Assembly: GCA_021373015.1 (NCBI GenBank) | Contig: JAJFTJ010000005.1 | Location: 225,072-289,071 of the forward strand | Direction of reading: 5' to 3' | Origin: Nitrospiraceae bacterium | GTDB lineage: Bacteria > Nitrospirota > Thermodesulfovibrionia > Thermodesulfovibrionales > UBA1546 | Length of the DNA: 64,000 nucleotides | Shown: piece after piece, positions 1 to 64,000 of the stretch | How the letters are laid out: each line of letters begins with the position of its first letter | How positions within the stretch are numbered: position 1 is the first letter of the stretch | Translations under genes and position numbers: made by a program | The notes under the pieces: generated by a model | Told to the model about the DNA's origin: nothing | What the model saw: only the letters and a program-made list of their open reading frames with translations | Database searches by the model: none

Positions 1-1375
1 TGTCTGCAAGGCTTAGTATTGTTCCTGTATCTGATTCAGGGATCTTTTCTCCGTGATAGTACTGCTCTGATAATGCCTGTGCAGCCTCTGTGTCTTCATT
101 GTCATGAACAGCATAGTATTTAGCCATTATCCCCTGAAGCTCGGGAAACTCTCTTACAACGCCTGTTATAAGATCTGTTTTGGAAAGCATTGCTGCTTCC
201 TCGCTTTTTTTCTTTAAGGAAGGATTGATTTTTGATGCAAGATAAACAGAGATGTTTTTAACTCTCAGTGTCTTGTCATATAATGTCCCTAGCTTGTCCT
301 GATATGTGACATTCTTCAAATCATTTACTCGAGACTTGAGGGTCTTCTTCTTGTCTTCTTCAAAATAAAATCTTGCGTCTTCAAATCTGGCCTTGATTAC
401 TCTTTCAGCTCCAGACTTGATATTATCTTTGTTATTCTCAGTTGTGTTACTTACAACTATAAAATGATTTGTCAGCCTGCCTGATCTGTCTTCTATTGCA
501 AAGTATTTTTGATGCTCTTTCATCACAGTAACAAGGAGTTCTTTTGGCAAATTAAGATATTCTTTTGGAAAAGCTGCAAGAACAGGCACGGGGTATTCCA
601 CGAGATTAGCTACATTCTCAATAAGGAGATCATCTTTTATAGGTCTTCCGTTAACAGATTCTGAGATGCTCTGAATTTTTTCAAAGATGATCTTTTTCCT
701 TTCCTCGAGGTCTACTATGACTTTGTTTTCAGAAAGCGATTGTACATAGCTGGAAATATCATTTATCTGGAACGAACCCTGTGACAGGAAGCGGTGTCCT
801 GCACTTATATTGTTGCTTGATATTCTGTCAATCTCAAACTTTATTATTTCATTGTCATGCAGTGCGCAAAGCCATCTTATAGGCCTCACGAATCTGATAT
901 TGTTATCTGCCCAGCGCATTGATTTCTGGAATTTCAGGGAAAATACAATCTTTTTCATAATCTCAGGAAGAAGGTCTTTTACATCAACGCCTTTTTCCTC
1001 TATAACAGCAACAATGTATTCTCCCTTGTCATTGCTTTTTATCACAAGGCTTTCAGGACTTACTTTCTGAGAACTTGCAAACCCTGTGGCTGCTTTTGTG
1101 AGACTGCCGTTCGCATCAATCGCAATTTTTTTAGGAGGGCCAAAGACTTCCCTTGTTCTGCTGTCCTGTTTCTTGCTCATGCCGTTAACAATAACAGCGA
1201 GCCTTCTTGGAGAGCCGTAAGTTTTTATATCGTCGAATTTTATACGGTTTTCTGTGAGAAGTGTCTTTGTATTTTCTCTCAGTTGTTCCATCCCAACAGG
1301 GATAAATCTGGCAGGAATGTCTTCTGTGCCGATCTCAAGAAGCAGTGATGAAAACTGGTTTGTAGCCTGAGCCAT
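1..1375 (-). CDS. glyS: Glycyl-tRNA synthetase beta subunit, N-terminal part (continues past the left edge)
   Basis: Not in the ORF track. My minus-strand translation from ATG at 1375..1373 reads MAQATNQFSSLLLEIGTEDIPARFIPVGMEQL...YGSPRRLAVIV...MRWADNNIRFVRPIRW and stays open to position 1. This is the conserved GlyS N-terminal pattern. Confidence 0.9.
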   Translation of the reverse strand, partial: MAQATNQFSSLLLEIGTEDIPARFIPVGMEQLRENTKTLLTENRIKFDDIKTYGSPRRLAVIVNGMSKKQDSRTREVFGPPKKIAIDANGSLTKAATGFASSQKVSPESLVIKSNDKGEYIVAVIEEKGVDVKDLLPEIMKKIVFSLKFQKSMRWADNNIRFVRPIRWLCALHDNEIIKFEIDRISSNNISAGHRFLSQGSFQINDISSYVQSLSENKVIVDLEERKKIIFEKIQSISESVNGRPIKDDLLIENVANLVEYPVPVLAAFPKEYLNLPKELLVTVMKEHQKYFAIEDRSGRLTNHFIVVSNTTENNKDNIKSGAERVIKARFEDARFYFEEDKKKTLKSRVNDLKNVTYQDKLGTLYDKTLRVKNISVYLASKINPSLKKKSEEAAMLSKTDLITGVVREFPELQGIMAKYYAVHDNEDTEAAQALSEQYYHGEKIPESDTGTILSLAD

Positions 1376-1437
1376 TAGTTACCTCTTCCTGCATGAAAAA
1401 TTTAAAAGCATAACATTATAACCTTACAAAAGAGTGA

Positions 1438-1466
1438 TTGACAAGGGAAGTTTGGTTTGTTAGCAT
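1438..1466 (+). promoter_or_regulatory. Candidate sigma70-type promoter for the 1485 ORF
   Basis: TTGACA (1438-1443), 17-nt spacer, TAGCAT (1461-1466). A GGAGGG Shine-Dalgarno lies just before ATG 1485. Confidence 0.3.
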
Positions 1467-1484
1467 TTTTCTCTGGAGGGAACA

Positions 1485-2231
1485 ATGAAAAAGTTTTTTA
1501 ACTGGCAGGTTGTTTTAGGTTTATCATTAATATCGCTTTCAGCTCTCATATATTTTATCCATTATCTGATATTCAGAGATTCCCATCACATATTTATTTA
1601 TATGCTTGGCGAGATAGCCTTTGTTCCGATCGAGGTATTGCTTGTTACACTGATTATTCATCGTCTGCTAAGTATGAGAGAAAAACGTTCATTGCTTAAA
1701 AAGATGAATATGGTAATAGGCGCATTTTTCAGCGAAGTAGGGATATCGTTATTAAAATCATTCTCGTCATTTGACAGCCAGTCTGAAAAGACCAGAAATA
1801 AATTAATTGTAGACAATAACTGGACTAACAAAGAATTTATAAGCAGACATGCATATTTTGAAAAATATGACTGTAAAATCGAATGCACCTATAATGACAT
1901 AAAAAATCTGAGAAATTTTCTCGAAAATAAAAGGGGATTTTTGCTGGGACTTCTGCAGAATCCAAATCTTCTTGAGCATGAATCATTTACTGATATTCTT
2001 TGGGCAGTATTTCATTTAACAGAGGAATTAACAAATAGGAATGATGTCTCGAATCTGACGCATGCAGATCATGAGCACCTGCTGATAGATATTAAAAGGG
2101 TGTATATAAGACTGATAGTCGGATGGATATCATACATGATGCATCTTAAGGCAGATTATCCCTATCTCTTCTCAATGGCGATAAGAATGAATCCTTTTGA
2201 TAAAAATGCTTTAGTGGAGATTAAGGGATAA
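1485..2231 (+). CDS. Hypothetical membrane protein (two N-terminal TM helices plus a soluble domain), family not recognised
   Basis: 248-aa ORF with a GGAGGG RBS. Hydrophobic N-terminus WQVVLGLSLISLSALIYFIHYLIF and IAFVPIEVLLVTLIIHRLL. Sits on the opposite strand between glyQ and glyS. Confidence 0.6.
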   Translation: MKKFFNWQVVLGLSLISLSALIYFIHYLIFRDSHHIFIYMLGEIAFVPIEVLLVTLIIHRLLSMREKRSLLKKMNMVIGAFFSEVGISLLKSFSSFDSQSEKTRNKLIVDNNWTNKEFISRHAYFEKYDCKIECTYNDIKNLRNFLENKRGFLLGLLQNPNLLEHESFTDILWAVFHLTEELTNRNDVSNLTHADHEHLLIDIKRVYIRLIVGWISYMMHLKADYPYLFSMAIRMNPFDKNALVEIKG

Positions 2232-3104
2232 TTAGAAGCTTTTAAGAAGCGGGAAGCCCATTTCTTCTCTCTGCTTTAAATAGGCATTTGCGCAGAGTCT
2301 TGCAAGTGTTCTTACTTTTGCAATATAACCAGTCCTCTCTGTAACAGAGATAGCGCCTCTTGCATCAAGCAGATTGAATGTATGAGAGCATTTTAAACAA
2401 AACTCATAAGACGGCAGAACAAGACCGATATCATTTAATCTTTTGCATTCTTTTTCGTAATCATTAAACTGCCGCATGAGAAGCTTTGTGTCAGCGTAGT
2501 CGAAATTATATTTTGAAAACTCAACCTCATCGATATGATGAATATCCCGGTATTTAATCCCTTCGCACCAGTCGAGATTGTAGACATTGTCAACATTCTG
2601 AAGATACATTGTGATTCGTTCGATCCCGTAAGTTATTTCTAGTGAAACAGGTTTAAGATCAATTCCTCCAACTTGCTGGAAATATGTGAATTGTGTAATC
2701 TCCATCCCGTCAAGCCATACTTCCCATCCAAGCCCCCATGCGCCGAGTGTAGGAGACTCCCAGTCATCCTCTACAAAGCGTATGTCATGTTTTCCGGGGT
2801 CAATGCCAATATATCTCAGGCTTTCAAGGTAGACCTCTTGGCTGTTTTCAGGAGAGGGCTTGAGTATTACTTGATACTGATAATAGTGCTGCAATCTGTT
2901 CGGGTTTTCCCCATATCTTCCGTCTGTAGGTCTTCTTGAAGGTTCGACATATGCTGTTTTCCAAGGCTCAGGACCAATGACCTTGAAAAATGTTGCAGGG
3001 TGGAATGTACCTGCGCCAACTTCGATATCATATGGCTGGAGAAGAACGCATCCCTTCTTTGCCCAGAATTCATTAAGCTTTTGTATTACATCCTGAAAAT
3101 ACAT
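2232..3104 (-). CDS. glyQ: Glycyl-tRNA synthetase alpha subunit
   Basis: [39 protein letters not shown] is the classic GlyQ N-terminus. I prefer ATG 3104 (GAGG 5 nt upstream) over the track start at 3116. Confidence 0.95.
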
Positions 3105-3220
3105 ATTACCTCTCATGAAAAGTTTTCTGGATTATATCAGACACATATTGGAATCGTCAAAGATTAGTGTCGTTATAGTTTTTTAGGTAACTGTCAGTTC
3201 TGATTATTTCTTATGTTATA

Positions 3221-4291
3221 ATGTCTTTCATGAGCAAAAAACTTTTTATGCGCGGCAATGAAGTGATTGCAGAAGCTGCAATTGCAGCAGGCTGCCGTTT
3301 TTATGCTGGCTATCCGATCACTCCGCAGAATGAGATACCTGAATATCTCTCATGGCGCATGGAGGAAGTAAACGGGGTATTCATACAGGCAGAGAGCGAG
3401 CTTTCTGCTATAAATATGGTCTTCGGAGCTTCTGCATGCGGACAGCGTGCAATGACCTCATCAAGCAGTCCGGGAATAAGCCTGAAACAAGAAGGCATAT
3501 CTTATTTATGCGGCGCTGAACTTCCGGCAGTTATTGTGAATATGCAGAGGGGAGGGCCTGGATTAGGGAACATCTCCGGCAGTCAGGCTGATTATTTTCA
3601 GGCAGTAAAAGGCGGCGGCCACGGAGACTATCATATGCTTGTTTATGCTCCCTTTAATCTGCAGGAACTCTGGGATCTTACTATGCTTGCTTTTGACAAG
3701 GCGGATGAATATAGAACTCCTGTAATGATTCTTGGAGACGGGATTCTCGGACAGATGATGGAGCCGTTCACGCCAACACCGTATATCAAACCTGAACTTT
3801 CGCCAAAGACATGGGCATTGACCGGATGTGCTGACAGAGAGCCTAATGTTATTAAATCACTATATATGGGTGAGGGCGAACTTGAATCTAGAAACAATAT
3901 ACTTCAGGATAAATACCAAAAAATGAAATATAAAGAGACAAGATGCGAAACGCTGAATGTTGATGATGCTGAAACAATAGTTGTTGCATACGGAATTGCG
4001 GCAAGGGTTGCTTTATCAGCAGTGAACAGACTGAGAAAAGAAGGAGTTAAGATTGGATTTTTCAGACCGATTACTTTATTCCCATTTCCTGAAGAGGAAC
4101 TTGGATCTCTGTCTTTTCCTGGCAGAAAATTCCTGACAGTAGAACTGAACGCTGGCCAGATGGTCGAGGATGTAAGACTTGCAGTAAATGGCAGGTCTGA
4201 AGTTTCATTCTACGGCAGGACAGGCGGTGCAATGATGACGCCTGAAGAAGTATATGATGTTTTGAGTAAAAAACACACCTTAAAAAATTAG
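3221..4291 (+). CDS. 2-oxoacid:ferredoxin oxidoreductase, alpha subunit (KorA/PorA-like)
   Basis: GNEVIAEAAIAAGCRFYAGYPITPQNEI...QAESELSAINMVFGASACGQRAMTSSSSPG matches the alpha-subunit pattern. No beta (TPP-binding) subunit is adjacent. Confidence 0.8.
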   Translation: MSFMSKKLFMRGNEVIAEAAIAAGCRFYAGYPITPQNEIPEYLSWRMEEVNGVFIQAESELSAINMVFGASACGQRAMTSSSSPGISLKQEGISYLCGAELPAVIVNMQRGGPGLGNISGSQADYFQAVKGGGHGDYHMLVYAPFNLQELWDLTMLAFDKADEYRTPVMILGDGILGQMMEPFTPTPYIKPELSPKTWALTGCADREPNVIKSLYMGEGELESRNNILQDKYQKMKYKETRCETLNVDDAETIVVAYGIAARVALSAVNRLRKEGVKIGFFRPITLFPFPEEELGSLSFPGRKFLTVELNAGQMVEDVRLAVNGRSEVSFYGRTGGAMMTPEEVYDVLSKKHTLKN

Positions 4292-4392
4292 CTCCTATTA
4301 TTTTCCAAATTTGACTTTGCCTTTAGTTTTTTGATAGCCTCTTAGATGAAAGTGCCATTATTACAGTTATTTTTTGTAAAACGGAGGTCATT

Positions 4393-5436
4393 ATGAAAAA
4401 AGTAACTTTGATGTTAATCGCAGTATGTTTAATAGCATTTATTGCTCCGGTTTACGCTGCTGTTGGAAAGATTTCAAAAACAAACGGCGAAGTTCTCTTC
4501 AGAACCAAGGCGAATATTCCTTATCAGAAGGCAAAAGAAGGATCTGGACTTGAAGTCGGCTATTGGGTAAAAACAGGCAAAGATGGATGGGCAAAACTTT
4601 TATTGGCTGATGGAAGCACTTTTACTCTTGCCAATAACACTGAACTTGAGATAGATAAATTTCTTCTTTCCAGTACAAAGAAAGAAGGTATTTTCAGCCT
4701 TGCGCAAGGAAAGCTTAGGGCTACTGTCACAAAGATTGCAGGCCAGCAGACAGATTATAAAGTAAAAAGCCCTACTGCTGTTGCAGGAATAAAGGGCACA
4801 GAATTCATGATGATGAGCCAGGGATATGCAAACGTTCTCTTTGGCAATGAAGGAACTGCAGATATATCAGGAGCAGCAGGTGTCGATAAACCTTTAACAA
4901 CAGACACAATGGTGCAGAACACAAGAGGCTTCACTCCTATTGATCCAATTAAAGTTGAAAAGAATACTCCTTTATATACAGCAAAAAAATATTTTGATTC
5001 CATTACTGCGTCAAAACCGCCGAAAGAATGGGAAACATCAGGAAATCTTCCTCATATAATTGCAAGATGGAATATAAATTACGGTCATTATCTTGCTGAT
5101 GTAGGGAAATACGAAGAGGCTCTTTATATTTTTCAGATCTCGATTGATCTTTCGGATAATTCAGACATCAGAAGCGATGCAAGACTGGAGAGGGGGGCTG
5201 TATACTCAAGGTTTTTGAATAACAGCGAAGCAGCGCTTGCAGAATACCTTCTTGTTCTCGAGGAGTACCCTGACAATCCAAAGAGAGAAAATGCCTTATA
5301 CCTGACAGGTATGCTTTTATACGAGATGGGTTTCACAAAAAAGGCAAAGGAGAGATTGCAGCAGTATATAAAAGATTTTCCGTCCGGCAAGAATGCCGGC
5401 AATGTAGAGACTATTCTTAAAACGATAAAAGAATAG
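4393..5436 (+). CDS. Exported FecR-domain protein with C-terminal TPR-like region
   Basis: Signal peptide MKKVTLMLIAVCLIAFIAPVYA. FecR-like GEVLFRTK...GLEVGYWVKTGKDGWAKLLLADGSTFTLANNTELEI. C-terminal helical repeats. Confidence 0.75.
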   Translation: MKKVTLMLIAVCLIAFIAPVYAAVGKISKTNGEVLFRTKANIPYQKAKEGSGLEVGYWVKTGKDGWAKLLLADGSTFTLANNTELEIDKFLLSSTKKEGIFSLAQGKLRATVTKIAGQQTDYKVKSPTAVAGIKGTEFMMMSQGYANVLFGNEGTADISGAAGVDKPLTTDTMVQNTRGFTPIDPIKVEKNTPLYTAKKYFDSITASKPPKEWETSGNLPHIIARWNINYGHYLADVGKYEEALYIFQISIDLSDNSDIRSDARLERGAVYSRFLNNSEAALAEYLLVLEEYPDNPKRENALYLTGMLLYEMGFTKKAKERLQQYIKDFPSGKNAGNVETILKTIKE

Positions 5437-5475
5437 ATAATCTTTATATGAAAATATGATACTGGCACAGCACAA

Positions 5476-7572
5476 ATGAAATATTCCAAGCTTCTGCAAT
5501 TCATTGCCATTGGCATTATTGCTGCAATTGCCACTTTTCTTTTCTATAGACAAAAGGTGGATTTTCTTGAGGCTGTTGATCTTAAATTGAAAGATGCAAG
5601 ATTCAAGATAAGAAAAACTATTCAGCCTGATAACAGAATTGTAATAGTAGCAATTGATTCAAAGAGCGTTAATGAAATTGGCAGATGGCCTTGGAAACGT
5701 TCAGTTATGGCAGAACTTTTGGACAGCCTGAAAGAATACGGGGTTAAAGTCTCTGCCCTCGATATTGTCTTTTCTGAAACCTCAGACAAGAAAGACGACG
5801 AGATACTATCAAAATCAATAAAGAAAAACGGGAATGTGATATTAGGTTATTTTTTCAGGGATGAAGAAGAAAAACCGGATACAGAAGCAATCTCACAGCT
5901 GCAATCCTCGAAAATAAAACTTGTCAGAATCCAAGAAGGTGTTACATCAGTCCCAATATCAGAACGGCCTTTTATTGAAGCAAATATACCTCTTATAGGC
6001 CAAGGAGCATTGGATTTTGGATTTTTTAATACTGATCCCGACCCTGATGGTCTTGTCAGAAAAGCGAGTCTTCTTATGCTTTATCAGGGCGAGATATATC
6101 CTTCGCTTGCATTAAAGGCATTGAGGCATTATACGGAAAAAGAGATAATGCTGGACATTGCATCTTTTGGCGTATCTACACTAAGGCTAGGGCAGATGTC
6201 TATTCCTTCGAATGAGAGCGGTAAGCTTGTCGTCAATTATTACGGCAGGGGGGGAACCTTCACTACATTGTCTGCAGTAGACGTAATAAAAAAGAGAATT
6301 AAGAAAAATGATCTGGAAAATAAAATCGTGTTTATCGGCGCAACTGAAGTCGGGATCTATGACATGAGAGCAACCCCTGTGCAATCAGCTTTTCCCGGCG
6401 TGGAGATTCACGCTACTGTTGCGTCAAGTGTTTTACAAGAGAGATTTATAATAAGAGATACAAGAATCATCGGTATCGAAATGCTCTGTTTATTTTTATT
6501 GCCTGTAATCCTGGTCTTAATTCTAGGTTTTCTCAGAAATGGTTTTCTCGGTTTGATGGCCTTTATTCTTCTTATTTTCGCGTATGCGTTTTTAAATTAC
6601 TCGTTATTTAAAACATACTCGATCGATATGAGCGTACTCTATCCTTTATCATCAACGGCAATAGCCTTTGTCGGAGCTGAAGCATACAGGAATCTGGTTT
6701 TCGAAAAAAAGAACCGATACTTAAAAAAAGCGTTTTCAAGTTACATTTCTCCTGAACTGGTGAGTGAGATAATAAAGAATCCTGACAGGCTCTCACTTGG
6801 CGGAGCAAAGAAAGAAGTAACAATACTTTTTTCTGATATCAGAGGATTCACAGGAATATCTGAAAAGCTTCAGCCTGATGTGCTTGTATCGCTTCTTAAT
6901 GAGTATTTAGGCCCGATGACAAAGGTGGTTTTGAAAAACAACGGGACACTTGATAAATATATTGGAGATGCAATAATGACAATATACAATGCGCCTCTTG
7001 ATGTTCCTGACCACCCATTAAAGGCATGCCAGACAGCAGTAGAAATGCTGAGTGAACTTAATATTATCAATGAAAGCTTCAAGGAAAATGGATTGCCGAA
7101 TATTAATATTGGCATCGGCATAAACACAGGCTATGCAGTAGTCGGCAATATGGGAGCTGACATGAGATTTGATTATACTGCGATCGGTGATACTGTAAAT
7201 CTTGCTTCGAGGCTCGAAGGCCAGAATAAATATTACGGCACTCACATTATACTCAGCGAATACACAGCACATAGGGTAAAGTACAAATTCATACTAAGAG
7301 AACTGGATCTTCTTAAAGTTGTAGGCAAGGAAAAACCAGTAGCTATTTTTGAACTTATGACAGAACAGAATGAAAAACTTGCTGAAGAATTTTCCAAGTC
7401 TCTGAAATTTTACAGGGGAAAAGAGTTCAAAAAAGCCCTAGCTTCGTTTAAAAAGCTTTCGACTGAACATAATGATAACGTGTCAAAAATGTATGCTGAT
7501 AGATGCAATGAATATATAAAAAATCCTCCTTCCGACAGCTGGGATGGGATATTTATATCAATGAAAAAGTAA
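5476..7572 (+). CDS. CHASE2 sensor-domain class III adenylate/guanylate cyclase
   Basis: CHASE2 signature IVIVAIDSKSVNEIGRWPWKRSVMAELLDSL...ALDIVFSE. TM helices around residues 330-400. Cyclase core VTILFSDIRGFTGISE...LDKYIGDAIMTIYNAP...GDTVNLASRLE. Confidence 0.9.
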   Translation: MKYSKLLQFIAIGIIAAIATFLFYRQKVDFLEAVDLKLKDARFKIRKTIQPDNRIVIVAIDSKSVNEIGRWPWKRSVMAELLDSLKEYGVKVSALDIVFSETSDKKDDEILSKSIKKNGNVILGYFFRDEEEKPDTEAISQLQSSKIKLVRIQEGVTSVPISERPFIEANIPLIGQGALDFGFFNTDPDPDGLVRKASLLMLYQGEIYPSLALKALRHYTEKEIMLDIASFGVSTLRLGQMSIPSNESGKLVVNYYGRGGTFTTLSAVDVIKKRIKKNDLENKIVFIGATEVGIYDMRATPVQSAFPGVEIHATVASSVLQERFIIRDTRIIGIEMLCLFLLPVILVLILGFLRNGFLGLMAFILLIFAYAFLNYSLFKTYSIDMSVLYPLSSTAIAFVGAEAYRNLVFEKKNRYLKKAFSSYISPELVSEIIKNPDRLSLGGAKKEVTILFSDIRGFTGISEKLQPDVLVSLLNEYLGPMTKVVLKNNGTLDKYIGDAIMTIYNAPLDVPDHPLKACQTAVEMLSELNIINESFKENGLPNINIGIGINTGYAVVGNMGADMRFDYTAIGDTVNLASRLEGQNKYYGTHIILSEYTAHRVKYKFILRELDLLKVVGKEKPVAIFELMTEQNEKLAEEFSKSLKFYRGKEFKKALASFKKLSTEHNDNVSKMYADRCNEYIKNPPSDSWDGIFISMKK

Positions 7573-7619
7573 GAACTGATTAATTGACAGGCACAGTTTC
7601 TTTTTGTTAAGGTGTACTG

Positions 7620-8408
7620 ATGAAAAAAATCATTCTTATCTTTCTTTTTTTCTGGTGCTTCCTCTTGGTCAAGGACGCTGGCGCATATGATATAAAAGGT
7701 ATTCAACCAATTTCACCGTATGGAATTTTTTCAACATTTACAACTGACAGTCCGCAAAAAGGAAAATCTGCAGCAGGGATCAGTATCGAGAAATCGGCAG
7801 ATGTAAGTTATTACAATTATCTTTTACAGTATTCATATGGAATCAAAGATAATATCGAAATTACCTCAACATTGCCTTATGTGCATGATTATCAGGGGGA
7901 ATCCGGCTATGAAGATTTTGCATTAGGAATCAAGCATAGATTTTCTGATGAAGGAAAGTATGACCCGTCATTAGCTTATATGATCAATGTTTCTTTGAAT
8001 TCTGGCAGACAGGAATTTAGTACAGACGGGAGAATAGGCGGAGGGTTTATCATGAGCAAAAAAGTCGGCCCTGTCAGCGGCCACCTTAATGCATTTTATG
8101 AGAAAGCTGCATCTGGTAATCTCAAGGATGAACTTATCTTTTCAGCAGGATTTGATTTCTCAGCTGCTCATAATTTCAAGGTAATCGGAGAAATATATTC
8201 AAAGGCAACCAATGATTTTCATAAATTCGATCAGATTGAAGGAAGACTTGGATATAGATTCATAATTGCTGAGAACATATTTACGACAATCGGCATCGGC
8301 ACTGATTTTAAAGACAGAAATCCGGAATACAGATTGCTCTTTTCTCTGGCAATAACTTTTCCAAAAGAGAAAAGGCCGATAAAAACTATTTACGAAGAAG
8401 AAAAGTAG
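7620..8408 (+). CDS. Outer-membrane beta-barrel protein (MetA/phenol-pathway-type transporter-like)
   Basis: Signal peptide followed by alternating beta-strand pattern across 262 aa. Family assigned by resemblance only. Confidence 0.55.
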   Translation: MKKIILIFLFFWCFLLVKDAGAYDIKGIQPISPYGIFSTFTTDSPQKGKSAAGISIEKSADVSYYNYLLQYSYGIKDNIEITSTLPYVHDYQGESGYEDFALGIKHRFSDEGKYDPSLAYMINVSLNSGRQEFSTDGRIGGGFIMSKKVGPVSGHLNAFYEKAASGNLKDELIFSAGFDFSAAHNFKVIGEIYSKATNDFHKFDQIEGRLGYRFIIAENIFTTIGIGTDFKDRNPEYRLLFSLAITFPKEKRPIKTIYEEEK

Positions 8409-8437
8409 AAATCGGACAACACAGGAGATTTTAAATA

Positions 8438-8761
8438 ATGTTTGATATAGGTATGCAGGAATTAATAGTGATATTTGTTGTTGCACTTCTGGTTTTTGGT
8501 CCGAAAAGACTTCCTGAACTTGGCAAGACACTGGGCAAGACACTGACTGATGTCAGGAGGGCTATGTATAGTGTCAAGGAACAGATGGATTCTGAGCTTC
8601 GTGAAGTTAAGGAACCTATTTCATCTGAAACACTGGACAGGATCAATAAAGAAATAAATGAAATAGCTGAAGCTTATCCTGTAATTGATTCTCAGCAAAA
8701 AGAAAAAGCAGCGAAAGAAGACAAGAAAAAAAACAACAAGAAAGACGAAAAAGCTTCATAA
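8438..8761 (+). CDS. tatA: Twin-arginine translocase TatA/TatB-family protein
   Basis: MFDIGMQELIVIFVVALLVFGPKRLPELGKTLGK is the TatA/B N-terminal TM plus amphipathic helix. Lys-rich tail. CAGGAG RBS. Confidence 0.85.
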   Translation: MFDIGMQELIVIFVVALLVFGPKRLPELGKTLGKTLTDVRRAMYSVKEQMDSELREVKEPISSETLDRINKEINEIAEAYPVIDSQQKEKAAKEDKKKNNKKDEKAS

Positions 8762-8806
8762 GGAAACATATTCCTTAATTTTTAATTCTGAAAGAGGTTG
8801 ACCCCA

Positions 8807-9616
8807 ATGCTTAATGATTTCAAAATGCCGTTGACAGAGCACCTTGTTGATCTTAGAAAAAGAATTTTAATATCTATTTCTTCTTTGTTTGCTATTTTTT
8901 TGGTAGCATTTAATTATTCCGAAGAATTGTTTAATGCTATGATTTTCCCTCTTAAGTACACCATGTTGTTTTCAATAAACAGTCCTTTTGTCAGCATTAT
9001 CCCTCAGGAGAAACTTCCGCAAACGGTAAAGTTGGTATTCCTGGCTCCTGCCGAGGCTTTCTGGATGAACATGAAAATTGCTATGGTTGCTTCTGTTATA
9101 GTCGGACTTCCTGTAATATTCTCACAAATCTGGAAATTTATATCTCCGGGTCTTCTGCAAAAAGAAAAAAAATATGTACTACCGTTTATATGTGCTGCGA
9201 CAGTGCTTTTTTTGATCGGGGCAGCATTCTGTTTTTTTGTGGTTTTACCGTTTGCTCTTGGATTTTTGCTTACTTATAAAGTCGGCGATATTTTGATGCC
9301 TATGCTTTCTGTAGGGCAGTATATGGATTTTTGCATTAAGTTTTTGCTGGCTTTCGGCGCAATTTTTGAGCTTCCGATTTTAATAATTTTTGCAATACGT
9401 ATCGGCCTTGTTACACCTGCTGCTCTTGCTAAGAACAGAAAATACGCTATCCTCATAGCTTTTATCGTAGCTGCAATTCTCACCCCAACGCCTGATGCAT
9501 TTAATCAAGTTCTTATGGCAGTGCCGATTATTGTTCTTTATGAAGCAGGCATACTTATAGCAAGAATTTTTTTCAGGAAACAGGTAAAGGCAGAGGCAGG
9601 GGATGAGTCTAAGTAG
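8807..9616 (+). CDS. tatC: Twin-arginine translocase subunit TatC
   Basis: MPLTEHLVDLRKRILISI start motif and six hydrophobic segments. The track start at 8798 is TTG; ATG 8807 has better spacing from AAGAGG. Confidence 0.9.
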   Translation: MLNDFKMPLTEHLVDLRKRILISISSLFAIFLVAFNYSEELFNAMIFPLKYTMLFSINSPFVSIIPQEKLPQTVKLVFLAPAEAFWMNMKIAMVASVIVGLPVIFSQIWKFISPGLLQKEKKYVLPFICAATVLFLIGAAFCFFVVLPFALGFLLTYKVGDILMPMLSVGQYMDFCIKFLLAFGAIFELPILIIFAIRIGLVTPAALAKNRKYAILIAFIVAAILTPTPDAFNQVLMAVPIIVLYEAGILIARIFFRKQVKAEAGDESK

Positions 9617-9887
9617 CATACGCGGAAAAAGTTTAAAGGCAGTAGCATTGGATATAGCTGACAGCTATATTACAGTCAATCCATTGTTTTTAAAGCCGCT
9701 TGATGAAGAATCGCTTACAGGAATTTATCATGAGATAATTCAGGTTCAGGTATTAATACGAAGCGAAAAAATTCCCGTAAACGATATACAGTCAATAAGA
9801 ATGAGAAATGTAAGATTACAAAGGCTACAGTCTGCTATTATGATAATCAAAAATTTTGCACGGGAAAGAAGGATACTCCTTGTCTGA
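9603..9887 (+). CDS. Hypothetical 94-aa protein
   Basis: ATG preceded by GAGGCAGGGG. Overlaps the tatC end by 14 nt. No family recognised. Confidence 0.4.
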   Translation: MSLSSIRGKSLKAVALDIADSYITVNPLFLKPLDEESLTGIYHEIIQVQVLIRSEKIPVNDIQSIRMRNVRLQRLQSAIMIIKNFARERRILLV

Positions 9888-9888
9888 T

Positions 9889-9917
9889 TTGACACGTGAT
9901 ATTCCTTATGATAAATT
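9889..9917 (+). promoter_or_regulatory. Candidate sigma70-type promoter; geometry suggests a leaderless transcript for the 9924 ORF
   Basis: TTGACA (9889-9894), 17 nt, TAAATT (9912-9917). ATG 9924 begins 7 nt after the -10 box and has no Shine-Dalgarno. Confidence 0.4.
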
Positions 9918-9923
9918 TTCATA

Positions 9924-11570
9924 ATGGATGTTCTTGATGATATACGAGCTGTAAAGGATATAATTGCAGCGCTTCTTAAGGCAAAAAAAACTTTCAGGCT
10001 TTATCCTGAAAGCAATCCCATGTATACCAAGCTTCTTGACGATACATATGTAAAATTTAAAACTTACTTAGATTACAAAGACCAGCTTACAATAAAAATA
10101 AAACAGAACGAGTTGTTTCTTGACTCGGAGCAGATATATCATAATCCGGAAAAAGAAGATAATCTTGCTTTGTTTCTGTTCAAAGACGGGATTAGAGAGA
10201 TTACTTTTAAAAAAGGTTTTGCACCTAAAGAACTCGAGGATTTTTTGAAAATCCTTACTGTTGACTATGACAGGGAAGTTCTTGATGATGATGTTGTTAC
10301 CCTCCTCTGGGAAAAGGATTTTCAAAACATTAAATATGCTGTAGACGAAGCGTTTTTAACAGAGGATGATGGTTATGAGACCAAGGCGGTAAATGAAGTA
10401 AAGGGCGCAGCAGAAGAGGGTTACGACAACCTTACAAGGGCATATTCCGAGGCTTTTGGTGAAGATGCTGTTTCTGAATTATCAGTAGTTCCCCTTAGCG
10501 ATAAAGACCTGCAGACACTCGTTATCGAAATCGAAAAAGATTCTCATGACAAATTACCCAAGCTTATTGCGCTTATTTTTGAGGTGCTTTATCAGGCAGA
10601 GAGCACAGGAGATTATGAGGATGTAATTCATTTTTTAAGGGGCACTGTTGAATATTCCATAACACACGGCAATATCGAGGCAGCATTAGGACTGATGAAT
10701 TATGTTCAGTCCACGATCGATTCATCTGATATTCCTGATGAAGTAAAAAAACATTTGAAGACGATTTCTCTGTTTCTTGGTTCTGACACTTGCATAAAGC
10801 TTCTTGGCGAATTTCTAAACAGCGGTATTGAATTTGAAGAAAAAACAATTGAGGAATATGCCAAATACCTTGATAAAAGCGCCATCCAGCCGTTAATGGG
10901 GATACTTGGCGACTTAAAGACGATTCCAGGCAGGAAGGCTGTTATAAATGCACTTGTAGTTCTCGGGAAAAAAGACATGCAGGCTATTGCAAAAGGATTG
11001 TATGACACAAGATGGTATGTTGTAAGAAATGTAATTTACGTTCTGGGAAAGATAGGAGATAAAAAATCAGTAGATTTTCTTTTGAAGACATTAAATCACA
11101 GTGATATAAGGGTTAGAAAAGAGGTAATAAAGTCTTTGGGAGGGATGGGAAGCCTTAGTGTGTTATCTGCACTGAGAGACTGTCTTGATGACACCGACGA
11201 ACAGATAAGGACAGCTTCTGCAAGAGCAATCGCTAATATTCCAGCTCCGTCAGCTAAAAGCACAATTCTAAATCACCTATCAGATAAGTCTTTTAATAAA
11301 GCAGGTATTAATGAAAAAAAGGAGTTTTATGAAGTTTTATCCAGATGGAAAGACCCTGATGTTATTGAACTGCTTGTCAGGACTCTAAACAAGAAATCAT
11401 TTTTCAGAAGAGCTTCAAATGACGAAAACAGAGCTTGCGCTGCATATTGTCTCGGACTTATTGGAAACAAGGATGTTTTGCCTGTTTTATACAAGGCAAG
11501 AGATTCAAAGAGCAGGATAGTTTGGGAATATGTTGATACTGCGATTAAGAGGATAGAGTATGGAAGATAA
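9924..11570 (+). CDS. HEAT-repeat (PBS-lyase-type) protein with unassigned N-terminal domain
   Basis: C-terminal repeats RWYVVRNVIYVLGKIGDKKSVDFLLKTLNHSDIRVRKEVIKSLGGMGS...DDTDEQIRTASARAIANI. Confidence 0.75.
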   Translation: MDVLDDIRAVKDIIAALLKAKKTFRLYPESNPMYTKLLDDTYVKFKTYLDYKDQLTIKIKQNELFLDSEQIYHNPEKEDNLALFLFKDGIREITFKKGFAPKELEDFLKILTVDYDREVLDDDVVTLLWEKDFQNIKYAVDEAFLTEDDGYETKAVNEVKGAAEEGYDNLTRAYSEAFGEDAVSELSVVPLSDKDLQTLVIEIEKDSHDKLPKLIALIFEVLYQAESTGDYEDVIHFLRGTVEYSITHGNIEAALGLMNYVQSTIDSSDIPDEVKKHLKTISLFLGSDTCIKLLGEFLNSGIEFEEKTIEEYAKYLDKSAIQPLMGILGDLKTIPGRKAVINALVVLGKKDMQAIAKGLYDTRWYVVRNVIYVLGKIGDKKSVDFLLKTLNHSDIRVRKEVIKSLGGMGSLSVLSALRDCLDDTDEQIRTASARAIANIPAPSAKSTILNHLSDKSFNKAGINEKKEFYEVLSRWKDPDVIELLVRTLNKKSFFRRASNDENRACAAYCLGLIGNKDVLPVLYKARDSKSRIVWEYVDTAIKRIEYGR

Positions 11571-12966
11571 CGAAAAGTTATTGTCCAGTTCAAAAGATAT
11601 AGTAAACCAGCTAGCAGTTATTGCAAGGACCGCTCTAATACATGATGTGAATAATATTGCTGTTACAGCAGCAATAGAAAAACTTGCCGCTACGTTAAAT
11701 CCGCTTGTAAAACAGCAGGGCAAGCTGACATTGGAAGTTGGAGGTGAATTTTTTTATCTAAACGAGATACGGATAAGATATTCCCTTGAATACCTGACTA
11801 ATTTTGATTTTCTCATAAGAGAATTTAAAAAACGTGAACTCGGAAGTGTTGTTTTTACTGATGTTGTTAAATTAGAACATCTGCAAAAATTTTTAAAGGC
11901 TTTTACAGGATCAATCTTTTCCCAGCATCCATTCGAGGCTCTCTCTGAAGAGATGGAAACTGTTGATGTTTTGCAGGTCGGCAAGCTGAGAAAAATAAAA
12001 GAGGAAAATACAGAGACAGGATTCGATATTCGCAAGGAAGTAAAGAAAACATATTTTAATGCCGTTGCATATACCAAAGGTGTTATAAGCAAAATAAAAT
12101 CAGGAGAACGCGTAAGTATAAAAAAAGCAAAAAGAGTGGTTGAGTCAATGGTTGATTTAATCCTTGAGGAAGAACAATTGCTGATAGGCATGACTGCTAT
12201 AAAAGATTATGACGAATATACATATCACCATTGTGTAAATGTAAGCATCCTGTCTGTTGCTCTTGGACAAAGGCTGGGACTTACAAAAAAAGCATTAACA
12301 GAACTTGGTTTGGTGGGGATATTTCATGATATCGGCAAGATAGAGATTCCAGCTGATATGCTGAATAAACCTACAAGTTTCACAGATGAGGAATGGAAGA
12401 TAATGAGAAGACATCCTTTCTGGGGATTCAGGGCAATATTAAGACTCAGGGGATTTGATGATCTTTCAATGAGGGCTGCAATTGTGGCATTTGAACATCA
12501 TATGAACTATGATTTTTCTGGGTATCCCAAGGTAAAAAAAGAATTTGAGATTGATTTCTACTCGAGAATAATAAGTCTTGCTGATCAATATGACGGTATG
12601 ACATCCTCAAGAGTTTATTCGCGCATACCAATGCCTCCGGACAGAGCGCTGAGTCTTATGATGGATCGCGCAGGCACTCAGTTGGACCCAATCCTATTTA
12701 AATTTTTTATCAATATGATTGGAGTTTTTCCTGTCGGCACACTGGTTATGCTCGACAGTAAAGAACTTGGGCTGGTTTATCAATGCGATTCCATGTATCT
12801 TGACAGACCCAAAATTCTTCTTGTCATGAACAGCAGCGGCGAGAAAGTTGAAAGTCATATTGTTGATTTAACCGAGAAAAACGAAGAAAATAAATTTGTC
12901 AGAACGATTGTAAGGACAATGGATCCTAATAAATATAAAATAAATCTTGCGGAATATCTGCTTTAA
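11560..12966 (+). CDS. HD-GYP domain protein (putative cyclic-di-GMP phosphodiesterase)
   Basis: HHCVNVSIL...GIFHDIGKIEIP...HHMNYDFSGYP...ADQYDGMTSSRVY covers the HD and GYP motifs. Overlaps the upstream gene by 11 nt. Confidence 0.85.
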   Translation: MEDNEKLLSSSKDIVNQLAVIARTALIHDVNNIAVTAAIEKLAATLNPLVKQQGKLTLEVGGEFFYLNEIRIRYSLEYLTNFDFLIREFKKRELGSVVFTDVVKLEHLQKFLKAFTGSIFSQHPFEALSEEMETVDVLQVGKLRKIKEENTETGFDIRKEVKKTYFNAVAYTKGVISKIKSGERVSIKKAKRVVESMVDLILEEEQLLIGMTAIKDYDEYTYHHCVNVSILSVALGQRLGLTKKALTELGLVGIFHDIGKIEIPADMLNKPTSFTDEEWKIMRRHPFWGFRAILRLRGFDDLSMRAAIVAFEHHMNYDFSGYPKVKKEFEIDFYSRIISLADQYDGMTSSRVYSRIPMPPDRALSLMMDRAGTQLDPILFKFFINMIGVFPVGTLVMLDSKELGLVYQCDSMYLDRPKILLVMNSSGEKVESHIVDLTEKNEENKFVRTIVRTMDPNKYKINLAEYLL

Positions 12967-13038
12967 GGTTCAGAAACTACTTTTTTTATTTGTTAAGTAC
13001 CCATTTTACCGGCTAAAAGGCTTTTTAGCTTAATTAAA

Positions 13039-13067
13039 TTGACAAGAATGAACATTCTGAATATAAT
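13039..13067 (+). promoter_or_regulatory. Consensus sigma70 promoter of trxA with a palindrome in the spacer
   Basis: TTGACA (13039-13044), 17 nt, TATAAT (13062-13067). The spacer contains AGAATG-AA-CATTCT (13045-13058). Confidence 0.6.
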
Positions 13068-13099
13068 TCAAACATGCCAGTTAAATCAGGAGGTTTTCA

Positions 13100-13432
13100 A
13101 TGACAGAAGGTATTGTTGAGGCAACAAGTTCAAATTGGGAAAATGAAGTTATAAAAAACCAGGAATTAGTAATGGTTGATTTTTGGGCTGTTTGGTGTGG
13201 TCCTTGCAGAATGATAGCTCCTGTTGTTGAAGAACTTGCAAAAGAGTATGCAGGGAAAATTAAGGTTGCAAAGCTTAATACTGACGAAAATCCTGACATT
13301 GCCAGTAAATATAAAATAATGGGCATTCCAACAATAATTTTTTTTAAAAACGGTAAGATGATAGATCAGCTTGTAGGCGCTGTTCCTAAAAACCAGCTTA
13401 AATCCAAGATTGATTCCCTGCTGATTGCTTAG
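13100..13432 (+). CDS. trxA: Thioredoxin
   Basis: VDFWAVWCGPCRMIAP active site, 110 aa, AGGAGG RBS. Confidence 0.95.
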   Translation: MTEGIVEATSSNWENEVIKNQELVMVDFWAVWCGPCRMIAPVVEELAKEYAGKIKVAKLNTDENPDIASKYKIMGIPTIIFFKNGKMIDQLVGAVPKNQLKSKIDSLLIA

Positions 13433-13465
13433 GCTGTCATCGTTTTGAATATTCGAAGAGAAAAT

Positions 13466-13975
13466 ATGGCCTGTCATGCTGCGCTGGCTGCCCTCATAAT
13501 ATTTTTTCTCTCTGTTTCTTTTATCTCATGCACAAAAGATGAAATCGAATTTGTCCCGTCAGTCGGAGAAAAAGCATTAGATTTTAAGTACAGCGACATT
13601 CACGGGAATAAAATATCGCTTTTCGATTACAAAGGCAAGGTTGTCCTGATAGAGTTCTGGGCTACGTGGTGCCCGCCATGCAAAACAATAACGCCTTTCC
13701 TTAATATGCTCCACAATAAATACAAAGACAAAGGTCTTGTTGTTCTTGCAATTACCCCTGAAACTAATATTGAAAATATCAAACGTTACATAATTGATAA
13801 TAACGTATTGTATATGGTAGTACCTGCTGATCAAAATATCATAAAAAGATACGGAATAATAGGAATACCGGCATTTTATGTCATAGACAAGGACGGCAAG
13901 GTTGCAAATAAAATTACTGGAGCTGTGCCTGGGCTGAATAATGAACTTATTTCGTCAATAGAGACGCTTCTTTAA
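13466..13975 (+). CDS. TlpA-like thiol:disulfide oxidoreductase lipoprotein
   Basis: Lipobox VSFISC. Redoxin motif VLIEFWATWCPPCK. The track start at 13445 is TTG; ATG 13466 is preferred. Confidence 0.85.
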   Translation: MACHAALAALIIFFLSVSFISCTKDEIEFVPSVGEKALDFKYSDIHGNKISLFDYKGKVVLIEFWATWCPPCKTITPFLNMLHNKYKDKGLVVLAITPETNIENIKRYIIDNNVLYMVVPADQNIIKRYGIIGIPAFYVIDKDGKVANKITGAVPGLNNELISSIETLL

Positions 13976-13976
13976 T

Positions 13977-15296
13977 ATGTTTGAATCCCTCACACAAAAA
14001 CTTGAAGCAGTCTTTAAAAAAATCAAAGACAGGGGGCTGCTGAAAGAAGAGGATGTTGATGCTGCCTTAAGAGAAGTGCGTCTTGCATTACTTGAAGCAG
14101 ATGTTAATTTTAAGGTTGTAAAAGATTTTATACAACAAGTCAGGGATAAGGCTGTTGGCAAAAAAGTGCTTGAAAGCATTACTCCCGGCCAGCAGGTTGT
14201 AAAAATAGTAAATGATGAATTGTGTAATATTCTTGGAGGTTCAAATCAGAAGATACATCTTTCTCCAAATCCGCCAACTATTATTCTGATGACCGGACTT
14301 AATGGCTCAGGTAAGACAACAACTTCTGCAAAATTAGCGAATTTTTTTAAAAAAGAAGGCAGACGTCCCATGCTCGCAGCTGCTGATCTTCAAAGACCTG
14401 CTGCGGTTGAACAGCTTGTCAGGCTTGGATCTCAGATAGAGGTTCCAGTATTTCATGTAAAAGATCTAAAAGATTCTGTGCTGCTCTGTAAAGAATCTTT
14501 GAAAAAAGCACGAGAAGAAGCAAGAGATATTCTGATAATTGATACTGCAGGAAGATTTCATGTTGATGATGAGTTAATGACAGAGCTTAAACAGATAAAG
14601 GACGCTGTTCTGCCAAAAGAAATAATTTTCGTTGCTGATGCAATGACGGGACAGGATGCAGTCAATATTGCAAAGAGTTTTAATGAACAGATTGGTATTG
14701 ACGGAATAATCCTTACAAAGATGGACGGTGATGCAAGGGGCGGCGCTGCAATATCCATACGTCATATAACAGGAAAACCTATAAAGTTTATCGGTACAGG
14801 CGAAAAGATTAACATGCTTGAGCCATTTCATCCTGAAAGGATTGCATCGCGAATCCTGGGTATGGGTGATGTTCTCAGTCTTATAGAGCAGACACAGAAG
14901 GTTTTTGAAGAAAAAGAAACAGAAAAACTTCAGCAAAAAATAATGAGCGAATCATTTACATTTGACGATCTCAAGGATCAGCTCAAGAAGATACGCAGTA
15001 TGGGGCCGCTTGGAAATCTTTTAGGAATGATGCCCGGAGCAGGAAAACTAAAAAACGCTTCTATTGACGATAAAGAACTGGTTAAGATTGAGGCAATAAT
15101 AAATTCAATGACAAAGGCTGAGAGAAGAGACCACAATATACTTAATGGCAGCAGAAGAAAGAGGATTGCATCAGGCAGCGGCACAACAGCTGCTGATGTC
15201 AATAAAGTTGTAAAACAATACCTTGAATTGAAAAAAATATTTAAGATATTTAAGACAGGCAAAGGAATAAAATTTCCAAATCTTACGCCTCTCTGA
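13977..15296 (+). CDS. ffh: Signal recognition particle protein Ffh
   Basis: GLNGSGKTTTSAKLA, DTAGR, TKMDGDARGGAA and a Met-rich M domain. Confidence 0.97.
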   Translation: MFESLTQKLEAVFKKIKDRGLLKEEDVDAALREVRLALLEADVNFKVVKDFIQQVRDKAVGKKVLESITPGQQVVKIVNDELCNILGGSNQKIHLSPNPPTIILMTGLNGSGKTTTSAKLANFFKKEGRRPMLAAADLQRPAAVEQLVRLGSQIEVPVFHVKDLKDSVLLCKESLKKAREEARDILIIDTAGRFHVDDELMTELKQIKDAVLPKEIIFVADAMTGQDAVNIAKSFNEQIGIDGIILTKMDGDARGGAAISIRHITGKPIKFIGTGEKINMLEPFHPERIASRILGMGDVLSLIEQTQKVFEEKETEKLQQKIMSESFTFDDLKDQLKKIRSMGPLGNLLGMMPGAGKLKNASIDDKELVKIEAIINSMTKAERRDHNILNGSRRKRIASGSGTTAADVNKVVKQYLELKKIFKIFKTGKGIKFPNLTPL

Positions 15297-15306
15297 TTAT
15301 GTATTA

Positions 15307-15335
15307 TTGACAGTTTATTATCTTTCTGATAAGCT
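15307..15335 (+). promoter_or_regulatory. Candidate promoter upstream of rpsP
   Basis: TTGACA (15307-15312), 17 nt, TAAGCT (15330-15335). Confidence 0.35.
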
Positions 15336-15369
15336 TAACAGCTGATGTCACAGGTGAGGAGGTGAAGTT

Positions 15370-15606
15370 TTGGTAAAAATCAGATTGTCACGGCTTGGTG
15401 CTCATAAGAAACCATACTACAGGTTTGTTGTGGCTGATTCCAGGTCTAAAAGAAACGGTCCTTTTATAGAAATACTTGGATCTTACGATCCAAATAAAGA
15501 ACCTTCCGAGATAAAAGTTGATATTGAGAAGGCAAGACATTGGTTGCAGCGTGGAGCACAACCTACTGAAATTACGAAAAAGCTTTTGCAAAGGGCAGGA
15601 CTATAA
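15370..15606 (+). CDS. rpsP: 30S ribosomal protein S16
   Basis: (M)[32 protein letters not shown] start with AGGAGG 8 nt upstream. Confidence 0.95.
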
Positions 15607-15660
15607 CTCAAAAACGCAGAGGGTTGTAGACAGCCTTAAATTCCTACGGAGGTAGAGAAG

Positions 15661-15891
15661 ATGAAACAATTGATTGAGACAATGGCTAAGGCTCTGGTTG
15701 ACAAACCAGAAGACGTATCAGTTTCAGAAGTAGAAGGTGAAAAAACCACTGTTTTTGAGCTGAGGGTTTCTCAGAGTGACCTCGGAAAGGTAATAGGCAA
15801 ACAGGGCAAGACAGCACGCGCAATGAGGACAATCCTCAGTGCTTCTGGCACTAAAATCGGCAAACGCTGCGTTCTTGAAATACTAGAATAG
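15661..15891 (+). CDS. KH-domain RNA-binding protein (YlqC/UPF0109 family)
   Basis: [10 protein letters not shown]...[18 protein letters not shown]. Canonical position after rpsP. Confidence 0.85.
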
Positions 15892-15924
15892 AAATTAAAC
15901 TATATTTAACCATTCACATAACTT

Positions 15925-15947
15925 GGGGCAGGGCAAGCCTCTGCCCC
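15925..15947 (+). terminator. Candidate hairpin terminator after the ffh-rpsP-KH unit
   Basis: GGGGCAG (15925-15931), 9-nt loop, CTGCCCC (15941-15947). No clear T-tract follows, so this is weak. Confidence 0.35.
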
Positions 15948-15979
15948 ATAATTCCAGACACTCCACATAATTATTTAAT

Positions 15980-18067
15980 ATGATTAACAAACAAACAGTA
16001 TTATCCTTTTTTAAAGACAAAATCAAGAAGCCTCTTGGGTTTAAAGAATTAGTCCAATTTATGAAGCTTGATAAAACCGAAGCATATTCCCTCAAAAAAG
16101 TTTTAAAAAGGATGTTGAAAGACGGGGATATTCTTCTCACACGCAAGGGACTTTACATACTTGGCGGCGAGGTCAATCTCTTAACTGGTTATTTTGAGGC
16201 GCACAGAGACGGCTATGGTTTTGTAATTCTGGAAAAGCCGGGAGAAAGAGATATTTTTATTCCTGCCAGATCAACTCTCGGGGCAATGGACAGCGACAGG
16301 GTTGTCGTAAGAGTTGAGAACTGGAAAAGAAGAGACGGAACAATAATAAGAATACTTGAAAGGGCTCATACAAAAATTGTCGGAAAGCTCGACATTACAA
16401 AAACAGCAGTGTATGTAAGACCGAAAAACAGATCAATTCCATTTGATTTGTTTATACCAAACAAAGAAGTTGGAAAGGCAAAAGATGGCGATATAGTTAT
16501 AGCCGAGATTACAAGTTATCCGTTTGGGAAAAGGCCTCCCAGCGGAAAGATTTTAAAGGCAATAACAAAACCTACTGATCCTTCTTCTGAAGTTGAATCG
16601 ATAATAGATGAATTTAATATTCCCAGACATTTCCCAAAAGATGTAAATGACGAAGCAAGACTGCTTGTTAGCAAAAATACAAAGGACTCGGACACAAGAA
16701 AAGACCTCAGATTTCTTCCAACAGTAACAATTGACGGTGAGCGCGCAAAAGATTTTGACGATGCTGTGTCAATAAAACTAACGGAGAATGGCTATAAACT
16801 CTGGGTGCATATAGCTGATGTGGGTTTTTATGTTCCATGGAATTCCGTTATTGACCTTGAGGCAAGAAAAAGAGCGACAAGCATTTATTTCCCTGACAGG
16901 GTAACCCCAATGCTTCCAAGTGAGCTCTCTGAGGATCTCTGCAGCCTAAGGCCAAATGTTGACAGATTTTCTTTTACTGTAGAAATAGATTTTGACAGGC
17001 TTGGAAATAAATTAAATTCAAGGTATTACCCCAGCATAATAAAAAGCTTTGAAAGAATGACTTATACAACGGTTAAAAAAATACTCATTGATAACGATGG
17101 ATATGAGAGAGAAAAATACAGCAATCTTGTTCCTGATTTTGAACTTATGGGAGAGTTATGCGGCATATTAAGAAACAAAAGGCTTCAGCGTGGCAGTCTT
17201 GATTTTGATCTTCCTGAACCTGAGGTTGTTCTTGATATTCAGGGTTCTCCTGAGGCAATAATCAATTCGGAAAGAAATTTTGCTCATATGATCATCGAAG
17301 AATTCATGATCTCGGCAAATGAGTCTGTTGCTGAACATTTTTCAAAACTTAATCTCCCGTCAATCTACAGGATTCATGAAGAGCCCGATCTCATGAAACT
17401 GGAGGATATAATCAAGGTAGTAAGACCAATACTCAAAAATAAAACGATAAAAAAAGCCAAAGATTTTTCTTTGCTCTTAAAAGAGATAAAGGGCAGACCT
17501 GAGGAAGAAATTGTTAATTATATGGTGTTAAGAAGTCTTAAGCAGGCAAGATACTCTGCCATAAATGTAGGTCATTTTGGCCTTGCATCAGAATGCTACA
17601 CTCATTTTACTTCGCCTATCAGAAGATATCCAGATCTCGTTGTGCACAGGATATTACGAGAAACACTTGTGAAAAAACAGCTCGAAGATAAAAGAATAAA
17701 AGAGCTTCAATCCATCCTGCCTGACATTGCATTTCATTGTTCAAGGATGGAGCGTAGGGCTGACGATGCAGAGCATGAAGTCATTGATGCAATGAGAGTC
17801 TGGTTCATGAAAGACAAGGTTGGCGGTGAATTTGAAGGCAAGATCGTGAATATAACGCCTTACGGCCTGAAGATAAGACTAAAAGATTTTTATGTAGATG
17901 GATTCCTTCATGTCTCTTCAATGACAGATGATCTGTATGAATTTGATGAACGCACCATGACCTTTAATGGGAAAAACACAAAACGCTCTTACACAATCGG
18001 AAAAGAGATTAATGTGAGGATTGATAAGGTAGATATAGAGGAAAGAGAGATAGTATTCGGAATTTAG
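15980..18067 (+). CDS. rnr: Ribonuclease R
   Basis: RNB motifs DGERAKDFDDAVS and HFGLASECYTHFTSPIRRYPDLVVHR. C-terminal S1-like domain. Confidence 0.95.
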   Translation: MINKQTVLSFFKDKIKKPLGFKELVQFMKLDKTEAYSLKKVLKRMLKDGDILLTRKGLYILGGEVNLLTGYFEAHRDGYGFVILEKPGERDIFIPARSTLGAMDSDRVVVRVENWKRRDGTIIRILERAHTKIVGKLDITKTAVYVRPKNRSIPFDLFIPNKEVGKAKDGDIVIAEITSYPFGKRPPSGKILKAITKPTDPSSEVESIIDEFNIPRHFPKDVNDEARLLVSKNTKDSDTRKDLRFLPTVTIDGERAKDFDDAVSIKLTENGYKLWVHIADVGFYVPWNSVIDLEARKRATSIYFPDRVTPMLPSELSEDLCSLRPNVDRFSFTVEIDFDRLGNKLNSRYYPSIIKSFERMTYTTVKKILIDNDGYEREKYSNLVPDFELMGELCGILRNKRLQRGSLDFDLPEPEVVLDIQGSPEAIINSERNFAHMIIEEFMISANESVAEHFSKLNLPSIYRIHEEPDLMKLEDIIKVVRPILKNKTIKKAKDFSLLLKEIKGRPEEEIVNYMVLRSLKQARYSAINVGHFGLASECYTHFTSPIRRYPDLVVHRILRETLVKKQLEDKRIKELQSILPDIAFHCSRMERRADDAEHEVIDAMRVWFMKDKVGGEFEGKIVNITPYGLKIRLKDFYVDGFLHVSSMTDDLYEFDERTMTFNGKNTKRSYTIGKEINVRIDKVDIEEREIVFGI

Positions 18068-19314
18068 TCAAATCCTTTGAATTCTCCTATATTCGTAATG
18101 TCTATTTCTCCTTCAGAACCTTGCTTTAAATTCTTCCATTTAATCTTCCCTGATTTCAGCTCATCATCGCCTAAAATGAAAACGTATTCAGCATTCAGCT
18201 TGTCAGCTTTTCTAAGCTGGTTTTTAAGGGAAACGCTGGCATATCCTGTTTCGGTTCTGATCCCTTTTGCCCTAAGCTTCTCAGCTAAAATCATTGATTC
18301 TTTATCAGCATTTTCTCCAATAGTTGCAAAAAAAACTGATGGCACTGGAACATTGATTTCAACCTTATTTTTCATTATTTCAGCTAGCCTTTCCATCCCT
18401 ATTGCAAATCCTATTGCAGGAGTAGGGGGGCCGCCGAATTCTTCGACTAGCCTGTCATAGCGTCCTCCTGCTGCAACTGCTTTTTGCGCTCCTAGATGTT
18501 CGCTGGTTATCTCAAATGTTGTGCTTGTGTAGTAATCAAGGCCTCTTACAAGATTAGGATTAATGGAGTATTTAATATTAAGAAGTTTGAGAAATGAAAG
18601 AAATTTCTCAAAATGTCCTTTGCAGTTATTGCACAATGAATCTTTTACAGCTGGAGCGTCCTTTCGCATCTCAATGCAGGAAGGCACCTTGCAATCCAGT
18701 ATTCTCAAAGGGTTGTTGGAATATCTGTTATTACAATCAGGACAGAGCTGAGGAATTTTATTTGAGAAAAATTCAGACAGGGTTTTTCTATATTCAGGCC
18801 TGCATTTTTCGCATCCTATGGAATTTACTTCAAAGCTTAATTCGTGAATTCCAAGTTTTTCAAAAAAAGCCTTGAGCATTGAGAGCATCTCAGCATCCAG
18901 CTTGGGTTCAGCAGCACCAAATACCTCAGCGCCTACCTGGTAGAATTGCCTGAATCTTCCTTTTTGCGGCCTTTCGTATCTGAACATTGGTCCGGAATAA
19001 AAAAATTTTTGCGGAGAGGGAAGGTTGTAGAGGTGATTTTCCACATAACATCTTACAGCAGAAGCAGTGCCTTCAGGCCTGAGAGTTATGCTTCTCTCGC
19101 CCTTGTCAGTAAAGGTGTACATCTCTTTTTCAACAATGTCGGTTTTTTCACCTATACTTCTTTTGAATATTTCGGTTGATTCTATTATGGGAAGCCGTAT
19201 TTCTATAAATCCATATGCAGAGAATATTTCAAATGCAGCAGATTCGATTTTCTGCCAAAGATATATGTCAGGCGGTAATATGTCATTAACACCTTTGAGA
19301 GCGTTATATTTCAC
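18064..19314 (-). CDS. hisS: Histidyl-tRNA synthetase
   Basis: LRPEGTASAVR, FRYERPQKGRFRQFYQ and GGRYDRLVEEFGG are class II HisRS motifs. Confidence 0.97.
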   Translation of the reverse strand: MKYNALKGVNDILPPDIYLWQKIESAAFEIFSAYGFIEIRLPIIESTEIFKRSIGEKTDIVEKEMYTFTDKGERSITLRPEGTASAVRCYVENHLYNLPSPQKFFYSGPMFRYERPQKGRFRQFYQVGAEVFGAAEPKLDAEMLSMLKAFFEKLGIHELSFEVNSIGCEKCRPEYRKTLSEFFSNKIPQLCPDCNNRYSNNPLRILDCKVPSCIEMRKDAPAVKDSLCNNCKGHFEKFLSFLKLLNIKYSINPNLVRGLDYYTSTTFEITSEHLGAQKAVAAGGRYDRLVEEFGGPPTPAIGFAIGMERLAEIMKNKVEINVPVPSVFFATIGENADKESMILAEKLRAKGIRTETGYASVSLKNQLRKADKLNAEYVFILGDDELKSGKIKWKNLKQGSEGEIDITNIGEFKGFD

Positions 19315-19330
19315 CTTTGATCCTCATTAT

Positions 19331-19801
19331 TTATTTGTCAGAACCTTCGCCTTCCCTTGTTTTGTCGAACTCAATCATCTTGAGATGGCTTTCTATCATT
19401 CGTTTGAGTTCTTCCTTGAAATGACGTCTGATTCCTTTCAGATCAACAATGTCTTCGTGTATCTTTATGACTTTTTCCTGAGCCTCTTTCAGCATTGCGT
19501 CTGCTTTTAATTCAGATTCTTTTACAATCAGTTCTGCTTCTTTTCTGGCATTGGACTTGTATTCCTCTACCATCTGTTGAGTGCTCATCAAAGTTTCTCT
19601 TAATGTTGCTTCTATATCTCTGTATTCCTTGACTTGATTTCCAGCACGTTGAGCAGCTTCTTTAAGAGAGGCGTTTTCTCTGAGTAGTTCTTCCATTTCC
19701 TCACGTATGACCTCAAGAAATGCATATACTTCCTCTACATCGAACCCCCTGAACTTCATCGGGAACTGCTTTTGCTGTATGTCAAGCGGGGTTATTCTCA
19801 T
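19331..19801 (-). CDS. DivIVA-domain protein
   Basis: MRITPLDIQQKQFPMKFRGFDVEEVYAFLE N-terminus followed by coiled coil. Confidence 0.85.
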   Translation of the reverse strand: MRITPLDIQQKQFPMKFRGFDVEEVYAFLEVIREEMEELLRENASLKEAAQRAGNQVKEYRDIEATLRETLMSTQQMVEEYKSNARKEAELIVKESELKADAMLKEAQEKVIKIHEDIVDLKGIRRHFKEELKRMIESHLKMIEFDKTREGEGSDK

Positions 19802-19811
19802 ATTCCCTCCT

Positions 19812-20108
19812 TTAAATTTTTATGGACAAATTTAGCAATGTCCTTACGAGGAACTTTTGAAGAAATATAATAACAAGAACCACGATCAAAGGTGAAATAT
19901 CGATTGGGCCAAGTATATTGCCCAAAAGCCTCCTTATAGGTCGAAGTACTGGTTCTGTTACGCCGTGTAAAAATCTCACTATCGGATTATACGGGTCAGG
20001 ATTCACCCAGCTGATAAGCGCAGCGATAATAACTATCCACATATAAATTGACAGGATTATATCAATAACCTCTGCCAGTGCCGCCAACAAATCTGACAAT
20101 ACAAACAT
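19812..20108 (-). CDS. YggT-family membrane protein
   Basis: 98 aa, two TM helices. Sits in the conserved yggS-proC-yggT-divIVA context. Confidence 0.8.
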   Translation of the reverse strand: MFVLSDLLAALAEVIDIILSIYMWIVIIAALISWVNPDPYNPIVRFLHGVTEPVLRPIRRLLGNILGPIDISPLIVVLVIIFLQKFLVRTLLNLSIKI

Positions 20109-20138
20109 TATTAACTCCTTTCCGTTGTTTCTTTCATA

Positions 20139-20924
20139 TTATGATCTGCCTAATTCTTCTGCTCTTTTTACTGCTGCATCCATCGCAGCCTTAACAATGT
20201 TGATTAAACCTTTTCCTTTAAATTCCTTAAGCCCTGCCTCTGTTGTACCGCCAGGCGATGTTACCATTCCCATTAATTTGATTGGTGACATTCCTGTTTT
20301 GAGCAGTTTTGCAGTTCCCGACAATGTCTGGACTGCAAGCTCAAGCGCAATTTCTCTTCCCAACCCTAATTTTATACTATTTTCTATCATTGCTTCCACA
20401 AATAACGCAAAAAAAGCCGGCCCGCTGCCTGAAAGCGCTGTGACAATGTTCAGATATTTTTCGTCAAGCACCATTACATTCCCTACTGACATAAAAATTT
20501 CCCTGACAGCTTCGATATCTTTATCGGATATTTCTGCTGAAAGAGACAATACAGACATGCCTTCCTGCACAAGAGAAGGGGTGTTTGGCATAACACGAAT
20601 GATTTTTTTTGTATTCAATCTTTCAGAAAGATACGAAATAGAGATGCCTGCTGCAATGGAGGCTACTGTTTTATTGTCATTTATAGCATCTTTTATCTCG
20701 TCAAGCACTGACGACATTATCTGTGGTTTGACAGCAAGTATTACAATATCCGAAGTTGAGGCCGCCTCAGTATTTTTTCCAGAGGTATTGATTTTATATG
20801 TATGCTTAAGATAATCTCTTCTGTCTTTATTTGGCTCAGATGCAATTATGTCTTTTCTGCCCTTGGAAGTCATTCCTTTGATAAGGGCTTCTGCCATGTT
20901 TCCGCCTCCGATAAACCCTATCAT
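20139..20924 (-). CDS. proC: Pyrroline-5-carboxylate reductase
   Basis: MIGFIGGGNMAEALIKG Rossmann start and SPGGTTEAGL motif. ATG 20924 (GGAGGG upstream) preferred over track start 20957. Confidence 0.93.
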   Translation of the reverse strand: MIGFIGGGNMAEALIKGMTSKGRKDIIASEPNKDRRDYLKHTYKINTSGKNTEAASTSDIVILAVKPQIMSSVLDEIKDAINDNKTVASIAAGISISYLSERLNTKKIIRVMPNTPSLVQEGMSVLSLSAEISDKDIEAVREIFMSVGNVMVLDEKYLNIVTALSGSGPAFFALFVEAMIENSIKLGLGREIALELAVQTLSGTAKLLKTGMSPIKLMGMVTSPGGTTEAGLKEFKGKGLINIVKAAMDAAVKRAEELGRS

Positions 20925-20940
20925 ATGCCCTCCGTGATAG

Positions 20941-21627
20941 TCATTTTCTTTCTCCAAATAATCCAGTGCCTATTCTAACCATTGTTGAGCCTTCTTGAAT
21001 CGCAGCTTCAAAATCATTTGTCATTCCCATTGAAAGCTCTTGCAGTTTAAAACCTTCTCCAACTGCAGTGTCTCTTATATTTTTTAACTCTCTGAAATAA
21101 GGTCTTGCCATATCCTGATTTTCGAAGTATGGAGATATGGTCATAAGCCCAAGTGTCTTCAGGTTTTTCATGTTAGAAATAAGGTCTAATAAGGTGAATA
21201 TATTTTCCTTTTTTATCCCATGTTTAGTAGTTTCTTCTGAAAGTTTTACTTGAAGTAAAACTTTCTGCACTTTTCCGTTTGTTTCAGCATATCTGTTTAA
21301 GACCTTTGCTAGTTCAAGTGAATCAACAGAATGTATTACGTCAAATAGTTCTACGGCAAGCTTTGCTTTGTTGCTCTGAAGATGGCCTATCAAATGCCAT
21401 TCAATTGACGGGTTTTTAATTTTTAAGATTTTATCTTTTGCCTCCTGAACGCGATTTTCGCCAAACACATGCAGTCCTGAATTTAAGGCATTTTGTATTT
21501 GTTCGATAGAAACAGTCTTTGTAACAGCGATCAATTTTATATCAGAAGTTTTTCTGCGTGCTTTAATTGCAGCACAATTAATTTCCTGATTAATTTTTTT
21601 TATTCTTTCAAAGAGCTTGGTATCCAT
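20941..21627 (-). CDS. YggS-family pyridoxal-phosphate homeostasis protein
   Basis: IKLIAVTKT (PLP Lys), HLIGHLQSNK and MGMTNDFEAAI. The internal ATG at 21627 gives the usual length of about 228 aa; the track start at 21750 would overlap rnc. Confidence 0.9.
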   Translation of the reverse strand: MDTKLFERIKKINQEINCAAIKARRKTSDIKLIAVTKTVSIEQIQNALNSGLHVFGENRVQEAKDKILKIKNPSIEWHLIGHLQSNKAKLAVELFDVIHSVDSLELAKVLNRYAETNGKVQKVLLQVKLSEETTKHGIKKENIFTLLDLISNMKNLKTLGLMTISPYFENQDMARPYFRELKNIRDTAVGEGFKLQELSMGMTNDFEAAIQEGSTMVRIGTGLFGERK

Positions 21628-21667
21628 TATATTGACTTTACTGTTCACAAGTGTATTATATTTTACA

Positions 21668-22366
21668 GTGTCAAAGCAAGATATTAAAGAATTTGAAGAG
21701 ATCCTAAAATACTCCTTTAAAGAAAAATCATTTCTTGAAGAAGCTCTCACCCATAGTTCCTATTTTCATGAAAATCCAGAGAATGCGGTTTCTTACAATG
21801 AGAGACTTGAATTTCTTGGCGACTCTGTTCTTGGCTTGGTTGTTGTTGAATATCTTTTTAGCCTTGAAAGTGCATGCTCGGAATCAATAATGTCAAAGAT
21901 AAAATCATATATTGTCAAAGAATCAATACTCTATGAAGTTGCAGTAGACATATCGCTTGGCAAATATTTAAAACTCGGCAAAGGCGAAAGAGAAACCGGC
22001 GGTGCACATAAAAAATCCATATTAGCTGATGGAATAGAAGCGGTTTTCGGCGCTGTATATCTTGATGGAGGATACGAGAGAGCGAAAGATGTAATCCTGA
22101 AACTTTTAAAGGGGAAAATTGCTCATGTCATTTCTAAAGAACATTTTCTGGATTTTAAAACAGAACTTCAGGAAAAGGTGCAGACAAGACATGCTCTTCT
22201 CCCAGAGTATAGAGTGGTTAAACAGGAAGGGAAGGAGCATCAGAAAATATTCACAGTTGAAGTTTTCATAAAAGGCAGGAAGTCAGGCACAGGCAAGGGA
22301 AAAAGCAAAAAAGAGGCAGAAACAATGGCTGCCAAAGAAGCCCTGGCAAGACTATTGAAACACTGA
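21668..22366 (+). CDS. rnc: Ribonuclease III
   Basis: ALTHSSY...NERLEFLGDSVL...LADGIEAVFGAVYLDGG plus a C-terminal dsRBD (GKSKKEAETMAAKEAL). Start uncertain: GTG 21668 proposed, track gives TTG 21617. Confidence 0.9.
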   Translation: MSKQDIKEFEEILKYSFKEKSFLEEALTHSSYFHENPENAVSYNERLEFLGDSVLGLVVVEYLFSLESACSESIMSKIKSYIVKESILYEVAVDISLGKYLKLGKGERETGGAHKKSILADGIEAVFGAVYLDGGYERAKDVILKLLKGKIAHVISKEHFLDFKTELQEKVQTRHALLPEYRVVKQEGKEHQKIFTVEVFIKGRKSGTGKGKSKKEAETMAAKEALARLLKH

Positions 22367-22474
22367 CAAATAACATTGAATGTTCTCAATCATTAATTTA
22401 CAAAAGATTAATGCATTTGTGATAATATTGATAAGTAACAAGTGCGCTATATAAATTTTTAAAGGAGTAAGAAT

Positions 22475-24085
22475 ATGAGAAAAATTGTTTTGCTTATAAT
22501 TTCTGTTGTTTTATTTCTATCAGTAGCTGCTGAAGCTGCTGAGATACGCGTAGCAGTTCTGCCATTCCGTAATCTTATGCAAAAAGAGGATCTGAATTGG
22601 CTCTCGGAAGGTATTGCGTCCACTATTACTGCAAAGCTTGGAAATGTAAAAGGTCTTTCGCTGGTTGAAAGGTCGCAGTTGCAGGTTGCCATTAAAGAAC
22701 TTGGCTTGCAGCATGCAGGTGTAGTTGATGACAATACTGCTGTTAAGGCTGGTAAGATTCTTGGCGTTCAGGTTGTGGTTATAGGCGAGTTTCAGGTCGT
22801 AGGTGATCAGGTAAGAATCTCGGCAAGGTTTGTTGAAGTTCAGACAGCCAAGGTTGCAAGCACATCGGTAGTTACCGGATCTTTCCAGAATATATTTACA
22901 CTTCAGGATGACGTATCCTTCTCTCTTGCAAAATCTTTGAATGTCGATGTTCCTGAGGATGTAAAAAAAGATACTGTCAAGGCCACAACCACAAAAAATC
23001 TTACAGCCTATGAATATTATTCCAAGGGCAATGACGCTCAATGGAATCAAAAAGATATCGAAAAAGCCATAGATTATTATCTTAAGGCTATTAATATTGA
23101 TCCAAACTATGAGAATGCCTTATTTGAATTAGGTTACATATATAACGACCTCGGCGAATACAAAAAAGCAATAGAATACTACACAAGATCTAATGCGCTG
23201 AATCCCAAGGCAAAAGATACAGCCAACAATATAGGCCTTGCTTATTCAAGATTAGGTGATTATCCAAATGCAGAGAAATGGTACAAAAAATCACTTGAGC
23301 TTGAGCCTAATTATGATCTTGCTCTTAATGGTTTGGGACTTGTCATGTATAAACAAAAGAAACTTACTGAATCTGAATATTGGTATAAAAAGACTATCCA
23401 GGCTAATCCTAAATACCATCTTGCATACTACAATCTAGGCATATTGTATGAGGATCAAAAAAATTACGATTTAAGCATTTCTTATTATAAAAAAGCTCTA
23501 GAGGTGCAGCCGACTTATACAAATGCGATGATCAATCTTGGATTGGTTTTAGAGACCACAAGAAAAGACTTTGCAGGCGCTGAGACATGGTATAAAAGAG
23601 CGCTTGAAGTAGAGCCAAATAACCAATATGCATTTTACAATCTAGGATTCCTCTACAACAATAAAGAAAATGGAAATTACAATATTGATACTGCAATATA
23701 CTATTATCAGCAGGCTATTGTAGCTAATCCAAAATACGACCTTGCATATTTTTATCTCGGCAAGCTCTACACTGAGAAAAAAGAATATCCAAAGGCAATA
23801 AATTCATACGAAAAAGCTATGCAGCTCTACGATAAAGACCCTGCATATTCTAATAACCTAGGATGGGTTTATGAATTACAAAAGAATTATGTGATGTCTG
23901 AAAGATTTTACAGAAAGGCTACGGAAGTTGATTCCAGTTATGGTCTGGCATGGGAAAATTTGGGCTATTCACTTTACTTCCAGAAAAAAGACGATGATGC
24001 TGTAGCGGCATGGAAAAAAGCCGCGTCACTTAACAGAGCAGGCGCAAAAGACGCTTTAAAAAAATATTACAATATTATTTATTAA
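22475..24085 (+). CDS. Exported protein: N-terminal CsgG/FlgO (TolB-N-like) domain plus about 10 TPR repeats
   Basis: Signal peptide. IRVAVLPFRNL...LVERSQLQVAIKELGL...AVKAGKILGVQVVVIGEF, then repeated AxxxYxKALELxPNY TPR units. Confidence 0.7.
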   Translation: MRKIVLLIISVVLFLSVAAEAAEIRVAVLPFRNLMQKEDLNWLSEGIASTITAKLGNVKGLSLVERSQLQVAIKELGLQHAGVVDDNTAVKAGKILGVQVVVIGEFQVVGDQVRISARFVEVQTAKVASTSVVTGSFQNIFTLQDDVSFSLAKSLNVDVPEDVKKDTVKATTTKNLTAYEYYSKGNDAQWNQKDIEKAIDYYLKAINIDPNYENALFELGYIYNDLGEYKKAIEYYTRSNALNPKAKDTANNIGLAYSRLGDYPNAEKWYKKSLELEPNYDLALNGLGLVMYKQKKLTESEYWYKKTIQANPKYHLAYYNLGILYEDQKNYDLSISYYKKALEVQPTYTNAMINLGLVLETTRKDFAGAETWYKRALEVEPNNQYAFYNLGFLYNNKENGNYNIDTAIYYYQQAIVANPKYDLAYFYLGKLYTEKKEYPKAINSYEKAMQLYDKDPAYSNNLGWVYELQKNYVMSERFYRKATEVDSSYGLAWENLGYSLYFQKKDDDAVAAWKKAASLNRAGAKDALKKYYNIIY

Positions 24086-24117
24086 TTAACGGATTATCTG
24101 CAACAAGTGAAATTTAA

Positions 24118-24151
24118 CGGGAATTCGAAGGCTATGCCGCTTGAATTCCCG
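24118..24151 (+). terminator. Candidate hairpin after the TPR gene
   Basis: CGGGAATTC (24118-24126), 16-nt loop, GAATTCCCG (24143-24151). No T-tract. Confidence 0.25.
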
Positions 24152-24183
24152 CAGCCTTATCTTAAAAATAATGAGAGGTTAGA

Positions 24184-25374
24184 ATGCTTTCTGATAGAGT
24201 GAAGAAGATAAAACCATCGCCAACGCTTGAAATCGATGCAAAGGCAAAGGCGATGAAAGCTGCCGGAGCTGATGTTGTAAATTTTGGAGTCGGCGAGCCG
24301 GATTTTGACACGCCTGAAAACATAAAAGAGGCTGGCATTAAGGCTGTAAAAGACGGTTTTACTAAATACACTCCTGTTGGCGGAATAGACCAGCTTAAAA
24401 ATGCGATAATCGAAAAGTTCAAAAAAGACAACAGCCTTGAATACTCACGTGAAGAGATAATTGTTTCCTGCGGAGCAAAACACAGTCTTTATAATATCGC
24501 ACAGGCGCTTTATGGTTCAGGAGACGAAGTTATAATCCCATCGCCATACTGGGTTTCTTATCCTGATCAGGTATTGCTGAATGATGCAATACCTGTATTT
24601 GCAAAAACGCACGAGAAAGACGCATTCATGCTGAAGCCTGAAACGCTTAATGCATGCATAACAAACAGAACAAAAGCGATAATACTTAACACTCCATCCA
24701 ATCCCACAGGATTGACCTATGACCAGAATACACTTGAACAAATTGCGAAGATTGCAATTAAAAATAATCTTTATATAATCTCTGACGAAATATACGAGAT
24801 GCTCACATATGACGGATTTAAACATACAAGTATCGCGTCTCTTAGCTCTGAGATAAAGGCAAGGACGCTGGTTGTTAACGGTTTTTCAAAAGCCTATGCA
24901 ATGACTGGCTGGAGATTGGGCTATACAGCAGGGCCAAAAGACATTATAAAAGCCATGACTAATATCCAGAGCCAGTCAACATCCAACCCAAATTCTATCG
25001 CTCAAAAAGCTGCGGTAGAGGCATTGACAGGGCCTCAGGATTCATTAAGCGCGATGCTTGCAGAGTTTGACAGACGAAGAAAATTTCTTTCATCGGAGCT
25101 TAATTCAATTCGAGGAATAACATGCCTTACTCCAAAGGGGGCATTTTATGCTTTTCCAAATACATCAGGTCTTTACGGAAAAAGAGCCGGCAGCATAAAG
25201 ATAAAATCTTCATCAGATCTTGCAGTTTATTTACTTGAAAAAGCCAATGTTGCACTTGTCCCTGGCAGTGCGTTCGGAGACGACAATCATATCAGGCTTT
25301 CATATGCAACTTCAATGGACAACATAAAAAAAGGCGTTGAGAGAATAAAAAAAGCAGTAGATGAACTGCAATAG
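24184..25374 (+). CDS. Aspartate/aromatic aminotransferase (class I)
   Basis: NFGVGEPDFDTP, NTPSNPTG and SKAYAMTGWRLGY (PLP Lys). Confidence 0.9.
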   Translation: MLSDRVKKIKPSPTLEIDAKAKAMKAAGADVVNFGVGEPDFDTPENIKEAGIKAVKDGFTKYTPVGGIDQLKNAIIEKFKKDNSLEYSREEIIVSCGAKHSLYNIAQALYGSGDEVIIPSPYWVSYPDQVLLNDAIPVFAKTHEKDAFMLKPETLNACITNRTKAIILNTPSNPTGLTYDQNTLEQIAKIAIKNNLYIISDEIYEMLTYDGFKHTSIASLSSEIKARTLVVNGFSKAYAMTGWRLGYTAGPKDIIKAMTNIQSQSTSNPNSIAQKAAVEALTGPQDSLSAMLAEFDRRRKFLSSELNSIRGITCLTPKGAFYAFPNTSGLYGKRAGSIKIKSSSDLAVYLLEKANVALVPGSAFGDDNHIRLSYATSMDNIKKGVERIKKAVDELQ

Positions 25375-25410
25375 TTTTTAAGATAAGGGTCAAATTAAGA
25401 AGGTTTAATA

Positions 25411-25863
25411 ATGCTTGTGCAGATGACAGTCGAAGGGTTATTGTTTGATCCAAGAAGCAATATGTATATTCTGCTTCTTAAGGACGCAAGCGGAGCATCA
25501 ACCTTGCCGATCTGGATAGGAAAACCAGAAGCAGATTCAATTGCGCTTGCTCTAGGCCGTGTTGTAACAACAAGACCTTTAACGCATGACCTTATTAAAA
25601 GCCTTATGCAGACAATGGGCATGAGAGTTACAAGGATTGTTGTTAGTGAAGTTCTCGATAATACTTACTATGCGTTAATCTATTTTCATGACGGAATAAC
25701 CGAAAATTTCCTGGACTCAAGACCAAGCGATGCAATAGCAATCGCTCTAAGGATGAATGCTCCAATTTATGTTGAAGAAAATATAATCGAGAACAAAAGC
25801 ACAGATGAACTCGAGGAGTGGCTTAAAAATCTCAAACCTGAAGACTTCGGCAATGTGATGTAG
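25411..25863 (+). CDS. Bifunctional nuclease (BFN/DUF151) domain protein
   Basis: LPIWIGKPEADSIALAL...RPLTHDL...DSRPSDAIAIALR. Confidence 0.8.
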   Translation: MLVQMTVEGLLFDPRSNMYILLLKDASGASTLPIWIGKPEADSIALALGRVVTTRPLTHDLIKSLMQTMGMRVTRIVVSEVLDNTYYALIYFHDGITENFLDSRPSDAIAIALRMNAPIYVEENIIENKSTDELEEWLKNLKPEDFGNVM

Positions 25864-25885
25864 CTTTGTCATCGACAAAGAGTAA

Positions 25886-26626
25886 ATGTTAAAAAGAACT
25901 GAAGGCATTGTACTTAAGACAACTCCTTTCGGAGAAGCAGACCTAATAGTTACATACCTTACCTATGATTTAGGCCTTGCAAAGGCTTTTGCTAAAAGCC
26001 CACGAAAGACAAAAAGCAGATTCGGCAGTAGTCTGGAACCATTTACATATTCCAGGATTTCATTCTGGGGAAAAGAAAATGCCAATCTGCCAAAGCTTAC
26101 GCAGTCAGATATAATACTTCCGTTCAAATCAATAAGAGAGAACCTGAGCTGCTTTCTGCAGATGTCAGAGGCAATAGAGCTTACCTTGAACTTTATGCCT
26201 GAACACGAACAAAATAAAGAAGTTTTTAAATTGCTGTTTAATCTGCTGAAAGCTGCTGACAATAACTCTGATATTATATTGAAAATTATTCTTTACAAAA
26301 TACAATTTCTGTATCTTACAGGCTATGCGCCCAGGCTTGATGGATGCGCTGTTTGCGGAAAATCAGGATTAAGCTTTTATCTTTCGCACGGGTCGATTAT
26401 ATGTGAAAAATGCGCTTCGGGATTGAATTCACCCATGAAGCTTTCTCCTGCAGCAATAAAGTTTTATGAAAGCCTGAGCAGATGGAATATCTCATTGGTA
26501 AGCAGACTTAAGCCGTCGCAAAGTCTTGTCACAGAACTATCCAATATGCTTAATGACCATATAAGGTATACGCTTTCTAAGCCGTTAAAATCCAGATCTT
26601 TTGAAAATATTATTTCTAATAATTGA
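25886..26626 (+). CDS. recO: DNA repair protein RecO
   Basis: EGIVLKTTPFGEADLIVTYLT OB-fold start and zinc motif CAVCGK...CEKC. Confidence 0.85.
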   Translation: MLKRTEGIVLKTTPFGEADLIVTYLTYDLGLAKAFAKSPRKTKSRFGSSLEPFTYSRISFWGKENANLPKLTQSDIILPFKSIRENLSCFLQMSEAIELTLNFMPEHEQNKEVFKLLFNLLKAADNNSDIILKIILYKIQFLYLTGYAPRLDGCAVCGKSGLSFYLSHGSIICEKCASGLNSPMKLSPAAIKFYESLSRWNISLVSRLKPSQSLVTELSNMLNDHIRYTLSKPLKSRSFENIISNN

Positions 26627-26666
26627 ACTTTTTATAAAAATAGTATTTCAATAAACCTTATGCTTA

Positions 26667-29495
26667 CTAAATACTGACAAGCAGAGGCTTATGCGTGAAT
26701 AAAATAAAACTCTCTGTCTTTAAATGAAAAATTTTACTTGCGGCTTCTTTGTATAGTTTCATCTGTGCTTTATATCTTTCGGCTAGTTCGTCTATCTTGC
26801 TGTCTTTGACAGGAAAGGTCTTGTAATCATAAATTCTGGCAACCCCATTATCAATAATCACCCTGTCAATTCTGCCTTTGAAAATTGTTTTCCCGCGCTC
26901 AAGCATAAAAGGAAGCTCGCAGAATGCTTCTTTTCTTGGTAGTATTATTTTTTCAAGATAACCATTTGATCTCAAGTTTTCTATATCTTTAACAATAATA
27001 TTGCTGAGCGTTTTTATTTCCTGAATCGACATAAATTCATTTCTTAGAAGGAATGTTGAGCGTTCTTCTAACTTGTCCAGAGTTAATATCCCTTTTGAAA
27101 TTTCTTCGAATATTTTGTGCAAAACTATGCCGAGCAAAACCCAGTCTTTTCCGTGTTTTGACCTTATGTCAATATCTTCTGTAACATCCTGCCATTTGCT
27201 TTCAGGTTCGTAAAATATAGCATCTGTAAATTTCTGTTCTTGTTCTAATTTTTTTTGGTAAATACTATGATCAGGAGAATGCTGTTTTTTAATTTTTAGT
27301 TCATTTACATCTGATTCAGTCAATATGTCAAAGAATTCAGTTTTTTTGTTTATCAGTTCATTTTTTGCTATGTCAAAGTTAGCCATCAAATATCCAAGCC
27401 TTCCTGATGCCTGTTTATCCTTATTGTGAACACCAACCATGCACAAAAGATCTCTTGCCCTTGTTACAGCAACATAGAATAAGCGCTTTTCCTCTTCAAG
27501 CTCTTTTTCTTTTCTGAGAACGAAGAGGGGGATTTTATTTCTTTTTGCAGAGTCTTCTTCATATGCCATTGAAAAACGTTCATTATCTTCATCTATAACT
27601 ATTGACCCGCTTCTTAAGAAACTAGGTTCATCCATCGAAGGCAGAAATACTATCGGGAACTGAAGGCCTTTTGCAGCATGAATAGTCATTATCTTTACAG
27701 CATTCATTCCTTCCGTATTAATATTTGCCTTCGGTTCATCACCGTCCCTTGCCCTGATAAGTTTTTCCCTGATATGAAGATTTGAATAACCAGCGGTTTC
27801 ATATGATTCTATTATTTTTATGAACTTTTTAATATTTGCTAGGCGTTGTTTTTCCCATAAAAATTGCCAAGCCCCTGTATCAGTCAGAGCGTCTTCAATA
27901 ATTATTGCAAGAGATAATGTCTTTGATTTCTCGATCAGGATACTGAGAATGCCCAAACATTTGCTTATTGCTTCATCGTCACTTTGTTCCTTAAGTTTCA
28001 AAAATAAAGGTTTATCTTCATTTGCAAAAGAGAGAAGGGTATTGTAATCAACGCCAAATAACGGACTTCTTAAAATACAAAAAAGGCTGTAGTCATCAAA
28101 TGGGTCGACAATAAATAATACAAGTTCTCGAAGCAAGGCAACTTCAGGCTCGTCATAAAAACCGATTCCCTTTACAACAATGAATGGAATGCTTTCTTTT
28201 CTCAGAGCATTCTCAAAAGCAGAAAGGTGTGTCCGTCTCTTTAAGAGAATTGCCATGTCAGCGTAGATACACGGCCTTTTCTTTTCTTGATCATATATTT
28301 CATAAGAACCTATTAAAGAATTAATTCTTTTTGCAATTGCGGACGCTTCTTTTGTTCGGTTCTTCTTTGTATTTTCTTCTGAGTTTAGAAGAATAAGTTC
28401 AACATGCCCATCGCCGCTTCTTGTGGCCTCAAATGGCAGATACCTGCATCGCCAGCTTTCGATTAAAGCAGTGGACATTATTTTTTGAAATAAATTATTC
28501 GTGAAATTTATTATAGGCGGGAGGCTTCTATAATTTTCTTTTATTTCCTGAAAAAAATAATCTTCTCCAAGCCATCCTGACAGCTTTTTTTTTGCTTCCT
28601 CAAACACTCCTGAATTTGCTCCTCTGAAGAGATATATAGACTGCTTATCATCCCCTACCAGAAAAATCGTAGGAATTTTTCCAGTATCTCTTTTCGAACC
28701 AATGCCTGAGCGCCATTCTTCAGTAAGCTTGTCGATTATCTTCCATTGCAGGAAATTTGTGTCCTGAAATTCGTCAACAAGTATGTGGTCGGTATGCTCG
28801 TCAAAGGCATAAAGAATATTCTGCCATTCGCTGTGTTTTAAAAGAGCATTATATGTAAGAAGCTCCAGATCATTAAAATCAAGCAGATGTTTTTTATTCT
28901 TTTTTTGCCTGTATCTTTCAAGACATTTCGAGAATAACTGCAGTATTCTGTATTCTCCAGTCTCCGGAGCCGGACAGTTTGTTTCAAGGAGCATCTCAGA
29001 TACAGGCCTTTTGTTATATAAGTCATGGAGCATGGAATAAACCTTGTCAAATCCTTTTATTCCTCTTTCTTTCATCATCTCAAAAAAAAGACCCTGTGTT
29101 TCCCTTTCTTCCATAAGACATTCATAAACAGTTTCAGTCCATAGAAGTGATGCAGTGAATTCATCTGTTATCTCGATAGACGGATCAAGGCCAAGTTCAA
29201 TAGAAAAACGTTTTAAAAGCTTTAGACAAAAGGCGTGTATTGTCGAGATACGAATCAAGGGCATTCTGTCTTTAATTTTTAAAAAAAGGTCAGTATTCTC
29301 TTTTTCAAGAATATTTAGGATTCTCTCTTTCATTTCTGCCGCAGCTTTATCTGTGAATGTGATGCAGAGAATTCTTTCTATCTCAGAACCGCTTTCCAGC
29401 AGACTGATATAGCGCCTTGCCAGTTTCTCTGTTTTGCCTGAGCCTGCTGGTGATGAGATGACAACGCTTTTGGATATGTCGAGATATTTTTTCAT
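26667..29495 (-). CDS. addA: AddA-type helicase-nuclease (UvrD-like helicase with C-terminal PD-(D/E)XK nuclease)
   Basis: SSPAGSGKTEKLARR (Walker A), VDEFQDTN, YVAVTRAR and C-terminal GRIDRVI...IYDYKT. Confidence 0.85.
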   Translation of the reverse strand: MKKYLDISKSVVISSPAGSGKTEKLARRYISLLESGSEIERILCITFTDKAAAEMKERILNILEKENTDLFLKIKDRMPLIRISTIHAFCLKLLKRFSIELGLDPSIEITDEFTASLLWTETVYECLMEERETQGLFFEMMKERGIKGFDKVYSMLHDLYNKRPVSEMLLETNCPAPETGEYRILQLFSKCLERYRQKKNKKHLLDFNDLELLTYNALLKHSEWQNILYAFDEHTDHILVDEFQDTNFLQWKIIDKLTEEWRSGIGSKRDTGKIPTIFLVGDDKQSIYLFRGANSGVFEEAKKKLSGWLGEDYFFQEIKENYRSLPPIINFTNNLFQKIMSTALIESWRCRYLPFEATRSGDGHVELILLNSEENTKKNRTKEASAIAKRINSLIGSYEIYDQEKKRPCIYADMAILLKRRTHLSAFENALRKESIPFIVVKGIGFYDEPEVALLRELVLFIVDPFDDYSLFCILRSPLFGVDYNTLLSFANEDKPLFLKLKEQSDDEAISKCLGILSILIEKSKTLSLAIIIEDALTDTGAWQFLWEKQRLANIKKFIKIIESYETAGYSNLHIREKLIRARDGDEPKANINTEGMNAVKIMTIHAAKGLQFPIVFLPSMDEPSFLRSGSIVIDEDNERFSMAYEEDSAKRNKIPLFVLRKEKELEEEKRLFYVAVTRARDLLCMVGVHNKDKQASGRLGYLMANFDIAKNELINKKTEFFDILTESDVNELKIKKQHSPDHSIYQKKLEQEQKFTDAIFYEPESKWQDVTEDIDIRSKHGKDWVLLGIVLHKIFEEISKGILTLDKLEERSTFLLRNEFMSIQEIKTLSNIIVKDIENLRSNGYLEKIILPRKEAFCELPFMLERGKTIFKGRIDRVIIDNGVARIYDYKTFPVKDSKIDELAERYKAQMKLYKEAASKIFHLKTESFILFTHKPLLVSI

Positions 29496-29517
29496 TTTTA
29501 TTCAAAATATCATAAAG

Positions 29518-29527
29518 GTATCCTTTT
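29518..29527. repeat. Left copy of 10-bp direct repeat GTATCCTTTT
   Basis: Read directly. An identical 10-mer lies at 35248-35257 at the other end of the block separating addA from addB. Confidence 0.5.
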
Positions 29528-29578
29528 AGCAATCTTATCCTTTTTCTTCTTTCCAAGTTTTTTGATATAATCGGGAAT

Positions 29579-30226
29579 ATGAAAAAACAGGGTGGCATCA
29601 AACAACCATATACATTCACTGGAAGAGAATATGATGCTGAGACTGGAATGTATTATTATCGTGCAAGGTATTATGATCCGAATAGCGGGAGATTTATCTC
29701 AAAGGATCCGATTGGTTTTAAAGGTGGGGATGTGAATTTATATAGATATGTCGGAAATAATCCCATAAATATTATTGATCCGTTTGGATTACACGAAGTG
29801 CATTTTATACCAATTTATCATACTCTTAAACCTACATACGATCATTTGGTAATAACCTATGACGACAAAGGTATCCCAGTAAATATAAGCTCTGGAAGCA
29901 TCAAGCCAGATCCAAAGCAAGATAATTGCAAAAAAGGATGTCCGACTATTGAAAGCAGATCATATGATTTTGTACGAGATGATTTTCCAAAAACACTGAA
30001 GCGTGCAGATCAAACAAGGTATCCGGCGTTGTTTATTGGTACAGTACCAACCACTGCGTCAAATCCAAACAATAATAATACGCGTAGTGCTAAAGGTGTT
30101 TGGATTCATAAGGGCTACAAAGATAGGACATGTGCAGAAGGGTGCTTAACGATCGACCCAACTGATTGGGAGAAATTTATGAAGAACTTCCCAAAGGGTT
30201 CGACCGGAAAAGTCATAGTTTGGTAA
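29579..30226 (+). CDS. Orphan Rhs-core C-terminal fragment fused to a variable toxin-like domain
   Basis: YTFTGREYDAETGMYYYRARYYDPNSGRFISKDPIGFKGGDVNLYRYVGNNPINIIDPFGL is the end of the RHS-repeat-associated core, about 70 aa only with no Rhs shell upstream. A 145-aa unrelated tail follows. Confidence 0.75.
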   Translation: MKKQGGIKQPYTFTGREYDAETGMYYYRARYYDPNSGRFISKDPIGFKGGDVNLYRYVGNNPINIIDPFGLHEVHFIPIYHTLKPTYDHLVITYDDKGIPVNISSGSIKPDPKQDNCKKGCPTIESRSYDFVRDDFPKTLKRADQTRYPALFIGTVPTTASNPNNNNTRSAKGVWIHKGYKDRTCAEGCLTIDPTDWEKFMKNFPKGSTGKVIVW

Positions 30227-30242
30227 TTAAAAAGGAGCTAAA

Positions 30243-30848
30243 ATGTTTTACAAGAAAGAAACAATGACAATTTTGAGCATTTTGGTAATTACAATATTAT
30301 TTGGTACTCTGGCCAATACAGAACAAAAAAATAAACTGCCAAGGTCTTATGGACCGCTTTATTTAGGCATGTCTGTAAAAGAGTTTAAAAAAATTTTTGT
30401 TGGTGTAGATCTCGCTAGATGTGTACATTGTGCAGAGGAAGAACTTGAAGCAGACTTATGCATTACAAAAGAATCTCGGAGTACTAATCTATGTGATAAT
30501 GTGAATCCCATCAAATTCAAGGATGCATATGTAACATTTCAACCAAACGAATTGAAAACTAACAAAATAACATGCTTCTTTTATAAAGGAGTGCTATACG
30601 ACATTGTGATGGGAAATATTGCAGCTAAAGTAGGCTCCGTTAAAGAGCATTATATAAAAGATTTAGGCAAACCAACTGCTGATGCTGTGTGGGATACAGG
30701 ATTATCACAGTTGCGATGGGAGCACGCTTCAACTATGTTAAGTGTCACTTTTGCTACTGAAAAAACCTCGAAAAAAAATGATGATGATTTTATTGAAATT
30801 AGATATACAGATTTAAAAATCCTAAAGCAGCTTCCACAGGGGAAATAG
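30243..30848 (+). CDS. Exported hypothetical protein, candidate cognate immunity protein
   Basis: Starts 16 nt after the toxin ORF. N-terminal signal/anchor TILSILVITILFGTLA. No family recognised; the call rests on position. Confidence 0.4.
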   Translation: MFYKKETMTILSILVITILFGTLANTEQKNKLPRSYGPLYLGMSVKEFKKIFVGVDLARCVHCAEEELEADLCITKESRSTNLCDNVNPIKFKDAYVTFQPNELKTNKITCFFYKGVLYDIVMGNIAAKVGSVKEHYIKDLGKPTADAVWDTGLSQLRWEHASTMLSVTFATEKTSKKNDDDFIEIRYTDLKILKQLPQGK

Positions 30849-30955
30849 ACCAGAAAAGGGGATGAATCAGAAAATAGAACCGTCTCGTTTTCTGTTCTGG
30901 AAGCAAAAAATATCATTCTGTAAAAAAGTTTTTTCAATCAGAAGAATAAAACAGT

Positions 30956-30967
30956 GTGAAAATTCAC
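30956..30967. promoter_or_regulatory. 12-bp palindrome GTGAAAATTCAC abutting a -35-like TTGATT; candidate Crp-family site
   Basis: Perfect inverted half-sites GTGAA/TTCAC. It is the reverse complement of the 12-mer at 41287-41298. Followed by TTGATT (30968-30973), 18 nt, TATATT (30992-30997). Confidence 0.45.
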
Positions 30968-31006
30968 TTGATTTGCTTCTTAGTCATCCAGTATATTTCA
31001 TGGGTA

Positions 31007-31513
31007 ATGAAAACACTTGCAATTATAATATTTTTTATTTTTACTGCATCAACAGCCTCTGCCCTCAGTGTAAATGACAATGCGCCTTTATTTTCTTTAA
31101 GAGACAGCGATGGAAAGTTTTTCTATCTGAGCAATTATATCGGTTCAAATAGAAACAGCTCTTCAAAAGGCGTTATCATAAACTTTTTTGCATCAACCTG
31201 TATTCCATGCAAAAAAGAACTTCCAATTCTTAACTCTATTGTTGATGAATTCAGAAAAAAAGGCATAGAGATTGTGATAATCGGATACAAAGAAGATTTT
31301 AATAAAATTGGAGAGATGCTTAATGCATTAAGTGTTGATAAGCCTGTAATTCTCAGCGATATATACGGCAAAGTTGGAGAGAAGTACGGAGTAATAGGAC
31401 TGCCGCTGACACTAATAATCAATAAAGACGGAAAAGTAAAAGAAATTATCTGGGGAGAAAGAGCTAATATAGACAAAATATTAAGAGAGAAAACAGGACG
31501 ACTGCTGAAATGA
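31007..31513 (+). CDS. Exported thioredoxin-fold (TlpA/redoxin-like) protein
   Basis: Signal peptide MKTLAIIIFFIFTASTASA. FFASTCIPCKKELP CxxC motif. The track GTG start at 30956 lies inside the palindrome, so ATG 31007 is preferred. Confidence 0.8.
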   Translation: MKTLAIIIFFIFTASTASALSVNDNAPLFSLRDSDGKFFYLSNYIGSNRNSSSKGVIINFFASTCIPCKKELPILNSIVDEFRKKGIEIVIIGYKEDFNKIGEMLNALSVDKPVILSDIYGKVGEKYGVIGLPLTLIINKDGKVKEIIWGERANIDKILREKTGRLLK

Positions 31514-32142
31514 AAAGAACCTTGGTAATTCTATTTGTGATTTTTTTAATAACACCGCTTTTTGCCGCTGAAAAATCTTCTAATCTCAAGGATCAAAAAG
31601 CAAAAACTCAGAACACAAAAGCACCAGAGAATATAAAGCTTGTAGAAAACTATGTTGCGATTTTTGACCTTGAGACGCAGGGCGTGGACAAAAAGATCTC
31701 CCGTCCATTAACAGATAGTATAATTTTGGAGATAGTTAAGACTGGGAAATATGAAGTCATAGACAGAAGCAACATGAACAAGGTGCTCAGTGAGCAGAAA
31801 TTTCAGCTGTCAGGATGTGTATCAGGGCAATGCGTGGTAGAGGCAGGCCAGCTTCTTGGGGTTGGGAAGATAATAGTTGGTTCTGTGGGCATAGTAGGCA
31901 GTACTTATTATCTTTCGCTTTCACTGATAAATGTAACCACAGGAAAGATAGAAACATCCTCAGAAGACAAATGCAAGTGCGCAATAGATGAGCTTATAGA
32001 ATCAAGCAAAAGACTTGCAAAGAAACTGATGGGAGAAAAAATTGATGCAGTAACAACAACAAAACCAGAGATAAAACCAGAAACAACTCCAGTGACAAAA
32101 CCAACAACAGGAACTACAACAAGACCAACTCGTTTTCGCTGA
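31510..32142 (+). CDS. Exported CsgG/FlgO-like domain protein with Thr/Pro-rich tail
   Basis: ATGA overlap with the upstream gene. YVAIFDLETQ...YEVIDRSNMNKVLSEQKFQLSGCVSGQC..AGQLLGVGKIIVGSV. Tail TTTKPEIKPETTPVTKPTTGTTTRPT. Confidence 0.6.
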   Translation: MKRTLVILFVIFLITPLFAAEKSSNLKDQKAKTQNTKAPENIKLVENYVAIFDLETQGVDKKISRPLTDSIILEIVKTGKYEVIDRSNMNKVLSEQKFQLSGCVSGQCVVEAGQLLGVGKIIVGSVGIVGSTYYLSLSLINVTTGKIETSSEDKCKCAIDELIESSKRLAKKLMGEKIDAVTTTKPEIKPETTPVTKPTTGTTTRPTRFR

Positions 32143-32291
32143 TAATTTATGCATAATTTTAGCAGGAGAAAGTCCTTGTTTTATGGCCATTTAAGTTTTT
32201 TCTTTTATTAACTTGCTAACTACCTTCCTTTCTCTTCTATTTTTTGCTATTCTTTGTTTATATTCATACCATTTGCAGGTAAGGAGGAACA

Positions 32292-33506
32292 ATGAATGCT
32301 GTTGAGATAAAATCCGGCATATTCTGGGTCGGAGCAATAGACTGGGCTGTAAGAGATTTTCATGGTTATGTTATCCCTCGCGGAACAACATATAACAATT
32401 ATCTGGCATTAGATGATGAGGTAACGCTTTTTGATACTGTTAAGTATGATTTTGCAGAGACAACGATTAAAAATATAAAGTCTGTTGTTGATCCCTCTAA
32501 AATTAAACACATAGTTATCAATCATATTGAGAATGATCACGCAACAAGCCTCGACAGATTAATGGAATTATCCCCTGATGCTGTCATCCATATAACCGAG
32601 AAGGGGAGAAAAGGGCTTGAGAGATTTTTTGATATCTCAAGATGGAATATCAAAACAGTAAAAACAGGCGACACACTGAAAATAGGCAAGAGAACGATTC
32701 TATTTATCGAAACACCAATGATCCACTGGCCTGATTCAATGATGAGTTATATAAAAGAAGAAAAGCTGCTAATAAGCCAGGATGGATTTGGACAACATAT
32801 TGCATCTGCTTCAAGGTTTGACGATGAGTTTATTAACTGCGCTTCGATGTCTGAACTCGAGGACAGTGTTGTTGATTATTACTCGAACATACTAATGCCT
32901 TTTGGCAGACTGATAAAGTCAAAGCTGGATGAGATAAAAAAGATGGGTCTTCAAATAGATATGATCGCTCCGGATCACGGCATAATCTGGAGAAAGAACC
33001 CAGAAAAAGTAATCCAGATGTATATTGATATGGTAAATGACAAGGCAGACCTGAGTGTTTCGATTATTTATGACACAATGTGGCTTGCCACAGAACGCAT
33101 GATATCTCCTATTATGCAGGGAATAAAAGATGAAGGATTAGGATGCAAGGTAATTAAACTCAGAGCAACGCCTACAAGTATGGCTATCAAGGAGTTCTGG
33201 AAATCAAGAGGAACTCTGATCGGAACACCAACTTTGAATAATTTGATGTATCCTTCCATAGCTGAATTTTTATCTCATTTAAAAGGACTGAGACCAAAGA
33301 ACAGAATCGCTAGTGCATTTGGAAGCTACGGGTGGGGCGGCGGAGCTGTAAGGGAAGTATGCGAAGAATTCAAGAAAATAGGTCTTGAGACAGTAGATCC
33401 CGGCATACAGGTGCTTTACAGGCCATCTTTGGAAGACGAAAAGATGTGTTACGAATTCGGCAGAGAATTTGCAAAGAAAACAAAAGAGTATCATAATAAA
33501 TTTTAA
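32292..33506 (+). CDS. Flavodiiron protein (FprA / rubredoxin:oxygen or NO oxidoreductase type)
   Basis: FWVGAIDWAVRDFHGY...GTTYNNYL. Di-iron ligands NHIENDH. C-terminal flavodoxin-like domain (VSIIYDTMW). Confidence 0.9.
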   Translation: MNAVEIKSGIFWVGAIDWAVRDFHGYVIPRGTTYNNYLALDDEVTLFDTVKYDFAETTIKNIKSVVDPSKIKHIVINHIENDHATSLDRLMELSPDAVIHITEKGRKGLERFFDISRWNIKTVKTGDTLKIGKRTILFIETPMIHWPDSMMSYIKEEKLLISQDGFGQHIASASRFDDEFINCASMSELEDSVVDYYSNILMPFGRLIKSKLDEIKKMGLQIDMIAPDHGIIWRKNPEKVIQMYIDMVNDKADLSVSIIYDTMWLATERMISPIMQGIKDEGLGCKVIKLRATPTSMAIKEFWKSRGTLIGTPTLNNLMYPSIAEFLSHLKGLRPKNRIASAFGSYGWGGGAVREVCEEFKKIGLETVDPGIQVLYRPSLEDEKMCYEFGREFAKKTKEYHNKF

Positions 33507-33518
33507 GGAGAGGGAATT

Positions 33519-33656
33519 ATGGCAATTTGGAAATGTTCTGTATGCGGTTATGAGTATGACGAGGCAGTTGAAGGAATCCCTTTTGAAAAACTTCCCGACG
33601 ACTGGAAGTGTCCTGTGTGTAATGCTCCTAAAGACGCTTTCGTAAAAATTAAATAG
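33519..33656 (+). CDS. Rubredoxin (45 aa; absent from the supplied ORF track)
   Basis: My translation is [45 protein letters not shown]. It has two CxxC pairs, and GGAGAGGG lies upstream of the ATG. Confidence 0.9.
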
Positions 33657-33683
33657 CATTATTTAATCAGGAGGATAATTGCA

Positions 33684-35198
33684 ATGAAAAACAAGTCCAT
33701 TAAAAAGGCTTTCTTGTTTGTTTTTCTTTCCTCTCTAGCATTGTTTTTAATTGGGGCTGCTCAAAAAAAAGAAGTAAAGAGCAGGATAGTTTTAAGCTCC
33801 CAGACACAGGCATGTATAACATGCCATAAACTATATACGCCAGGAATTGTCGAAGACTGGCTGACAAGCAAACATTCAAAAATAACTCCAGGGGAAGCTC
33901 TAAAAAAACCTGCCTTACAGAAAAGAGTATCAGCTGATTCATTTGCAAAAGAATATTTAGGTGTTGTAGTCGGTTGTTATGAATGCCACAGCCAGAATCC
34001 GGACAAGCACAAAGATAATTTTAACCATATGGGGTTTATTATAAATGTCATTGTTGCTCCAGGGGATTGCAATACCTGTCATCCAGTTGAATTTAAACAG
34101 TTTACTGGCAGTAAAAAATCTAACGGGTATAAAAATATATGGAATAATCCTGTTTATCACAAATATATAAACACAATAACAGGTTTGAAAAAAATAGAAA
34201 ATGGAAAGATAACAGTAAGCGAGCCGACAGCTTCAACGCTTCAAGAGACATGTTTTGGATGTCATGGCGCAAAAATAGAAGTGAGAGGCACTAAAAAAAT
34301 TAATACCCAAATAGGAGATATAGAGGTTCCTGATCTTGCAAACTGGCCTAATCAGGGTATTGGCAGAGTAAATCCAGACGGCACAACCGGTTCATGCACA
34401 GCCTGCCATCCCAGACATAGTTTTTCTATAGAGATTGCAAGGAAGCCATATACCTGTTCGCAATGTCACCTTGAGCCTGATGTTCCTGCATATAATGTGT
34501 ATAAAGAGAGCAAGCATGGAAATATCTATTCTTCAAAGTACCAGGAATGGAATTTCAATTCAGTGCCATGGGTTGTAGGAAAAGATTTTACAGCTCCTAC
34601 TTGCGCAGCTTGCCATAACAGCCTGCTTGTTTCTCCAAATGGGAAAATTATTGCAGAAAGGTCGCATGATTTTGGTTCAAGACTGTGGGTAAGGCTTTTT
34701 GGGCTTATATACAGCGCTCCACAGCCAAAATCAGGTGATACGACAATAATTAAAAATAAGGATGGGCTGCCATTGCCAACTACTTTTTTAAATGAACCTG
34801 CATCAGAGTATCTGCTTGATAAAAAAGAACAGGCAGAAAAGTTCAAGATTATGCATAGCGTATGCAACAGCTGCCATAACAAGGAGTGGATCGATGGACA
34901 TTTTGCAAAGCTGGATAACACGATTAAAGAAACGAATGAAATGACGCTTGCAGCCACGAAATTGATGATTGAGGCATGGGAAGAAGGCATAGAGGATAAA
35001 ACAAATCCATTTGACGAAACTATTGAACAACTGTGGGTAAAGCAGTGGTTCTTTTATTCAAACGCCATACGATATGCCTCTGCCATGACTGGAGCTCCTG
35101 ATTACACTGCTTTTAAACTAGGATGGTGGGAGCTGACAAACAACCTCAGAATGATGAGGGATATGATAGACTTTAAAAAACAGCTGAAGAAAAAATAG
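33684..35198 (+). CDS. Exported octaheme c-type cytochrome (possibly HAO-like family)
   Basis: Signal peptide plus eight CxxCH motifs: CITCH, CYECH, CNTCH, CFGCH, CTACH, CSQCH, CAACH, CNSCH. Confidence 0.85.
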   Translation: MKNKSIKKAFLFVFLSSLALFLIGAAQKKEVKSRIVLSSQTQACITCHKLYTPGIVEDWLTSKHSKITPGEALKKPALQKRVSADSFAKEYLGVVVGCYECHSQNPDKHKDNFNHMGFIINVIVAPGDCNTCHPVEFKQFTGSKKSNGYKNIWNNPVYHKYINTITGLKKIENGKITVSEPTASTLQETCFGCHGAKIEVRGTKKINTQIGDIEVPDLANWPNQGIGRVNPDGTTGSCTACHPRHSFSIEIARKPYTCSQCHLEPDVPAYNVYKESKHGNIYSSKYQEWNFNSVPWVVGKDFTAPTCAACHNSLLVSPNGKIIAERSHDFGSRLWVRLFGLIYSAPQPKSGDTTIIKNKDGLPLPTTFLNEPASEYLLDKKEQAEKFKIMHSVCNSCHNKEWIDGHFAKLDNTIKETNEMTLAATKLMIEAWEEGIEDKTNPFDETIEQLWVKQWFFYSNAIRYASAMTGAPDYTAFKLGWWELTNNLRMMRDMIDFKKQLKKK

Positions 35199-35247
35199 TT
35201 CTAGTACAGACAGAGGAGACTAGCGAAAAGCCTGTGCTTAGTAAGTA

Positions 35248-35257
35248 GTATCCTTTT
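35248..35257. repeat. Right copy of 10-bp direct repeat GTATCCTTTT
   Basis: Read directly, 10 nt from the addB stop codon. Partner at 29518-29527. Confidence 0.5.
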
Positions 35258-35266
35258 TTTAAATTA

Positions 35267-37993
35267 TTAAGAAGTTTGGATATAGGGACAGTATGGTTTT
35301 TCACTGCACATTCTGCAGGTTTGTTCATTTAATGGATTGGCTGTAAAATCTCCCTTTCTCATCTGCAGTACGGTTTTTTCTAGATACTGAAGACCAATTT
35401 TAATATAGTCTTCGAGTATTCGTCCTTCCTTAATGTCAGTTTTGCCTGGTATCCATGTAATTTTTGTGTCCTTCAGGGAATATAATCCTACTCTATTTAT
35501 CTTGAAACCCAGAGATTTCATTAATGCAGCATACAAAAACAACTGCAAGGTTGCGCCTTTGTTGATTATTTCCGATCTGTTTAACTGAACAGAGCCTGTT
35601 TTATAATCGATTAATTCTACTGAATCGGCTTTTTTGTCTATCCTGTCGATCTTTCCTCTTAGTTTTATCCCACTTAAAACTTCTCCTTCAACTTTAGGCT
35701 CAGCTCTCATGAATGAATATCCTTCTTTTGCTAACTTACTTTCAATTTCATATATTTCAGGCAGTAATGAAATAAAAGAATCTTTGACAAAATTTTTCCA
35801 GTATTGATCTAACAACTGGTTTTTAAGAAGCTCTTCAATGATTATTTCTGCGTTTTTCTTTAATTCTTCATAATCTTTAAATGATTTTGATATGAGTTTT
35901 TCCATGATCTGATGAATTATTATTCCAAGCAATAACCCTTCGATCTCATATTCTTTTGCTTCGAGCGGTTCAAGGCCTAAAAGTTTTTCTACAAAAAACT
36001 TTCTCGGACATGTTCTGTACTGATCTATTGATGTCACGCTGATAAAGGATGTTTCTGAAAAATATTTATCGAGCAATCTATTTTTGACTGTATGTATCTC
36101 TTTAATGAAATTTGACAATGGTGTTCTCCCTTTATATAACAACTCCTCTTCTTTGTTTAAAATTCCAGGGATGGATTCTATTACTTCGGCTTTCCAGGGA
36201 AGAAAAGGCGAGGGGAGAAAAAACTTATCTCCTTCCATAGCAGGATATGAAAGGCTTAGATTCACAGATGCTTCCAGAAGACGATGAAAGATAAATTTTT
36301 GGGAATAAAGGTATCTCTTCATGTCGACAAATCCTAATTCTTTCCTTGCGCTATCAGGAAGGATATGATCTATGTCAGGCATAGAGGGAATGTCGCCGTC
36401 TTTCAATCCTCCAATATAAAGGTATTCCGGAGATGAACTTCTTAGATCAAATAATTCTGTTACGTGCACTCCTGAACCTTCTGTTTGTATCTCTGACATA
36501 TTCAAAATGTATCTCAGGTCTTCTATAAATCTGCGCAATCCTGTTTCGTTTGTACAATTCTGGGGGAAAGCGTCCATTAGAGAGAATTCTTTCAATACAT
36601 TCGAAAGCTGTTCCTTAATGCCATGGTCTTCGAAAGAGAACTCTAAATTATCGACAATATTCATGAGTGCATTTGAAATTTCACTATACGTCCCGGATTT
36701 CTTTATTGATTCAAGAGGAATAAGCTTGTTGAATATGTGCTTGAGTTCCTGTTCAAACTCTGAAGGAATTTGCATATCATTGTCATAGCGTGAATCGCAA
36801 AGGTTTTTTAGATTAAGCCATGAATTCTTGCCCTTAATTAGCCCGGAGTTTAGGGATATTCTTGGCAGCCATTCTTTGAATGACAAAGGAATTTTTTTAA
36901 AATATGGGGATGTCAGAAACTGAGAAAAATAAAGTCTGGGGTAATCATCCTCGATTGATTCTAGCATGGCAAATAGATCAAGAAATGGTTTTGTGTTTCC
37001 TGTTGGTTTTGAAAGTAAAAATGTACATGGAATTCCATATCTTTTAAATGTCCTCTGGACAATCGAATAGTAAGGGCTGAGTTTTGGAAAGGCAACAGTT
37101 ATCTTGTCTAGCATTTTATATTTGCCAGATATATAGATGTTTTTTATATTCCTGGCAATGCCTTCGACTTCTTCGTCAATTCCAGGAAAAGGGTGAAACA
37201 CAACATTTCTGCTGCTTTTTTCAGTCTGTAAGGTCTCTAAATCAGACTTAAAGTTATTTATAAGAAAATTATTTAAAGTACCTGTTATTGAAGTAAAATT
37301 ATCTTCACTAGGAATTGCTATTACTGTTTCTTCAGAATTTTCTATAAGATTTTTTAGTATCAGTTTCTCAACAGGTGTTATCTCATAAAAATGATCAATT
37401 ATTAAGGTTTTGTGTCTGTATTTATATGTGCTTATTAATTCAGGGCATTCAACAAGAAGATCATTTTCATCTTTAAGATTATTTTCTAACAGCGCTTTCT
37501 GGTATTTTTTTAATATTGTAATTGCATTAATCGCTCTCTTTGATACTTCTTCAGGTATATTTAATTTACTGAAAATATTTATTAACTCATTCTGGATTTC
37601 TCCCAGGTCTTTCCCGGGGCGGTATTGTTTAATTTCATCTATAAAATTGCTTACCATTGATGCGAAACCAATACTCTGACCTGTTAAGGACGAAATTATA
37701 ACAGGGATTATAGGCTTGGATATTATGTTTTTGTTTCCGTATAGAAGATAAAGTTTTTTCGCCAGATTTTTTATAGTCATCATTTCAGGAGGTATGTATG
37801 CTCCACCAACCAGACTGTGGAAGACTTTTAGAGATTCGCTTATTTTATTGTGAGTAGGGGCAAGATAGAGTATGCCTGAATAGTCTTTGTTTTTAATCCC
37901 AGTTATTGCCTGCTTTAAAAGCTTTTCAGTAAAGCCCCTGTAATTAAACGGGACATGAAAAACCCTTACATTCTTGGAATAACTTTCAAGCAT
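35267..37993 (-). CDS. addB: AddB-type nuclease subunit (PD-(D/E)XK with Fe-S cysteines)
   Basis: C-terminal LRGKIDRIDK...ELIDYKTG nuclease motif. Cys set CPRKFF...CRMCSEKPYCPY typical of the AddB iron-sulfur staple. 908 aa. Confidence 0.8.
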   Translation of the reverse strand: MLESYSKNVRVFHVPFNYRGFTEKLLKQAITGIKNKDYSGILYLAPTHNKISESLKVFHSLVGGAYIPPEMMTIKNLAKKLYLLYGNKNIISKPIIPVIISSLTGQSIGFASMVSNFIDEIKQYRPGKDLGEIQNELINIFSKLNIPEEVSKRAINAITILKKYQKALLENNLKDENDLLVECPELISTYKYRHKTLIIDHFYEITPVEKLILKNLIENSEETVIAIPSEDNFTSITGTLNNFLINNFKSDLETLQTEKSSRNVVFHPFPGIDEEVEGIARNIKNIYISGKYKMLDKITVAFPKLSPYYSIVQRTFKRYGIPCTFLLSKPTGNTKPFLDLFAMLESIEDDYPRLYFSQFLTSPYFKKIPLSFKEWLPRISLNSGLIKGKNSWLNLKNLCDSRYDNDMQIPSEFEQELKHIFNKLIPLESIKKSGTYSEISNALMNIVDNLEFSFEDHGIKEQLSNVLKEFSLMDAFPQNCTNETGLRRFIEDLRYILNMSEIQTEGSGVHVTELFDLRSSSPEYLYIGGLKDGDIPSMPDIDHILPDSARKELGFVDMKRYLYSQKFIFHRLLEASVNLSLSYPAMEGDKFFLPSPFLPWKAEVIESIPGILNKEEELLYKGRTPLSNFIKEIHTVKNRLLDKYFSETSFISVTSIDQYRTCPRKFFVEKLLGLEPLEAKEYEIEGLLLGIIIHQIMEKLISKSFKDYEELKKNAEIIIEELLKNQLLDQYWKNFVKDSFISLLPEIYEIESKLAKEGYSFMRAEPKVEGEVLSGIKLRGKIDRIDKKADSVELIDYKTGSVQLNRSEIINKGATLQLFLYAALMKSLGFKINRVGLYSLKDTKITWIPGKTDIKEGRILEDYIKIGLQYLEKTVLQMRKGDFTANPLNEQTCRMCSEKPYCPYIQTS

Positions 37994-38031
37994 AAAAATA
38001 GGATAACTGATTTACAAGTATTATTAAAAGA

Positions 38032-39234
38032 TTATGTCCTGTAGCTGGCATTAACCTTAATATATTCTTCTGTCAAATCACAGGTTAAAACCTTTGCAGA
38101 TGCCCTGCCTTTATTAAGGTTAACAATTAGTTTTATCTCATTATTATTCTTTAGATATTTTTCTGCCAGCTTGTCTTTGTTTGTTGAGATGCCTTTTGAG
38201 GCTACTTTTACATTGCCAATAAATATATCGACCTTGTTTTCGTCAAAAGCTATTTCAGAATACCCGATTGCAGCCATGATACGTCCCCAGTTTGCATCAT
38301 TGCCATAAACTGCAGTTTTTACAAGATTAGAATTAGCAATTGAAAATGCGGCTGTTTCTGCTTCTTTTTCATTTGATAAACCTTTAACCTCTATTTCTAC
38401 TAGTTTTGTTGCTCCTTCACCGTCTTTGACTACAAGCTTCGAAAGCTCATATGTGATCTCATCCAGAGATTTTTTGAATGTTTTATAAACAGGAGAGTTT
38501 TTTGTGATTTCTTTATTCCCGATCATCCCATTAGCCATTATCAATACAGTGTCATTTGTGGACATATCACCGTCTATTGTAATTCTGTTAAATGACTTAT
38601 TTACAGAATCTTTGAGGGCAGCAGACAATGTTTTTTTCTCTACTGCAATATCTGTAATCATAAAACAGAGCATTGTTGCCATATCAGGACATATCATTCC
38701 TGCGCCTTTGCATATCCCTGCAATTATTCCAATTTTGCCGTCGATTTTTAGTTTTTTGCTAATAATTTTAGGGAAAGTATCCGTTGTCATGATTGCAGAT
38801 GCAACATCGTCAAACGTTGCTTGCCCCAGACCATTGGTGAGCTTGGGAAGTACAGATTGAATTTTCCCCATAGGAAGAGGAATACCTATCACGCCGGTGG
38901 AAGCGATATAGACAAGAGAAGGTTTTATTTTTATCTTAGCAGCAATAATATCTGCAATTCGGCAGGCATCTTTCATGCCTTGTTTGCCTGTGCATGCATT
39001 AGCATTACCGCTGTTTACTACTATTGCCTGACCTTCATTGGATTCAATCTTTTTCATATCGAGCTTAACAGGCGCTGCCAGTACTTTATTTTTTGTAAAC
39101 ACACCAGCAATATTTGCCTTTGTCTCTGAGTATATAAGAGCGATATCTTTCCTGCCGGGCTTTTTAATGGCAGCTTCTTCAACAGAAAACAAAAAACCTT
39201 TTATGGAATTTTTATGCAATTTGTCCTTAATCAT
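38032..39234 (-). CDS. argJ: Bifunctional glutamate N-acetyltransferase / amino-acid acetyltransferase ArgJ
   Basis: GFLFSVEEAAIKKPGRKD and the autoprocessing site PDMATMLCFMITD. Confidence 0.95.
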   Translation of the reverse strand: MIKDKLHKNSIKGFLFSVEEAAIKKPGRKDIALIYSETKANIAGVFTKNKVLAAPVKLDMKKIESNEGQAIVVNSGNANACTGKQGMKDACRIADIIAAKIKIKPSLVYIASTGVIGIPLPMGKIQSVLPKLTNGLGQATFDDVASAIMTTDTFPKIISKKLKIDGKIGIIAGICKGAGMICPDMATMLCFMITDIAVEKKTLSAALKDSVNKSFNRITIDGDMSTNDTVLIMANGMIGNKEITKNSPVYKTFKKSLDEITYELSKLVVKDGEGATKLVEIEVKGLSNEKEAETAAFSIANSNLVKTAVYGNDANWGRIMAAIGYSEIAFDENKVDIFIGNVKVASKGISTNKDKLAEKYLKNNNEIKLIVNLNKGRASAKVLTCDLTEEYIKVNASYRT

Positions 39235-39332
39235 CTTTTGTATTTTATACCTTTCCTTTTATTTTGCAAGCGATTTCTTGCGCTTGTTTTCATCCATGGA
39301 ATAATGTAAAATCTTGTTTTGAATTAACACGC

Positions 39333-40571
39333 ATGGTTAAACTATTTACATACATAAAAGATAAAGTTTTTATATTCTTTGCTGTGTTCTGGCAGTCTGT
39401 TAAATCTTTTTTAAAGAACGACAATTCTAATATAGCAGCTTCATTGGCTTACCATTCTTTGTTTGCGATAATTCCTTTATTATTACTTTTGTTTTTTGCG
39501 CTCAGCTTCTTTATAACATCCTCAAGAGCAGTAATGTCCAGAATTACGTCTTTAATCTCCGAGTTTATTCCTTATTACAGCGAGACGATTCTGCAAGAAG
39601 TTTATTCTCTGTCAAAACATCAAAGTATATGGGGGATAATAAGCGTTCTCACTCTCATGTGGGCTGCAACACCGCTGGTTAGCACTCTTCGCAAGGCTTT
39701 TTTTGATATATTTAAAATAGAGGAAAGGCCTTCTTTTTTAAAAACAACCTTGCTTGATATTGGAGTGATACTTCTTACTCTCACGATCTTTGTTCTTCTC
39801 AGCTTCACACATGTGACATTCAAAAGCATACATATTTTAGGAGAAAGCACCGCTTTTTACAATGCAGCGTCATACACTGTTACAGTGATGATAATATCCG
39901 TATTTTATCTTGCATTTGTCCCTGTTAAGACATCATTTCTTTACGTTGCAACTGGCGCCATTATAACGACATTTTTCTGGGGAATTATCAGGCCAGTATT
40001 TGGATTGTTTTTATCTTATAACCCTCAGTATGGCATTGCCTTTGGTTCATTAAAAGCATTGTTTATAATCATAATATGGATTTATTATTCGTTCAGCGTA
40101 TTACTCTTTGGCGCAGAAATAATTGCCAATCTCAGAAGAAAAGATGTCTTGCTTATAAAAAAACTGTTTTATGAAGATTACAGCAGCAAAACAAAATCCA
40201 GACTTAAGAATAAATTCGGCAAAAGCTACAAAAGCGGAGACCTGATTTTTAAGCAGGGGCAGAAGGGTGACGAAATGTTTTATATCCTCTCTGGTGGCGT
40301 AAGATTAACCTTGCCATCCAAATTACAGAATAACAATGAAAACGAACAAATAATCAGAATTATGAAAAAAAATGAGTACTTTGGTGAAATGGCGCTTCTT
40401 ATTGGCACTCCCAGAACAACGAATGCTTATGCTGAAAATGATGATACAATTATAATTAAGATAAATCCTCAAAATTTTGAAACTCTTTTAAGAGAGGAAC
40501 CAAAGATTGCAACAATGCTGTTAAAAGAACTTGCCCAGAGGTTAAAAAAAACCAATGAATTTCTTTGTTAA
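39333..40571 (+). CDS. YihY/BrkB-family membrane protein fused to a C-terminal cyclic-nucleotide-binding domain
   Basis: N-terminus SNIAASLAYHSLFAIIPLLLL plus about six TM helices (YihY pattern). C-terminus GDLIFKQGQKGDEMFYILSG...YFGEMALLIGTPRTTNAYA (cNMP beta-roll with Arg-Thr). Start ATG 39333 or TTG 39264. Confidence 0.8.
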   Translation: MVKLFTYIKDKVFIFFAVFWQSVKSFLKNDNSNIAASLAYHSLFAIIPLLLLLFFALSFFITSSRAVMSRITSLISEFIPYYSETILQEVYSLSKHQSIWGIISVLTLMWAATPLVSTLRKAFFDIFKIEERPSFLKTTLLDIGVILLTLTIFVLLSFTHVTFKSIHILGESTAFYNAASYTVTVMIISVFYLAFVPVKTSFLYVATGAIITTFFWGIIRPVFGLFLSYNPQYGIAFGSLKALFIIIIWIYYSFSVLLFGAEIIANLRRKDVLLIKKLFYEDYSSKTKSRLKNKFGKSYKSGDLIFKQGQKGDEMFYILSGGVRLTLPSKLQNNNENEQIIRIMKKNEYFGEMALLIGTPRTTNAYAENDDTIIIKINPQNFETLLREEPKIATMLLKELAQRLKKTNEFLC

Positions 40572-40576
40572 TTAAA

Positions 40577-41272
40577 ATGGAGAAAGATAACAAAAAAGAA
40601 TTAATACAGGGATTTCTTAAAGAGATGCCTATTTTTAAAAGCCTGTCCGAACCTCATATAAACAAACTTGCAAAAGACTTTGTTGTCCTTCAGGCAAAAA
40701 AGGGAGAAACAGTATTCTACCAGTCAGATCAAAGCACTGATCTCTATATTGTTCTTGATGGCTCTGTCAGGGCTTCATTGTTGAATCAGGAAGGCCAAGA
40801 GTTAATCCTCGCCGCATTCAAGAAGGGTGATTTTTTCGGGGAGATGAGTCTTCTTGACGGGATGCCCAGATCTGCAACAATAATAGCTGTTGAAGATCTG
40901 ATATTAGCAATGCTGAAGAGAGAGCTATTTCTTTCTGCTGTTAAAAATGATCCCATGATAGCAATAGACCTTCTTTCTTCTGTTGTGCAGAGACTTAGAA
41001 CTGCAAATGGAATGATTGAATCTCTTGCATTTCTGGATGTCAGCCAAAGACTGATTAAGCTGTTTCTGCAGATTGCTTCAACTGGATCAGAAAAAAATAA
41101 CGAGGGATTTCTGCGTATTGGAAAAATAACGCATCGGGAACTTGCTGCGAGAACAGGCGCATCTAGAGAAGCAATATCAAAAGTCATAAAAGTGCTTATT
41201 TTCAGAAAGATTCTTAAAGAAGATGAGCGGCATTTTTTCATATCTCCCAAGGCTGAACAGGAGGTATTTTAA
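40577..41272 (+). CDS. Crp/Fnr-family transcription regulator (cNMP-binding type, no Cys)
   Basis: FFGEMSLLDGMPRSATIIA (Glu and Arg-Ser of the cAMP pocket). HTH ITHRELAARTGASREAISKVIKVL with an Arg-Glu pair. No cysteines, so not an Fe-S FNR. Confidence 0.9.
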   Translation: MEKDNKKELIQGFLKEMPIFKSLSEPHINKLAKDFVVLQAKKGETVFYQSDQSTDLYIVLDGSVRASLLNQEGQELILAAFKKGDFFGEMSLLDGMPRSATIIAVEDLILAMLKRELFLSAVKNDPMIAIDLLSSVVQRLRTANGMIESLAFLDVSQRLIKLFLQIASTGSEKNNEGFLRIGKITHRELAARTGASREAISKVIKVLIFRKILKEDERHFFISPKAEQEVF

Positions 41273-41286
41273 TCCAAACATACAAG

Positions 41287-41298
41287 GTGAATTTTCAC
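41287..41298. promoter_or_regulatory. 12-bp palindrome GTGAATTTTCAC abutting -35 TTGACA; candidate Crp-family site
   Basis: Perfect half-sites GTGAA/TTCAC, 15 nt after the Crp-type gene's stop codon. Same 12-mer (reverse complement) as 30956-30967. Confidence 0.45.
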
Positions 41299-41327
41299 TT
41301 GACACTATATGATTATCTTTATACACT
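41299..41327 (+). promoter_or_regulatory. Candidate promoter of the exported-protein array
   Basis: TTGACA (41299-41304), 17 nt, TACACT (41322-41327). A second inverted repeat ATACAC-TTTGA-GTGTAT (41321-41337) overlaps the -10. Confidence 0.4.
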
Positions 41328-41403
41328 TTGAGTGTATGATTGCACTTTCAAAATATTAACGTAACATTTTGTTTTTAATAAACTTTTATAATGGAGGCTT
41401 TGC

Positions 41404-42162
41404 ATGAGAATTAAAATTTTAGCCATGACTTTCTTAGTGTCCTTTTTCCTGATGTATGGAGCAGCTTCTGCTATTGGTCTTGAGGCTGCAATAGGAGTTT
41501 GGAATCAGGATCCTTCAGGAGACATTAGTTACAAAGGGGAATCATTAAGCGTGGGTAATGACCTTAAGTATGATTCTGAGGTCAAGTTTTTCGGCAGGGC
41601 AAAGATAGAACTGCCTCTTATATTTCCTAATATTTATTTGATGGCAACACCGATGAAGTTCGAAGGAAGCGGACAAAAAAATGTAAACTTTCAATTCGGC
41701 GACAAGACATTTACAGGAAGCGTGCCTTTCAACTCAAAAATTCAACTTGACCATTATGACATATGTTTCTATTACAATCTTCCTTTTCTTAAGACCCTTT
41801 CTCTCGGCAAGCTCAATGCAGAGGTTGGATTGAATGCAAGAATTTTTGATTTTAAGGCTGAAATTGATCAGCCGTCAACAGGGATTAAAGAAACAAAGAA
41901 TATGACGCTTCCTGTTCCTATGGTTTATGTAGGAGCGCAGTTTAAGCCGATAAAGCTCTTTTCATTAGAGGCAGAGGCAAGAGGGATTGCATTTAGCGGT
42001 AACCATTATTATGACTTAGTAGCAAGGCTCAAGGTTAAACCTATAGGTCCGTTATTTATAGCAGGCGGATACAGATATGAGGATGTAAAGATTGACGAAA
42101 AAAGTGTAAAAGCGTCTCTGAAATTCCAGGGTCCGTTTGTTGAAACAGGGCTTGAGTTTTAG
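41404..42162 (+). CDS. Outer-membrane beta-barrel protein
   Basis: Signal peptide ...MYGAASA. Alternating strands. C-terminal ...FVETGLEF with terminal Phe. Confidence 0.65.
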   Translation: MRIKILAMTFLVSFFLMYGAASAIGLEAAIGVWNQDPSGDISYKGESLSVGNDLKYDSEVKFFGRAKIELPLIFPNIYLMATPMKFEGSGQKNVNFQFGDKTFTGSVPFNSKIQLDHYDICFYYNLPFLKTLSLGKLNAEVGLNARIFDFKAEIDQPSTGIKETKNMTLPVPMVYVGAQFKPIKLFSLEAEARGIAFSGNHYYDLVARLKVKPIGPLFIAGGYRYEDVKIDEKSVKASLKFQGPFVETGLEF

Positions 42163-42186
42163 CATAGAATAAAATAGAGGAGGAAT

Positions 42187-43356
42187 ATGTCTAAGAAAGC
42201 CATGAGATTAACTTTACTGTTTCTTGCAGTATCTTTATTCTTGCCTGTTGTTTCAAGTGCTCAGGTAAAATGCGTTAATTCTGAAGGAGAATCAGTGATT
42301 ATAAACAACGACATACCTTCAGCGAAGACAGAGGCAACAGCAAGGGCAAAATGGTCTGCTATTGAGCAAACAGTCGGAGTAGAAATAAAGGCACAAAGTG
42401 TTGTTCAAAATTTTGCACTGGTTGACGATGCAATCAGCAAGAATATAAAAGGAACAGTGCAAAGTTACAAGGTTCTGCTTGAGGACAACAGAAAAGATAC
42501 TTTCTGGGTGAAAATAAATGCCTGTATTGAGCCAACAAAAGCAAAAGATGCCTTGATGACCATGGCGCTTAACAATTCAGTTGCAGTATACATTCCTGCA
42601 AGAAAACCAAGGGTTATAAGCGAACATGATACCAAGAAAAGCAGTTACATACATACTAAAGATGAATATGACGAGACAAATTTTTTCTCTGAATCATTGA
42701 TTAACAAACTGCTTCAACAGGGCTATCAGGTTGCAGATATAGCGCCTACTCATGCAATAGAGGCTGCTGCTATTGACAGCGCCCTTAAGTCAGGTAACTA
42801 CATGACGTTAAGATCGCTGATGTACAAATTTCTGTCAAATGTTCTGATGATAGGCAAGATCGACTATACAATCTCGACCAAAAAAGGCGAAGATGTTGGG
42901 TATGGCATTAACATGCCTTTTTACGCTGTAACAACCAGGCTTACTTACAGGCTTATAACAAGAGATCAATCAGGAAGAAATTCTATCATTCATGCAGATA
43001 CTGGCGAAGCAAAAGGGCTTGCACTGAGTGTTGGAGACGCAACTGAAAAGGCGATTAAAGAACTCTCTGAAAAAATTACACCCACAATCCTTGATGTGCT
43101 TTCAAAGCATGTTGCCGGAGCTTCAAAAAAGATCAGCCTTAGCGTAAAAGGAGTCAGCGATATAAACACAAGCTTCAGGGTGAAAGAGATATTGCAGAAT
43201 ACAGCATGGGTCACCTCTGTGGAGGAGAAATCACTTGGAGAATTTCTTGTTGGTTATCCTGAAAATATTGTATATCTGATTAATAGTCTTTCGCAGAAAA
43301 ATTTTAAGATTTCTAATTTCACAGGCTACTCAGCAACTATGGAATACAGACAATAG
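42187..43356 (+). CDS. Exported protein with LPP20/FlgT-N-like N-terminal domain
   Basis: Signal peptide ...PVVSSA. SEGESVI...AKTEATARAKWSAIEQTVGVEIKAQSVV pattern. A middle alpha/beta region and C-terminal beta domain loosely recall FlgT. Confidence 0.45.
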   Translation: MSKKAMRLTLLFLAVSLFLPVVSSAQVKCVNSEGESVIINNDIPSAKTEATARAKWSAIEQTVGVEIKAQSVVQNFALVDDAISKNIKGTVQSYKVLLEDNRKDTFWVKINACIEPTKAKDALMTMALNNSVAVYIPARKPRVISEHDTKKSSYIHTKDEYDETNFFSESLINKLLQQGYQVADIAPTHAIEAAAIDSALKSGNYMTLRSLMYKFLSNVLMIGKIDYTISTKKGEDVGYGINMPFYAVTTRLTYRLITRDQSGRNSIIHADTGEAKGLALSVGDATEKAIKELSEKITPTILDVLSKHVAGASKKISLSVKGVSDINTSFRVKEILQNTAWVTSVEEKSLGEFLVGYPENIVYLINSLSQKNFKISNFTGYSATMEYRQ

Positions 43357-43378
43357 CTATGAATGGGAGGGGATTTTA

Positions 43379-44353
43379 ATGAAAAGAGTTTTTCTTTTTT
43401 TCTTAGTAATTGCGCTGGCATTAAGCTTTGCCATAACAACTACATCTGAAGCAGCCAAGAAAAAAGTTGCAGTACTTGATTTCGAATACGGCACGATAAC
43501 TGACAGATGGTGGCCGGGCTCATGGAATATAGGCAAGGGAATCGCTGATATGATGGTTACACAACTCGTAAAGGATGGCACATATTCTGTAATTGAGAGA
43601 AAAAAACTTGATGCGATTATTAGCGAACAGAAGCTTGGAGCAAGCGGACTTGTTGATGCTTCCACGGCTGCACAAATTGGAAAGATACTCGGTGTTCAGT
43701 ATGTAATTATAGGTAGCATTACTCAGTTCAGCATTGATACATCAGAAATAGGGCTTGGCGGTATTGGTGCAAAGTTTGGGTTTGGCGGAGCCGGCGTATC
43801 AAATACCGTTGCTAAGGTTTATATTGACGCAAGGATGATCGATACCACTACTGCTGAGATCATCGGCGTTGCTGAAGGCAAGGCCGAAGACAGTAAGAAA
43901 GGCCTGAAGCTTGGCGGTGGAAATTACAAAGGGTTCGGGGGTCTTTCATTTGCGAGCAAAGGATTTAATGAAACAATACTTGGACAGGCAACAAGACAAT
44001 GCGTTGCTGATGTAGTTAAACAGCTTACAGGCAAGGCAGCAACTTCAAGTTCAGACGGCGAAGATGCTCCTAAGACAGTGAAAGTAAAGATTGCTGACAT
44101 TGATGCAGGATCAAAAACAGTAATACTCGACGGCGGGAGCAGCACTGGGATATCAAAAGGCCAGACGCTGTATGTCGTGAAAGTAAAGAAAGAGATAAAG
44201 AGCCCTACAACAGGCGAAGTTATTAAACGAATTACAGAGACAGTAGCAGAATTGAATGTTACTGAGGTTGATAAAACCTCTGCAACTGCAACTATTGTTA
44301 AAGGTGACCCCCGAAGTTTCAAAGCAGGGGATGATGTAAGTTCAACAAAATAA
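43379..44353 (+). CDS. CsgG-family protein with additional C-terminal beta-rich domain
   Basis: KKVAVLDFEYG...IADMMVTQLVKDGTYSVIERKKLDAIISEQKL...AAQIGKILGVQYVIIGSITQF...AKVYIDARMIDTTTAEIIGVAEG. Signal peptide present but no lipobox Cys. Confidence 0.8.
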   Translation: MKRVFLFFLVIALALSFAITTTSEAAKKKVAVLDFEYGTITDRWWPGSWNIGKGIADMMVTQLVKDGTYSVIERKKLDAIISEQKLGASGLVDASTAAQIGKILGVQYVIIGSITQFSIDTSEIGLGGIGAKFGFGGAGVSNTVAKVYIDARMIDTTTAEIIGVAEGKAEDSKKGLKLGGGNYKGFGGLSFASKGFNETILGQATRQCVADVVKQLTGKAATSSSDGEDAPKTVKVKIADIDAGSKTVILDGGSSTGISKGQTLYVVKVKKEIKSPTTGEVIKRITETVAELNVTEVDKTSATATIVKGDPRSFKAGDDVSSTK

Positions 44354-44391
44354 CGATGCTTAAATTTAGTTTGAGATATAAGGAGGAAGAC

Positions 44392-45600
44392 ATGAGAAAT
44401 TCTTTAAGACTTTTAGCTGTAGTTTTTATTCTCTTATTTGCCTATGCATGTGCAAAACCGGTTGCAAAATGCACAGACCCTGAAGACAATCCATCTCACC
44501 ACTATTTGGTAGGAATGGAGAATCTTGAGAAAGGAAAGATCGATATTGCAAATGAGAAATTCGAAAGGTCGATTTTTTGCGATGCCAAGTTTTCTCCTGC
44601 ATATGGAGGGCTTGCAATTGTAACTGCTGAAAAGGCAAAGGCGCAGATTGATCTTAAGTTCAAAGCAGTAGAATCTGAGCGCGCAAAAGAATATCTAAAA
44701 AAGGCTGATAAATCAGCAGAATCGCAGGAAGACAGTTTTGATTACAATCTGGCTGTAATAAGAGTCAATACAATTCTTAAAGGTAAAGACTGGCTTAACA
44801 AAGCAGAAGATGCATTTAATGACGCTAGAAAACTCAAGGTTGAGGAAAAGAAGCTCATTTATTATCAGGGCATAGAAGCATCATCTTATTTTATAGGGAT
44901 TGCTTACCTTGAGGCTTCAGAATTCCAGAAAGCACGCGACAGGTTTTCAGAAGTGCTCAACATGAAGAGAGAAGGCAAGTGGAACGAAAAAGCTGACAAA
45001 GCATGGAAGCGCGTTGACAAAATTGTCAGAGCAATGTCAGGGATAACAGTAGGCGACGTCGGGAAAAAGATTGCTGTTAAAGAATCTATAACAAGAGGAG
45101 ATTTAACAGCTCTCTTAATTGATGAACTTAAACTTGATAAACTTTTTGCAGGACGCATCCCTTCCAAGTCAAAAGTTGACAAGATGAAAGCAGAATTTAC
45201 GCCTGCTGACATTATGAATTATCAGTTCAAAGATGAGATACTTACTGTCATGAAATGGAAGGTAAGGGGACTCGAGCCTAAATTTGACACGACAACCCAG
45301 GCATACTTATTTAAACCAGCAGAACCTGTATTAAGACAGGAGATGGCCCTTATTCTCGAAGATGTGCTTATTAAGCTGACTGGGGATGAGAAGATAGCAA
45401 CAGCATATTTTGGTCATGAAAAATCGCCATTTCCAGATGTAAAGCCGACAGCTCCATGGTATAACGCAGTAATGAACATGACATCAAGAGGGATAATGGA
45501 ACCTGAGATTTCAGGAGAGTTCAGAGTTGACTCTTTTGTTGACGGAGCAGAAGCGCTTCTGGCTATCAGAGTATTAAAACAAAAGATGAACATATATTAA
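44392..45600 (+). CDS. Lipoprotein with TPR-like N-terminal half and SLH-like C-terminal repeats
   Basis: AGGAGG RBS. Lipobox LLFAYAC. C-terminal FPDVKPTAPWYNAVMNMTSRGIM resembles an S-layer-homology motif (tentative). Confidence 0.55.
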   Translation: MRNSLRLLAVVFILLFAYACAKPVAKCTDPEDNPSHHYLVGMENLEKGKIDIANEKFERSIFCDAKFSPAYGGLAIVTAEKAKAQIDLKFKAVESERAKEYLKKADKSAESQEDSFDYNLAVIRVNTILKGKDWLNKAEDAFNDARKLKVEEKKLIYYQGIEASSYFIGIAYLEASEFQKARDRFSEVLNMKREGKWNEKADKAWKRVDKIVRAMSGITVGDVGKKIAVKESITRGDLTALLIDELKLDKLFAGRIPSKSKVDKMKAEFTPADIMNYQFKDEILTVMKWKVRGLEPKFDTTTQAYLFKPAEPVLRQEMALILEDVLIKLTGDEKIATAYFGHEKSPFPDVKPTAPWYNAVMNMTSRGIMEPEISGEFRVDSFVDGAEALLAIRVLKQKMNIY

Positions 45601-45624
45601 TCAAAAACAACAAAGGAGGTAAAA

Positions 45625-46590
45625 ATGAAAAAAATACTTGTAGTTGCTTTAATGTTAGTTTTTGCAATTGTAGCTATTGCTATTGCGCAGAATCAGCCAG
45701 TTCCACCGCCATCTGAACCTAATGTATCTGTACCTGCTGTGCCAAGCAGCAGCTCTAAGATTGATGACAGATTCCAGAAAGCAAACGAATGGCTTAATCA
45801 GAGCAAACTCACAGTTACAGAAAATCAGACAGATGCATTTGTGAACGGGTACATACTGGTTGTTGCTGAAGGACTTCCTCAACCAGATGCAACCTCAATT
45901 GGCAAGAAGAGACTTACCGCAGAAAGAGCTGCGGAGGTGCTTGCCTACAGAAAACTCGCCGAGTTTTTGGATGGAGTGGCAGTTATCGGAGACACATTAG
46001 TAAAAGATGCTGAACTCAAATATGATGTTGTAAGGGCAGCAGTTGCAGGTTTTGTAAAAGGCGCTCAGGTTGTTCATAAGGAATATAACAAAGAAGAAGA
46101 AACAGCGCTTGTTATAATGAAAGTCGGGTTAAATGGCCCTGGAAGTTTTGCAGACGCAATGTATGCCAAAATACTCCAGCCTGATGTAAAAAAAGATCTC
46201 CAGCCCACACCAATCCCCCAGTACAAACATAAACCTGTGCCATTGGACAGCGTGTATGACAGTCTTATTATCGATGCAACTAAACAGAATTTTAGACCTG
46301 CATTGATAAACAGACTCTTCACAACAAAAGGAGAGGTCATATATGACCCTTCAAAGATCAGCCAGAAGGTATTGGTTGAGCAGGGATGCGGTGAATACAC
46401 AAACAGTGTTGACAAGGCAAAAGCAGCGCTTGAACAAAGAGGAGCAAAAAATCCTTTGATCATTCAAGCATCCGGTTCAGTAAATCCATCTGACCTTCAG
46501 GTTTCTGATGATGACGCAGTCTCGATATTCTCTGCCAATCAGAAATCAAGATTTCTGTCTGCTGCAAAAGTAGCTTTTGTATTAAAATAA
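45625..46590 (+). CDS. Exported LPP20/FlgP-like domain protein
   Basis: Signal peptide ...AIAIA. VVAEGLPQPDATSIGKKRLTAERAAEVLAYRKLAEFLDGVAVIGDTLVKD...VAGFVKGAQVV matches the LPP20-family pattern as I recall it. Confidence 0.6.
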   Translation: MKKILVVALMLVFAIVAIAIAQNQPVPPPSEPNVSVPAVPSSSSKIDDRFQKANEWLNQSKLTVTENQTDAFVNGYILVVAEGLPQPDATSIGKKRLTAERAAEVLAYRKLAEFLDGVAVIGDTLVKDAELKYDVVRAAVAGFVKGAQVVHKEYNKEEETALVIMKVGLNGPGSFADAMYAKILQPDVKKDLQPTPIPQYKHKPVPLDSVYDSLIIDATKQNFRPALINRLFTTKGEVIYDPSKISQKVLVEQGCGEYTNSVDKAKAALEQRGAKNPLIIQASGSVNPSDLQVSDDDAVSIFSANQKSRFLSAAKVAFVLK

Positions 46591-46598
46591 TTTTCATA

Positions 46599-46634
46599 TT
46601 GACTGCCTTGTTTTTTAAAAAACAAGGCAGTCAA
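46599..46634. repeat. 36-nt perfect palindrome / hairpin between two array genes
   Basis: TTGACTGCCTTGTTTTTT|AAAAAACAAGGCAGTCAA read directly. Begins 9 nt after the 45625 ORF stop and ends 7 nt before CAGGAG, the RBS of ATG 46656. Confidence 0.85.
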
Positions 46635-46655
46635 TTAAAACAGGAGCATTTAAAA

Positions 46656-47693
46656 ATGAATATGAGAATTTCAATATATGCACTTTTTATTTCTTTTTTA
46701 TTAGTATCATGTGCTCCGCCATCTGTAAAAACAACAATGCTTACACCTGCAAAATTTCACGATGCGTCAATGATCAAGGAAATAGCAATACTACCATTTG
46801 ACGGACAAGGCGGCGCTGAATTTGCCGCTGAACTTGAAGGCATGTTTGCCGGGATTAATCTGAACGACAAACAATATTTCACTATAGTTGATAGGAATAA
46901 AATTGATAAGATTATCAGCGAGCTTAAATTTACGCAGAGCGCTTTAGTCGATGAGAAAACTGCAGTAAAGGTCGGCAAACTTGTAGGCGCAAAGGGGATT
47001 TACAGCGGGGTTATTACATCAAGTAAAGTAAGCGATAATTACTTTACAGAAAGCCGTTCCCGCTGTGCATATACAGCTACACAATATGATAAAAAAGGCA
47101 AGCCTTATCAGGTCTGCGCACAATACGAAAACTACAATGTCAGATGCTCAAAACGAACTGCTATATTCTCAGCAACTCCTAAACTTATTGAGATTGAAAC
47201 AGGAAGGGTTGTTTATGCCAACAACATATCAGGCTCTGAAAACTCATCAGCATGTGAAGACACAGGCAAACCGCTTATTGACAAAACACTCCTGCTTAAA
47301 AATGCAAGAGACCGCGCTAAGTCAATGCTCAGAACTGATGTCGCGCCGTATTATGTAACAGTTCAGATAAAGCTTCTTGATTCAACATCAGGCATAACAT
47401 CAAAAGAAGCCGAGAACAAACTTGAACAGGGGATTGATTTTGCAAAAAATAATAGACTTGACAGAGCATGTGAAATATGGGGAGAGGGGCGCATACTAGC
47501 TCCAAATTCATCTTCCATACTCTACAACCTTGGCATTTGCGCTGAAGTGACAGGTTCTCCAGAACAGGCCTTAGACTTGTATAAAAAAGCTGATAGATTG
47601 ATGAATCAGCCTGATGAAAATATAACAGCAGCGCTTGCACGAGTCAATAAGGCGATACAAGACAAGGACAAACTGAAAAAACAGACTCAATAA
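46656..47693 (+). CDS. Lipoprotein: CsgG/FlgO-like domain, Cys-rich middle region, C-terminal TPR
   Basis: Lipobox FLLVSC. KEIAILPFDGQ...FTIVDRNKIDKIISELKF...AVKVGKLVGAKGIYSGVI. ATG 46656 is preferred because the longer track ORF would read through the palindrome. Confidence 0.65.
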   Translation: MNMRISIYALFISFLLVSCAPPSVKTTMLTPAKFHDASMIKEIAILPFDGQGGAEFAAELEGMFAGINLNDKQYFTIVDRNKIDKIISELKFTQSALVDEKTAVKVGKLVGAKGIYSGVITSSKVSDNYFTESRSRCAYTATQYDKKGKPYQVCAQYENYNVRCSKRTAIFSATPKLIEIETGRVVYANNISGSENSSACEDTGKPLIDKTLLLKNARDRAKSMLRTDVAPYYVTVQIKLLDSTSGITSKEAENKLEQGIDFAKNNRLDRACEIWGEGRILAPNSSSILYNLGICAEVTGSPEQALDLYKKADRLMNQPDENITAALARVNKAIQDKDKLKKQTQ

Positions 47694-47728
47694 AAGCAAT
47701 AGAAAGGATATCTGTTATATAAAATAAT

Positions 47729-49414
47729 ATGAAAAAATCTGTTTTTTTTATGCGCAGCTTATTATTTATATTTGCAGTTTCATTAATCTTGCTTCCTCAA
47801 CAGTCTTATACAAAAACTTTAATACTTGATGGCGAGCTCGAGAGCAGGATAAAAACAACGCAGCAGATCAGCTTTGATGTGTCCAGTGAAGTAAAATCAC
47901 TGACATTCAGATTTGCCCTGCCTGCTGTTTTTTCAAACAAGGCAACCTCGCAAAGCTTAGAAAGACTTGATCTGAAATTTTCTATTGAACCATCATCTGT
48001 TATTGATGATGTTGACAGGTTTGGCAATAGGTTTAAAAAAGTCAGATGGGACAATCTAAGACAAAACGTTAATATTACTATCTCGTTCGATTCTCGTATA
48101 AAATCCGAACTCAAATATATGGAAAGCAAGTCTCAGTTCCCGCTTGCCAATATTTCTGGTTCTGAATCACTTTTTCTTAAATCTACAGGGTTGGTGCAGA
48201 GCGAAGACCCTGAGATTGCAGAGCTTTCAAGAAGACTCACAGCAAATGCCAGAACAGAGCAGGATGCGGTTAATGCAATATTGAACTGGGTTTCTGATAA
48301 TGTCAAATACACCTACAATCCTCCTCAATACGATGCTGTTTATACTTACAGAAGCGGTAAAGGCAACTGCCAGAACTTTGCACATCTTTCAATGGCTCTT
48401 CTCAGAGCCGCAGGAATCCCTTCTAGAATTGTCGGAGGTATAAGTCTCAAAAGACAATGGAAGGTTCCTGTAGAGAACGGTTATCTTGTCCAGGACATGG
48501 GGCAGGGCGGACATGCATGGATGGAAATATATTTTCCTGATCTAGGATGGCTTTCTTATGATCCTCAGCAGTCAAGACAATTTACATCAACACGGCACAT
48601 AAAACAGACACATGGATTAGATTCAAAAGACATTAATGATTCATGGTCAGCAGCTCCTTATCTTCCAAAGTACAGCGAAAGCATAGAGGCAGTTTTTAAT
48701 ACCGACGATATATCGATAAAACTCGCTGGAGCTAAAGAAGCTCCAAAGTCATATATAATGAGCAATAATCTTTCAGCAAAAGTTTCCGCAGAAAAACCTG
48801 AGCTTCCTATTAAGCCGCCTTTTCCTCCAATAATCATAAAGCCTGAACCGCCAGTAAAACCTCCTCCTGTTAAAAAAGGTGATGTAGCATTCGGCAACAC
48901 TGATTTTCCTGCGCTAGTTGATGCCTATCAGGCTATAGGCAACGAAGGAACGAGAATCCTTGATAAGGAGACCGCTGAATATGTCACATCCAAGTATATT
49001 TATGCCCAAGCATTCACAGTTGCAAATACAATGTCACTAAAAAATATTGCTCTTGCACTCAGAAAATTCGGCGGCGACGGCTCAATTTACATCGATGTTG
49101 TCAAGGATGATAACGGCAAGCCGGGCTTTACAGGCGAGAGATCCCTCCCGATTTTTCTGAACAATATAAAATTCAGGCCGGGCTATTATTGGGTTGATTT
49201 TGCATTTACTAAAGGCAAGGAGCCTTATCCAATACTGAAGCAAGGGAAATACTGGATAATTTTAAGACACTCTGGAGAGGCTATTGTTAATTGGTTCTAT
49301 ATACCGGGGAATCCTTATGGCGACAGTGATGACACTCGTTCAACTGTTAAAGGATATAAATGGGAGGATTTATTAAATTATGATTTTGTATTCAAAGTTA
49401 CAGGCAGAATTTGA
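47729..49414 (+). CDS. Exported transglutaminase-core (Cys-His-Asp) protein with Pro-rich linker and unassigned C-terminal domain
   Basis: GKGNCQNFAHLSMALLRAAGIPSRIVGG...GGHAWMEIYFPDLGWLSYDP. Linker PELPIKPPFPPIIIKPEPPVKPPPV. Confidence 0.85.
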   Translation: MKKSVFFMRSLLFIFAVSLILLPQQSYTKTLILDGELESRIKTTQQISFDVSSEVKSLTFRFALPAVFSNKATSQSLERLDLKFSIEPSSVIDDVDRFGNRFKKVRWDNLRQNVNITISFDSRIKSELKYMESKSQFPLANISGSESLFLKSTGLVQSEDPEIAELSRRLTANARTEQDAVNAILNWVSDNVKYTYNPPQYDAVYTYRSGKGNCQNFAHLSMALLRAAGIPSRIVGGISLKRQWKVPVENGYLVQDMGQGGHAWMEIYFPDLGWLSYDPQQSRQFTSTRHIKQTHGLDSKDINDSWSAAPYLPKYSESIEAVFNTDDISIKLAGAKEAPKSYIMSNNLSAKVSAEKPELPIKPPFPPIIIKPEPPVKPPPVKKGDVAFGNTDFPALVDAYQAIGNEGTRILDKETAEYVTSKYIYAQAFTVANTMSLKNIALALRKFGGDGSIYIDVVKDDNGKPGFTGERSLPIFLNNIKFRPGYYWVDFAFTKGKEPYPILKQGKYWIILRHSGEAIVNWFYIPGNPYGDSDDTRSTVKGYKWEDLLNYDFVFKVTGRI

Positions 49415-49851
49415 TGAAAAAGCTGTGTTTGTTTTTTATTTTCTTTAATATTATTATCTTTTCAACAAATATAATTGCTGCAGACAAAGATGTTGTTCTT
49501 CCAAGAGAGCATATCGCCAAACTAAAGAGAATAGCAGGATTTTTTGCAGCAGAACTTAAAAATAAAAATATAAAAACTGTTACAGTGGGAGACTTCACTG
49601 ATTTTAATAAAAAACCCTCTGCCAGAGGGAAGACAATGGCAAGGGAATTTAAAAAACAATTAGAAAAAATCGGAAAGAAAAATTTTAAGGTAATTGATAA
49701 AAATCCAGAAGCTCTTATAACAGGGATACTGCTTCCATATCAGGACAAGAGCAAGTGGCAGTTGGATTTAAAGGCTGTTTATGCGAATAAAGAACAGGTT
49801 ATTACAGCATATACCGCCATCTTTAAAAAACCAAAACAAGTTGCAAAATGA
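49414..49851 (+). CDS. Small exported protein (weak FlgO/TolB-N-like resemblance)
   Basis: TGATG stop/start overlap with the upstream gene. Signal peptide ...STNIIA. KTVTVGDFTDF...FKVIDKNPEALITGIL. Confidence 0.45.
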   Translation: MKKLCLFFIFFNIIIFSTNIIAADKDVVLPREHIAKLKRIAGFFAAELKNKNIKTVTVGDFTDFNKKPSARGKTMAREFKKQLEKIGKKNFKVIDKNPEALITGILLPYQDKSKWQLDLKAVYANKEQVITAYTAIFKKPKQVAK

Positions 49852-52148
49852 AAATCAGGGGGTGCATCTTGAAGAAACTATTTTTAGTATTTTCAGTGTC
49901 AATGGTCATATTCTCTTGTGCCCCGTCACAAGAAATAAAAAAAGACAGCCTGGAAACTGTTTCAATTGCAGATGCAGAGCTTCCGAAAATGGTTGCAGTC
50001 CTTCCCTTTCAGAATCAGACACAGGAAATCGGTCTGGGGAATAAAGTCAGAAAATCTTTTTATAATCACTTTACTTCAAAACAATATAGAGATGTAAAGC
50101 CCATGATAGTTGATGAAAAAGTTGTTTATCTGGAAAAATCTACAGGTAAATCAATACTGGAAATAAAACCGCCTGATATATGTCAGCCCATAGGTTGTGA
50201 CGGTCTTGTTTACGGCAACGTGACTGATTTTAAAAAAGTCTTTGTTGGAATATATTCACAGCTTTCTATAGAGACTGAGGTCTGGATGATAAATGTAAAA
50301 ACCGGCAAGGAAATATTTCGCATAAAAGACAGCGTCACTTATCACGAAGGCAGTGTCCCTATGTCGCCTCTTGGCATAATAATGAGCGCTGTTACAGCTG
50401 CCATGAATCTAAGAGAGATCCAACAGGTACGGCTGGTAAATGAACTCGCCTATAAACTCAACGAAAAAGTCCCTTCACCAAAAAGCTTAAGCAAAGAAGA
50501 TCGTCCTGTAATAAAAGAAGTTCTCACAAATGCCAAAGAAAGCCCTTTTGGAAAAGGGAAAATAATAAGAGTAGGGCTGGAAGGAGAACCCGGAGCTGTA
50601 GCTATGTTTGATATCGGCAATTTTAAGAAAAATATTTTAATGAAAGAAACAAAGCCCGGAATTTATATTGGAGAATATCCGGTAATGCCTGGAGACAATA
50701 CTGCTGACATGCCGCTTGTAGCATATCTCAACAGACCAGGCGGACTTGAGAGCCAGTGGATCGACATAGCCGGGCTTGTAACTCTTGATACAACTCCTCC
50801 GCCTTCTGTTAAAAGTGCAAGGGCAAAAGGATTCCATGACAGAATTGAAATCACATGGGAACCTGTTAAAAACACTCCTGACCTAAAAGGATACGCTGTT
50901 CTAAGAAGCGAACAGCCGTTAAGCGGATATGTTGAGCTTGCAAAGATCGAGCTGAATACATTTGAAGATAAAAATGCAAAGCCTGATACTGTTTATTATT
51001 ACAGAATAATAGCATCTGACCAGACTGGCAATGAATCAGAAGTTCACGATCCGGTTAAGGCAATGATTATTTCCAAAGAACCTGTGGTTATTTCAGGTGA
51101 AATCAAGAAAGATACCGTGCTTTCCGGAATTTACATTGTTAAGGGGAATGTGTCAGTGCCCAAAGGATTGATGCTTACAATTGAACCTGATACAAGAATA
51201 CTATTTGCTGAAAATTCATCGTTAAAATCACAGGGGAAAATCATAATTAACGGAAAAGACTCACCTGTTGAGTTTATATCATCGGGAGAAAAAAGATGGA
51301 AAGGAGTTTTTATTGAGGCTGGAAACGTTTTACTGAATGGTCTCCGCATAAAAAATGCTGTAACTGCAATTTCACTTCAAAACACGGAAGGGGTGATTGA
51401 AAATTCTGTGATTACTGAAAGCGATACAGGTATCTATATATCCGGTACTCCGTCCGTAGCTGTTAAAGGTTCGGTGATTTCAGGGAATATGGTTGGCGTG
51501 AAATTACAAAAGACAGATGCAAAACTATCGCAGAATAATATATTCCAGAATAAAGAAGGGATTTCTGTCAGCGGTTTTTCTGGTGAGATAAAAGAAAACA
51601 ACATTTTTGACAACGATATAAATATTTCTTCCAAGCAAGAAATAAAAATTGCTGCAAATTATCTTGGTTCTATAAATATTGATGAAATGAAAACCAATGG
51701 GATAATAATTTCAAAAGCCTATGAAAATAAATTTCCCGAAGGCAAGATTGCGGATGCCGTATCGAATCCTTATTCCAAATTGACGCAGGAAGAACGACAG
51801 AAAAAATCAGCTGAGATTTTGATAGAAGCCGGGAATTACTTCAGGCAGAGAAATTACGGCAAGGCAGTTACATATTTTGAAGAAGCTTTAAAGTCTAATC
51901 CAACTGCTGAGACATATTATTATCTTGCTGTCTGCCATCAGGAAATGAAGGAAGATGACAAGGCTCTTAAATACTTAAAAGAAGGCGCTGAAAAATTTCC
52001 AAAAGATTCAATTTTACATAAGTCGCTTGGCATGATGTATTACCAGAAAGGCAATGAGGCTGAAGCGAAAAAAATATTCGAAGAAGTTCTGAGGCTTAAC
52101 CCGGAAGACAGACAGGTCAAGTTCCTTCTTGAGAGAATAGGCAAATAG
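49848..52148 (+). CDS. Multidomain lipoprotein: DUF799-like, FN3, parallel beta-helix repeats, TPR
   Basis: ATGA overlap. Lipobox VIFSC. KMVAVLPFQNQT...CDGLVYGNVTDF...VWMINVKTGKEIF (DUF799-like). IEITWEPV...YYYRIIASD (FN3). Repeated xGIxISGxxxxxIxxNxI units. C-terminal TPR. Confidence 0.75.
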   Translation: MKIRGCILKKLFLVFSVSMVIFSCAPSQEIKKDSLETVSIADAELPKMVAVLPFQNQTQEIGLGNKVRKSFYNHFTSKQYRDVKPMIVDEKVVYLEKSTGKSILEIKPPDICQPIGCDGLVYGNVTDFKKVFVGIYSQLSIETEVWMINVKTGKEIFRIKDSVTYHEGSVPMSPLGIIMSAVTAAMNLREIQQVRLVNELAYKLNEKVPSPKSLSKEDRPVIKEVLTNAKESPFGKGKIIRVGLEGEPGAVAMFDIGNFKKNILMKETKPGIYIGEYPVMPGDNTADMPLVAYLNRPGGLESQWIDIAGLVTLDTTPPPSVKSARAKGFHDRIEITWEPVKNTPDLKGYAVLRSEQPLSGYVELAKIELNTFEDKNAKPDTVYYYRIIASDQTGNESEVHDPVKAMIISKEPVVISGEIKKDTVLSGIYIVKGNVSVPKGLMLTIEPDTRILFAENSSLKSQGKIIINGKDSPVEFISSGEKRWKGVFIEAGNVLLNGLRIKNAVTAISLQNTEGVIENSVITESDTGIYISGTPSVAVKGSVISGNMVGVKLQKTDAKLSQNNIFQNKEGISVSGFSGEIKENNIFDNDINISSKQEIKIAANYLGSINIDEMKTNGIIISKAYENKFPEGKIADAVSNPYSKLTQEERQKKSAEILIEAGNYFRQRNYGKAVTYFEEALKSNPTAETYYYLAVCHQEMKEDDKALKYLKEGAEKFPKDSILHKSLGMMYYQKGNEAEAKKIFEEVLRLNPEDRQVKFLLERIGK

Positions 52149-52224
52149 CAGCTCCAATATAAGTAAGCAGGATTATGATTCTAATGATTTCAATTGCATC
52201 CAGAAAGAGGAGAAAATTAATAAT

Positions 52225-52614
52225 ATGAAAATGCCGGCTTTTGTTTTAATTTTTTTATTGCTAAATTTATCTCATGTTTTGCCTGTTGCATCCGAAACAC
52301 AGAACGATGCGATTGTTGCAGGAGTCTTGCACCTTGGTACAATCCCCCCTCTCCCTCAGCCTAATGAAACAGGATATTGGCTGAGTTCAGACGAGTTGGT
52401 TTATACATTAAAAGGTTCTAAGTCTGAAGCATCGACAGATGTTGTCGTGCTCACTGTGCCAGTAAATTTAAAAGAAAAAACCAAAAAACTTAAAGACCAG
52501 CATGTTGTGGTAATTGGAGATATGAACTGCATCGGCAATTGGGCGAGTGGTGCATACTGCAATATGCTTGTTAAACAAATAGATATGAAGACATCGGTCG
52601 AAAACAAAAAATAA
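52225..52614 (+). CDS. Small exported hypothetical protein
   Basis: Signal peptide ...VLPVAS, two Cys, GAGGAG RBS. No family recognised. Confidence 0.4.
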   Translation: MKMPAFVLIFLLLNLSHVLPVASETQNDAIVAGVLHLGTIPPLPQPNETGYWLSSDELVYTLKGSKSEASTDVVVLTVPVNLKEKTKKLKDQHVVVIGDMNCIGNWASGAYCNMLVKQIDMKTSVENKK

Positions 52615-52635
52615 ACTTAAAGGGAAAATAGAACA

Positions 52636-53001
52636 ATGAAAACATTAAAGACTTTAATTTTTGTATTTATCTTGGTTTTGTTCATTGCGCCAATAACACA
52701 CGCAGGAGATGTCGAAGATCTCATCGGTATCTCGTTAAACTACAGCAAAAAAGAGGTCACTATCAATGTTGTGGGTTCAGGATGCACAGATAAGGGCGAT
52801 TTTCTTTTTGAAATGAAGAACGATGTTCTTACTGTTGTTCGCACAAAAATAGATTCCTGCAAGGCAATGCAGCAAGAAGTCAGCCTTACATATTCTTTTA
52901 AAGAAGCAGGGATCTCGCCTAATAAACCTTTTAAAATAGCCAACAGATTTATTGCTAACATATATATTGCAAATATGCGGCCAGCAAAAAATGGTAAATA
53001 A
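52636..53001 (+). CDS. Small exported hypothetical protein
   Basis: Signal peptide ...APITHA, two Cys. No family recognised. Confidence 0.4.
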   Translation: MKTLKTLIFVFILVLFIAPITHAGDVEDLIGISLNYSKKEVTINVVGSGCTDKGDFLFEMKNDVLTVVRTKIDSCKAMQQEVSLTYSFKEAGISPNKPFKIANRFIANIYIANMRPAKNGK

Positions 53002-53314
53002 ATTTTTTGTAGTTATTTCTGGCATATGCTCAACAGCAAGTTTTTATCTTGCATACATGACGATAAAGACTGGAGACATAAGCGGCGCATGGCTTTTTAT
53101 AAGTTTTGGATTATTGTTTTGTATGTCTCCGCTCATAATTTTTATAAGGTTTTTAGCAAGAAAGAGCAGGTTGTTTGAAAGCATAGACAAAACACTTTCC
53201 GAAAAACCAGAGCCAAGAACAACCTTTGTACCTCACTGGTTTATTATGACAATGATAATTGCGGCTGGCGTTTTAATACTTGCAATTATAATCACCCCAA
53301 TATTATTCAGATAA
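52991..53314 (+). CDS. Small integral membrane protein
   Basis: Three hydrophobic segments. ATG 52991 overlaps the upstream stop by 11 nt. Confidence 0.4.
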   Translation: MVNKFFVVISGICSTASFYLAYMTIKTGDISGAWLFISFGLLFCMSPLIIFIRFLARKSRLFESIDKTLSEKPEPRTTFVPHWFIMTMIIAAGVLILAIIITPILFR

Positions 53315-53407
53315 TTATTTTCGAGACTTTTTTTAGTTCATTAAATACACAAGGCTGGTTTGTTGGTATATGTTAAAATATAAAAAATTTTCTTTTGGAG
53401 GAAGACC

Positions 53408-55033
53408 ATGAAAAATAAAGTTTTGCAAATACACGCTTTGTTAATCCTTGCTTTTATTTTTGCATCATCAGGATTTATTCATTCAGCTAATGCTGAGACC
53501 GCACCTGTATTTAAGATTAAGGGAATCATTGTTTATTCCGACAGGGCAATGATAAAAAAAGAATCTGTTGTCCCAGTCAATAAAGGCGAGAACATCATTG
53601 TAATCACAGGCGTAACTGCAGGCATGGTCGATCAGTCTTTGCAAGTGAGCACAAAAAGCAAGTCTAATATAAAAATAACTGATGTAAAAGTTGAAAGAAC
53701 CTATCTTCACAAAACACAACTAGAAAAAACCCAGAAACTTCGAGCCAGGCTGGACAATCTAAATGAACTTATAAAGAAAAATGCTGACGAAATACTTGCT
53801 TTGAACAGTTCAATTGATTTTGTCAAAAAAGTCATCCCATTCTCACAGAATCAAAAACCAACACTGACTGATCTCTCCTCATATATGAAATTCATGGAAA
53901 AATCTATTTCTGAAAATCTCGAAAAGATAGCTAGGATAGAAGTAAAACAAAAAAAATTACGCGAAGAAAGCAAGTCAGTTGAAAATGAGCTGAAAAATAT
54001 AAATTCAGAACAGGAAAACAGCAAAGACATAATCATTCATTTATATGCCGGAGATGATGCAAGAGAGGCAAACATAGCTGTTTCCTATATAGTTACTATG
54101 GCTGGCTGGCACCCCCAATATGATGTAAGGGCTGATTCCAACTCATCAAAAATAGATATAAGTTATTTTGCATTAATCAGCCAGTCTACAGGGGAAGATT
54201 GGAAAGATGCAAACGTAGAGATCTCAACAGCCAAACCATTTATTTTTAGTACACTGCCTGAACTTACAGCATGGAATGTTGATGTCTATCAATACAAACC
54301 TCTTCAATATCAAAAATCTCTTGCTCCAACAAAAGGGAAACTCGCAAAAGAATTCGATGAAATGAAACTAGAGGGTTCTGAAATGCCTGAGGAAGTTCAG
54401 GTCAAAGCAGAAACAACATCATTCAGTTTTATTATGCCTTGGAAGTTAAATATACCATCAGATAATAATCCTCATAAATTTCTTATTTCAGCTTCAAATA
54501 AAGAATCTAAATTTGAGTATTACGCAGTGCCAAAATTATCAAAATACGCATATCTCAAATCCAGCGCTCAAAACCCATTCTCGTTTCCCATGTTGATTGG
54601 CGAAATGAATGTTTTTCTTGACGGAAGGTTTGTTAACACCTCGTCCATCAACAGAACAATTGTGCCTGACGAGGCCATTAACCTTTCGCTGGGCGTTGAC
54701 GAAGGGATAAAAGTCGAGAAAAAACTCCAAAAGAAGTTTACTGAAGCTTCCGGCGTATTTTCAAAAAATACCAGGATAAAATATGAATATTCCATTGATG
54801 TCATAAACGGGAAAGGCAAGGTTATTGATATAACACTCAATGATAATTTTCCAGTATCAAGAAACGAGCAGATAAAAACAGAACTTGAGAGTCCCAAGAA
54901 AGAAGAGGCGAAGATCTCAAATGACGGGATAATCAGTTGGGATATGAAGCTCAATCCTGGTGAAAAAAGAAATATTTCCGTTAAATTCGATGTCGAATAT
55001 CCACAAAACCTAAAAATAATCGGACTTGAATAA
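53408..55033 (+). CDS. Exported DUF4140/DUF4139 (MuiA-like) family protein
   Basis: Signal peptide. IIVYSDRAMIKKESVVPVNKGENIIVITGVTAGMVDQSLQVS N-terminal pattern, central coiled coil, C-terminal beta region, as I recall for this family. Confidence 0.6.
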   Translation: MKNKVLQIHALLILAFIFASSGFIHSANAETAPVFKIKGIIVYSDRAMIKKESVVPVNKGENIIVITGVTAGMVDQSLQVSTKSKSNIKITDVKVERTYLHKTQLEKTQKLRARLDNLNELIKKNADEILALNSSIDFVKKVIPFSQNQKPTLTDLSSYMKFMEKSISENLEKIARIEVKQKKLREESKSVENELKNINSEQENSKDIIIHLYAGDDAREANIAVSYIVTMAGWHPQYDVRADSNSSKIDISYFALISQSTGEDWKDANVEISTAKPFIFSTLPELTAWNVDVYQYKPLQYQKSLAPTKGKLAKEFDEMKLEGSEMPEEVQVKAETTSFSFIMPWKLNIPSDNNPHKFLISASNKESKFEYYAVPKLSKYAYLKSSAQNPFSFPMLIGEMNVFLDGRFVNTSSINRTIVPDEAINLSLGVDEGIKVEKKLQKKFTEASGVFSKNTRIKYEYSIDVINGKGKVIDITLNDNFPVSRNEQIKTELESPKKEEAKISNDGIISWDMKLNPGEKRNISVKFDVEYPQNLKIIGLE

Positions 55034-55073
55034 ATAAACACTGATCTTTTATTTCAGCAGGAGAATATTTTTT

Positions 55074-58000
55074 ATGAAAATAGATTCAATTTTTAGAAAA
55101 ATAGCGCTTTTATTAATGCTTGCAATAACTTTAATTATCCAACAAAGCTCTTTTGCAGCTGATAATGCTAAAGAAGCTGAGAAACTCTGGGAACTTGGAG
55201 AAAAGGCATACAATTCAAAAAAATATAATGAAGCTCTTTCTTATTATCAAAAATCTTTATCATTATGCGCGGCTGATCTTGAATGCAGATCCTCTAACTT
55301 TAATGGTCTCGGCAGGAGTTATGAGGCGCTTGGCGATGATAAAAAAGCGCTTTCGTATTATGAAGAGGCTTTGAAAATTGAAAGACAGAGAAACAATAAA
55401 GACGGTATTGCAACCAATCTGTTCAATGTTGGAGCAATATACAGAGAGACATTCAACCAATACGAAAAGTCTTTGATTTTTTTAAAAGAATCAGAAAGGA
55501 TTTTCAGGGAACTCGGCGATAAAACAAGCCTGGCAATTGTTCTTTTTCATTCAGGCAAAGCGTTAAATTCTCTCGGAAAATACCAAGACGCGATGTCGTA
55601 TTTCAATGAGTCAATTAAGCTGAATAGGGAATTGAAAGACACACAGGCGGTGGCGGCAAATCTCAATCTGATAGGCAATGTTTATGCAAAACTCGGTCAG
55701 TATGATAAACCCATCTCTTATTACGAAGAGGCGCTTGCCATCAATAAAAAAATAAATAACCAGCTGGAAATATCTATAACTCTGACAAACATAGGCGATG
55801 CATATGCTGACCTCATGAAATATGATAAATCTATTCCATATTATATGGAGGCACTCGAGATACAAAAAAAGAACAACTTCAATCTCGAAATGTCAGTTAC
55901 ATTTAATAATATGGGCGCGCTTTACGACAACCTAGACCAGCATCAAAAAGCTGTTTCCTATTATGAGAATGCTTTAAAGATAGGCAGAGATCTACGGAAT
56001 GAACCGACTATTGCCACAGCGCTGAATAATATCGGCAATAAATATTCTGACATAGGAATGTTTGACAAAGCGCTTGCATATCTTAATGATGCTCTTGTTC
56101 TTGAAAAAAAATTAAACAGGCCTATGTCTCTAACATATGTTTTAAATAATATTGGCATGCTCTATTTTAAGCTTGGCAGGTACGATGAATCAATTAATTA
56201 TCTAAATGATGCCTTGAAAATTGACAGACAATTAAACAATCCTCATTCCATCGCTCTCAGGCTAAATAATATCGGCGCAGTTTATCTCAAACAAAAAAAA
56301 TATAAAAATGCAGAAAATGTATTTTTAGAAAGAATGATGCTGAAGGAAAGGATCAAGCCAAATGTGTTGCTTCATCCCGGCCTGATACAGGTTTATCTTG
56401 AGACAAACAGATTTAATGAAGCACAGATACTGATTCAGGAAAACCCGCCAACATGGAGAAATAGCATGAACCGTCATTTTGATTATCATGTCCAGATGGG
56501 CATGGTGTTAAAAGGCAAGGGAGTGCTTAATGATTCATCTCAAGAGTTCCTAAAGGCTGCAAAGATAATAGAAGAGATGCGCCAAACAATTAATGAAAAA
56601 ACAGGTTTTTTTGGTGGGAGCCGATATATTGGCCGCCTCACGCCTCATAGGGAACTTGTTAATATGCTTTCAGAGCTGACAGAGAAAAAGACAAGGATGC
56701 CTGATGTATTTAATGCATACGGAAAAGACCCTGCTTCTGTTGCTTTTTATTTTGCAGAGCTTACAAAGGCACGAACTCTCCTAGAAACAATAGCTAATTC
56801 TTCAAAAGGATATGATGAATCTGAAATCCCGGAAAGCATTAGAAAAAAAGAAAAGGGACTGTTTGAAGAACTCAGCTTGATAGAAAAAAACTGGGAGAAG
56901 GCATTGTCACAAGGAGAACAGGAAGTAAAAAAACTATCTCAGAAAAAAGAAGATGTCTTAAGGAAATTAGAATCTCATATATCCCTTTTGCGAAGAGATT
57001 ATCCTAGATATGCTGCCCTGAAGTATCCGCGGCCTTTATCCCCTGTAGAACTGCAGTTAAGAGAAAAGGAAGTTCTGGTGGAGTTCAGTATAGGAGATAA
57101 CACAACCACTGTATTTGTGGTGAAAAGCAAAGGAGTCCAGAATGTCCACAAGATAAAAATTACAAAAGAAGAACTTGAAAGAAGGGTGAAACAATTTTTG
57201 GAACCTTTTGTTTCAAACAGACCTTTGGATTTTTCATCAAAATCAGCAAAGGAATTATATGATTTATTGCTCTCTGATGCATTAAAAAATATTAAAGACA
57301 CTGAAAGGCTAATAATAGTTCCGGATGGTATTCTCGGACTCTTGCCGTTTGAAGCATTACTTGTTAAAGAAGGAAGCAATCTAAAAGAACATCTTTATGT
57401 AAGCGACAAGTGGACGACAACTTATTCCCAGTCTGCAACAGCCCTTGCACTTACACGAATGTTAAAACCATCCCAGGCAAATAAAATTTTCTTCGGCATA
57501 GCAAACCCGGTCTATGAAAAAAATGATCCGCGCTATGTTGCTTACAAACAAGGCAAGCCGCAAAAATCTTTACTTGCCCAGAATTTGAATCAATACGCAT
57601 TTAGAGGCATCACAATTCTTCCAAAAACCGGGTCAGAAGGCAAGTGGGAAGAAATCATGTATCCGCCACTTCCTGAAACAGAAACAGAAGTAAAAACAAT
57701 TGCAAGGCTTTTTAATGTTCAGCCTATACCGCCTGATGTACTTCTGAATATTTCAGCGAATGAAACAAATCTAAGAAAAGTAGCGTTAAAAGATTACCGC
57801 TATCTTCATTTTGCCACACACGCTGACCTCCCAGGGAAAGTGCAGGGCATTACAGAGCCTTTTATAATTCTTGGCCAGGTAGAAAATAAAGACAATGACG
57901 ACGGGTTCCTGACTTTAACCGAGGTTTTGGAACTAGGTTTTGATGCAAACATGATAGTGCTTTCTGCATGCTCCACAGGCAAAGGGAAAATTATTGAAGG

Positions 58001-58232
58001 GGAAGGAGTTTCAAATTTTGCAAGGGCATTTCAACACGCAGGAGCAAGAAGTGTTATTGTGAGCCTCTGGGAAGTAGCATCAAAAGAAACGGTCGAATAC
58101 ATGGAGAGCTTCTACAAGCATATAAAATCCGGTAAGAGCAGCACAGAAGCATTGAGACTCACGAGAAAAGAAATAAAACAAAAATATCCCAATCCGTTTT
58201 ACTGGGCAGTTTTCATCCTGCACGGAGAATAA
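55074..58232 (+). CDS. Exported TPR-repeat CHAT-domain (caspase-like) protease
   Basis: Signal peptide ...QQSSFA. About 10 TPR units (YYEEALxIxxxxxN). CHAT dyad context YLHFATHADL and MIVLSACSTGKG. Confidence 0.9.
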   Translation: MKIDSIFRKIALLLMLAITLIIQQSSFAADNAKEAEKLWELGEKAYNSKKYNEALSYYQKSLSLCAADLECRSSNFNGLGRSYEALGDDKKALSYYEEALKIERQRNNKDGIATNLFNVGAIYRETFNQYEKSLIFLKESERIFRELGDKTSLAIVLFHSGKALNSLGKYQDAMSYFNESIKLNRELKDTQAVAANLNLIGNVYAKLGQYDKPISYYEEALAINKKINNQLEISITLTNIGDAYADLMKYDKSIPYYMEALEIQKKNNFNLEMSVTFNNMGALYDNLDQHQKAVSYYENALKIGRDLRNEPTIATALNNIGNKYSDIGMFDKALAYLNDALVLEKKLNRPMSLTYVLNNIGMLYFKLGRYDESINYLNDALKIDRQLNNPHSIALRLNNIGAVYLKQKKYKNAENVFLERMMLKERIKPNVLLHPGLIQVYLETNRFNEAQILIQENPPTWRNSMNRHFDYHVQMGMVLKGKGVLNDSSQEFLKAAKIIEEMRQTINEKTGFFGGSRYIGRLTPHRELVNMLSELTEKKTRMPDVFNAYGKDPASVAFYFAELTKARTLLETIANSSKGYDESEIPESIRKKEKGLFEELSLIEKNWEKALSQGEQEVKKLSQKKEDVLRKLESHISLLRRDYPRYAALKYPRPLSPVELQLREKEVLVEFSIGDNTTTVFVVKSKGVQNVHKIKITKEELERRVKQFLEPFVSNRPLDFSSKSAKELYDLLLSDALKNIKDTERLIIVPDGILGLLPFEALLVKEGSNLKEHLYVSDKWTTTYSQSATALALTRMLKPSQANKIFFGIANPVYEKNDPRYVAYKQGKPQKSLLAQNLNQYAFRGITILPKTGSEGKWEEIMYPPLPETETEVKTIARLFNVQPIPPDVLLNISANETNLRKVALKDYRYLHFATHADLPGKVQGITEPFIILGQVENKDNDDGFLTLTEVLELGFDANMIVLSACSTGKGKIIEGEGVSNFARAFQHAGARSVIVSLWEVASKETVEYMESFYKHIKSGKSSTEALRLTRKEIKQKYPNPFYWAVFILHGE

Positions 58233-58252
58233 TAGTTTTAGGAGGAGAATAT

Positions 58253-59113
58253 ATGCATAGATTGCTTGTTTTATTGTTTTTAGCGTTGTTCAATATATCA
58301 AGCCTTTATGCCGCTCAATCCACAATAACTGAGTCTGAAGGCTATGCATGTATGGGCGAGGACAAGTCAAGAAAACAGACAGAACAGACTGCTCTTACAG
58401 ATGCAAAGAAAAAGGCAGTCGAAAAAACAACAACTTATATAAAAAGCGAGACACATGTTAAAAACTTTGAACTCGAAAAAGACATTGTGGCTGCCTATGC
58501 AAATGCAAATGTAAAAATAATCCAGGAACTTGAGAAAAAGTGGTATAAAGACGACGCTATGGGTGACTGCCTGAACATAAAGATCAAGGCAGAGATAATA
58601 CCCGATGAAAAAGCATTGGAAAAAATTTCAAAAGACAGTTTGATAACTGATGATCCTTCTGTTCCGCTATATATTAAAATGTGGTCTGAGAAAAAAGAAT
58701 ACAAACAGGGCGAAAAAATGAAGGTTTATATAAAAAGCAACAAACCTTTTTACGCAAGAGTTGTTTATAAGGATGCAGCCGGCAAACTTGTCCAGCTTTT
58801 GCCTAACCCTCATAGGGAAAATAATTATTTTAACGGCGGGGTTGTTTATGAAATACCCTCTGGGGAAGACAAGTTTGAACTCGAGGTAGCGCCTCCATTT
58901 GGCAAGGAAAACATTATTGTTTATGCAAGCACATCACAATTAGGAGAGATTGATGTAGAGCCGCTAAGCGGAGTGTATGATATAAAAACCAGATCGGGGA
59001 TAGTTGGGATCAAAACACGCGGAGTTGTTCTGAAGGAAAAACCAACAGGCAATAAACAGCAAATCCCTGCTGAATTTTCAGAAACAGCGGTATTTTTGAA
59101 AACAACGAAATAA
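58253..59113 (+). CDS. Exported protein: LPP20/FlgT-N-like domain plus DUF4384 domain
   Basis: Signal peptide. N-terminal domain is paralogous to that of the 42187 ORF. C-terminal YARVVYKDAAGKLVQLLPNPH...FELEVAPPFGKENIIVYAS matches the DUF4384 pattern. Confidence 0.65.
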   Translation: MHRLLVLLFLALFNISSLYAAQSTITESEGYACMGEDKSRKQTEQTALTDAKKKAVEKTTTYIKSETHVKNFELEKDIVAAYANANVKIIQELEKKWYKDDAMGDCLNIKIKAEIIPDEKALEKISKDSLITDDPSVPLYIKMWSEKKEYKQGEKMKVYIKSNKPFYARVVYKDAAGKLVQLLPNPHRENNYFNGGVVYEIPSGEDKFELEVAPPFGKENIIVYASTSQLGEIDVEPLSGVYDIKTRSGIVGIKTRGVVLKEKPTGNKQQIPAEFSETAVFLKTTK

Positions 59114-59130
59114 TTTTCTTAAATGCATAA

Positions 59131-59886
59131 ATGAAAATAAAATATTCCGGATTATTTGATACCTTTACTGAACCGCTAGGGCTTCTTTTTTATGTGTTCA
59201 AAAATCTCCCTTATTTAAAGGTTGATGCTGTTCGATCAGTCTTTCTAAAACAAATTTATTTTGGCGGGATAGAAACATTCAGAAAAATGATGATAATCGG
59301 GATACTCATTGGCATTGTTATAATCACTCAGATAACAAGTCTCGTTGGATTGGGAAGCGCTGTGCTTACCGGTAAAATACTTGTCTGGGTCGTAGTCAGA
59401 GAACTGGGTCCTTTACTGGCTGCAATAATTATTATTGCCCGCAGCGTGACTGCAGTCTCATCGGAGCTTGGAGCGATGAATGTGCAGGGCGAAATAGAAA
59501 ACATTGAAACTATGGGAATAGACCCTGTGCGTTATCTCATCTTGCCAAGAGTCGCAGCCTTGACGTTGTCGTCAGTAATGCTTACCTTCTATTTTGAGTT
59601 TGCAGCCATCTTGGGAAGCATAACTATAACTTCAGTTTTCTGGGGTGTGCCGTTTGAACAATTTGTGAAAGGCATACTGTCATCTCTCAGTATGAATGAT
59701 CTGACTGTCTCACTTATTAAAAGCCTTTTTTTTGGTCTGCTGATTTCATTAGTCAGTTGCTATGAAGGATTTAAAGTAAAAAAAAGCATTACCCAGATAC
59801 CACAGGCTACAACCAGGGCGACGATACAGAGCCTGTTTCTTGTATTTATTTTTGATGGTATAATAACTTTTATATTTTTCATATGA
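59131..59886 (+). CDS. mlaE: MlaE-type ABC transporter permease
   Basis: VVRELGPLLAAIIIIARSVTAVSSELGAMNVQGEIENIETMGIDPVRYLILPRV is the MlaE/Ttg2B signature. Confidence 0.85.
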   Translation: MKIKYSGLFDTFTEPLGLLFYVFKNLPYLKVDAVRSVFLKQIYFGGIETFRKMMIIGILIGIVIITQITSLVGLGSAVLTGKILVWVVVRELGPLLAAIIIIARSVTAVSSELGAMNVQGEIENIETMGIDPVRYLILPRVAALTLSSVMLTFYFEFAAILGSITITSVFWGVPFEQFVKGILSSLSMNDLTVSLIKSLFFGLLISLVSCYEGFKVKKSITQIPQATTRATIQSLFLVFIFDGIITFIFFI

Positions 59887-60539
59887 TAAAAATTGAATGT
59901 GTAAGCCTGAAGGGGCTATTGGAATGTGCAGATTATTCAGTCTCAAGAGGCGACATCTGTGCTGTTGTCACAGAAACAGGTTTTGATAAGAGTCTTCTGC
60001 TCCAGCTCTTGACAGGATTTGTAAAACCTGATTCAGGCAAAATATATATTTTAGGAAAAGATTTATCAATAATTTCAGACAATGAGCTCAATGAGGTAAG
60101 GCAAATGATGGGAGTAGTTTTTGAAAATGGCGGGCTAATAAGTAATCTGAAAGTAGGTGAGAACATCATGTTGCCTGTTTCCTATCATTCACCTGAATCT
60201 CATCTGTATTCAGAACAAAAAATGATGAAACTCCTGGAGCAAGCAGGATATGATGAAGAAATCACAATACTTCCCGGACCGCTTCCATTGTACAAGAAAC
60301 GTCTTGCAGGACTTGTAAGGGCAATGCTTACGGAGCCTGAACTTATAATATATGACTCTATATTTGATGGGTTGAGTCAGAATGTCAGAGAAAAGGTGCA
60401 TAATCTTGTGTCTTCATTTCATTTCGAGAAAGAGGGGAGGGCATCCTTATTTCTTGCTTCAGACAAAACATCTCTCAGAGACATAAGCCCATCAAAAATT
60501 CATATCCTGAAAAACGGGAGATTTGATGAAAGAGACTGA
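59883..60539 (+). CDS. MlaF-position ABC ATPase homologue with degenerate catalytic motifs
   Basis: Walker A TETGFDKS instead of GxSGxGKS. Q-loop FENGG. Signature region LPLYKKRLA instead of LSGG. Walker B LIIYDSI (no Glu). H-loop ASD. Confidence 0.75.
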   Translation: MIKIECVSLKGLLECADYSVSRGDICAVVTETGFDKSLLLQLLTGFVKPDSGKIYILGKDLSIISDNELNEVRQMMGVVFENGGLISNLKVGENIMLPVSYHSPESHLYSEQKMMKLLEQAGYDEEITILPGPLPLYKKRLAGLVRAMLTEPELIIYDSIFDGLSQNVREKVHNLVSSFHFEKEGRASLFLASDKTSLRDISPSKIHILKNGRFDERD

Positions 60540-61353
60540 TCCTCGGTTTATTAATCTTGGCAGAAAAGCAGTGTTGTTCTTTGCAATCGCTGTCATAGGG
60601 ATTATTGCCACGCTTATTTTTATCGGCATGGAAAGTGGCATATTCACAAAAACATTCAGGATACATCTCACTGTGGAAAAAGGCACAGGATTTTTTGAAG
60701 GAATGCCTGTTAAGCTGTCTGGCTTTAAAATTGGCAAGATACAGGAACTCTCGCTTGATGAGAACGCAAAAGTTAAAGTTGTCTTGACAATTAATAAAAA
60801 ATATCAAAAATGGATTCGACAAGACTCAAAAGCGCTTCTTGGGAAAGAAGGCTTAATAGGCGAGAGCATTATTGCCATTACCGTTGGCAGTATGGATAAA
60901 CCAATTATACAGAATGATTCATCCATACAATTTGAGAAAGGGAAGGGCGTTGAGGAAATTCTTGAAGAAGTAAAGCCGCTAATAGGTGAAATAAAAAATA
61001 TACTTGTTTATATAAACGACCCGCAAGGAGATCTGAAAAAAACAATCAGCAATCTAAAAACACTTTCATCAGGATTGTTAAATACCAGAGCGAATGTTGA
61101 TAAGGCAATATCAAATATTACTCCTGCAATGGCAAAACTTGACAGAACAATGGACAATCTCGAAAAAACAACAGCCAAACTTAAAGACGCAGTTGATAAA
61201 TCTTCTCCAAAAATACCTGCGGTCATGAGCAAGACAGAAGACGCACTTGACGGCACAGACGAGGTCGTGAGATCACTGAAACAGATATGGCCTATCAGGT
61301 TGTTCATCGAAGAACCCAAAAACAAACAGATATATGGTGATAGCTATGAATAG
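60526..61353 (+). CDS. mlaD: MlaD-type MCE-domain protein
   Basis: N-terminal TM helix. MCE core GMPVKLSGFKIGKIQELSL. C-terminal coiled coil. ATG 60526 is preceded by GGGAG. Confidence 0.85.
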   Translation: MKETDPRFINLGRKAVLFFAIAVIGIIATLIFIGMESGIFTKTFRIHLTVEKGTGFFEGMPVKLSGFKIGKIQELSLDENAKVKVVLTINKKYQKWIRQDSKALLGKEGLIGESIIAITVGSMDKPIIQNDSSIQFEKGKGVEEILEEVKPLIGEIKNILVYINDPQGDLKKTISNLKTLSSGLLNTRANVDKAISNITPAMAKLDRTMDNLEKTTAKLKDAVDKSSPKIPAVMSKTEDALDGTDEVVRSLKQIWPIRLFIEEPKNKQIYGDSYE

Positions 61354-62263
61354 AAAACAATTGCTGTTTTTATTGCTAATTACATCTATATATTTTTCTC
61401 TTTATGCCTGTGGCGGACAGCAAATCCAAACTCTTCCTGTTGTTCATACAAAGGCAATCGAATATAACCAAAAGGGACTTAAGGCCGCTGAAAAGGGTGA
61501 TTACGAAAAAGCGTTAAATTATAATCTGGAAGCTTTAAAATTGAATCGTTCCATCGAGAACACAGATGGAACAGCAGTTAATATGTTAAACATCGCGGTT
61601 CTTTATTCTAAAAAAGGAGATACAGCAGAAGCGCATAAATATATAAACGATATTTTTGCGCTTCAGGGAATCAATGACGCAACAATGTCAGAAGCACTTT
61701 TTGAAAATGCAAGGCTTTATCTTAAAGAAATAAAACTTGCTGAGGCAAGAGAATATGCAAAAAAATCGTTATCTCTTCACAAAGGAACAAGAGAAGGAAG
61801 CAGGTGGAATATCCTTTCAAGAATCGCCTTGATTGAAAGTAAATACGACGAAGCTTTTTTGTATGCTGGCACAGCGCTCAAGCTTAATATAAGCAATAAT
61901 CAGGCAAAAGAAGAATCCAATTCTCTTCGTCTGCTTGCAGATTTGAATATGATCAAGAAAAATTACAGCGAATCCAGAAAACTTTACGAAAATGCACTGG
62001 AAATAGATAAAAAAATAGGCGACAGCAAAAAGATAGCTCTTACGCTAAGAAGCCTTGGAGAGTTATGTTTCAGACAGGGAGAATTAAAAGATTCAAAAAG
62101 TTATTTCATCCGTGCATATGAAGTAAGTAGAAATGCTGGTGACATGGAAGGCACGATAATAGCGATCGATGCATTAACCTCTGTCTATGAGAAATCAGGG
62201 GATAAGGTAAATGCAGAAAAACTGCTTAAAGAAAAAACTATCCTGCAGCAAAAAATAAAATAA
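61346..62263 (+). CDS. TPR-repeat lipoprotein
   Basis: Lipobox FSLYAC. Repeated AxxYxxxALxL motifs. Overlaps the mlaD end. Confidence 0.7.
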
Positions 62264-62283
62264 GGTCTTCTCTCAAGGGCAAA

Positions 62284-63015
62284 ATGAAGATAGACATAAT
62301 CACTATATTTCCAGAAATATTTCATTCATATTTTAATACAGGTGTTATAAAAAAAGGCATTGAGAAAAAAATTATATCTATTAAAGTGCATAATTTGCGT
62401 GACTTTACTGATGACAAACACAAAACAGTTGATGACTATCCTTATGGCGGCGGAGCAGGAATGGTTATGAAACCAGAACCTTTTTTCAAAGCTGTTGAGG
62501 CAATAAAAGCTGACGGCATACCAAGGCGTACTATAATGCTAAGCCCTCAGGGAACAGTACTTGACCAAAATATAGCCCTCTCAATGTCTAAAGACAGTGC
62601 ATCTCTTATTTTTATATGCGGAAGATATGAAGCCATTGATGAGAGGGTTAGAAAAATGCTTGTTGATGATGAAATATCGATAGGGGATTATATTTTAACT
62701 GGCGGAGAATTGCCTGCTTTAGTTATAATAGACAGCTTTGCGAGGCTTATTCCAGGAGTGTTGGGAGATGAACGCTCAACAGAAGAAGAGTCATTTAGTT
62801 GGGGAATACTAGATTATCCTCATTATACAAGACCACCTGAATTCCGTGGTCATGATGTCCCTGATGTACTTCTTTCAGGAAACCACAGGGATATATCGCT
62901 TTGGAGAAGAAAAGAGGCATTGAGGCAGACCTTATTTAAAAGACCTGACCTCATTAAAAAGATATCACTAAAAGAAGAAGATCATAAATTGTTGTCAGAG
63001 ATAAGGGAGGAATAA
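62284..63015 (+). CDS. trmD: tRNA (guanine37-N1)-methyltransferase
   Basis: [36 protein letters not shown] and [22 protein letters not shown]. Confidence 0.97.
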
Positions 63016-63017
63016 AA

Positions 63018-63377
63018 ATGAATCTTGTTGATACTGTTGAACAAAGCTATATGAAGGAAATGCCAAAATTTCGCGTTGGTGATACAGTAAAGATCATGGT
63101 AAAAGTTATTGAGGGCGATAAAGAAAGGCTCCAGCCTTTTGAAGGTGTTGTTATCTCAAGACGCGGAAGCGGCACAAAAGAAACATTTATTGTAAGAAAA
63201 ATCTCATTCGGTGTTGGAGTCGAGAGGATATTCCCGCTTTATTCGCCAATCATAGACAATATAGAGGTGATTAGGCAGGGTTCTGTGCGCAGGGCAAAGC
63301 TTTATTATCTTCGAGGCAAAAAAGGCAAGGGAACAAAAATAAAAGAAAAAGAAAGAGAAATTTCAAAAGAAGAGTAG
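63018..63377 (+). CDS. rplS: 50S ribosomal protein L19
   Basis: [35 protein letters not shown]...[21 protein letters not shown]. Confidence 0.97.
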
Positions 63378-63379
63378 GG

Positions 63380-64000
63380 ATGAATCTCTACGAATATGAT
63401 GAATCCTACAGAAAAAAGGGGTTCGCAATAATTGCAGGGATAGATGAAGCAGGAAGAGGACCACTCGCAGGGCCGGTTGTAGCATCTGCAGTGGTTCTTT
63501 CAGTTAAAACCAGAATAAACGGGTTAAGAGATTCAAAGAAAGTTCCTGAAAAAGAAAGACAAACATTGTTTTATGAGGTTTTGAGTTCCTGCCTTGATGT
63601 TGGAGTTGGAATAGTTGAGGCTGACAAAATAGATAGAATGAATATTCTTAAAGCAACAAAACTAGCCATGGAAAATGCAGTTGAGGATCTCTTAGACAGA
63701 CCTGATTTTCTTTTAATTGATGCAGTAAAATTGCCAAAGGTGAACATTCAGCAGCTATCTCCAATAAAAGGAGAATCCCTGAGTGCATCAATCGCAGCTG
63801 CCTCGATCATTGCTAAGTTTGTAAGGGACAGATTAATGCAGCAGTATCACCAGCTATATCCACAATACGGCTTTGAAAAACACAAAGGATATGGGACAAA
63901 AGAACATCTAGACAGCTTACAGCATTATGGGCCATGTCCAATACACAGAAAAAGTTTTGACAAAGTAATGTCATTAATATTGCCGTTTAATCAAATTTAA
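63380..64000 (+). CDS. rnhB: Ribonuclease HII
   Basis: IAGIDEAGRGPLAGPVVASAV, DSKK and GYGTKEHL. The TAA stop occupies the last three bases of the window. Confidence 0.95.
   Translation: MNLYEYDESYRKKGFAIIAGIDEAGRGPLAGPVVASAVVLSVKTRINGLRDSKKVPEKERQTLFYEVLSSCLDVGVGIVEADKIDRMNILKATKLAMENAVEDLLDRPDFLLIDAVKLPKVNIQQLSPIKGESLSASIAAASIIAKFVRDRLMQQYHQLYPQYGFEKHKGYGTKEHLDSLQHYGPCPIHRKSFDKVMSLILPFNQI

Follow-up and report, generated by a model that had tools for sequence, protein, structure and literature searches.

A TolB-N-like periplasmic α/β domain of ancient origin occurs seven times in the window, the 64-kb stretch of Nitrospirota DNA analyzed here, and every copy belongs to an exported protein. 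Its fold is common to CsgG, FlgO, FlgT-M, LpoB, PelC, GNA1162, and the N-terminus of TolB; both the repeated domain and its combination with varying partners have been described before. Five copies, in proteins designated here by the start of their genes (42187, 43379, 46656, 49411, and 49848), fall within 41404–52148, a run of tightly spaced, same-strand genes with two 4-bp overlaps that constitutes one conserved cell-envelope operon of exported proteins. The likeliest role of this operon would be to form an oligomeric scaffold that is associated with the outer membrane and surrounds a CsgG-like channel. We hold the whole explanation, which joins an old recurrent domain and a conserved operon to a ring or scaffold assembly around 43379, with moderate confidence.

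Seven copies of one fold

An earlier note on this DNA had listed six copies of the domain, four clear and two weaker. All six ORFs are present on the + strand (as are all features given below), each begins with a signal peptide, and all six copies were upheld; the count was too low by one, the seventh being the middle domain of 42187. The four clear copies exceed the Pfam CsgG cut-off (PF03783, 20.8 bits), with 30.5 bits for 22475, 29.0 for 31510, 140.6 for 43379, and 35.9 for 46656. Their N-domains are similar in pairwise BLASTP comparisons (29–43% identity, 33–53 bits) and fall into a single alignment, in which the shared motif read from the translations can be seen. With the GNA1162-like match of 49848, five proteins reach above-cut-off Pfam scores; FlgO and FlgT_N scores of the window proteins stay below their cut-offs. 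Three of the four CsgG-positive proteins differ from CsgG/HfaB in that they match the N-terminal half of the model only and bear other domains. Predicted structures agree with the alignments: the AF2 models of 31510 and 42187 have LpoB, TolB-N, PelC, GNA1162 (PDB 4HRV, a neighbor of both), CsgG, and FlgT as common PDB neighbors. These results support homology of the repeated segments or, at minimum, a shared TolB-N-like fold.

The word "expansion" used for this set is not supported if it is taken to mean that the copies arose by duplication locally or recently. Because the orthologues of each copy in other Nitrospirota are 46–85% identical while identity between paralogues is at most 45%, the sequences indicate old paralogues rather than a recent burst.

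A conserved operon with variable fusions

With its core order conserved, the operon recurs in at least seven further contigs of Nitrospirota (L002–L006, L009, and L010). Signal peptides are found in 15 of 15 ORFs from 41404 to 59113, and lipoboxes in 46656 and 49848. The first gene of the + strand run (41404–42162) encodes a 252-aa exported protein with a signal peptide and the terminal residues GLEF; it has orthologues in L002 and L005 and no Pfam match, and its sequence makes it a putative outer-membrane β-barrel. An exported SLH protein (44356–45600; Pfam SLH, 49.2 bits), possibly a lipoprotein, combines a helical TPR-like N-terminal part with a C-terminal SLH domain, presumed to be a cell-wall anchor, and is conserved in all related loci at 69–78% identity. 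The exported transglutaminase-like protein (Cys-protease fold; 47729–49414; Pfam Transglut_core, 101.8 bits) has orthologues in L002–L005. Downstream at 55074–59113 lie two conserved partners with signal peptides: a TPR-CHAT protein (55074–58232; Pfam CHAT, 194.5 bits) and an LPP20-like/DUF4384 protein (58253–59113; Pfam DUF4384, 90.9 bits). Peptidase_C14/CHAT and DUF4384 genes likewise follow the operon in L006, L009, and L010.

Both lipoproteins carry a copy of the domain. The true start of 46656 (46656–47693) is the ATG at that position within the "46599" ORF, which yields a lipoprotein signal peptide (LLVSC) with its lipobox Cys at residue 19. Its CsgG-N-like domain (46767–47270) also scores 26.3 bits with Pfam LpoB. 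Of the additions previously ascribed to this protein, the Cys-containing linker after the domain stands (six Cys in the mature protein); the C-terminus is TPR-like, with TPR matches below Pfam cut-offs. L003 and L004 have the gene, L002 lacks it, and in L005 it is replaced.

The second lipoprotein, 49848 (49848–52148; lipobox Cys24), was correctly described as a DUF799-like copy: residues 46–187 (49983–50408) match the Pfam GNA1162-like model at 29.2 bits (cut-off 25.9), and PDB 4HRV is matched with E = 0.017. It is counted as a copy because of this match and because GNA1162 has the same fold, so that its place among the copies rests on fold-level transitivity and not on direct sequence significance against them. 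Beyond the domain, the proposed β-helix (NosD type, residues 460–616; Pfam NosD, 39.3 bits) and TPR repeats (residues ~640–760; Pfam TPR_2, 64.3 bits) were recovered; Pfam detects no FN3 domain in this protein, and the FN3-like region (residues ~316–398) is seen in pairwise alignment with a Pfam-positive fn3 domain of a relative.

Relatives hold other fusions in the same operon slots, including TPR plus CsgG_N, CsgG_N plus fn3, and a TolB_N-like domain plus a peptidoglycan-binding domain and TPR. The operon core is constant across relatives, and the accessory fused-domain proteins vary, with TPR, FN3, β-helix, and peptidoglycan-binding domains as the changing partners. Since the slots are refilled in this way, the reading of the module as a modular unit fused to differing partners is supported.

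The two remaining copies lie outside the operon in unrelated housekeeping neighborhoods. The 22475 protein (22475–24085), whose neighbors are RNase III and an aminotransferase, consists of an SPase-I signal peptide, the TolB-N/CsgG-N-like domain (residues ~22–135, 22538–22879; Pfam CsgG match at residues 20–105, FlgO at 15.7 bits and under cut-off), and about nine TPR repeats (Pfam TPR_1, 175.9 bits). Its orthologue P0006, a fragment, shows 85% identity. The 31510 protein (31510–32142), next to a TlpA-like thioredoxin and named "CsgG/HfaB family protein" by NCBI, is a stand-alone domain (residues 44–175, 31639–32034) with a disordered Thr/Pro/Lys tail (residues ~180–210). Its AF2 model has pLDDT above 90 in most blocks of residues 45–175 and matches LpoB (4Q6L), TolB, PelC, GNA1162 (4HRV), CsgG, and FlgT in Foldseek. 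LpoB, the TolB N-domain, and PelC are the best structural neighbors and, like 31510, are periplasmic, outer-membrane-proximal α/β domains. They are fold relatives of the module and not orthologues: window proteins reach only 19–25 bits with the NCBIfam LpoB equivalog (cut-off 110), and there is neither a TolB β-propeller nor any pel gene here.

In 22475 and 31510, the same fold may have been put to use in separate, unrelated contexts. This raises the question of whether the copies share any function at all. With a periplasmic fold this common, they could be proteins that act independently, for instance as an LpoB-like regulator or as TPR scaffolds, and lie within 30 kb by chance. The housekeeping surroundings of both genes are in keeping with such an account, as are the existence of hundreds of short stand-alone homologues and the fact that 31510-type proteins have no conserved neighborhood. 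It may well be true for these two proteins. As an explanation of the whole set, we consider it rather unlikely, given that five copies sit in one tight same-strand run whose core order is kept in seven other contigs, and that variable slots in relatives are refilled by proteins with the same fold.

FlgT-, FlgP-, and FlgO-like proteins

The seventh copy is the middle domain (residues ~128–282, 42568–43032) of the FlgT-like protein 42187 (42187–43356), located by AF2 and Foldseek. It is preceded by an FlgP/LPP20-like N-domain (42268–42531) and followed by a small C-terminal α/β domain. The AF2 model (pLDDT 82.6) has FlgT as its best Foldseek match (3W1E, E = 1.5e-8, 316 columns), with CsgG (4UV2), GNA1162 (4HRV), LptE, and Lpp20 (5OK8) next; the Pfam FlgT_N score is 24.7 bits, under the cut-off of 28.8. 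Residues 30–305 also align weakly with positions 41–311 of the 413 in the Leptospira LipL46 model (NCBIfam NF033164; E = 2e-7, 29.8 bits, far under the cut-off of 400). LipL46 is a lipoprotein, whereas the signal peptide of 42187 is of the SPase-I type and lacks a lipobox.

An FlgP/LPP20-like N-terminal half, joined to a conserved C-terminal domain, makes up the exported protein 45625 (45625–46590). Its profile, built from seven orthologues, matches PDB chains of C. jejuni (9HMF_C, E = 8.5e-12) and Vibrio FlgP (8Z5N, 1e-7; 9YDS, 2e-4). The small exported protein 49411 (49411–49851) contains a minimal FlgO-like domain (residues ~35–142, 49513–49836) without any Pfam match. Its family profile (30 sequences) retrieves Pfam-positive CsgG/FlgO proteins at E-values of 8e-12 to 1e-5 (Z = 1.84e9, the library searched numbering 1.84 billion proteins), in two collinear blocks between which about 30 target residues are skipped. 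The copy called weak in the earlier note is therefore a real FlgO/CsgG-like domain, albeit one that has lost the ~30-residue helix bearing the (E/D)R..E(Q/L)K..GK(I/L)LG motif. An hhalign comparison of this family with the 31510-type profile gave no significance. Orthologues occur in L002–L005, and in four of four the stop-to-stop frame overlaps that of the transglutaminase-like gene.

The three folds of the Vibrio and Campylobacter FlgO/FlgP/FlgT proteins co-occur in the operon: 42187 mirrors the multi-domain layout of FlgT, 45625 holds an FlgP-like domain, and 49411 and 46656 hold FlgO-like domains. The FlgT match of 42187, the FlgP match of 45625, and the FlgO link of 49411 would each fit accessory structures belonging to a polar flagellum in Nitrospirota, either a Vibrio-like outer-membrane disk/H-ring or a Campylobacter FlgP disk, and genes of this type can sit away from the core flagellar genes. 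Nevertheless, we judge a flagellar operon decidedly improbable. Flagellar genes are absent both from the 64-kb window and, in L006, L009, and L010, from the sequence within 10 kb of the operon. The partners that stay constant are a full CsgG domain, the SLH protein, caspase/CHAT and DUF4384 proteins, and Mla genes, of which the SLH, CHAT/caspase, and DUF4384 partners are non-flagellar. FlgT_N and FlgO scores remain under cut-off, many members of the LPP20-like and CsgG-like families are unconnected with flagella, and the M and C domains of FlgT reside here on a separate protein, the full CsgG of 43379.

The CsgG-like protein and the proposed assembly

Alone among the copies, 43379 (43379–44353) has a full-length CsgG domain (residues 23–222, 43445–44044) with both hairpin segments. 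The match covers positions 5–203 of the 210 in the Pfam model, and two Gly-rich hairpin segments are counterparts of the CsgG transmembrane hairpins; the alignment with PDB CsgG (E = 0.007) spans the TM1 hairpin. The β domain that follows (residues 246–310, 44114–44308) is FlgT_C-like, at 26.7 bits against a cut-off of 27. For E. coli CsgG, arrival at the outer membrane depends on the lipobox. By contrast, 43379 is no lipoprotein: it has an SPase-I signal peptide, and comparison of N-termini shows that neither it nor its close orthologues have a lipobox.

Solved relatives of the domain form a CsgG 9-mer, a PelC 12-mer, an FlgT 26-mer, and an FlgO 58-mer, and the Foldseek matches of 31510 include PelC dodecamer and CsgG oligomer entries. 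In Vibrio, FlgT (C26) and FlgO/FlgP (C58) build concentric rings that are lipid-anchored beneath the outer membrane (bioRxiv 10.64898/2025.12.02.691832). From these solved relatives only, we infer an anchoring or oligomerization role for the domain, which in the operon would act as a self-associating, outer-membrane-proximal unit of a ring or scaffold. In the proposed assembly, 43379 would oligomerize into a channel or ring and be enclosed by concentric periplasmic layers of the FlgT-, FlgP-, and FlgO-like proteins. Attachment to the outer membrane and wall would be provided by the two lipoproteins (46656 and 49848) together with the SLH protein, and the variable fused domains would recruit partners or substrates. 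The fold alone implies no rings, because TolB-N and LpoB employ it as monomeric binding domains. The missing lipobox of 43379 also counts against this assembly, as does the finding of no candidate for a secreted substrate.

A full CsgG domain would also suit secretion of an extracellular polymer, either a curli-like amyloid through the CsgG channel or a Pel-like exopolysaccharide by way of a ring of PelC-like lipoproteins together with a TPR protein and a β-barrel. PelC and PelBC entries among the structural neighbors of the module, the NosD-type β-helix and TPR repeats of 49848, and the barrel-like sequence of 41404 point the same way, as does the loss of PNAG and pili in the csgG-cluster mutant of A. 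baumannii described below. We regard this alternative as improbable, as no CsgA/B/E/F-like proteins, curlin repeats, glycosyltransferases, or polymerases were found in the operon or the window, scores with the NCBIfam CsgG and PgaA equivalogs fall far under cut-off, and no candidate for a secreted substrate was identified for the operon. In favor of the proposed scaffold, a widespread non-curli cluster is known in which a CsgG homologue and a GNA1162-like lipoprotein occur together; in A. baumannii, this csgG cluster has a matrix and pili phenotype, with loss of PNAG and pili in the mutant (bioRxiv 10.1101/2021.05.19.444899). As in the A. baumannii/Neisseria cluster, which comprises CsgG and two lipoproteins, one of them GNA1162-like, 49848 shares an operon with a CsgG protein. 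That cluster has three genes; the operon described here is much larger, its additions being the FlgT/FlgP-like, SLH, and transglutaminase-like proteins.

One fold in seven exported proteins

All ORFs named in the earlier note on this DNA are present on the + strand. Four of them (22475, 31510, 43379 and 46656, each named by its start) had been called clear copies of one domain, and that family assignment holds: their N-terminal domains are mutually 29–43% identical (33–53 bits in pairwise comparison), align over the motif described for them, and all exceed the gathering cut-off of the Pfam CsgG/HfaB model (PF03783, 20.8 bits). The scores were 30.5 bits for 22475 (aa 20–105), 29.0 bits for 31510, 140.6 bits for 43379 and 35.9 bits for 46656; the further exported proteins 42187, 49411 and 49848 did not reach this cut-off. 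Only about the first 100–160 model positions are spanned by 22475, 31510 and 46656, whereas 43379 covers nearly all of them (5–203 of 210). At the sequence level, 43379 is the sole copy with a full CsgG domain including both Gly-rich hairpin segments, and it aligned with Escherichia coli CsgG across the TM1 hairpin. The Pfam LpoB cut-off was passed by 43379 (24.3) and 46656 (26.3), in both cases beneath stronger CsgG matches, and 31510, 43379 and 46656 reached just 19.6–24.9 bits with the NCBIfam LpoB equivalog TIGR02722 (threshold 110.55 bits). Against Pfam FlgO (PF17680, cut-off 22.6 bits), 22475 and 43379 stayed below threshold at 15.7 and 18.3 bits, and 49411 gave no direct match. A profile built from the four clear copies retrieved no additional copy from the six-frame translation of the window, with 49848 as best non-member (E 0.14); a four-sequence model is too shallow for diverged copies. 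The Cys-rich part of 46656 matched nothing in Pfam.

The fold is defined as a β-α-β-α-β-β-β core that superposes on solved TolB-N-like members. The AlphaFold 2 model of 31510 is confident at aa 45–175 and, among solved structures, most closely resembles the LpoB C-domain, the TolB N-domain, PelC, GNA1162, CsgG and FlgT. The match to GNA1162 (PDB 4HRV; E 1e-5, TM-score 0.65 on the target) makes the GNA1162-type domain of 49848 a structural neighbor of the CsgG-type copies. TolB consists of an N-terminal domain followed by a six-bladed β-propeller. Pfam detected no propeller families in any of the seven proteins, and the likeness to TolB is at the fold level only. Pfam groups CsgG and the TolB N-domain in one clan (PMC3173608), and GNA1162 has been reported as TolB-like (bioRxiv 10.1101/2021.05.19.444899). 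The shared fold proposed earlier is thus borne out by direct superposition for 31510 and 42187, and indirectly, by Pfam and profile links, for the other five.

The seventh copy, 42187, was modeled from 90 homologues (pLDDT 82.6). Its best Foldseek match is Vibrio FlgT (3W1E; E 1.5e-8 over 316 aligned columns), followed by CsgG, GNA1162, LptE and Lpp20. The TM-scores to FlgT are only 0.23–0.25, as would be expected if domain orientations differ, and the Pfam FlgT_N match is sub-threshold (24.7 bits, cut-off 28.8). In the models, aa 128–282 follow the same element order as 31510, β-α-β-α-α-β-β-β with one inserted hairpin. From its model, we read 42187 as FlgT-like, predicting an N-domain that resembles LPP20/FlgP, a middle domain of the TolB-N-like fold and a small domain at the C-terminus. 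FlgT itself is defined by an N-M-C three-domain layout together with a flagellar context, and 42187 has no such context.

At the domain level, the outcome is mostly annotation, namely a fold and family for seven exported proteins. Public databases already contain the domain family, the fold and its fusions to TPR and other modules. The NCBI name of 31510 is already 'CsgG/HfaB family protein', while at least two of the seven are 'hypothetical protein'; identical database proteins are LLF28_02675 / LLF28_02705 (Nitrospiraceae bacterium).

Diverged copies and the age of the duplications

The description of 49848 as a diverged, DUF799-like copy stands: it scored 29.2 bits (aa 46–187) with the Pfam GNA1162-like/DUF799 model (PF05643, cut-off 25.9 bits) and matched the solved structure 4HRV at E 0.017. 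It carries a lipobox (Cys24) and shares an operon with the CsgG homologue 43379; Pfam finds no fn3 domain in its aa 201–431.

The second diverged copy, 49411, had neither a Pfam nor an NCBIfam match, and a word-indexed search returned two close homologues only. When its profile was run with HMMER against 1.84 billion representatives, 28 members of a small family were recovered along with 12 weaker matches in longer proteins, and all 10 of the latter that were scanned were Pfam CsgG- and FlgO-positive. A deeper profile of the family, at the same database size, reached CsgG/FlgO-positive proteins at E = 8e-12 to 1e-5. These alignments run in two collinear blocks that skip about 30 target residues, which argues that 49411 is a FlgO-like domain minus the helix segment bearing '(E/D)R...E(Q/L)K...GK(I/L)LG'. 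Its membership, suspected earlier from a weak resemblance, is thereby supported through FlgO/CsgG-positive proteins, and the loss of the signature-bearing segment accounts for why it looked weak. The tie to the rest emerged solely via FlgO-type proteins; an hhalign comparison between the 49411 family and a 31510-type profile gave 4.7% probability. A small orphan family is thus shown to be a stripped-down FlgO-like domain.

The term 'expansion', if taken as a recent event, did not survive. Paralogues within the window are at most 45% identical to one another, far below the identities of the copies to their own orthologues in other Nitrospirota: 74–85% for 22475, about 50–62% for 31510, 53–76% for 42187, 64–67% for 43379, 58–60% for 46656, 46–50% for 49411 and 68% for 49848. 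The duplications are therefore older than the split of these lineages, and the same figures rule out recent tandem duplication. Both 22475, between RNase III and an aminotransferase, and 31510, directly after a TlpA-like thioredoxin gene, are unlinked to the remaining copies, and the gene contexts of their homologues elsewhere were uninformative. The start of 31510 overlaps the stop of the TlpA/AhpC-like thioredoxin gene by 4 bp (30956–32142), a pairing not seen beside 31510-type homologues elsewhere. In the 31510 protein, cysteines lie close together in two pairs, 103/108 and 155/157.

A conserved operon of exported proteins

The other five copies lie in one + strand run at 41404–52148, with gaps of 2–76 bp and two 4-bp overlaps. 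In order, its nine genes encode a putative barrel protein (41404), the FlgT-like 42187, a CsgG protein with a FlgT_C-like domain (43379), an SLH protein (44356), 45625, a CsgG_N and TPR lipoprotein with a lipobox (46656), a transglutaminase-like protein (47729), the minimal FlgO-like 49411 and the GNA1162-like lipoprotein 49848. When 45625 and its orthologues are combined into a profile, FlgP chains of known structure are matched at E 8.5e-12; the C-terminal domain of 45625 has no Pfam match. Literature searches turned up no publication that treats this operon or an association of CsgG, LPP20, DUF4384 and caspase proteins, and promoter and terminator scans over 40.5–60 kb were near shuffled expectation.

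The core 42187-43379-44356-45625 is kept in seven related loci on other Nitrospirota contigs (L002–L006, L009 and L010), and 47729 and 49411 are found in L002–L005. The remaining positions vary. An orthologue of 46656 occurs in L003 and L004 and is missing from L002, and its slot in L005 holds a lipoprotein with weak TolB_N and peptidoglycan-binding matches and TPR repeats. Among these loci, 49848 has an orthologue in L005 only; its slot holds a second FlgT-like gene followed by the contig end in L003, and a second FlgT-like gene, a TPR and CsgG_N protein (49.4 bits) and a CsgG/FlgO-like and fn3 protein in L004. Because differing fusions fill the same operon positions in relatives, the same fold is redeployed with other partner domains. 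Modular use of the domain is thus the best-supported part of the earlier interpretation. In the more distant relatives L010 (14396–16530) and L006 (14867–16344), the 45625 orthologue is followed by two coiled-coil proteins, one of 133 aa and one of 359 aa whose C-terminus is weakly OmpA-like; L010 also has a 200-aa YajG-like lipoprotein and L009 a related one of 227 aa. None of these slot proteins occurs in the window.

Every ORF from 41404 to 59113 carries a signal peptide. This includes the TPR-CHAT protein 55074, which is presumably a periplasmic caspase-like protease. It is followed, within 55074–59113, by an LPP20-like and DUF4384 protein (58253). Peptidase_C14 proteins and an LPP20-like and DUF4384 protein likewise lie downstream of the operon in L006, L009 and L010, where Crp and Mla genes flank it as in the window. 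The N-domains of the DUF4384 proteins match that of 42187 at 1e-9 to 1e-11. A second recurring module, FlgP/LPP20/FlgT_N-like, is carried by three of the exported proteins, 42187 in its N-domain (42268–42531), 45625 in its N-terminal half (45625–46134) and 58253 in its N-domain (58331–58603), the first and last being tied to it by HMM and BLAST. An exported DUF4140/DUF4139 protein (53408–55033) separates the operon from the CHAT gene, and two small exported proteins without family assignment (52225 and 52636) lie upstream of this DUF4140/DUF4139 protein.

The stretch immediately before the operon (39264–41272) encodes a Crp/Fnr-type regulator and a membrane protein in which a cNMP-binding domain was recognized from sequence. 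Control by cyclic nucleotides is suggested, as the operon follows a Crp-type gene in L005, L006, L009 and L010 too.

Possible role of the operon and other window features

The presence of CsgG raises the question of curli secretion, which we ruled out. By Pfam, neither the operon proteins nor the scanned window ORFs include CsgA/B subunits or CsgE/F accessories, and the NCBIfam CsgG equivalog scored 16.4 bits, far under its cut-off of 505. Unlike E. coli CsgG, which is lipidated at an N-terminal lipobox Cys, 43379 and its L002–L005 orthologues lack a lipobox and have SPase I-type signal peptides (...SEA|AKKK; 43379–43460); in L009, a more distant homologue is a lipoprotein. Among described systems, the one nearest to this operon is a widespread, unexplained non-curli cluster of three genes (bioRxiv 10.1101/2021.05.19.444899), with which the operon shares a CsgG homologue (43379) and a GNA1162-like lipoprotein (49848).

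Three domain types of flagellar outer rings (FlgT-, FlgP- and FlgO-like) stand beside the CsgG homologue, and the operon could accordingly encode flagellar structures of the FlgO/FlgP/FlgT type. We consider this improbable: flagellar genes are absent from the window, leaving such a role without contextual support, and the FlgO and FlgT_N Pfam scores of the window proteins fall below their cut-offs.

A bolder reading, offered tentatively and with considerable doubt, is that the exported run 41404–59113 encodes a hitherto undescribed machine of the Thermodesulfovibrionia/Nitrospirota envelope with no flagellar role. At its center would sit a ring or channel of CsgG type, enclosed by FlgT-, FlgP- and FlgO-like layers such as also make up the flagellar H-ring and basal disk, with an SLH tie to the wall, coupled periplasmic caspase-like (CHAT/Peptidase_C14) and transglutaminase-like enzymes, and lineage-specific TolB-N-like fusions as exchangeable adaptors. 

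For the mechanism of the operon, 43379 alone, with its full CsgG domain and both Gly-rich hairpins, is a candidate for the central ring or channel. It would be encircled by layers of FlgT-, FlgP- and FlgO-like proteins, and lipoproteins 46656 and 49848 together with the SLH protein may serve as tethers. By analogy, solved proteins with the TolB-N-like fold often appear as lipid-anchored rings below the outer membrane, and CsgG and PelC oligomer structures are among the neighbors of the 31510 model. Against a ring or scaffold mechanism, TolB-N and LpoB act in binding as monomers, 43379 has no lipid anchor site, and no substrate is evident. FlgT (C26) and FlgO/FlgP (C58) rings are lipid-anchored under the outer membrane (bioRxiv 10.64898/2025.12.02.691832), and the operon, conserved without flagellar neighbors, is a concrete candidate for non-flagellar relatives, or ancestors, of flagellar outer rings. 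The operon further lends context to the non-curli CsgG/GNA1162 clusters, and it links uncharacterized periplasmic CHAT/caspase proteins to such a cluster.

Elsewhere in the window, at 29579–30848, neither ORF 29579 nor the next ORF, 30243, has a Pfam match. In the former, a short C-terminal region comes after a Rhs/YD-repeat core-end motif (...YYYRARYYDPNSGRFISKDP...). This ORF resembles an orphan Rhs toxin tip, and 30243 is possibly its immunity protein.

Follow-up and report, generated by a model that had tools for sequence, protein, structure and literature searches.

Separation of addB and addA by opposite-strand redox genes in a clade of Nitrospirota

In the 64,000-nt stretch of Nitrospiraceae DNA analysed here (the window), the genes for the two subunits of an AddAB-like helicase-nuclease are on the same strand, and a block of opposite-strand genes lies between them. 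The explanation that we favour, with a probability of about 0.8, is a single old split of the addB-addA pair in the ancestor of a clade, followed by remodelling of the block; a 10-bp match at the block edges would then be coincidental, and addA would have a promoter of its own. This reading builds on the observed gene content and synteny, on the monophyletic grouping of the split-type genomes, on the lack of the repeat in relatives and on a conserved promoter-like motif.

The two subunit genes

The genes addA (26667-29495, 942 aa) and addB (35267-37993, 908 aa) are both on the minus strand, as initially annotated. AddA is an SF1 UvrD-like helicase with a C-terminal RecB-family PD-(D/E)XK nuclease, having UvrD-helicase (184 bits), UvrD_C (130 bits) and PDDEXK_1 (37 bits, residues 788-923) domains, and its alignment with relatives begins at residue 1. 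AddB combines an AddB N-terminal helicase-like region (ADDB_N, 35 bits) with a C-terminal PD-(D/E)XK nuclease (PDDEXK_1, 109 bits). Its cysteines C662...C893-x2-C896-x5-C902 are invariant in 32 sequences; these four (C...CxxCxxxxxC) presumably form an iron-sulphur staple, cluster binding being carried over from Bacillus AddB. The best NCBIfam matches of AddA, addA_alphas (355 bits, equivalog cut-off 861) and addA_Gpos (344 bits, cut-off 708), are both below threshold, as are addB_Gpos (81 bits, cut-off 904) and addB_alphas (71 bits, cut-off 487) for AddB. The products are AddAB-like by architecture and not certified equivalogs; since they represent a divergent lineage, "AddAB-like" is the safe name. 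As for the surroundings, addB starts 38 nt downstream of argJ (38032-39234, same strand), and in place of the adjacent, co-transcribed, addB-first arrangement the window has 5,771 nt of antisense genes between addB and addA.

Gene content of the block

The initial annotation placed eight plus-strand genes in the interval; the plus-strand block is real, and its credible genes number seven, six ORFs of 168-504 aa and a 45-aa rubredoxin, with a 71-aa ORF at 30862-31077 as a doubtful gene. On the addA side lies an orphan, 5'-truncated Rhs C-terminal fragment (29579-30226, 215 aa, TIGR03696), followed after 16 nt by a 201-aa ORF (30243-30848) whose hydrophobic N-terminus resembles a signal peptide. 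Next come a secreted, ResA/TlpA-like thioredoxin-fold protein (31007-31513; AhpC-TSA, Redoxin and ResA matches; alternative GTG start at 30956; called at 168 aa in the window-identical contig L086) and a lipoprotein-like ORF (31510-32142) with a weak CsgG/LpoB-like domain (CsgG, E = 8e-7) and a Thr/Pro-rich tail, into which a tandem repeat (32054-32109) falls. The conserved intergenic motif TTTTTTGCTATTCTTT (32240-32255, plus strand) stands 37 nt upstream of the gene for a flavodiiron protein of the O2/NO reductase type (32292-33506), which has ODP and Flavodoxin_1 domains and scores 402 bits against NF008887, under its cut-off. The rubredoxin gene (33519-33656; PF00301, called in L086) and that of a 504-aa multihaem c-type cytochrome (33684-35198; Multi-haem_cyto and related families) complete the block, which is a composite of an old redox core and four genes seen only in this genome: the Rhs tip, its likely immunity partner, the thioredoxin-like gene and the lipoprotein gene lack homologues in the addB-addA interval of any relative.

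Regarding the Rhs fragment, it scores 95 bits against TIGR03696 (cut-off 32.5) over residues 6-71; its Rhs-associated core ends in ...IIDPFGL, a DPxGL cleavage motif, and a 144-aa tip follows. The homology starts at about 29561, upstream of the ATG, with nothing Rhs-like further 5', and the 64-kb window contains no other Rhs-like sequence and no full-length rhs gene upstream. The tip is common to P0122 and P0123 only, and a search for a match to described families found none; in the homologue P0122, Rhs repeats precede the same tip, whereas the window fragment is without the N-terminal Rhs/YD repeats. The relatives' loci searched (L001-L085) hold no homologue of the fragment. The 201-aa ORF belongs to no Pfam, NCBIfam or PADLOC family, and an AlphaFold model made for the toxin/immunity question was unusable (mean pLDDT 40). 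From its position the ORF is likely an immunity protein, and the toxin and immunity roles of tip and downstream ORF are putative. Orphan Rhs toxin modules are on record, for example in Salmonella (PMC3967940), and the fragment in the window resembles orphan toxin/immunity modules in its core ending in DPxGL, variable tip, small downstream ORF and missing N-terminal repeats; it differs in that it sits alone beside the addA promoter, not downstream of a full-length rhs gene, and in that its toxin tip is outside every described family.

Relatives and the age of the split

The split is shared by a clade of Thermodesulfovibrionales-type Nitrospirota that comprises the window and eleven relatives (200/200 bootstraps), with AddB 54-62% identical to that of the window; no close relative was present in the databases searched, where the best AddB match apart from the genome's own protein was 61-62% identical. 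In none of the eleven does addA directly follow addB, and those with enough sequence have the same flavodiiron, rubredoxin or rubrerythrin, and multihaem cytochrome genes in between, on the opposite strand. The blocks vary in content and size, from 3.9 to 9.3 kb where addA was seen. Locus L088 reads argJ, addB, then opposite-strand HEAT, cytochrome, rubredoxin and flavodiiron genes, then addA, followed by recO, a BFN-domain gene and an aminotransferase gene on the opposite strand; L087 has this order minus the cytochrome, and both share the outer order argJ-addB ... addA-recO with the window. Larger versions of the block occur in L001, L008, L015 and L082/83. Identities to the window are 71-77% for the flavodiiron protein (same place in L001, L008, L015, L087 and L088) and 68-71% for the cytochrome (same place in L001, L008, L015, L082/83 and L088), with 62-74% for AddA and 57-59% for AddB. 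The small rubredoxin gene is also present in L087 and L088, while L015 and L083 have rubrerythrin beside the flavodiiron gene instead. On the addB side, relatives carry extra genes (ArsR, cNMP/GAF, PilT-like ATPase, FadL, TusA/DsrE, HEAT-repeat protein), none of which is in the window's block. The arrangement is not uniform: in two clade members, L003 and L081, neither addA nor a flavodiiron gene shows up in the 10 kb around addB.

Outside the split clade the two genes mostly touch or overlap. The gap is 0-48 nt in 15 loci (L004, L006, L007, L009, L010, L011, L012, L016, L019, L020, L022, L024, L026, L028 and L029), and in L089, from the same contig as L006, the genes overlap by 17 nt; such overlap suggests translational coupling in the sister clade. 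Since the sister clade, most other relatives in the group and a Nitrospira outgroup have the two genes side by side or overlapping, the original adjacency supposed by the initial annotation is ancestral, and one long-past split accounts for the pattern. The genes that flank addB and addA on the outside are different ones in the sister clade, which fits both an insertion and a more complex multi-step rearrangement; we infer the former. The lineage of the window departs close to the base of the split clade; judged by the tree alone, the four extra genes could with equal parsimony have been gained in that lineage or lost once in the sister lineage.

The 10-bp match at the block edges

The direct repeat described at the block edges is present: GTATCCTTTT occurs on the plus strand at 29518-29527, within the -35/-10 spacer of the addA promoter-like element, and at 35248-35257, within the 68 nt that separate the stop codons of the convergent cytochrome and addB genes. 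Elsewhere in the window it is found once, on the opposite strand, at 50885. Removal of one copy with the interior would indeed leave 41 nt between addB and addA (22 + 10 + 9 nt). A direct 10-mer common to the 83-nt and 68-nt spacers arose in 0.9-1.0% of shuffles, and the empirical expectation for a spacer pair of this size, from all 276 intergenic spacer pairs of the window, is 1.4%; the odds of 1 in 50-200 guessed earlier were thus about right, at roughly 1% per spacer pair. Sharing of a 10-mer is seen in 32 of the 276 pairs (12%), and the left spacer has 10-mers in common with three other spacers. When 64 kb are scanned, an event of about 1% is nothing unusual.

The relatives point the same way. 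No relative examined has GTATCCTTTT at either block edge; the left copy aligns with AAAAGATTAC in L088 (addA strand, 8/10), the right copy has no counterpart in any relative, and the DNA abutting addB on the right side is different in every relative examined. Coincidence is the best explanation for the match, the left copy being part of the addA promoter spacer; a 1% coincidence might still be explained otherwise.

Expression of addA

The initial annotation had also picked out minus-strand hexamers as a possible promoter for addA, and these are present: -35 TTGCTA (29532-29527), a 17-nt spacer and -10 TATTTT (29509-29504), with a TG at 29512-29511, the whole element spanning 29504-29532. It ends 8 nt before the ATG, with no visible Shine-Dalgarno, and its hexamers match 8 of 12 consensus positions, below the threshold of a consensus scan. 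Conservation supports the proposal, since the element conserved among relatives lies at exactly these hexamers: in alignment A4 the window, L088, L087, L001 and L008 share ATTGC ... TGnTATTYTGA at one and the same place ahead of the ATG, L015 has an ATTAC version there, and across the clade TTGC-N17/18-TGnTATTYT is found 5-8 nt upstream of the addA ATG. Promoter activity is suggested by this pattern, and because the element ends so close to the start codon, the addA mRNA would have little or no leader and may be leaderless.

In the relatives, the flavodiiron gene and addA diverge from a 165-330-nt spacer, in which the 14-16-nt motif TTTTTTGCTATTCTTT lies 60-110 nt upstream of addA; its 14-nt core is an exact single copy in the spacer of L001, L008, L015 and L088, which makes it a candidate regulatory site. 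The window's flavodiiron-side spacer aligns with L001 (p = 0.002), as does its addA-side spacer (p = 0.004), and the two matching L001 segments overlap and are contiguous there. That a single redox- or stress-responsive regulator co-controls oxidant defence and double-strand-break repair in these anaerobes, with a leaderless addA mRNA, is a speculative proposal to which we give a low probability.

Origin of the arrangement

The sequence of events would be as follows. In the common ancestor of the clade, a contiguous addB-addA pair was probably interrupted by chromosomal genes on the opposite strand, the conserved core of which (flavodiiron protein, rubredoxin or rubrerythrin, multihaem cytochrome) is an oxygen/nitric-oxide defence module. 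Later remodelling would have affected both sides: the addB side in relatives, with their extra genes, and the addA side in the window, where its four own genes are bordered by the addA promoter and by the conserved motif next to the flavodiiron gene. As the intervening genes are antisense, there is no read-through into addA from addB; addA would be expressed from its own promoter (TTGCnn, 17-18 nt, TGnTATTYT), and addB probably rides on the argJ transcript.

The initial annotation had instead read the block as an insertion, with the repeat as target-site duplication or scar, and this gave way to a clade-wide split without repeats, the outcome named beforehand as speaking against it. Its suggested comparison with genomes having adjacent genes and a single GTATCCTTTT led elsewhere, the nearest clade being entirely split and lacking the 10-mer, and the adjacent-type genomes being a different clade, too distant for spacer comparison. 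Nor did composition single out the block: GC is 0.33-0.40 both within and outside it, and the codon-usage distance and GC3 of its genes fall inside the range of similar-length window genes. The noted lack of mobility genes holds, as Pfam and NCBIfam gave no integrase, transposase or other recombinase among the six block ORFs of at least 168 aa and four neighbouring genes (Pfam calls on L086 cover the rubredoxin), and no tRNA gene, Rfam family, terminal inverted repeat or long terminal repeat was found. A discrete recent insertion was rejected, because the split belongs to a whole clade with AddB at 54-62% identity and the block contents vary.

Entry of the whole 5.7-kb block into an intact junction as one unit, with GTATCCTTTT as the trace, is extremely improbable. 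The repeat is real, in direct orientation and in both flanking spacers, at a chance level of only about 1%, and the residual 41 nt fit the 0-48 nt of adjacent-type relatives; however, the same core genes, order and orientation are common to the clade (200/200 bootstraps), the repeat is in no relative, and the block combines old parts with lineage-specific ones and has no recombinase, inverted repeat or compositional anomaly. Moreover, a perfect 10/10 match is unlikely to last unselected across a divergence that has left AddB about 58% identical and the spacers alignable at regulatory motifs only. The match might instead be a short functional motif used twice, a protein-binding site or ribosome-binding-like element reading AAAAGGATA(C) on the addA strand: on the addA/addB strand the two spacers contain three copies of AAAAGGATA (two upstream of addA, one just past the addB stop), the local alignment of the spacers has p = 0.026, and the left copy is within the conserved promoter region. 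This too is improbable, if less so, as the motif is not kept at either place in relatives (8/10 on the left in L088, nothing on the right), AAAGGATA has 12 copies in the window when both strands are counted, no unusual number for DNA of 37% GC, and the right copy has no gene after it on that strand.

Two further alternatives concern the locus as a whole. The junction could be an integration hotspot which a mobile flavodiiron/cytochrome island entered independently in several lineages, and other genes do occur there: a same-strand patatin-like gene at the junction in L014, L017, L021 and L023, while addB is followed in L013 by a type I restriction-modification methylase gene and in L081 by GIY-YIG and IS200-type transposase genes. 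We regard this as very unlikely, because the genomes with the flavodiiron block are monophyletic, L087 and L088 share argJ-addB and addA-recO-BFN-aminotransferase with the window, as one event predicts, block protein identities (68-77%) track those of the flanking genes (57-80%), and neither the block nor its immediate surroundings contain a recombinase in the window, L001, L015, L082/83, L087 and L088. Mis-assembly or a binning chimera has in its favour that the source is a 371-kb contig of a metagenome-assembled genome ("Nitrospiraceae bacterium"), and yet it is the least credible explanation of all: an independent Logan assembly of run SRR15035646 has 13,709 bases identical to window positions 22980-36688 (100% across 13.7 kb, covering addA, the whole block and part of addB), which makes a single-assembler artefact unlikely, and at least eight further assemblies, made from different samples, show the same arrangement.

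Comparison with known systems

Both subunits match those encoded by the AddAB (RexAB) operons of Firmicutes and Proteobacteria in domain architecture, and the addB-first adjacency of these operons is the ancestral state in the window's group. Rocha et al. 2005 (PMC1193525) found the two genes together in all 13 Proteobacteria and in 20 of 21 Firmicutes, Clostridium tetani being the exception, so that unlinked addA and addB were already on record. The split clade differs from such operons in that its genes, on the same strand, are 3.9-9.3 kb apart where addA was seen, and in that the interval holds antisense redox genes that are stable across the clade; the window proteins are also compact (908 and 942 aa) and well under the equivalog cut-offs. 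As for the flavodiiron stress clusters of anaerobes, they have in common with this locus a flavodiiron gene (metallo-beta-lactamase-like plus flavodoxin) that adjoins rubredoxin (window, L087, L088) or rubrerythrin (L015, L083); unlike them, the window cluster is coupled to a multihaem cytochrome of about 500 aa and sits between the genes for the two subunits of a recombination enzyme.

Conclusions

In conclusion, the separation of addB and addA is real but largely ordinary, an old clade-wide rearrangement with an edge repeat best explained by chance. If a common regulator does govern both functions, it may be no accident that a module which detoxifies O2 and NO has stayed so long between the two genes, and the lineage of the window would later have uncoupled the two functions by gaining the Rhs-fragment genes in the spacer.

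Genes of the split locus

The AddA-like ORF (942 aa, 26667-29495, minus strand) combines UvrD helicase domains with a C-terminal PD-(D/E)XK nuclease, and the AddB-like ORF (908 aa, 35267-37993, minus strand) pairs the AddB N-terminal domain with a PD-(D/E)XK nuclease; in the latter, the cysteines C662 and C893-x2-C896-x5-C902 are invariant among 32 homologues. Both proteins score far under the NCBIfam equivalog cut-offs, and it is by their architecture that they are classed as AddAB-like. As for argJ, it lies 38 nt upstream of addB on the same strand, and the two may be co-transcribed.

The initial annotation had the two ORFs separated by opposite-strand genes, and this is confirmed, with seven credible plus-strand genes in between. 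Starting from addA, these encode an Rhs-core fragment (29579-30226), an unassigned protein of 201 aa with a signal-peptide-like N-terminus (30243-30848), a ResA/TlpA-like thioredoxin-fold protein (31007-31513), a CsgG/LpoB-like lipoprotein (31510-32142), a flavodiiron protein (32292-33506), a rubredoxin of 45 aa that falls below the default ORF-listing length (33519-33656), and a multihaem cytochrome c (33684-35198). The C-terminal tail of the lipoprotein, rich in Thr, Pro and Lys, is encoded by a 12/24-nt tandem repeat at 32054-32109. An independent Logan assembly is identical to the window across 13.7 kb, from addA through the block and into addB.

Relatives and age of the split

Relatives were collected by a profile scan with an AddB alignment, one genome per species, and the window proteins were then compared with their loci by tblastn. 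Ancestral adjacency of the pair, as presumed at the outset, holds: the addB-addA gap is 0-48 nt in 15 related loci, Nitrospira outgroup included, and in one locus (L089) the genes overlap by 17 nt. In the nearest relatives (loci L001, L008, L015, L002, L030, L082/83, L087 and L088), AddB is 56-59% identical to that of the window and addA directly follows addB in none; where the sequence is long enough, the interval between the two contains the same flavodiiron and cytochrome genes in unchanged order, read from the opposite strand. L088 has argJ and addB, then on the other strand HEAT, an 89-aa ORF, cytochrome, rubredoxin and flavodiiron, then addA; beyond it, on the other strand, come recO, a BFN-domain gene and an aminotransferase gene, and this outer gene order is exactly that of the window. 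Other members have a larger block, with ArsR, a cNMP/GAF protein, a PilT-like ATPase, RtcA, FadL, TusA, DsrE and a HEAT-repeat protein as extras and rubrerythrin replacing the rubredoxin found at 33519-33656 in the window.

Neighbour joining on AddB unites the split-type genomes in a single clade with 200/200 bootstraps; in its sister clade addB and addA are adjacent. In two members of the split clade, L081 and L003 (12758-22610), addA is not seen within 10 kb; in L081, GIY-YIG, response-regulator and IS200-type Y1 transposase genes lie 3' of addB (3136-5248).

No relative closer to the window was found in the protein database, where AddB identity is down to 61-62% at the next best match. Exact-sequence look-up returned no recorded contig for the window's AddB and, for the Rhs fragment, the same organism only, at 100% identity. 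A metagenome scan with AddA, dominated by the generic UvrD motif DEFQDTNF, gave no close relative but only helicases with 24-44% identity.

Elsewhere, addA and addB are usually neighbours, being colocalised in 13/13 Proteobacteria and in 20/21 Firmicutes, with Clostridium tetani as the exception (Rocha et al. 2005, PMC1193525). Such exceptions have long been on record; division of an AddAB locus is thus nothing unprecedented, and the Thermodesulfovibrionales-type split adds a new, clade-wide instance. In another Thermodesulfovibrionales-type group the pair has been interrupted a second time, independently: addB is followed, on its own strand, by a gene for a patatin-like phospholipase (L014 12827-13699; L017 12947-13945; L021 8831-9706; L023 3100-4056). 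In L014, L021 and L023 this gene separates addB from addA; in L017, addA is not seen within the available 4 kb. In a further locus, L013, a UPF0047 gene and a type I restriction-modification methylase gene lie 3' of addB (12889-14945).

Insertion model and the 10-bp repeat

The block had been read as an insertion, with the 10-bp direct repeat GTATCCTTTT, whose copies start at 29518 and 35248, as target-site duplication or recombination scar. The split is common to the whole clade, and neither GTATCCTTTT nor its complement occurs at either edge in any split-clade locus examined. This is the outcome named at the outset as refuting the model, and neither a recent insertion nor a target-site duplication is upheld. 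The composition check likewise gave no support: in GC content, GC3 and codon usage the block does not fall outside what is seen elsewhere in the window. No recombinase, tRNA or Rfam family was found; a repeat search of 26000-39500 yielded imperfect repeats at chance level and no terminal inverted repeats, and a tandem-repeat scan nothing relevant. By any defining feature tested, the block is not a mobile-element insertion.

Regarding the repeat itself, shuffling of the two edge spacers gives a shared direct 10-mer in 0.9-1.0% of cases, and the per-base rate of spacer pairs in the window predicts 1.4% for a pair of 83 x 68 nt; the chance odds guessed initially are thus borne out, at about 1 in 80. 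Across the window, 32 of 276 pairs of intergenic spacers have a direct 10-mer in common, and the left, addA-side spacer shares 10-mers with three other spacers as well. The match alone is not compelling, and the flanking repeat is probably coincidental. Its left copy sits within the spacer of the promoter-like element of addA, where L088 has AAAAGATTAC as counterpart.

Promoter-like element of addA

When the 75 nt that precede addA in six genomes are aligned, two elements prove conserved: ATTGC (ATTAC in L015) and, 17-18 nt on, TG-n-TATTYT-GA, which ends 5-8 nt upstream of the addA ATG, with no Shine-Dalgarno-like sequence in between. Being conserved amid otherwise unalignable intergenic DNA, the elements are probably functional. 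In the window they correspond to TTGCTA (29532-29527) and TGATATTTT (29512-29504) on the minus strand, the same hexamers put forward initially as a possible addA promoter, and their conservation supports that proposal. A consensus promoter and terminator scan gave counts at shuffle level, with these hexamers under its threshold. The geometry of the elements suggests a leaderless or near-leaderless addA transcript; the split clade has evidently acquired a promoter of its own for addA, with hardly any leader.

Mosaic composition of the block

The flavodiiron, rubredoxin and cytochrome genes, 68-77% identical to their counterparts in relatives, are on this comparison old residents of the block. 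The four genes at 29579-32142 have a homologue between addB and addA in no relative's locus. Conversely, the genes that relatives carry on the addB side (ArsR, cNMP/GAF, PilT, FadL, TusA-like, DsrE, HEAT, rubrerythrin, RtcA) are missing from the window: a search of the rest of it for relocated copies gave only weak matches to cNMP-domain paralogues.

The spacer beside the flavodiiron gene (32143-32291) aligns with positions 219-267 of the L001 flavodiiron-addA spacer (p = 0.002), and the addA-side spacer with positions 224-288 (p = 0.004). These pieces are contiguous in relatives and 2.7 kb apart in the window, which places the four genes inside the former divergent flavodiiron/addA control region. 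A duplication flanking them was considered, in that the two spacers match overlapping parts of the single L001 spacer; it is not claimed because the similarity between the two falls short of significance (p = 0.2). The window branches close to the base of the split clade, and on the tree a gain of the four genes in its lineage is as parsimonious as their loss elsewhere; gain is favoured because the first of the four is a 5'-truncated Rhs fragment.

The flavodiiron-side spacer also retains the motif TTTTTTGCTATTCTTT (32240-32255), whose 14-nt core is an exact single copy in the flavodiiron-addA spacers of L001 (17692-17705), L008 (21901-21914), L015 (8855-8868) and L088 (16528-16541). Since the proteins of these genomes are just 57-77% identical, the motif probably serves as a regulatory site. 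It is improbable that break repair and oxidant defence draw on one regulatory region in the split clade. The AT-rich flavodiiron-addA spacers of relatives also contain GC-rich palindromic elements such as CCCCTCCTAAAATAGGAGGGG (L001 17560-17680; L008 21740-21850; L088 16440-16480), which resemble small repetitive extragenic palindromes; elements of this kind are absent from the window.

Rhs fragment

Rhs homology starts at about 29561, ahead of the ATG, with no Rhs-like sequence upstream of that point and no full-length rhs gene in the window; the fragment is an isolated, 5'-truncated C-terminal piece with a 144-aa tip. A perfect extended -10, TGATATAAT, lies at 29564-29572, 6 nt before its ATG. 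The tip is common only to two short metagenomic proteins, one with Rhs repeats upstream, and had no match in Pfam or PDB sequences (E up to 10 in both) or in PADLOC. Its AlphaFold2 model, from a three-sequence alignment, was unusable (mean pLDDT 40). Its stretch WIHKG...EGCLTI may resemble an L,D-transpeptidase active site, and the downstream 201-aa ORF, with which the fragment spans 29561-30848, may be its immunity gene.

Meaning of the split

The split operon with its flanking repeat is best read as an old, fixed rearrangement, not as a new mobile element. What is gained is modest: addB and addA have long been kept apart in one Thermodesulfovibrionales-type clade, the window contributes an isolated, presumed Rhs toxin tip that fits no described family, and addA illustrates the rewiring of a probably translationally coupled gene once its operon is broken.

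Follow-up and report, generated by a model that had tools for sequence, protein, structure and literature searches.

Organization of the locus

We analyzed a 64-kb stretch of DNA, referred to below as the window, which holds ~50 genes. A gene for a Crp/Fnr-family regulator, called crp here, is followed on the same strand by an array of genes for exported proteins, and a candidate operator adjoining a predicted promoter lies between them. The features of the locus are as follows.

39264-40571, + strand: YihY/BrkB membrane protein fused at its C terminus to a cNMP-binding domain (Pfam); ends 5 nt before crp
40577-41272, + strand: crp, Crp/Fnr-family regulator of 231 aa with a cNMP-binding domain and HTH_Crp_2, recognition helix GASREAISK (Pfam, BLASTP)
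41287-41298, + strand: candidate Crp-type operator, the 12-bp box GTGAATTTTCAC, predicted to span -47 to -36 with its center at -41.5 (alignment and logo)
41299-41304, + strand: -35 hexamer TTGACA, abutting the box (TTGACA or TTTACA at all related sites)
41322-41327, + strand: -10 hexamer TACACT, 17 nt past the -35 hexamer (TAnAnT at logo positions 35 to 40); predicted start at ~41334
41321-41337, no strand assigned: inverted repeat ATACACT-TTG-AGTGTAT, noted earlier as ATACAC-N5-GTGTAT, overlapping the -10 hexamer and the predicted start (sequence)
41404-42162, + strand: TIGR04219-family outer-membrane beta-barrel protein with a signal peptide (187 bits; cutoff, 105), first gene of the array
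42187-43356, + strand: exported FlgT_N-like protein, the first gene past crp in most orthologous loci
43379-44353, + strand: CsgG-family lipoprotein with weak FlgT_M/FlgT_C matches (domain search)
44356-45600, + strand: lipoprotein with a C-terminal SLH domain (domain search), 2 nt past the preceding gene and without a box here
45625-47693, + strand: two more exported proteins, 45625-46590 (no family match) and 46599-47693 (CsgG-like plus TPR) (domain search)

The same-strand array runs on to at least 52148, and its later genes encode transglutaminase-like, GNA1162-like/NosD/TPR, DUF4140/DUF4139, and TPR-CHAT proteins. A ribosome-binding site (GGAGG) lies upstream of the 41404 gene. The gene for the YihY-cNMP fusion is probably cotranscribed with crp; this pair is present in loci L001, L003, L115, and L180 and absent from L004 and from Thermodesulfovibrio yellowstonii. 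The order conserved among related loci is an optional YihY/BrkB-cNMP fusion, the Crp-like regulator, the FlgT_N-like protein, the CsgG lipoprotein, the SLH lipoprotein, and further genes, from which the window differs by having the TIGR04219 barrel gene directly after crp. In most relatives, the SLH lipoprotein gene has its own box promoter (GTGAAWWTTACC followed by TTTACA), which is the usual second copy of the box in a locus, whereas it has none in the window. Elsewhere in the window, the gene for a class III adenylate/guanylate cyclase with a CHASE2 domain (5476-7572) comes after that for a FecR/TPR protein (4393-5436); the cyclase is a possible source of cyclic nucleotide for both the Crp-like regulator and the YihY-cNMP fusion.

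The regulator is a cNMP-type member of the Crp/Fnr family

The 40577 product belongs to the Crp/Fnr superfamily by its matches to Pfam cNMP_binding (E = 2.3e-23) and HTH_Crp_2 (28.1 bits; cutoff, 27). It scored 97.4 bits against the NCBIfam CRP equivalog NF008732, well under the cutoff of 266, and is thus a family member rather than a CRP orthologue. Its closest full-length relatives in the PDB are GlxR, Thermus Crp, Mycobacterium tuberculosis CRP, and CAP, with the best matches among the actinobacterial CRP/GlxR and Thermus structures (3r6s, 4byy, 3d0s, and 4ev0; E ~1e-26 to 1e-23), and orthologues with 55 to 74% identity occur throughout the Thermodesulfovibrionales, including T. yellowstonii. 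The protein has a cNMP pocket and contains neither an Fe-S cysteine cluster nor PrfA-like features.

The original prediction held that this protein keeps the Glu and Arg-Ser of the cAMP pocket and an Arg-Glu pair in its recognition helix. Alignment with E. coli CRP by BLASTP bore this out: E72, R82, and S83, which contact the phosphate and ribose of the cNMP, correspond to E89, R98, and S99, and R180, E181, and R185 of the recognition helix correspond to R197, E198, and K202. Among orthologues, pocket residues G88, E89, R98, and S99 are invariant, as is the helix GASREAxSK with its equivalents of R180 and E181. The adenine contacts T127 and S128 are replaced by A143 and N144 (A/D in most orthologues, as read from the alignment), and therefore cAMP is not assured as the effector. 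In CRP and FNR, the loop of activating region 3 contacts sigma region 4. The acidic loop aligned to this region of CRP (K52 to E58) keeps the equivalents of E55 and E58 and has Leu in place of K52, which would be compatible, if weakly, with such a contact.

The box abuts the -35 hexamer of a predicted sigma-70-like promoter

The coordinates first reported for the box, the -35 hexamer, the 17-nt spacer, the -10 hexamer, the inverted repeat, and the distance to crp were each verified in the sequence; the box starts 15 nt past the stop codon of crp. The core promoter, TTGACA-17-TACACT, obtained a score of 10/12 in a promoter scan and is sigma-70-like. Since the box abuts the -35 hexamer, which is followed by 17 nt and TAnAnT, it would span -47 to -36 with its pseudo-dyad at -41.5 relative to the predicted start. 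This agrees with the earlier estimate of a center 41 to 42 bp upstream of the start, and with respect to the predicted start, the same position beside the -35 hexamer, that of class II sites, recurs at 38 unique sites described below. The half-sites of the window box are spaced as GTGA-N4-TCAC (equivalent to GTG-N6-CAC), 2 bp less than in the canonical GTG-N8-CAC, so the box does not match the canonical operator TGTGA-N6-TCACA.

We also considered the inverted repeat over the -10 hexamer as a conserved operator and rejected it. Versions of TACACT...AGTGTA with loops of 3 to 9 nt are found in the window and in five other distinct orthologous promoters, L001, L008, L010, and L016/L083 among them, and the repeat is absent from L004, L009, L012, L015, L019, and L115. 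Only about one orthologous promoter in two thus has the repeat, and the variable loop length argues against a rigid dimeric operator. The predicted start would leave the left arm of the repeat untranscribed. In L011, the two arms seem to change together (TAAACT...AGTTTG in place of TACACT...AGTGTA). At the RNA level, folding of the promoter region was not significant (z = -0.39), an Rfam search of the region gave no match, and the features of an intrinsic terminator or structured RNA were lacking, with no T-run after the stem of the box and pairing lost in variants that have TTACC.

The box is conserved past the crp stop codon

In 14 diverse loci, the box and the -35 and -10 hexamers form the sole conserved block between the stop codon of crp and the next gene. 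An unanchored MAFFT alignment of these 14 orthologous intergenic regions, with a mean column identity of 40%, had invariant columns throughout the box and invariant or nearly invariant columns at -35 and -10 (T61, A62, T66, and T67 of the -10 region were kept). For instance, L001 and L004 carry an identical GTGAATTTTCAC-TTGACA-N17-TACACT directly past the crp stop codon within unrelated surrounding sequence, and the site of T. yellowstonii reads GTGAAAAATACC with TTTACA. Judging from these alignments, the box is conserved across the order Thermodesulfovibrionales (Nitrospirota), while its flanks have diverged. It starts after the crp stop codon in ~17 distinct loci, although crp and its target cluster are syntenic, so that co-localization is confounded with orthology.

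The perfect palindrome GTGAA/TTCAC emphasized in the original prediction is present in the window, but it is not the conserved unit. Across 87 compared loci, most orthologous sites read GTGAAWWTTACC, and the palindromic TTCAC form is confined to a sub-clade.

A second box promoter in the window

A motif search located another copy of the box in the window, with the following features.

30956-30967, + strand: second box, reading GTGAAAATTCAC (motif search; orthologous redoxin promoters elsewhere)
30968-30997, + strand: core promoter with TTGATT (30968-30973), an 18-nt spacer, and TATATT (30992-30997) (sequence)
31007-32142, + strand: genes downstream of the second box for an exported TlpA/redoxin-like protein (31007-31513) and a CsgG-like lipoprotein (31510-32142)

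The 12-mer had been predicted to recur once, at this place and in the same geometry. The copy is real and abuts the -35-like TTGATT, but the spacer measures 18 nt rather than 17 and the leader is nearly absent: the ATG at 31007 lies just 9 nt past the -10 hexamer TATATT, an arrangement (30992-31009) that implies a near-leaderless mRNA. The redoxin promoter of L092, which is orthologous to that of the window by tblastn, carries GTGAAAATTACC followed by TTGACA, and L173 has the same box at a redoxin promoter assigned through its near-identical promoter sequence. This recurrence places the second site in the same conserved set. The L092 and L173 promoters have predicted leaders of ~110 to 130 nt and a poor -10, GTATTG.

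We counted two copies of the 16-mer GTGAAWWTTCACTTGA in the window, whereas 100 shuffles that preserved dinucleotide composition averaged 0.00 copies. When 1 or 2 mismatches to the 12-mer were allowed, occurrences in the window were at chance level, and canonical CRP sites were not enriched either (27 found versus 30.2 expected). We rejected the near-matches at 36673, which lies inside a long ORF, and at 24107, which has no -35-like hexamer. A third box was not found among the ~50 genes of the window, the others of which, housekeeping genes included, have none; the box is thus not a general promoter feature.

Recurrence of the box at promoters of exported-protein genes

A logo was built from 38 unique sites, which come from 0.9 Mb of related loci. 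It reads aa-K-GTGAA-WW-TT-(AC/CA)-C, followed by TTKACA, 17 nt, and TAnAnT, and its dyad symmetry reaches the AA at -3/-2 and the first TT of the -35 hexamer. The recurring boxes of related loci have one orientation only and always touch a -35-like hexamer; in the hybrid sites, GTGAA is distal to the -35 hexamer in 23 cases and the reverse arrangement occurs in 0. The site of L027, GGTAA-TT-TTACC, is fully symmetric.

A single genome carries the box at several promoters. In L165 it precedes the orthologue of the 766-aa GNA1162/TPR protein of the window, further box promoters precede exported-protein genes on contigs without any of the cluster genes of the window, and some boxes lie on contigs away from crp, as in L092, L093, L104, L139, and others. 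The first predicted downstream ORFs nearly all start with a hydrophobic, signal-peptide- or lipobox-like N terminus, as read by eye, and their products include the TIGR04219 barrel, FlgT-like and CsgG-like proteins, the SLH lipoprotein, and the redoxin.

We then scanned 185,579 species genomes with GTGAAWWTTACCTTKACA, the TTACC form, by which palindromic TTCAC sites are not represented. Among the 120 stretches listed, ~40 (about a third) were in Nitrospirota/Thermodesulfovibrionales metagenome-assembled genomes (MAGs), with at least 4 matches to the strict 18-mer in one MAG. A TAnnnT hexamer 16 to 18 nt past the -35 was found for 25/40 of the listed Nitrospirota matches versus 13/76 in other taxa, and 10/40 versus 58/76, respectively, lay within a stop-free stretch of ≥150 codons. 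The listed matches in other taxa, mostly in long ORFs and seldom with a -10, are thus taken as chance matches in coding sequence. The Nitrospirota sites divide into promoters of SLH genes, promoters of orthologues of the redoxin operon (L092 and L173) and of the GNA1162/TPR gene (L165), and those of the exported-protein genes on contigs devoid of the cluster. A search for enrichment in promoter regions had been proposed as a check on the original prediction, and strong over-representation in promoter context was indeed what we observed, both in the 38 unique sites per 0.9 Mb and in the listed Nitrospirota matches, mostly endowed with a -10 and outside long ORFs.

Regulators with a different recognition helix accompany canonical boxes

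All homologues with a short box in their locus have the helix (G/S)(A/S)SREA(I/V)(S/T)K. In contrast, loci of more distant homologues (35 to 44% identity) with the helix SRE(A/T)ITR, which we call the sister clade (L063 to L082), are devoid of promoter-type short boxes and carry perfect TGTGA-N6-TCACA boxes instead, with 19 unique boxes in 144 kb versus 0.14 expected. Conversely, the perfect canonical box is absent from loci with an SREAxSK helix, L029 being the single exception. In most sister-clade loci, the first box lies ~75 to 150 nt past the stop codon of the regulator gene. The sites that we checked by hand consist of the box, 17 to 18 nt, and an extended -10 (TGnTAnnnT) without a -35 hexamer, the box being centered at -41.5 or -40.5; by their sequence, these sites have a textbook class II layout, and promoters of this type, with an extended -10 and no -35, look activator dependent. 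Perfect boxes are also found in arrays in this clade: L063 contains four TGTGACGTACGTCACA boxes within 3.7 kb (725, 1420, 2214, and 3268), and similar arrays are present in L065 to L072, L077 to L079, and L082, in which the helix is SRETITR.

Both clades thus have the regulator gene, then a target promoter with a box at -41.5, and several boxes per locus, with box length differing, which suggests that adjacent boxes report the specificity of the regulator. This parallel supports the view that the short half-site spacing would be a real property of the SREAxSK clade, and the distinct specificity postulated at the outset is backed by the SRETITR homologues, which have canonical N6 boxes in the same layout. 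The sister clade differs in its perfect canonical TGTGAC-N4-GTCACA boxes and in its extended -10 promoters lacking a -35. We also looked for signs of autoregulation; in 21 loci, the 1.8 kb preceding crp or yihY contained no box.

Discussion

We propose that the 12-bp box is a class II-type operator of the Crp-family regulator encoded upstream, with an unusually short half-site spacing, and we assign this reading a probability of roughly 0.6 on the basis of comparative sequence data. In this model, a dimer of the regulator loaded with cyclic nucleotide would bind GTGAA-WW-TTMMC centered at -41.5, touching the -35 hexamer of sigma-70-type promoters. The bound dimer would contact RNA polymerase in the manner of a class II activator, and operons for envelope and exported proteins, such as the TIGR04219 barrel, FlgT-like and CsgG-like proteins, the SLH lipoprotein, the redoxin, and others, would be switched on. 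Activation would be favored over repression, and the -35 hexamers, at or near consensus, suggest that activator dependence may be modest. A broader proposal, to which we would give slightly less than even odds, is that a cNMP-type Crp clade of the Thermodesulfovibrionales uses a compact 12-bp operator, GTG-N6-CAC, beside an intact -35 hexamer at -41.5, which would represent a new geometry of the Crp-DNA-RNA polymerase complex and put a conserved envelope module (the TIGR04219 barrel and the CsgG-like, FlgT-like, and SLH lipoproteins) of an anaerobic lineage under cyclic-nucleotide control.

In E. coli CRP, Arg180 and Glu181 read the GTGA half-site, and class II sites such as galP1 consist of TGTGA-N6-TCACA centered at -41.5. 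The regulator described here shares the fold family of CRP, the equivalents of E72, R82, and S83, and the R-E pair of the helix, and the distal half-site, aaTGTGAa, is CRP-like, with the same predicted site center of -41.5. Unlike in E. coli, the core of the box is 12 bp long (GTGA-N4-TCAC), its proximal half is usually TTACC, and it does not overlap the -35 hexamer; the protein itself deviates at R185 (Lys) and at T127/S128 (Ala/Asn). The recognition helix of E. coli CRP, RETVGR, ends in Arg, as does SRE(A/T)ITR of the sister clade, and that of GlxR and M. tuberculosis CRP, RETVNK, ends in Lys. GlxR and M. tuberculosis CRP are global regulators that bind 16-bp sites of the TGTGA-N6-TCACA type. 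Actinobacterial CRP/GlxR and Thermus thermophilus Crp are the closest full-length structures, and RETVNK resembles REAISK; in contrast to their 16-bp sites and global role, the box has 12 bp and has so far turned up in front of envelope and exported-protein operons. As a near-identical helix binds N6-spaced sites, the helix alone would not explain the short spacing. The SREAxSK and SRETITR clades thereby constitute a natural protein pair for what sets half-site spacing.

FNR (14-bp TTGAT-N4-ATCAA) and PrfA (TTAACA-N2-TGTTAA) also act at class II sites centered at -41.5. Both resemble the present case as Crp/Fnr-family dimers with a site at that position, and PrfA shows that a site of this family can be a compact palindrome with only a short spacer between its halves. 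However, the core G of their sites lies 4.5 bp from the dyad, in the canonical register, whereas that of the box lies 3.5 bp from it. The alternative classes of Crp-type sites that we found in the literature are longer than canonical, with an N8 spacer or GTG-N10-CAC (PMC10187061, PMC4681086). By comparison of sequences, the half-sites of the box would be 2 bp closer than in any characterized Crp/Fnr site that we found. A literature search for Crp regulons of Thermodesulfovibrio or for GTG-N6-CAC sites returned nothing relevant, and we know of no Crp/Fnr protein that uses GTG-N6-CAC.

The box might instead be read by another factor, or by RNA polymerase itself as a lineage-specific UP-like or extended -35 element, its adjacency to crp reflecting synteny only. 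The strict orientation and fixed abutment to the -35 hexamer would fit such a reader, as would a spacing that is noncanonical for a Crp dimer, and the lack of a palindrome at most sites, together with the strict orientation of the hybrids, is unexpected for a purely symmetric dimer site. Moreover, the 3' part of the TTACC form, ATTACC, looks like another -35 hexamer located 6 bp upstream of the first, and the synteny mentioned above weakens the argument from co-localization. We nevertheless regard this explanation as unlikely. The window has just 2 sites in 64 kb, conserved G and C positions are unlike the A/T-only composition of UP elements, and the distal half, aaTGTGAA, is of the CRP type, in keeping with a recognition helix that contains R-E. 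In addition, regulator gene and box follow each other in the same way in the sister clade, where the box is a canonical CRP site; boxes are also found on contigs distant from crp, and we saw no other regulator gene recurring beside them.

Still less probable, in our opinion, is a repressing or modulating role for the regulator. It would then sit on the box of promoters that are strong in themselves and, for instance, prevent the alpha-CTD or sigma region 4 from making contact. These promoters, which have TTGACA or TTTACA, a spacer of the optimal length (17 nt), and an adequate -10, could fire unaided. Yet the operators of repressors usually extend into the core promoter or the start, while the box never overlaps the -35 hexamer. 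Dozens of promoters have it fixed at -41.5, where the sister clade has its canonical boxes in front of promoters that lack a -35; besides, some box promoters have a poor -10, such as the GTATTG of L092 and L173. A chance palindrome or an RNA-level hairpin, for instance a terminator for crp or a structured 5' region, is hardly credible: read-through RNA can form a 6-bp stem at the window box, but the 16-mer occurs twice versus 0.00 expected, the sequence is kept across loci while the common TTACC form no longer pairs, and the stem has neither a T-run, a significant fold, nor an Rfam match.

If the class II-type reading is correct and the regulator binds the box, the operator geometry of the Crp/Fnr family would be widened to a 12-bp core of shorter spacing next to a consensus -35 hexamer. 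Binding would also provide a ready regulon for the Thermodesulfovibrionales, an order rich in uncultivated members in which, to our knowledge, essentially no transcription factor has been characterized, and would tie cyclic-nucleotide signaling (the CHASE2 cyclase and the YihY-cNMP fusion) to remodeling of the outer envelope. Even without such binding, the box would be a well-defined, strongly conserved promoter element in need of a reader.

Other clusters associated with box promoters

Near-identical promoters, composed of GTGAAAATTACC, TTGACA, ggtttgctgctcttttg, and TATATT and continuing to ...cttttcag, were found in L117 (5951), L202 (7570), L157 (7310), and L161 (930). At least 2 copies occur within MAG FK1.bin72, and others occur in related MAGs, which suggests that these are duplicated promoter-gene cassettes.

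In higher-GC Nitrospirae MAGs (L174, 16-3380, and L146, 129-3425), a box promoter precedes another envelope cluster, which encodes a small proline-rich lipoprotein, three ORFs sharing ARLMA(R/K)RAAK(L/V)DA(L/M)RNL, and a FlgT-like protein; the three ORFs are possibly LPP20/FlgP-like. A Crp paralogue near the L174 box was rejected as support for the regulator-box link, as its helix is TVETAIR and an ORF on the opposite strand intervenes.

Just upstream of the second box of the window (29579-30848), an ORF of 215 aa has the C-terminal core motif of the Rhs/YD type, DPIGFKGGDVNLYRYVGNNPINIIDPFG, and a variable tip, without an upstream repeat region. Next to it lies a gene for a 201-aa exported protein, and the pair looks like an orphan module of the toxin/immunity type.

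Follow-up and report, generated by a model that had tools for sequence, protein, structure and literature searches.

A predicted exported TPR-CHAT protease and its DUF4384 candidate partner in a Nitrospiraceae genome

We analyzed 64,000 nucleotides of DNA from a Nitrospiraceae bacterium (GTDB lineage Bacteria; Nitrospirota; Thermodesulfovibrionia; Thermodesulfovibrionales; UBA1546; assembly GCA_021373015.1, contig JAJFTJ010000005.1, positions 225,072 to 289,071 of the forward strand), and this whole stretch is referred to as the window. Three close-set genes were identified on the + strand at 53408-59113:

53408..55033, + strand, DUF4140/DUF4139 protein of the MuiA family, 541 aa (Pfam, TIGR02231)
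55074..58232, + strand, predicted exported TPR-CHAT cysteine protease, 1052 aa (Pfam CHAT, AF2, Foldseek)
58253..59113, + strand, exported DUF4384 partner protein, 286 aa (Pfam, model, Foldseek, gene context, fusions)

The intergenic gaps measure 40 nt (DUF4139 to CHAT) and 20 nt (CHAT to DUF4384), and AGGAG-type ribosome-binding sites precede the CHAT and DUF4384 genes. These coordinates, both gaps, and the domain assignments had been reported in a first-pass annotation of the same DNA, and the open reading frame list, Pfam, and NCBIfam agree with it on each of them. Promoter-like sites between 41000 and 60000 were found at chance level (56 vs 51 ± 6), with no convincing + strand terminator between genes in the same interval; operon structure is therefore proposed from gene spacing. 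Rfam returned no match in the whole window.

The TPR-CHAT protein comprises the following parts:

55161..56588, + strand, TPR superhelix, aa 30-505, about ten 40-residue TPRs plus helical extensions (Pfam TPR_12/TPR_1, model)
57240..58229, + strand, CHAT (caspase-fold) protease domain, aa 723-1052 (Pfam CHAT match aa 723-1051, model, Foldseek)
57819..57821, + strand, codon of the predicted catalytic His916 (HFATH916AD), invariant in 76 orthologues
57969..57971, + strand, codon of the predicted catalytic Cys966 (LSAC966STG), invariant in 76 orthologues

The Pfam CHAT profile (PF12770) matched aa 723-1051 at 3.6e-57 (194.5 bits against a cut-off of 24), covering model positions 2-288 of 289, and TPR_12 (7e-60) and TPR_1 also matched the protein. 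Its AF2 model (pLDDT 88.1, pTM 0.81) has 20 helices in aa 30-421, equivalent to about ten TPR pairs and consistent with the roughly 10 units counted previously, and further helical repeats extend to about aa 505. The TPR region resembles the peptide-binding TPRs of LGN/Pins (Foldseek TMt up to 0.74, 23% identity). Foldseek matched the whole model to separase (9hma, the top match, 4.6e-15), DdvA (5.3e-14), and Csx29 (1.4e-12), with prob 1.00, and DdvA gave the best global TM (0.44-0.51). By profile, motifs, repeats, and fold, the protein is a member of the TPR-CHAT proteases.

Full-length CHAT orthologues share 45-62% identity, and across 76 of them, from several phyla, H912 and H916 (motif HFATHADL) and C966 (motif LSACSTGKG) are invariant. 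The CHAT-family motifs H-x-A-x-H-(G/A) and L-S-A-C are thus both recognizable in the window protein, and the His/Cys dyad context described as intact from the sequence holds in these 76 orthologues. From these features, protease activity is probable. It is very unlikely that the CHAT domain is instead a non-catalytic scaffold (pseudo-protease) arranging partners through the TPRs: the CHAT site of DdvA is indeed described as incomplete and resting, and mutation of its dyad gave no phenotype (PMC11506125), but the invariance of His, Cys, and flanking motifs over several phyla and a Pfam match spanning the whole CHAT model argue against such a role here.

Signal peptides were called by a home-made rule (hydrophobicity, charge, and (-3,-1) residues), not by SignalP, following the Sec (SPase I) pattern, in which a positive n-region precedes 10-15 hydrophobic residues (the h-region) and positions -3 and -1 are small. 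The CHAT protein starts with one:

55074..55157, + strand, Sec signal peptide of the CHAT protein, aa 1-28, MKIDSIFRKIALLLMLAITLIIQQSSFA/ADN (home-made rule)

The rule flagged a Sec-type signal peptide on all 3 proteins, as the first reading had proposed, with those of the neighbors at aa 1-29 (…HSANA/ETAP; DUF4139 protein) and aa 1-20 (LYA/AQS; DUF4384 protein), and it flagged none of 7 cytoplasmic proteins of the same window. By the same rule, the signal peptide is kept in 111 of 120 CHAT, 114 of 120 DUF4384, and 110 of 118 DUF4139 homologues. In the CHAT family, its sequence is variable among homologues with the hydrophobic character retained, and directly after it follows a conserved mature N-terminus (EAExLWELGEKAY). 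Relatives of the partner with OmpA or LPP20 domains were also counted in favor of export. Taken from sequence, these observations support export of the protease and both neighbors out of the cytoplasm and suggest that the TPR-CHAT protein resides in the periplasm. A cytoplasmic Craspase-like or conflict-system effector, whose hydrophobic N-terminus would be a gene-calling artefact, could account for the TPR-CHAT architecture and the Csx29-like fold. Against it stand the signal-peptide character and adjoining conserved mature N-terminus of the homologues, the ribosome-binding site at the called start, and the exported nature of all neighbors. Further, Pfam identified no Cas7-11/gRAMP, NTPase, or any cas protein among 28 predicted proteins at 32292-64000 (nearly all open reading frames of at least 100 aa not inside a longer one), and a phmmer search of the C-terminal half of the CHAT protein (aa 643-1052) against PDB sequences returned no Csx29 (at E <= 1), DdvA, or separase match. 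We regard this reading as extremely improbable.

Behind its signal peptide, the DUF4384 protein has an N-domain of Lpp20/FlgT_N-like type, then a DUF4384 beta-sandwich, and finally a C-terminal segment that is conserved:

58316..58606, + strand, Lpp20/FlgT_N-like N-domain, aa 22-118, C33 and C106 invariant (Foldseek)
58673..58936, + strand, DUF4384 beta-sandwich, aa 141-228 (Pfam), with macroglobulin/Ig-type likeness (2p9r, TMt 0.65)
58967..59041, + strand, conserved segment GGVYxIKT..xIGxKTR256GVxLKEK, aa 239-263, modelled as disordered

Pfam DUF4384 (PF14326) matched aa 149-228 at 5.4e-26 (90.9 bits against a cut-off of 27), and a PDB profile search with the protein gave no significant match. 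The structure model is of moderate quality (pLDDT 66.6, falling below 50 for aa 232-273). In this model, the N-domain appears Lpp20-like by fold (5ok8, Foldseek prob 0.92, TMt 0.43), but profiles stay below threshold, with FlgT_N at E 0.021 (15.8 bits against 28.8) on the window protein and LPP20 at 7.6e-5, also below cut-off, on a relative in locus L021. The partner family is more conserved than the protease, with 60-83% identity as against 45-62%, and Y242, T246, and R256 are invariant in 54 sequences. Judging by this conservation, aa 239-263 are a candidate docking or cleavage segment. The loop is retained in fusions with C14 proteases and with kinases, the DUF4384-partner module being the extracytoplasmic part of some Ser/Thr kinases; since kinase-fused modules keep it, the loop seems to belong to the module as such and not to serve specially for cleavage, which weakens R256 as a protease-specific cleavage site. 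The idea that the KTRG loop mimics a C14 autoprocessing linker, suggested by local BLAST similarity in protein P0362, was dropped; the partner-loop motif occurs after the catalytic Cys in 0 of 47 C14 proteins.

We examined the gene neighborhoods of both families, with neighbor classes taken from domain-specific HMMs and Pfam; single-linkage clustering had fused C14, CHAT, WD40, and TPR proteins. A DUF4384 domain was identified within ±6 genes at 19 of 55 non-redundant CHAT-orthologue loci and was adjacent at 12 of these 19; part of this synteny stems from related Nitrospirota genomes and is not independent. From the other side, 13 of 16 well-flanked DUF4384 loci had an exported Peptidase_C14 or CHAT protein within ±3 genes. 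Peptidase_C14 was found on 26 of 89 immediate neighbors of DUF4384 genes, and most C14 neighbors carry a signal peptide or lipobox. In 3 proteins (P0362, P0366, and P0431), moreover, the complete partner module is fused to a WD40-C14 protease. The statement in the first-pass annotation that DUF4384 frequently accompanies caspase/CHAT genes is thus strongly borne out, and in cyanobacteria DUF4384 is often found as an accessory domain on orthocaspases (PMC8283722). The DUF4384 protein usually pairs with a protease of the Peptidase_C14 type, not with CHAT. No partner gene lies nearby at 25 of the 55 CHAT-orthologue loci, so the protease needs no neighboring partner gene. All 3 genes, expected to co-occur elsewhere, do so in Nitrospirota (L004, L005, L018, and L032) and in Deferribacteraceae (L021). 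From this gene context, the TPR-CHAT protease and the DUF4384 protein may well pair physically.

The 541-aa protein encoded upstream matched DUF4139 (1.2e-58) and DUF4140 (1.2e-17) in Pfam and the TIGR02231 'MuiA family' model at 3.6e-109 (365.8 bits against a cut-off of 112.6; aa 36-537, profile positions 1-523 of 524). Between a beta domain at its N-terminus and the DUF4139 domain at its C-terminus lies a coiled coil (about aa 100-210), and a PDB profile search with it returned coiled coils only. It had been proposed as a partner of the protease; it is exported and recurs in some loci, but the association is facultative only, with a DUF4139 gene at 7 of 55 CHAT loci. A CHAT gene was found within 8 kb at 0 of 5 DUF4139-centred loci, which rules out an obligate partner, and most DUF4139 orthologues examined have unrelated neighbors.

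The three genes end an uninterrupted + strand run at 41404-59113 that encodes 15 exported proteins, all with a signal-peptide or lipobox N-terminus. Three further genes in this region are of interest:

40565..41272, + strand, Crp-family cNMP-binding regulator heading the same-strand run (Pfam)
42187..43356, + strand, exported 389-aa protein with the partner's Lpp20/FlgT_N-like N-domain (BLASTP 9e-06; FlgT_N 4.2e-5; N-domain HMM)
45625..46590, + strand, exported 321-aa protein with a weak match to the partner's N-domain (N-domain HMM 9.5e-05)

Such a run suggests that the CHAT protease could be a maturation or assembly factor for an upstream-encoded surface or outer-membrane structure (CsgG-like, Lpp20/FlgT_N-like, SLH, transglutaminase-core, and GNA1162-like/beta-helix proteins), processing Lpp20-domain proteins as a housekeeping function. 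The partner's N-domain is common to three window proteins, and the window genes have housekeeping surroundings (Mla genes, trmD, and rplS). The same island of genes also lies ahead of CHAT in L004 and L008 and partly (SLH and 321-aa proteins) in L014 and L036, and L054 has related genes close by; the 321-aa protein itself recurs upstream of CHAT in L004, L014, and L036. However, the island is absent from most orthologues outside a few Nitrospirota, DUF4384 occurs with a C14 or CHAT protease in dozens of loci that lack it, and the synteny may be mere shared ancestry. On balance, a maturation role seems rather unlikely.

Signalling genes are linked to the module in related genomes. Homologues of the Crp protein were found in 13 sources (the window and 12 loci), and the window protein is 39% identical to the one encoded directly upstream of DUF4384 in L146, L150, and L154, where the gene order is CHASE2-FecR-Crp-DUF4384-DUF4139-C14/CHAT. 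FecR and CHASE2-cyclase genes are also present in L003, L005, L017, L018, and L032, and C14-FGE-sulfatase and WD40-C14 proteins are among the neighbors in related loci; no cyclase or FecR gene was identified in the window. The Crp-type protein may possibly regulate the module under cNMP control. Tentatively, and with well below even confidence, the window could hold a reduced copy of a widespread, uncharacterized transenvelope signalling pathway built on caspase-like proteolysis, in which the repeat arrays of exported clan-CD proteases (TPR-CHAT or WD40-C14) and a dedicated Lpp20-like/DUF4384 protein, as sensor or substrate, would detect a periplasmic cue and cleavage would act through FecR-like proteins and CHASE2 cyclases on Crp-type regulators.

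By analogy with DdvA and with cytoplasmic caspase/CHAT conflict systems, the same neighbors (WD40-C14, C14-FGE-sulfatase, CHASE2 cyclases, FecR, and Crp) could belong to a periplasmic immune-like surveillance system, in which TPR/WD40 arrays would sense invader molecules and activate the proteases, with DUF4384 as sensor or relay and a CHASE2 cyclase, cNMP, and Crp as output. DdvA, the closest global structural match, is a periplasmic TPR-CHAT protein that controls a defence island and has been proposed to sense phage (PMC11506125), and the occurrence of the DUF4384 module as an extracytoplasmic kinase domain fits a sensor role. In contrast, PADLOC gave only generic TPR matches and nothing specific, so no known defence system was recognized, and no cas, CBASS, or toxin genes lie nearby. 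The lack of a cyclase or FecR gene in the window also counts against surveillance, as do the strongly conserved, apparently single orthologues and their housekeeping setting, unlike fast-evolving defence islands. We consider surveillance unlikely.

Somewhat better than even, in our judgment, is the reading that the module combines an exported TPR-CHAT protease with a cognate Lpp20-like/DUF4384 partner for proteolytic signalling or remodelling in the envelope. Removal of the signal peptide at A28/A29 would release a soluble periplasmic cysteine protease of the separase/Craspase/DdvA type, whose approximately ten LGN-like TPRs would form a groove holding an extended peptide, to be cut by the C-terminal CHAT domain (H916/C966). 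The DUF4384 protein would accompany exported caspase-fold proteases in general, those of the TPR-CHAT as well as the WD40-Peptidase_C14 kind, and would most likely dock on the repeat array, where it would be a substrate or else a sensor/adaptor that gates the protease; the TPR array may select this partner or, as the first reading also proposed, the Lpp20/CsgG-like neighbors as substrate. The DUF4139/MuiA-like protein would be a facultative accessory envelope protein. The module would form part of an operon-like series of 15 genes for exported proteins, with a Crp-type cyclic-nucleotide regulator at its head, and in related genomes it would connect to FecR proteins and to nucleotide cyclases with CHASE2 domains. 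The observation is genuine; the protease is a predicted periplasmic variant of an established type and is already annotated by domain names.

To our knowledge, work on bacterial caspase-like proteases has dealt almost exclusively with cytoplasmic effectors of defence or cell death, DdvA is the sole characterized periplasmic TPR-CHAT protein, and we know of no signal or substrate for it. The window offers a tractable pair, a predicted soluble exported protease with an intact dyad and a small, highly conserved candidate partner. Taken together, the pairing with CHAT and C14 proteins, the 3 fusions, and the published DUF4384-type domains of Csx30 suggest that DUF4384, rarely mentioned in the papers searched, has a general role. 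If the transenvelope pathway reading holds, caspase-fold proteases would generally use DUF4384 for docking or as substrate, which would link periplasmic systems, orthocaspase fusions, and the DUF4384-type C-terminal domains of the Craspase substrate Csx30. The CHASE2-cyclase link could offer an initial clue to the signals that CHASE2 domains detect.

Several known systems resemble parts of this module. In Pseudomonas aeruginosa, MuiA (PA1494) has been linked to the envelope-stress response of sigma-SbrI (PMC10418997), and the upstream window gene encodes a full-length member of the same family, TIGR02231; no protease partnership has been described for MuiA. Orthocaspases of the Peptidase_C14 type (with WD40, FGE-sulfatase, or DUF4384) share the caspase fold, the His-Cys dyad, and the same DUF4384 module, adjacent or fused, but belong to protease family C14, not CHAT; published examples are mainly cytoplasmic or cell-death factors (cyanobacteria), whereas the C14 neighbors here carry signal peptides or lipoboxes. 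Separase, a clan CD protease, is eukaryotic, nuclear or cytoplasmic, and much larger, and is regulated by its bound partner securin. It shares a helical-repeat N-terminal region followed by a C-terminal caspase-fold protease and gave the top Foldseek matches, but its global TM to the window model is low (0.2-0.39), and the conserved loop of the DUF4384 partner has no ExxR motif; regulation by securin may serve as a model of how a pseudosubstrate could control the window protease.

Csx29 is a cytoplasmic protein in complex with Cas7-11, and RNA activates it. It shares the TPR-CHAT architecture and fold (8eex_B, E 1.4e-12, TMt 0.47) and a dedicated co-encoded protein partner (Csx30), whereas the window protein carries a signal peptide, exceeds it by about 300 residues, and shows no detectable sequence similarity to it. 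In some Csx30 proteins the C-terminal domain is of the DUF4384 family, and it is within the Csx30 C-terminal domain that Csx29 cleaves (10.1101/2022.08.17.504292). Judged by Pfam on the 28 predicted proteins at 32292-64000, by PADLOC, by the signal peptide, and by the phmmer search for Csx29, the window module does not appear to be a type III-E Craspase, a cytoplasmic system encoded with Cas7-11/gRAMP, a CRISPR array, and Csx30/Csx31/RpoE.

DdvA of Myxococcus xanthus is a transmembrane anti-sigma factor with a periplasmic TPR-CHAT part (PDB 8rw5/8rot; PMC11506125). It is the best global structural match to the window model (TMq 0.44-0.45, TMt 0.51, E 5e-14) at a sequence identity of about 10-11%, and the two share a TPR array followed by CHAT, a location outside the cytoplasm (predicted for the window protein), and a canonical His-Cys dyad. 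DdvA differs in its TM-helix anchor, its cytoplasmic zinc-binding anti-sigma domain, and its pairing with the ECF sigma factor DdvS, whereas in the window protein a 28-aa cleavable signal peptide runs straight into the TPRs; Pfam identified no sigma-factor domain among the window neighbors. DdvA, without the three-helix motif, occurs in few lineages (Myxococcota), and no DUF4384 or DUF4139 partner has been described for it. On sequence and model, the window protein does not appear to be an anti-sigma factor of the DdvA type and does appear to form a periplasmic TPR-CHAT module. Since DdvA is already a periplasmic TPR-CHAT protein with a solved structure, export of such a protease is not unprecedented.

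Three plus-strand ORFs were called with exactly the coordinates and intergenic gaps (40 and 20 nt) that the first-pass annotation had given:

53408-55033, + strand: DUF4140/DUF4139 gene, 541 aa (Pfam DUF4140, 1.2e-17; DUF4139, 1.2e-58)
55074-58232, + strand: TPR-CHAT gene, 1052 aa (Pfam TPR array and CHAT, 3.6e-57, aa 723-1051)
58253-59113, + strand: DUF4384 gene, 286 aa (Pfam DUF4384, 5.4e-26)

AGGAG-type ribosome-binding sites precede the CHAT and DUF4384 genes, the CHAT match spans nearly the entire Pfam model, and the DUF4139 protein was assigned in NCBIfam to TIGR02231, "mucoidy inhibitor MuiA family" (365.8 bits against a cut-off of 112.6). The trio genes are real and had been described accurately. 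NCBI annotation already names all three products by these domains, and by family the 1052-aa product is an ordinary CHAT-domain protein, as public annotation likewise says.

We searched for export signals with a home-made rule (a positively charged n-region, a hydrophobic stretch of 10 residues, and small residues at positions -3 and -1), which flagged a signal peptide in each of the three trio proteins, as expected from the earlier reading of their N-termini, and in 0 of 7 cytoplasmic controls from the window. The rule was passed by 111 of 120 CHAT-protein homologues (the nine failing were mostly truncated or mis-started sequences), 114 of 120 DUF4384-protein homologues, and 110 of 118 DUF4139-protein homologues. 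In the CHAT family, a variable leader runs directly into a mature N-terminus that is conserved, (K/N)EAExLWELGEKAY, a pattern characteristic of signal peptides that are cleaved off and not of conserved transmembrane anchors. Signal-peptide or lipobox-like N-termini were found in 15/15 proteins encoded at 41404-59113, and from these sequences we infer that the trio proteins are periplasmic or envelope-located. The first-pass annotation had pictured the best-studied bacterial CHAT proteases as cytoplasmic; a precedent for export of this fold exists in the TPR-CHAT protein DdvA, which is periplasmic (PMC11506125) and lacks a three-helix active-site motif.

Full-length CHAT orthologues (about 1045-1060 aa, 45-62% identity) were identified in Nitrospirota/Thermodesulfovibrionia, Syntrophales, Geobacter/Trichlorobacter, Deferribacterales, Nitrospinota, and Holophaga. 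The dyad context, noted before as intact, proved so, with H912, H916 (HFATHAD), and C966 (LSACSTG) invariant in 76 orthologues and their codons checked; that a protein with this dyad is a pseudo-protease scaffold is very unlikely. The AlphaFold2 model is confident (pLDDT 88.1, pTM 0.81) and contains the anticipated array of about ten TPRs of 40 residues each (aa 30-421), further helices that extend it to about aa 505, and, between repeats and CHAT, a helical/coiled segment (553-650) and a small beta subdomain (666-694). Foldseek searches of the PDB matched this model to human separase (4.6e-15), DdvA of M. xanthus (8rw5/8rot, 5e-14), and Csx29 of Craspase (8eex_B, 1.4e-12), with the best global TM-scores for DdvA (0.44-0.51), and its TPR part was similar to that of LGN/Pins, which binds peptides (TMt up to 0.74). 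Sequence similarity to solved CHAT proteins was undetectable in a PDB sequence search. The Csx29 match speaks for a cytoplasmic Craspase-like effector and the leaders speak against it; this reading is extremely improbable.

The DUF4384 partner is more conserved than the TPR-CHAT protease, being about 285 aa long and 60-83% identical across Nitrospirota, Nitrospinota, Desulfobacterota, and others, with 210 members at E <= 1e-30 in a library of 50%-identity representatives. Its structure model, of moderate confidence (pLDDT 66.6), places after the signal peptide a beta-alpha-alpha-beta-beta N-domain (aa 24-116) with two invariant cysteines that Foldseek likened to Lpp20 (5ok8, prob 0.92), followed by DUF4384 as a beta-sandwich similar to macroglobulin/Ig domains (2p9r, TMt 0.65). 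Residues 232-273 are disordered in the model, yet Y242, T246, and R256 are invariant and a KTRG motif is near-invariant; a beta strand after this segment ends the model. The N-domain was also identified in two other window proteins (42187-43356 and 45625-46590) and in the N-domain+TPR proteins encoded downstream of DUF4139 in related loci.

We counted neighbours within ±6 genes in 55 non-redundant CHAT-orthologue loci, each with at least three neighbours. A DUF4384 domain was present in 19/55 loci (adjacent in 12), WD40 in 19/55, Peptidase_C14 (C14, a caspase-fold family distinct from CHAT) in 17/55, a CHASE2 cyclase in 5/55, and FecR in 4/55, while 25/55 had no partner family, C14 not counted; genes in the fetched loci were called by a simple longest-ORF scheme, and some of the syntenic loci counted are phylogenetically close. 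The complete trio recurs in four Nitrospirota loci (L004, L005, L018, L032) and in L021 of Deferribacteraceae, where the DUF4384 domain is part of a 466-aa LPP20-like protein. From the partner side, 82 loci had C14 adjacent in 30, CHAT adjacent in 6, and either nearby in 7, many of the remainder being short contigs. Where the flanks reached 3 kb or more in both directions (16 loci), C14 or CHAT lay within three genes of the partner in 13, which bears out the earlier statement that DUF4384 frequently accompanies caspase/CHAT genes. The 89 immediate same-strand neighbours of the partner included Peptidase_C14 in 26, WD40 in 18, and TPR in 13 (Pfam), the WD40 neighbours being WD40-C14 fusions, and of the complete C14 neighbours most (23/39 under the strict rule) have a signal peptide or lipobox at the N-terminus. 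Chance adjacency would, by our estimate rather than a computation, be around one per cent for families with few copies per genome.

The entire partner module (N-domain, DUF4384, and conserved C-terminal tail) is fused in frame ahead of WD40-Peptidase_C14 in the representative proteins P0362 and P0366, as are DUF4384 and the C-terminal part of the module in P0431; such fusions are classic evidence that the module and the WD40-C14 protease are functionally linked. In two Ser/Thr kinases (P0418, P0508), a transmembrane segment is followed by a complete partner-like module, from Lpp20-like domain through DUF4384 to conserved tail; this reuse as an extracytoplasmic part is indicative of a role in sensing or binding. 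The literature searched gave no function for DUF4384, which ranks fifth in frequency among the accessory domains of cyanobacterial orthocaspases (PMC8283722). Some Csx30 proteins, substrates of the TPR-CHAT protein Csx29, have DUF4384-type C-terminal domains, and Csx29 cleavage falls within the Csx30 CTD (10.1101/2022.08.17.504292). The conserved disordered loop around R256 could be a docking or cleavage segment; we consider this doubtful because the loop is kept in kinase-fused modules and because C14 proteases lack a matching motif.

Several loci showed further arrangements. In L079 (10919-13009), L124, L098, and L134, the partner adjoins an exported Peptidase_C14 fused to FGE-sulfatase (C-type-lectin-like) instead of WD40, a domain type targeted by diversity-generating retroelements in other bacteria (10.1101/2023.09.22.558884). 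Loci L003 (13226-23174) and L165 (12112-17104) also encode large PDZ + thioredoxin + WD40-C14 proteins, TPR-PDZ proteins, a further FecR-like protein, a SHOCT protein, and, in L003, a serpin, which suggests that a single periplasmic neighbourhood brings together several proteases with an inhibitor. In some Desulfobacterota (L037/L038, L047/L048, L043, L061), at least 2 TPR-CHAT paralogues alternate with WD40-C14 and TPR(+OmpA)+DUF4384 proteins, an arrangement resembling tandem duplication of the entire module.

The proposed three-gene co-occurrence held for DUF4384 and is loose for DUF4139, found in 7/55 CHAT loci, while CHAT was found within 8 kb of DUF4139 orthologues from other lineages in 0/5 loci; DUF4139 is thus a widespread exported protein that joins the module in some lineages. 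In the seven loci it adjoins CHAT or lies one gene off, usually immediately downstream, whereas the window has the inverted order, with DUF4139 upstream. In P. aeruginosa, MuiA has been linked to the sigma-SbrI envelope-stress response (PMC10418997); this fits an envelope role and is silent on proteases.

FecR-domain proteins and CHASE2-domain nucleotide cyclases were identified beside the module in L003, L005, L017, and L018, and a cyclase only in L032. Metagenome loci L146, L150, and L154 share the order CHASE2 cyclase - FecR - CHASE2 - FecR - Crp - DUF4384 - DUF4139 - C14 - CHAT, with DUF4139 directly after DUF4384 and the CHAT end detected only in L154; L151 and L160 have the first six genes in common with them. 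The Crp-family regulator of L146/L150/L154 is 39% identical to that at 40565-41272, which heads the same-strand run in the window and directly follows a BrkB/YihY-family membrane protein fused to a cNMP-binding domain (pair at 39264-41272, +). DUF4384 is directly preceded by a Crp homologue in the CHASE2/FecR loci L146, L150, L151, L154, L160, and L109; in L014 and L036 a Crp homologue again heads the island genes that precede CHAT, and L054 has one close to related genes. The window itself yielded neither a cyclase nor a FecR gene. From these gene neighbourhoods, we infer that the module may be under cyclic-nucleotide control.

Upstream of the trio, twelve consecutive same-strand genes encode products that all have signal-peptide or lipobox N-termini:

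41404-53314, + strand: TIGR04219 outer-membrane beta-barrel; FlgT_N/LipL46-like protein; two CsgG/LpoB-like proteins; SLH-domain protein; transglutaminase-core protein; GNA1162-like + NosD beta-helix + TPR lipoprotein; several small proteins that match no known family

CHAT also has this island ahead of it in L004/L008, and part of it in L014, L036, and L054; the island looks like machinery for an undescribed envelope or surface structure. That CHAT is a maturation protease for this CsgG/Lpp20/SLH/transglutaminase island is unlikely. Between island and DUF4139 gene, three small ORFs with hydrophobic N-termini (52225-53314, +; 129, 121, and 120 aa) had no family match, the last two overlapping by 50 nt (52636-53001 and 52952-53314); in the fetched loci, only the third had a homologue (L052) and the first two had none. 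Downstream, MlaE, MlaF, and MlaD genes and a 309-aa TPR lipoprotein gene (LYAC lipobox) occupy 59131-62263 (+), beginning only 17 nt past the DUF4384 gene; L004/L008, L083, and L101 share this DUF4384-to-MlaE junction, while L032 and L054 have Mla genes close to the module.

We somewhat favour an exported, active TPR-CHAT protease with a groove-bound client, a cognate DUF4384 partner, and a DUF4139 accessory. The CHAT protein would be exported and proteolytically active, and its TPR groove would hold a client protein by an extended segment. The Lpp20-like/DUF4384 protein would be its cognate partner, serving as its substrate or gating it as a sensor/adaptor, and the DUF4139 protein may act as an accessory factor. 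In the literature searched, we did not find a described soluble Sec-exported TPR-CHAT family of about 1050 aa, the recurrent CHAT pairing with a tripartite DUF4384 protein (otherwise a partner of exported C14 proteases), or a link of the TPR-CHAT/DUF4384 module to CHASE2/FecR/Crp genes. A periplasmic surveillance system like DdvA, the closest global structural match, is a distinctly improbable reading. DdvA itself is membrane-anchored and has a cytoplasmic anti-sigma domain and an ECF sigma partner, none of which the window CHAT protein has.
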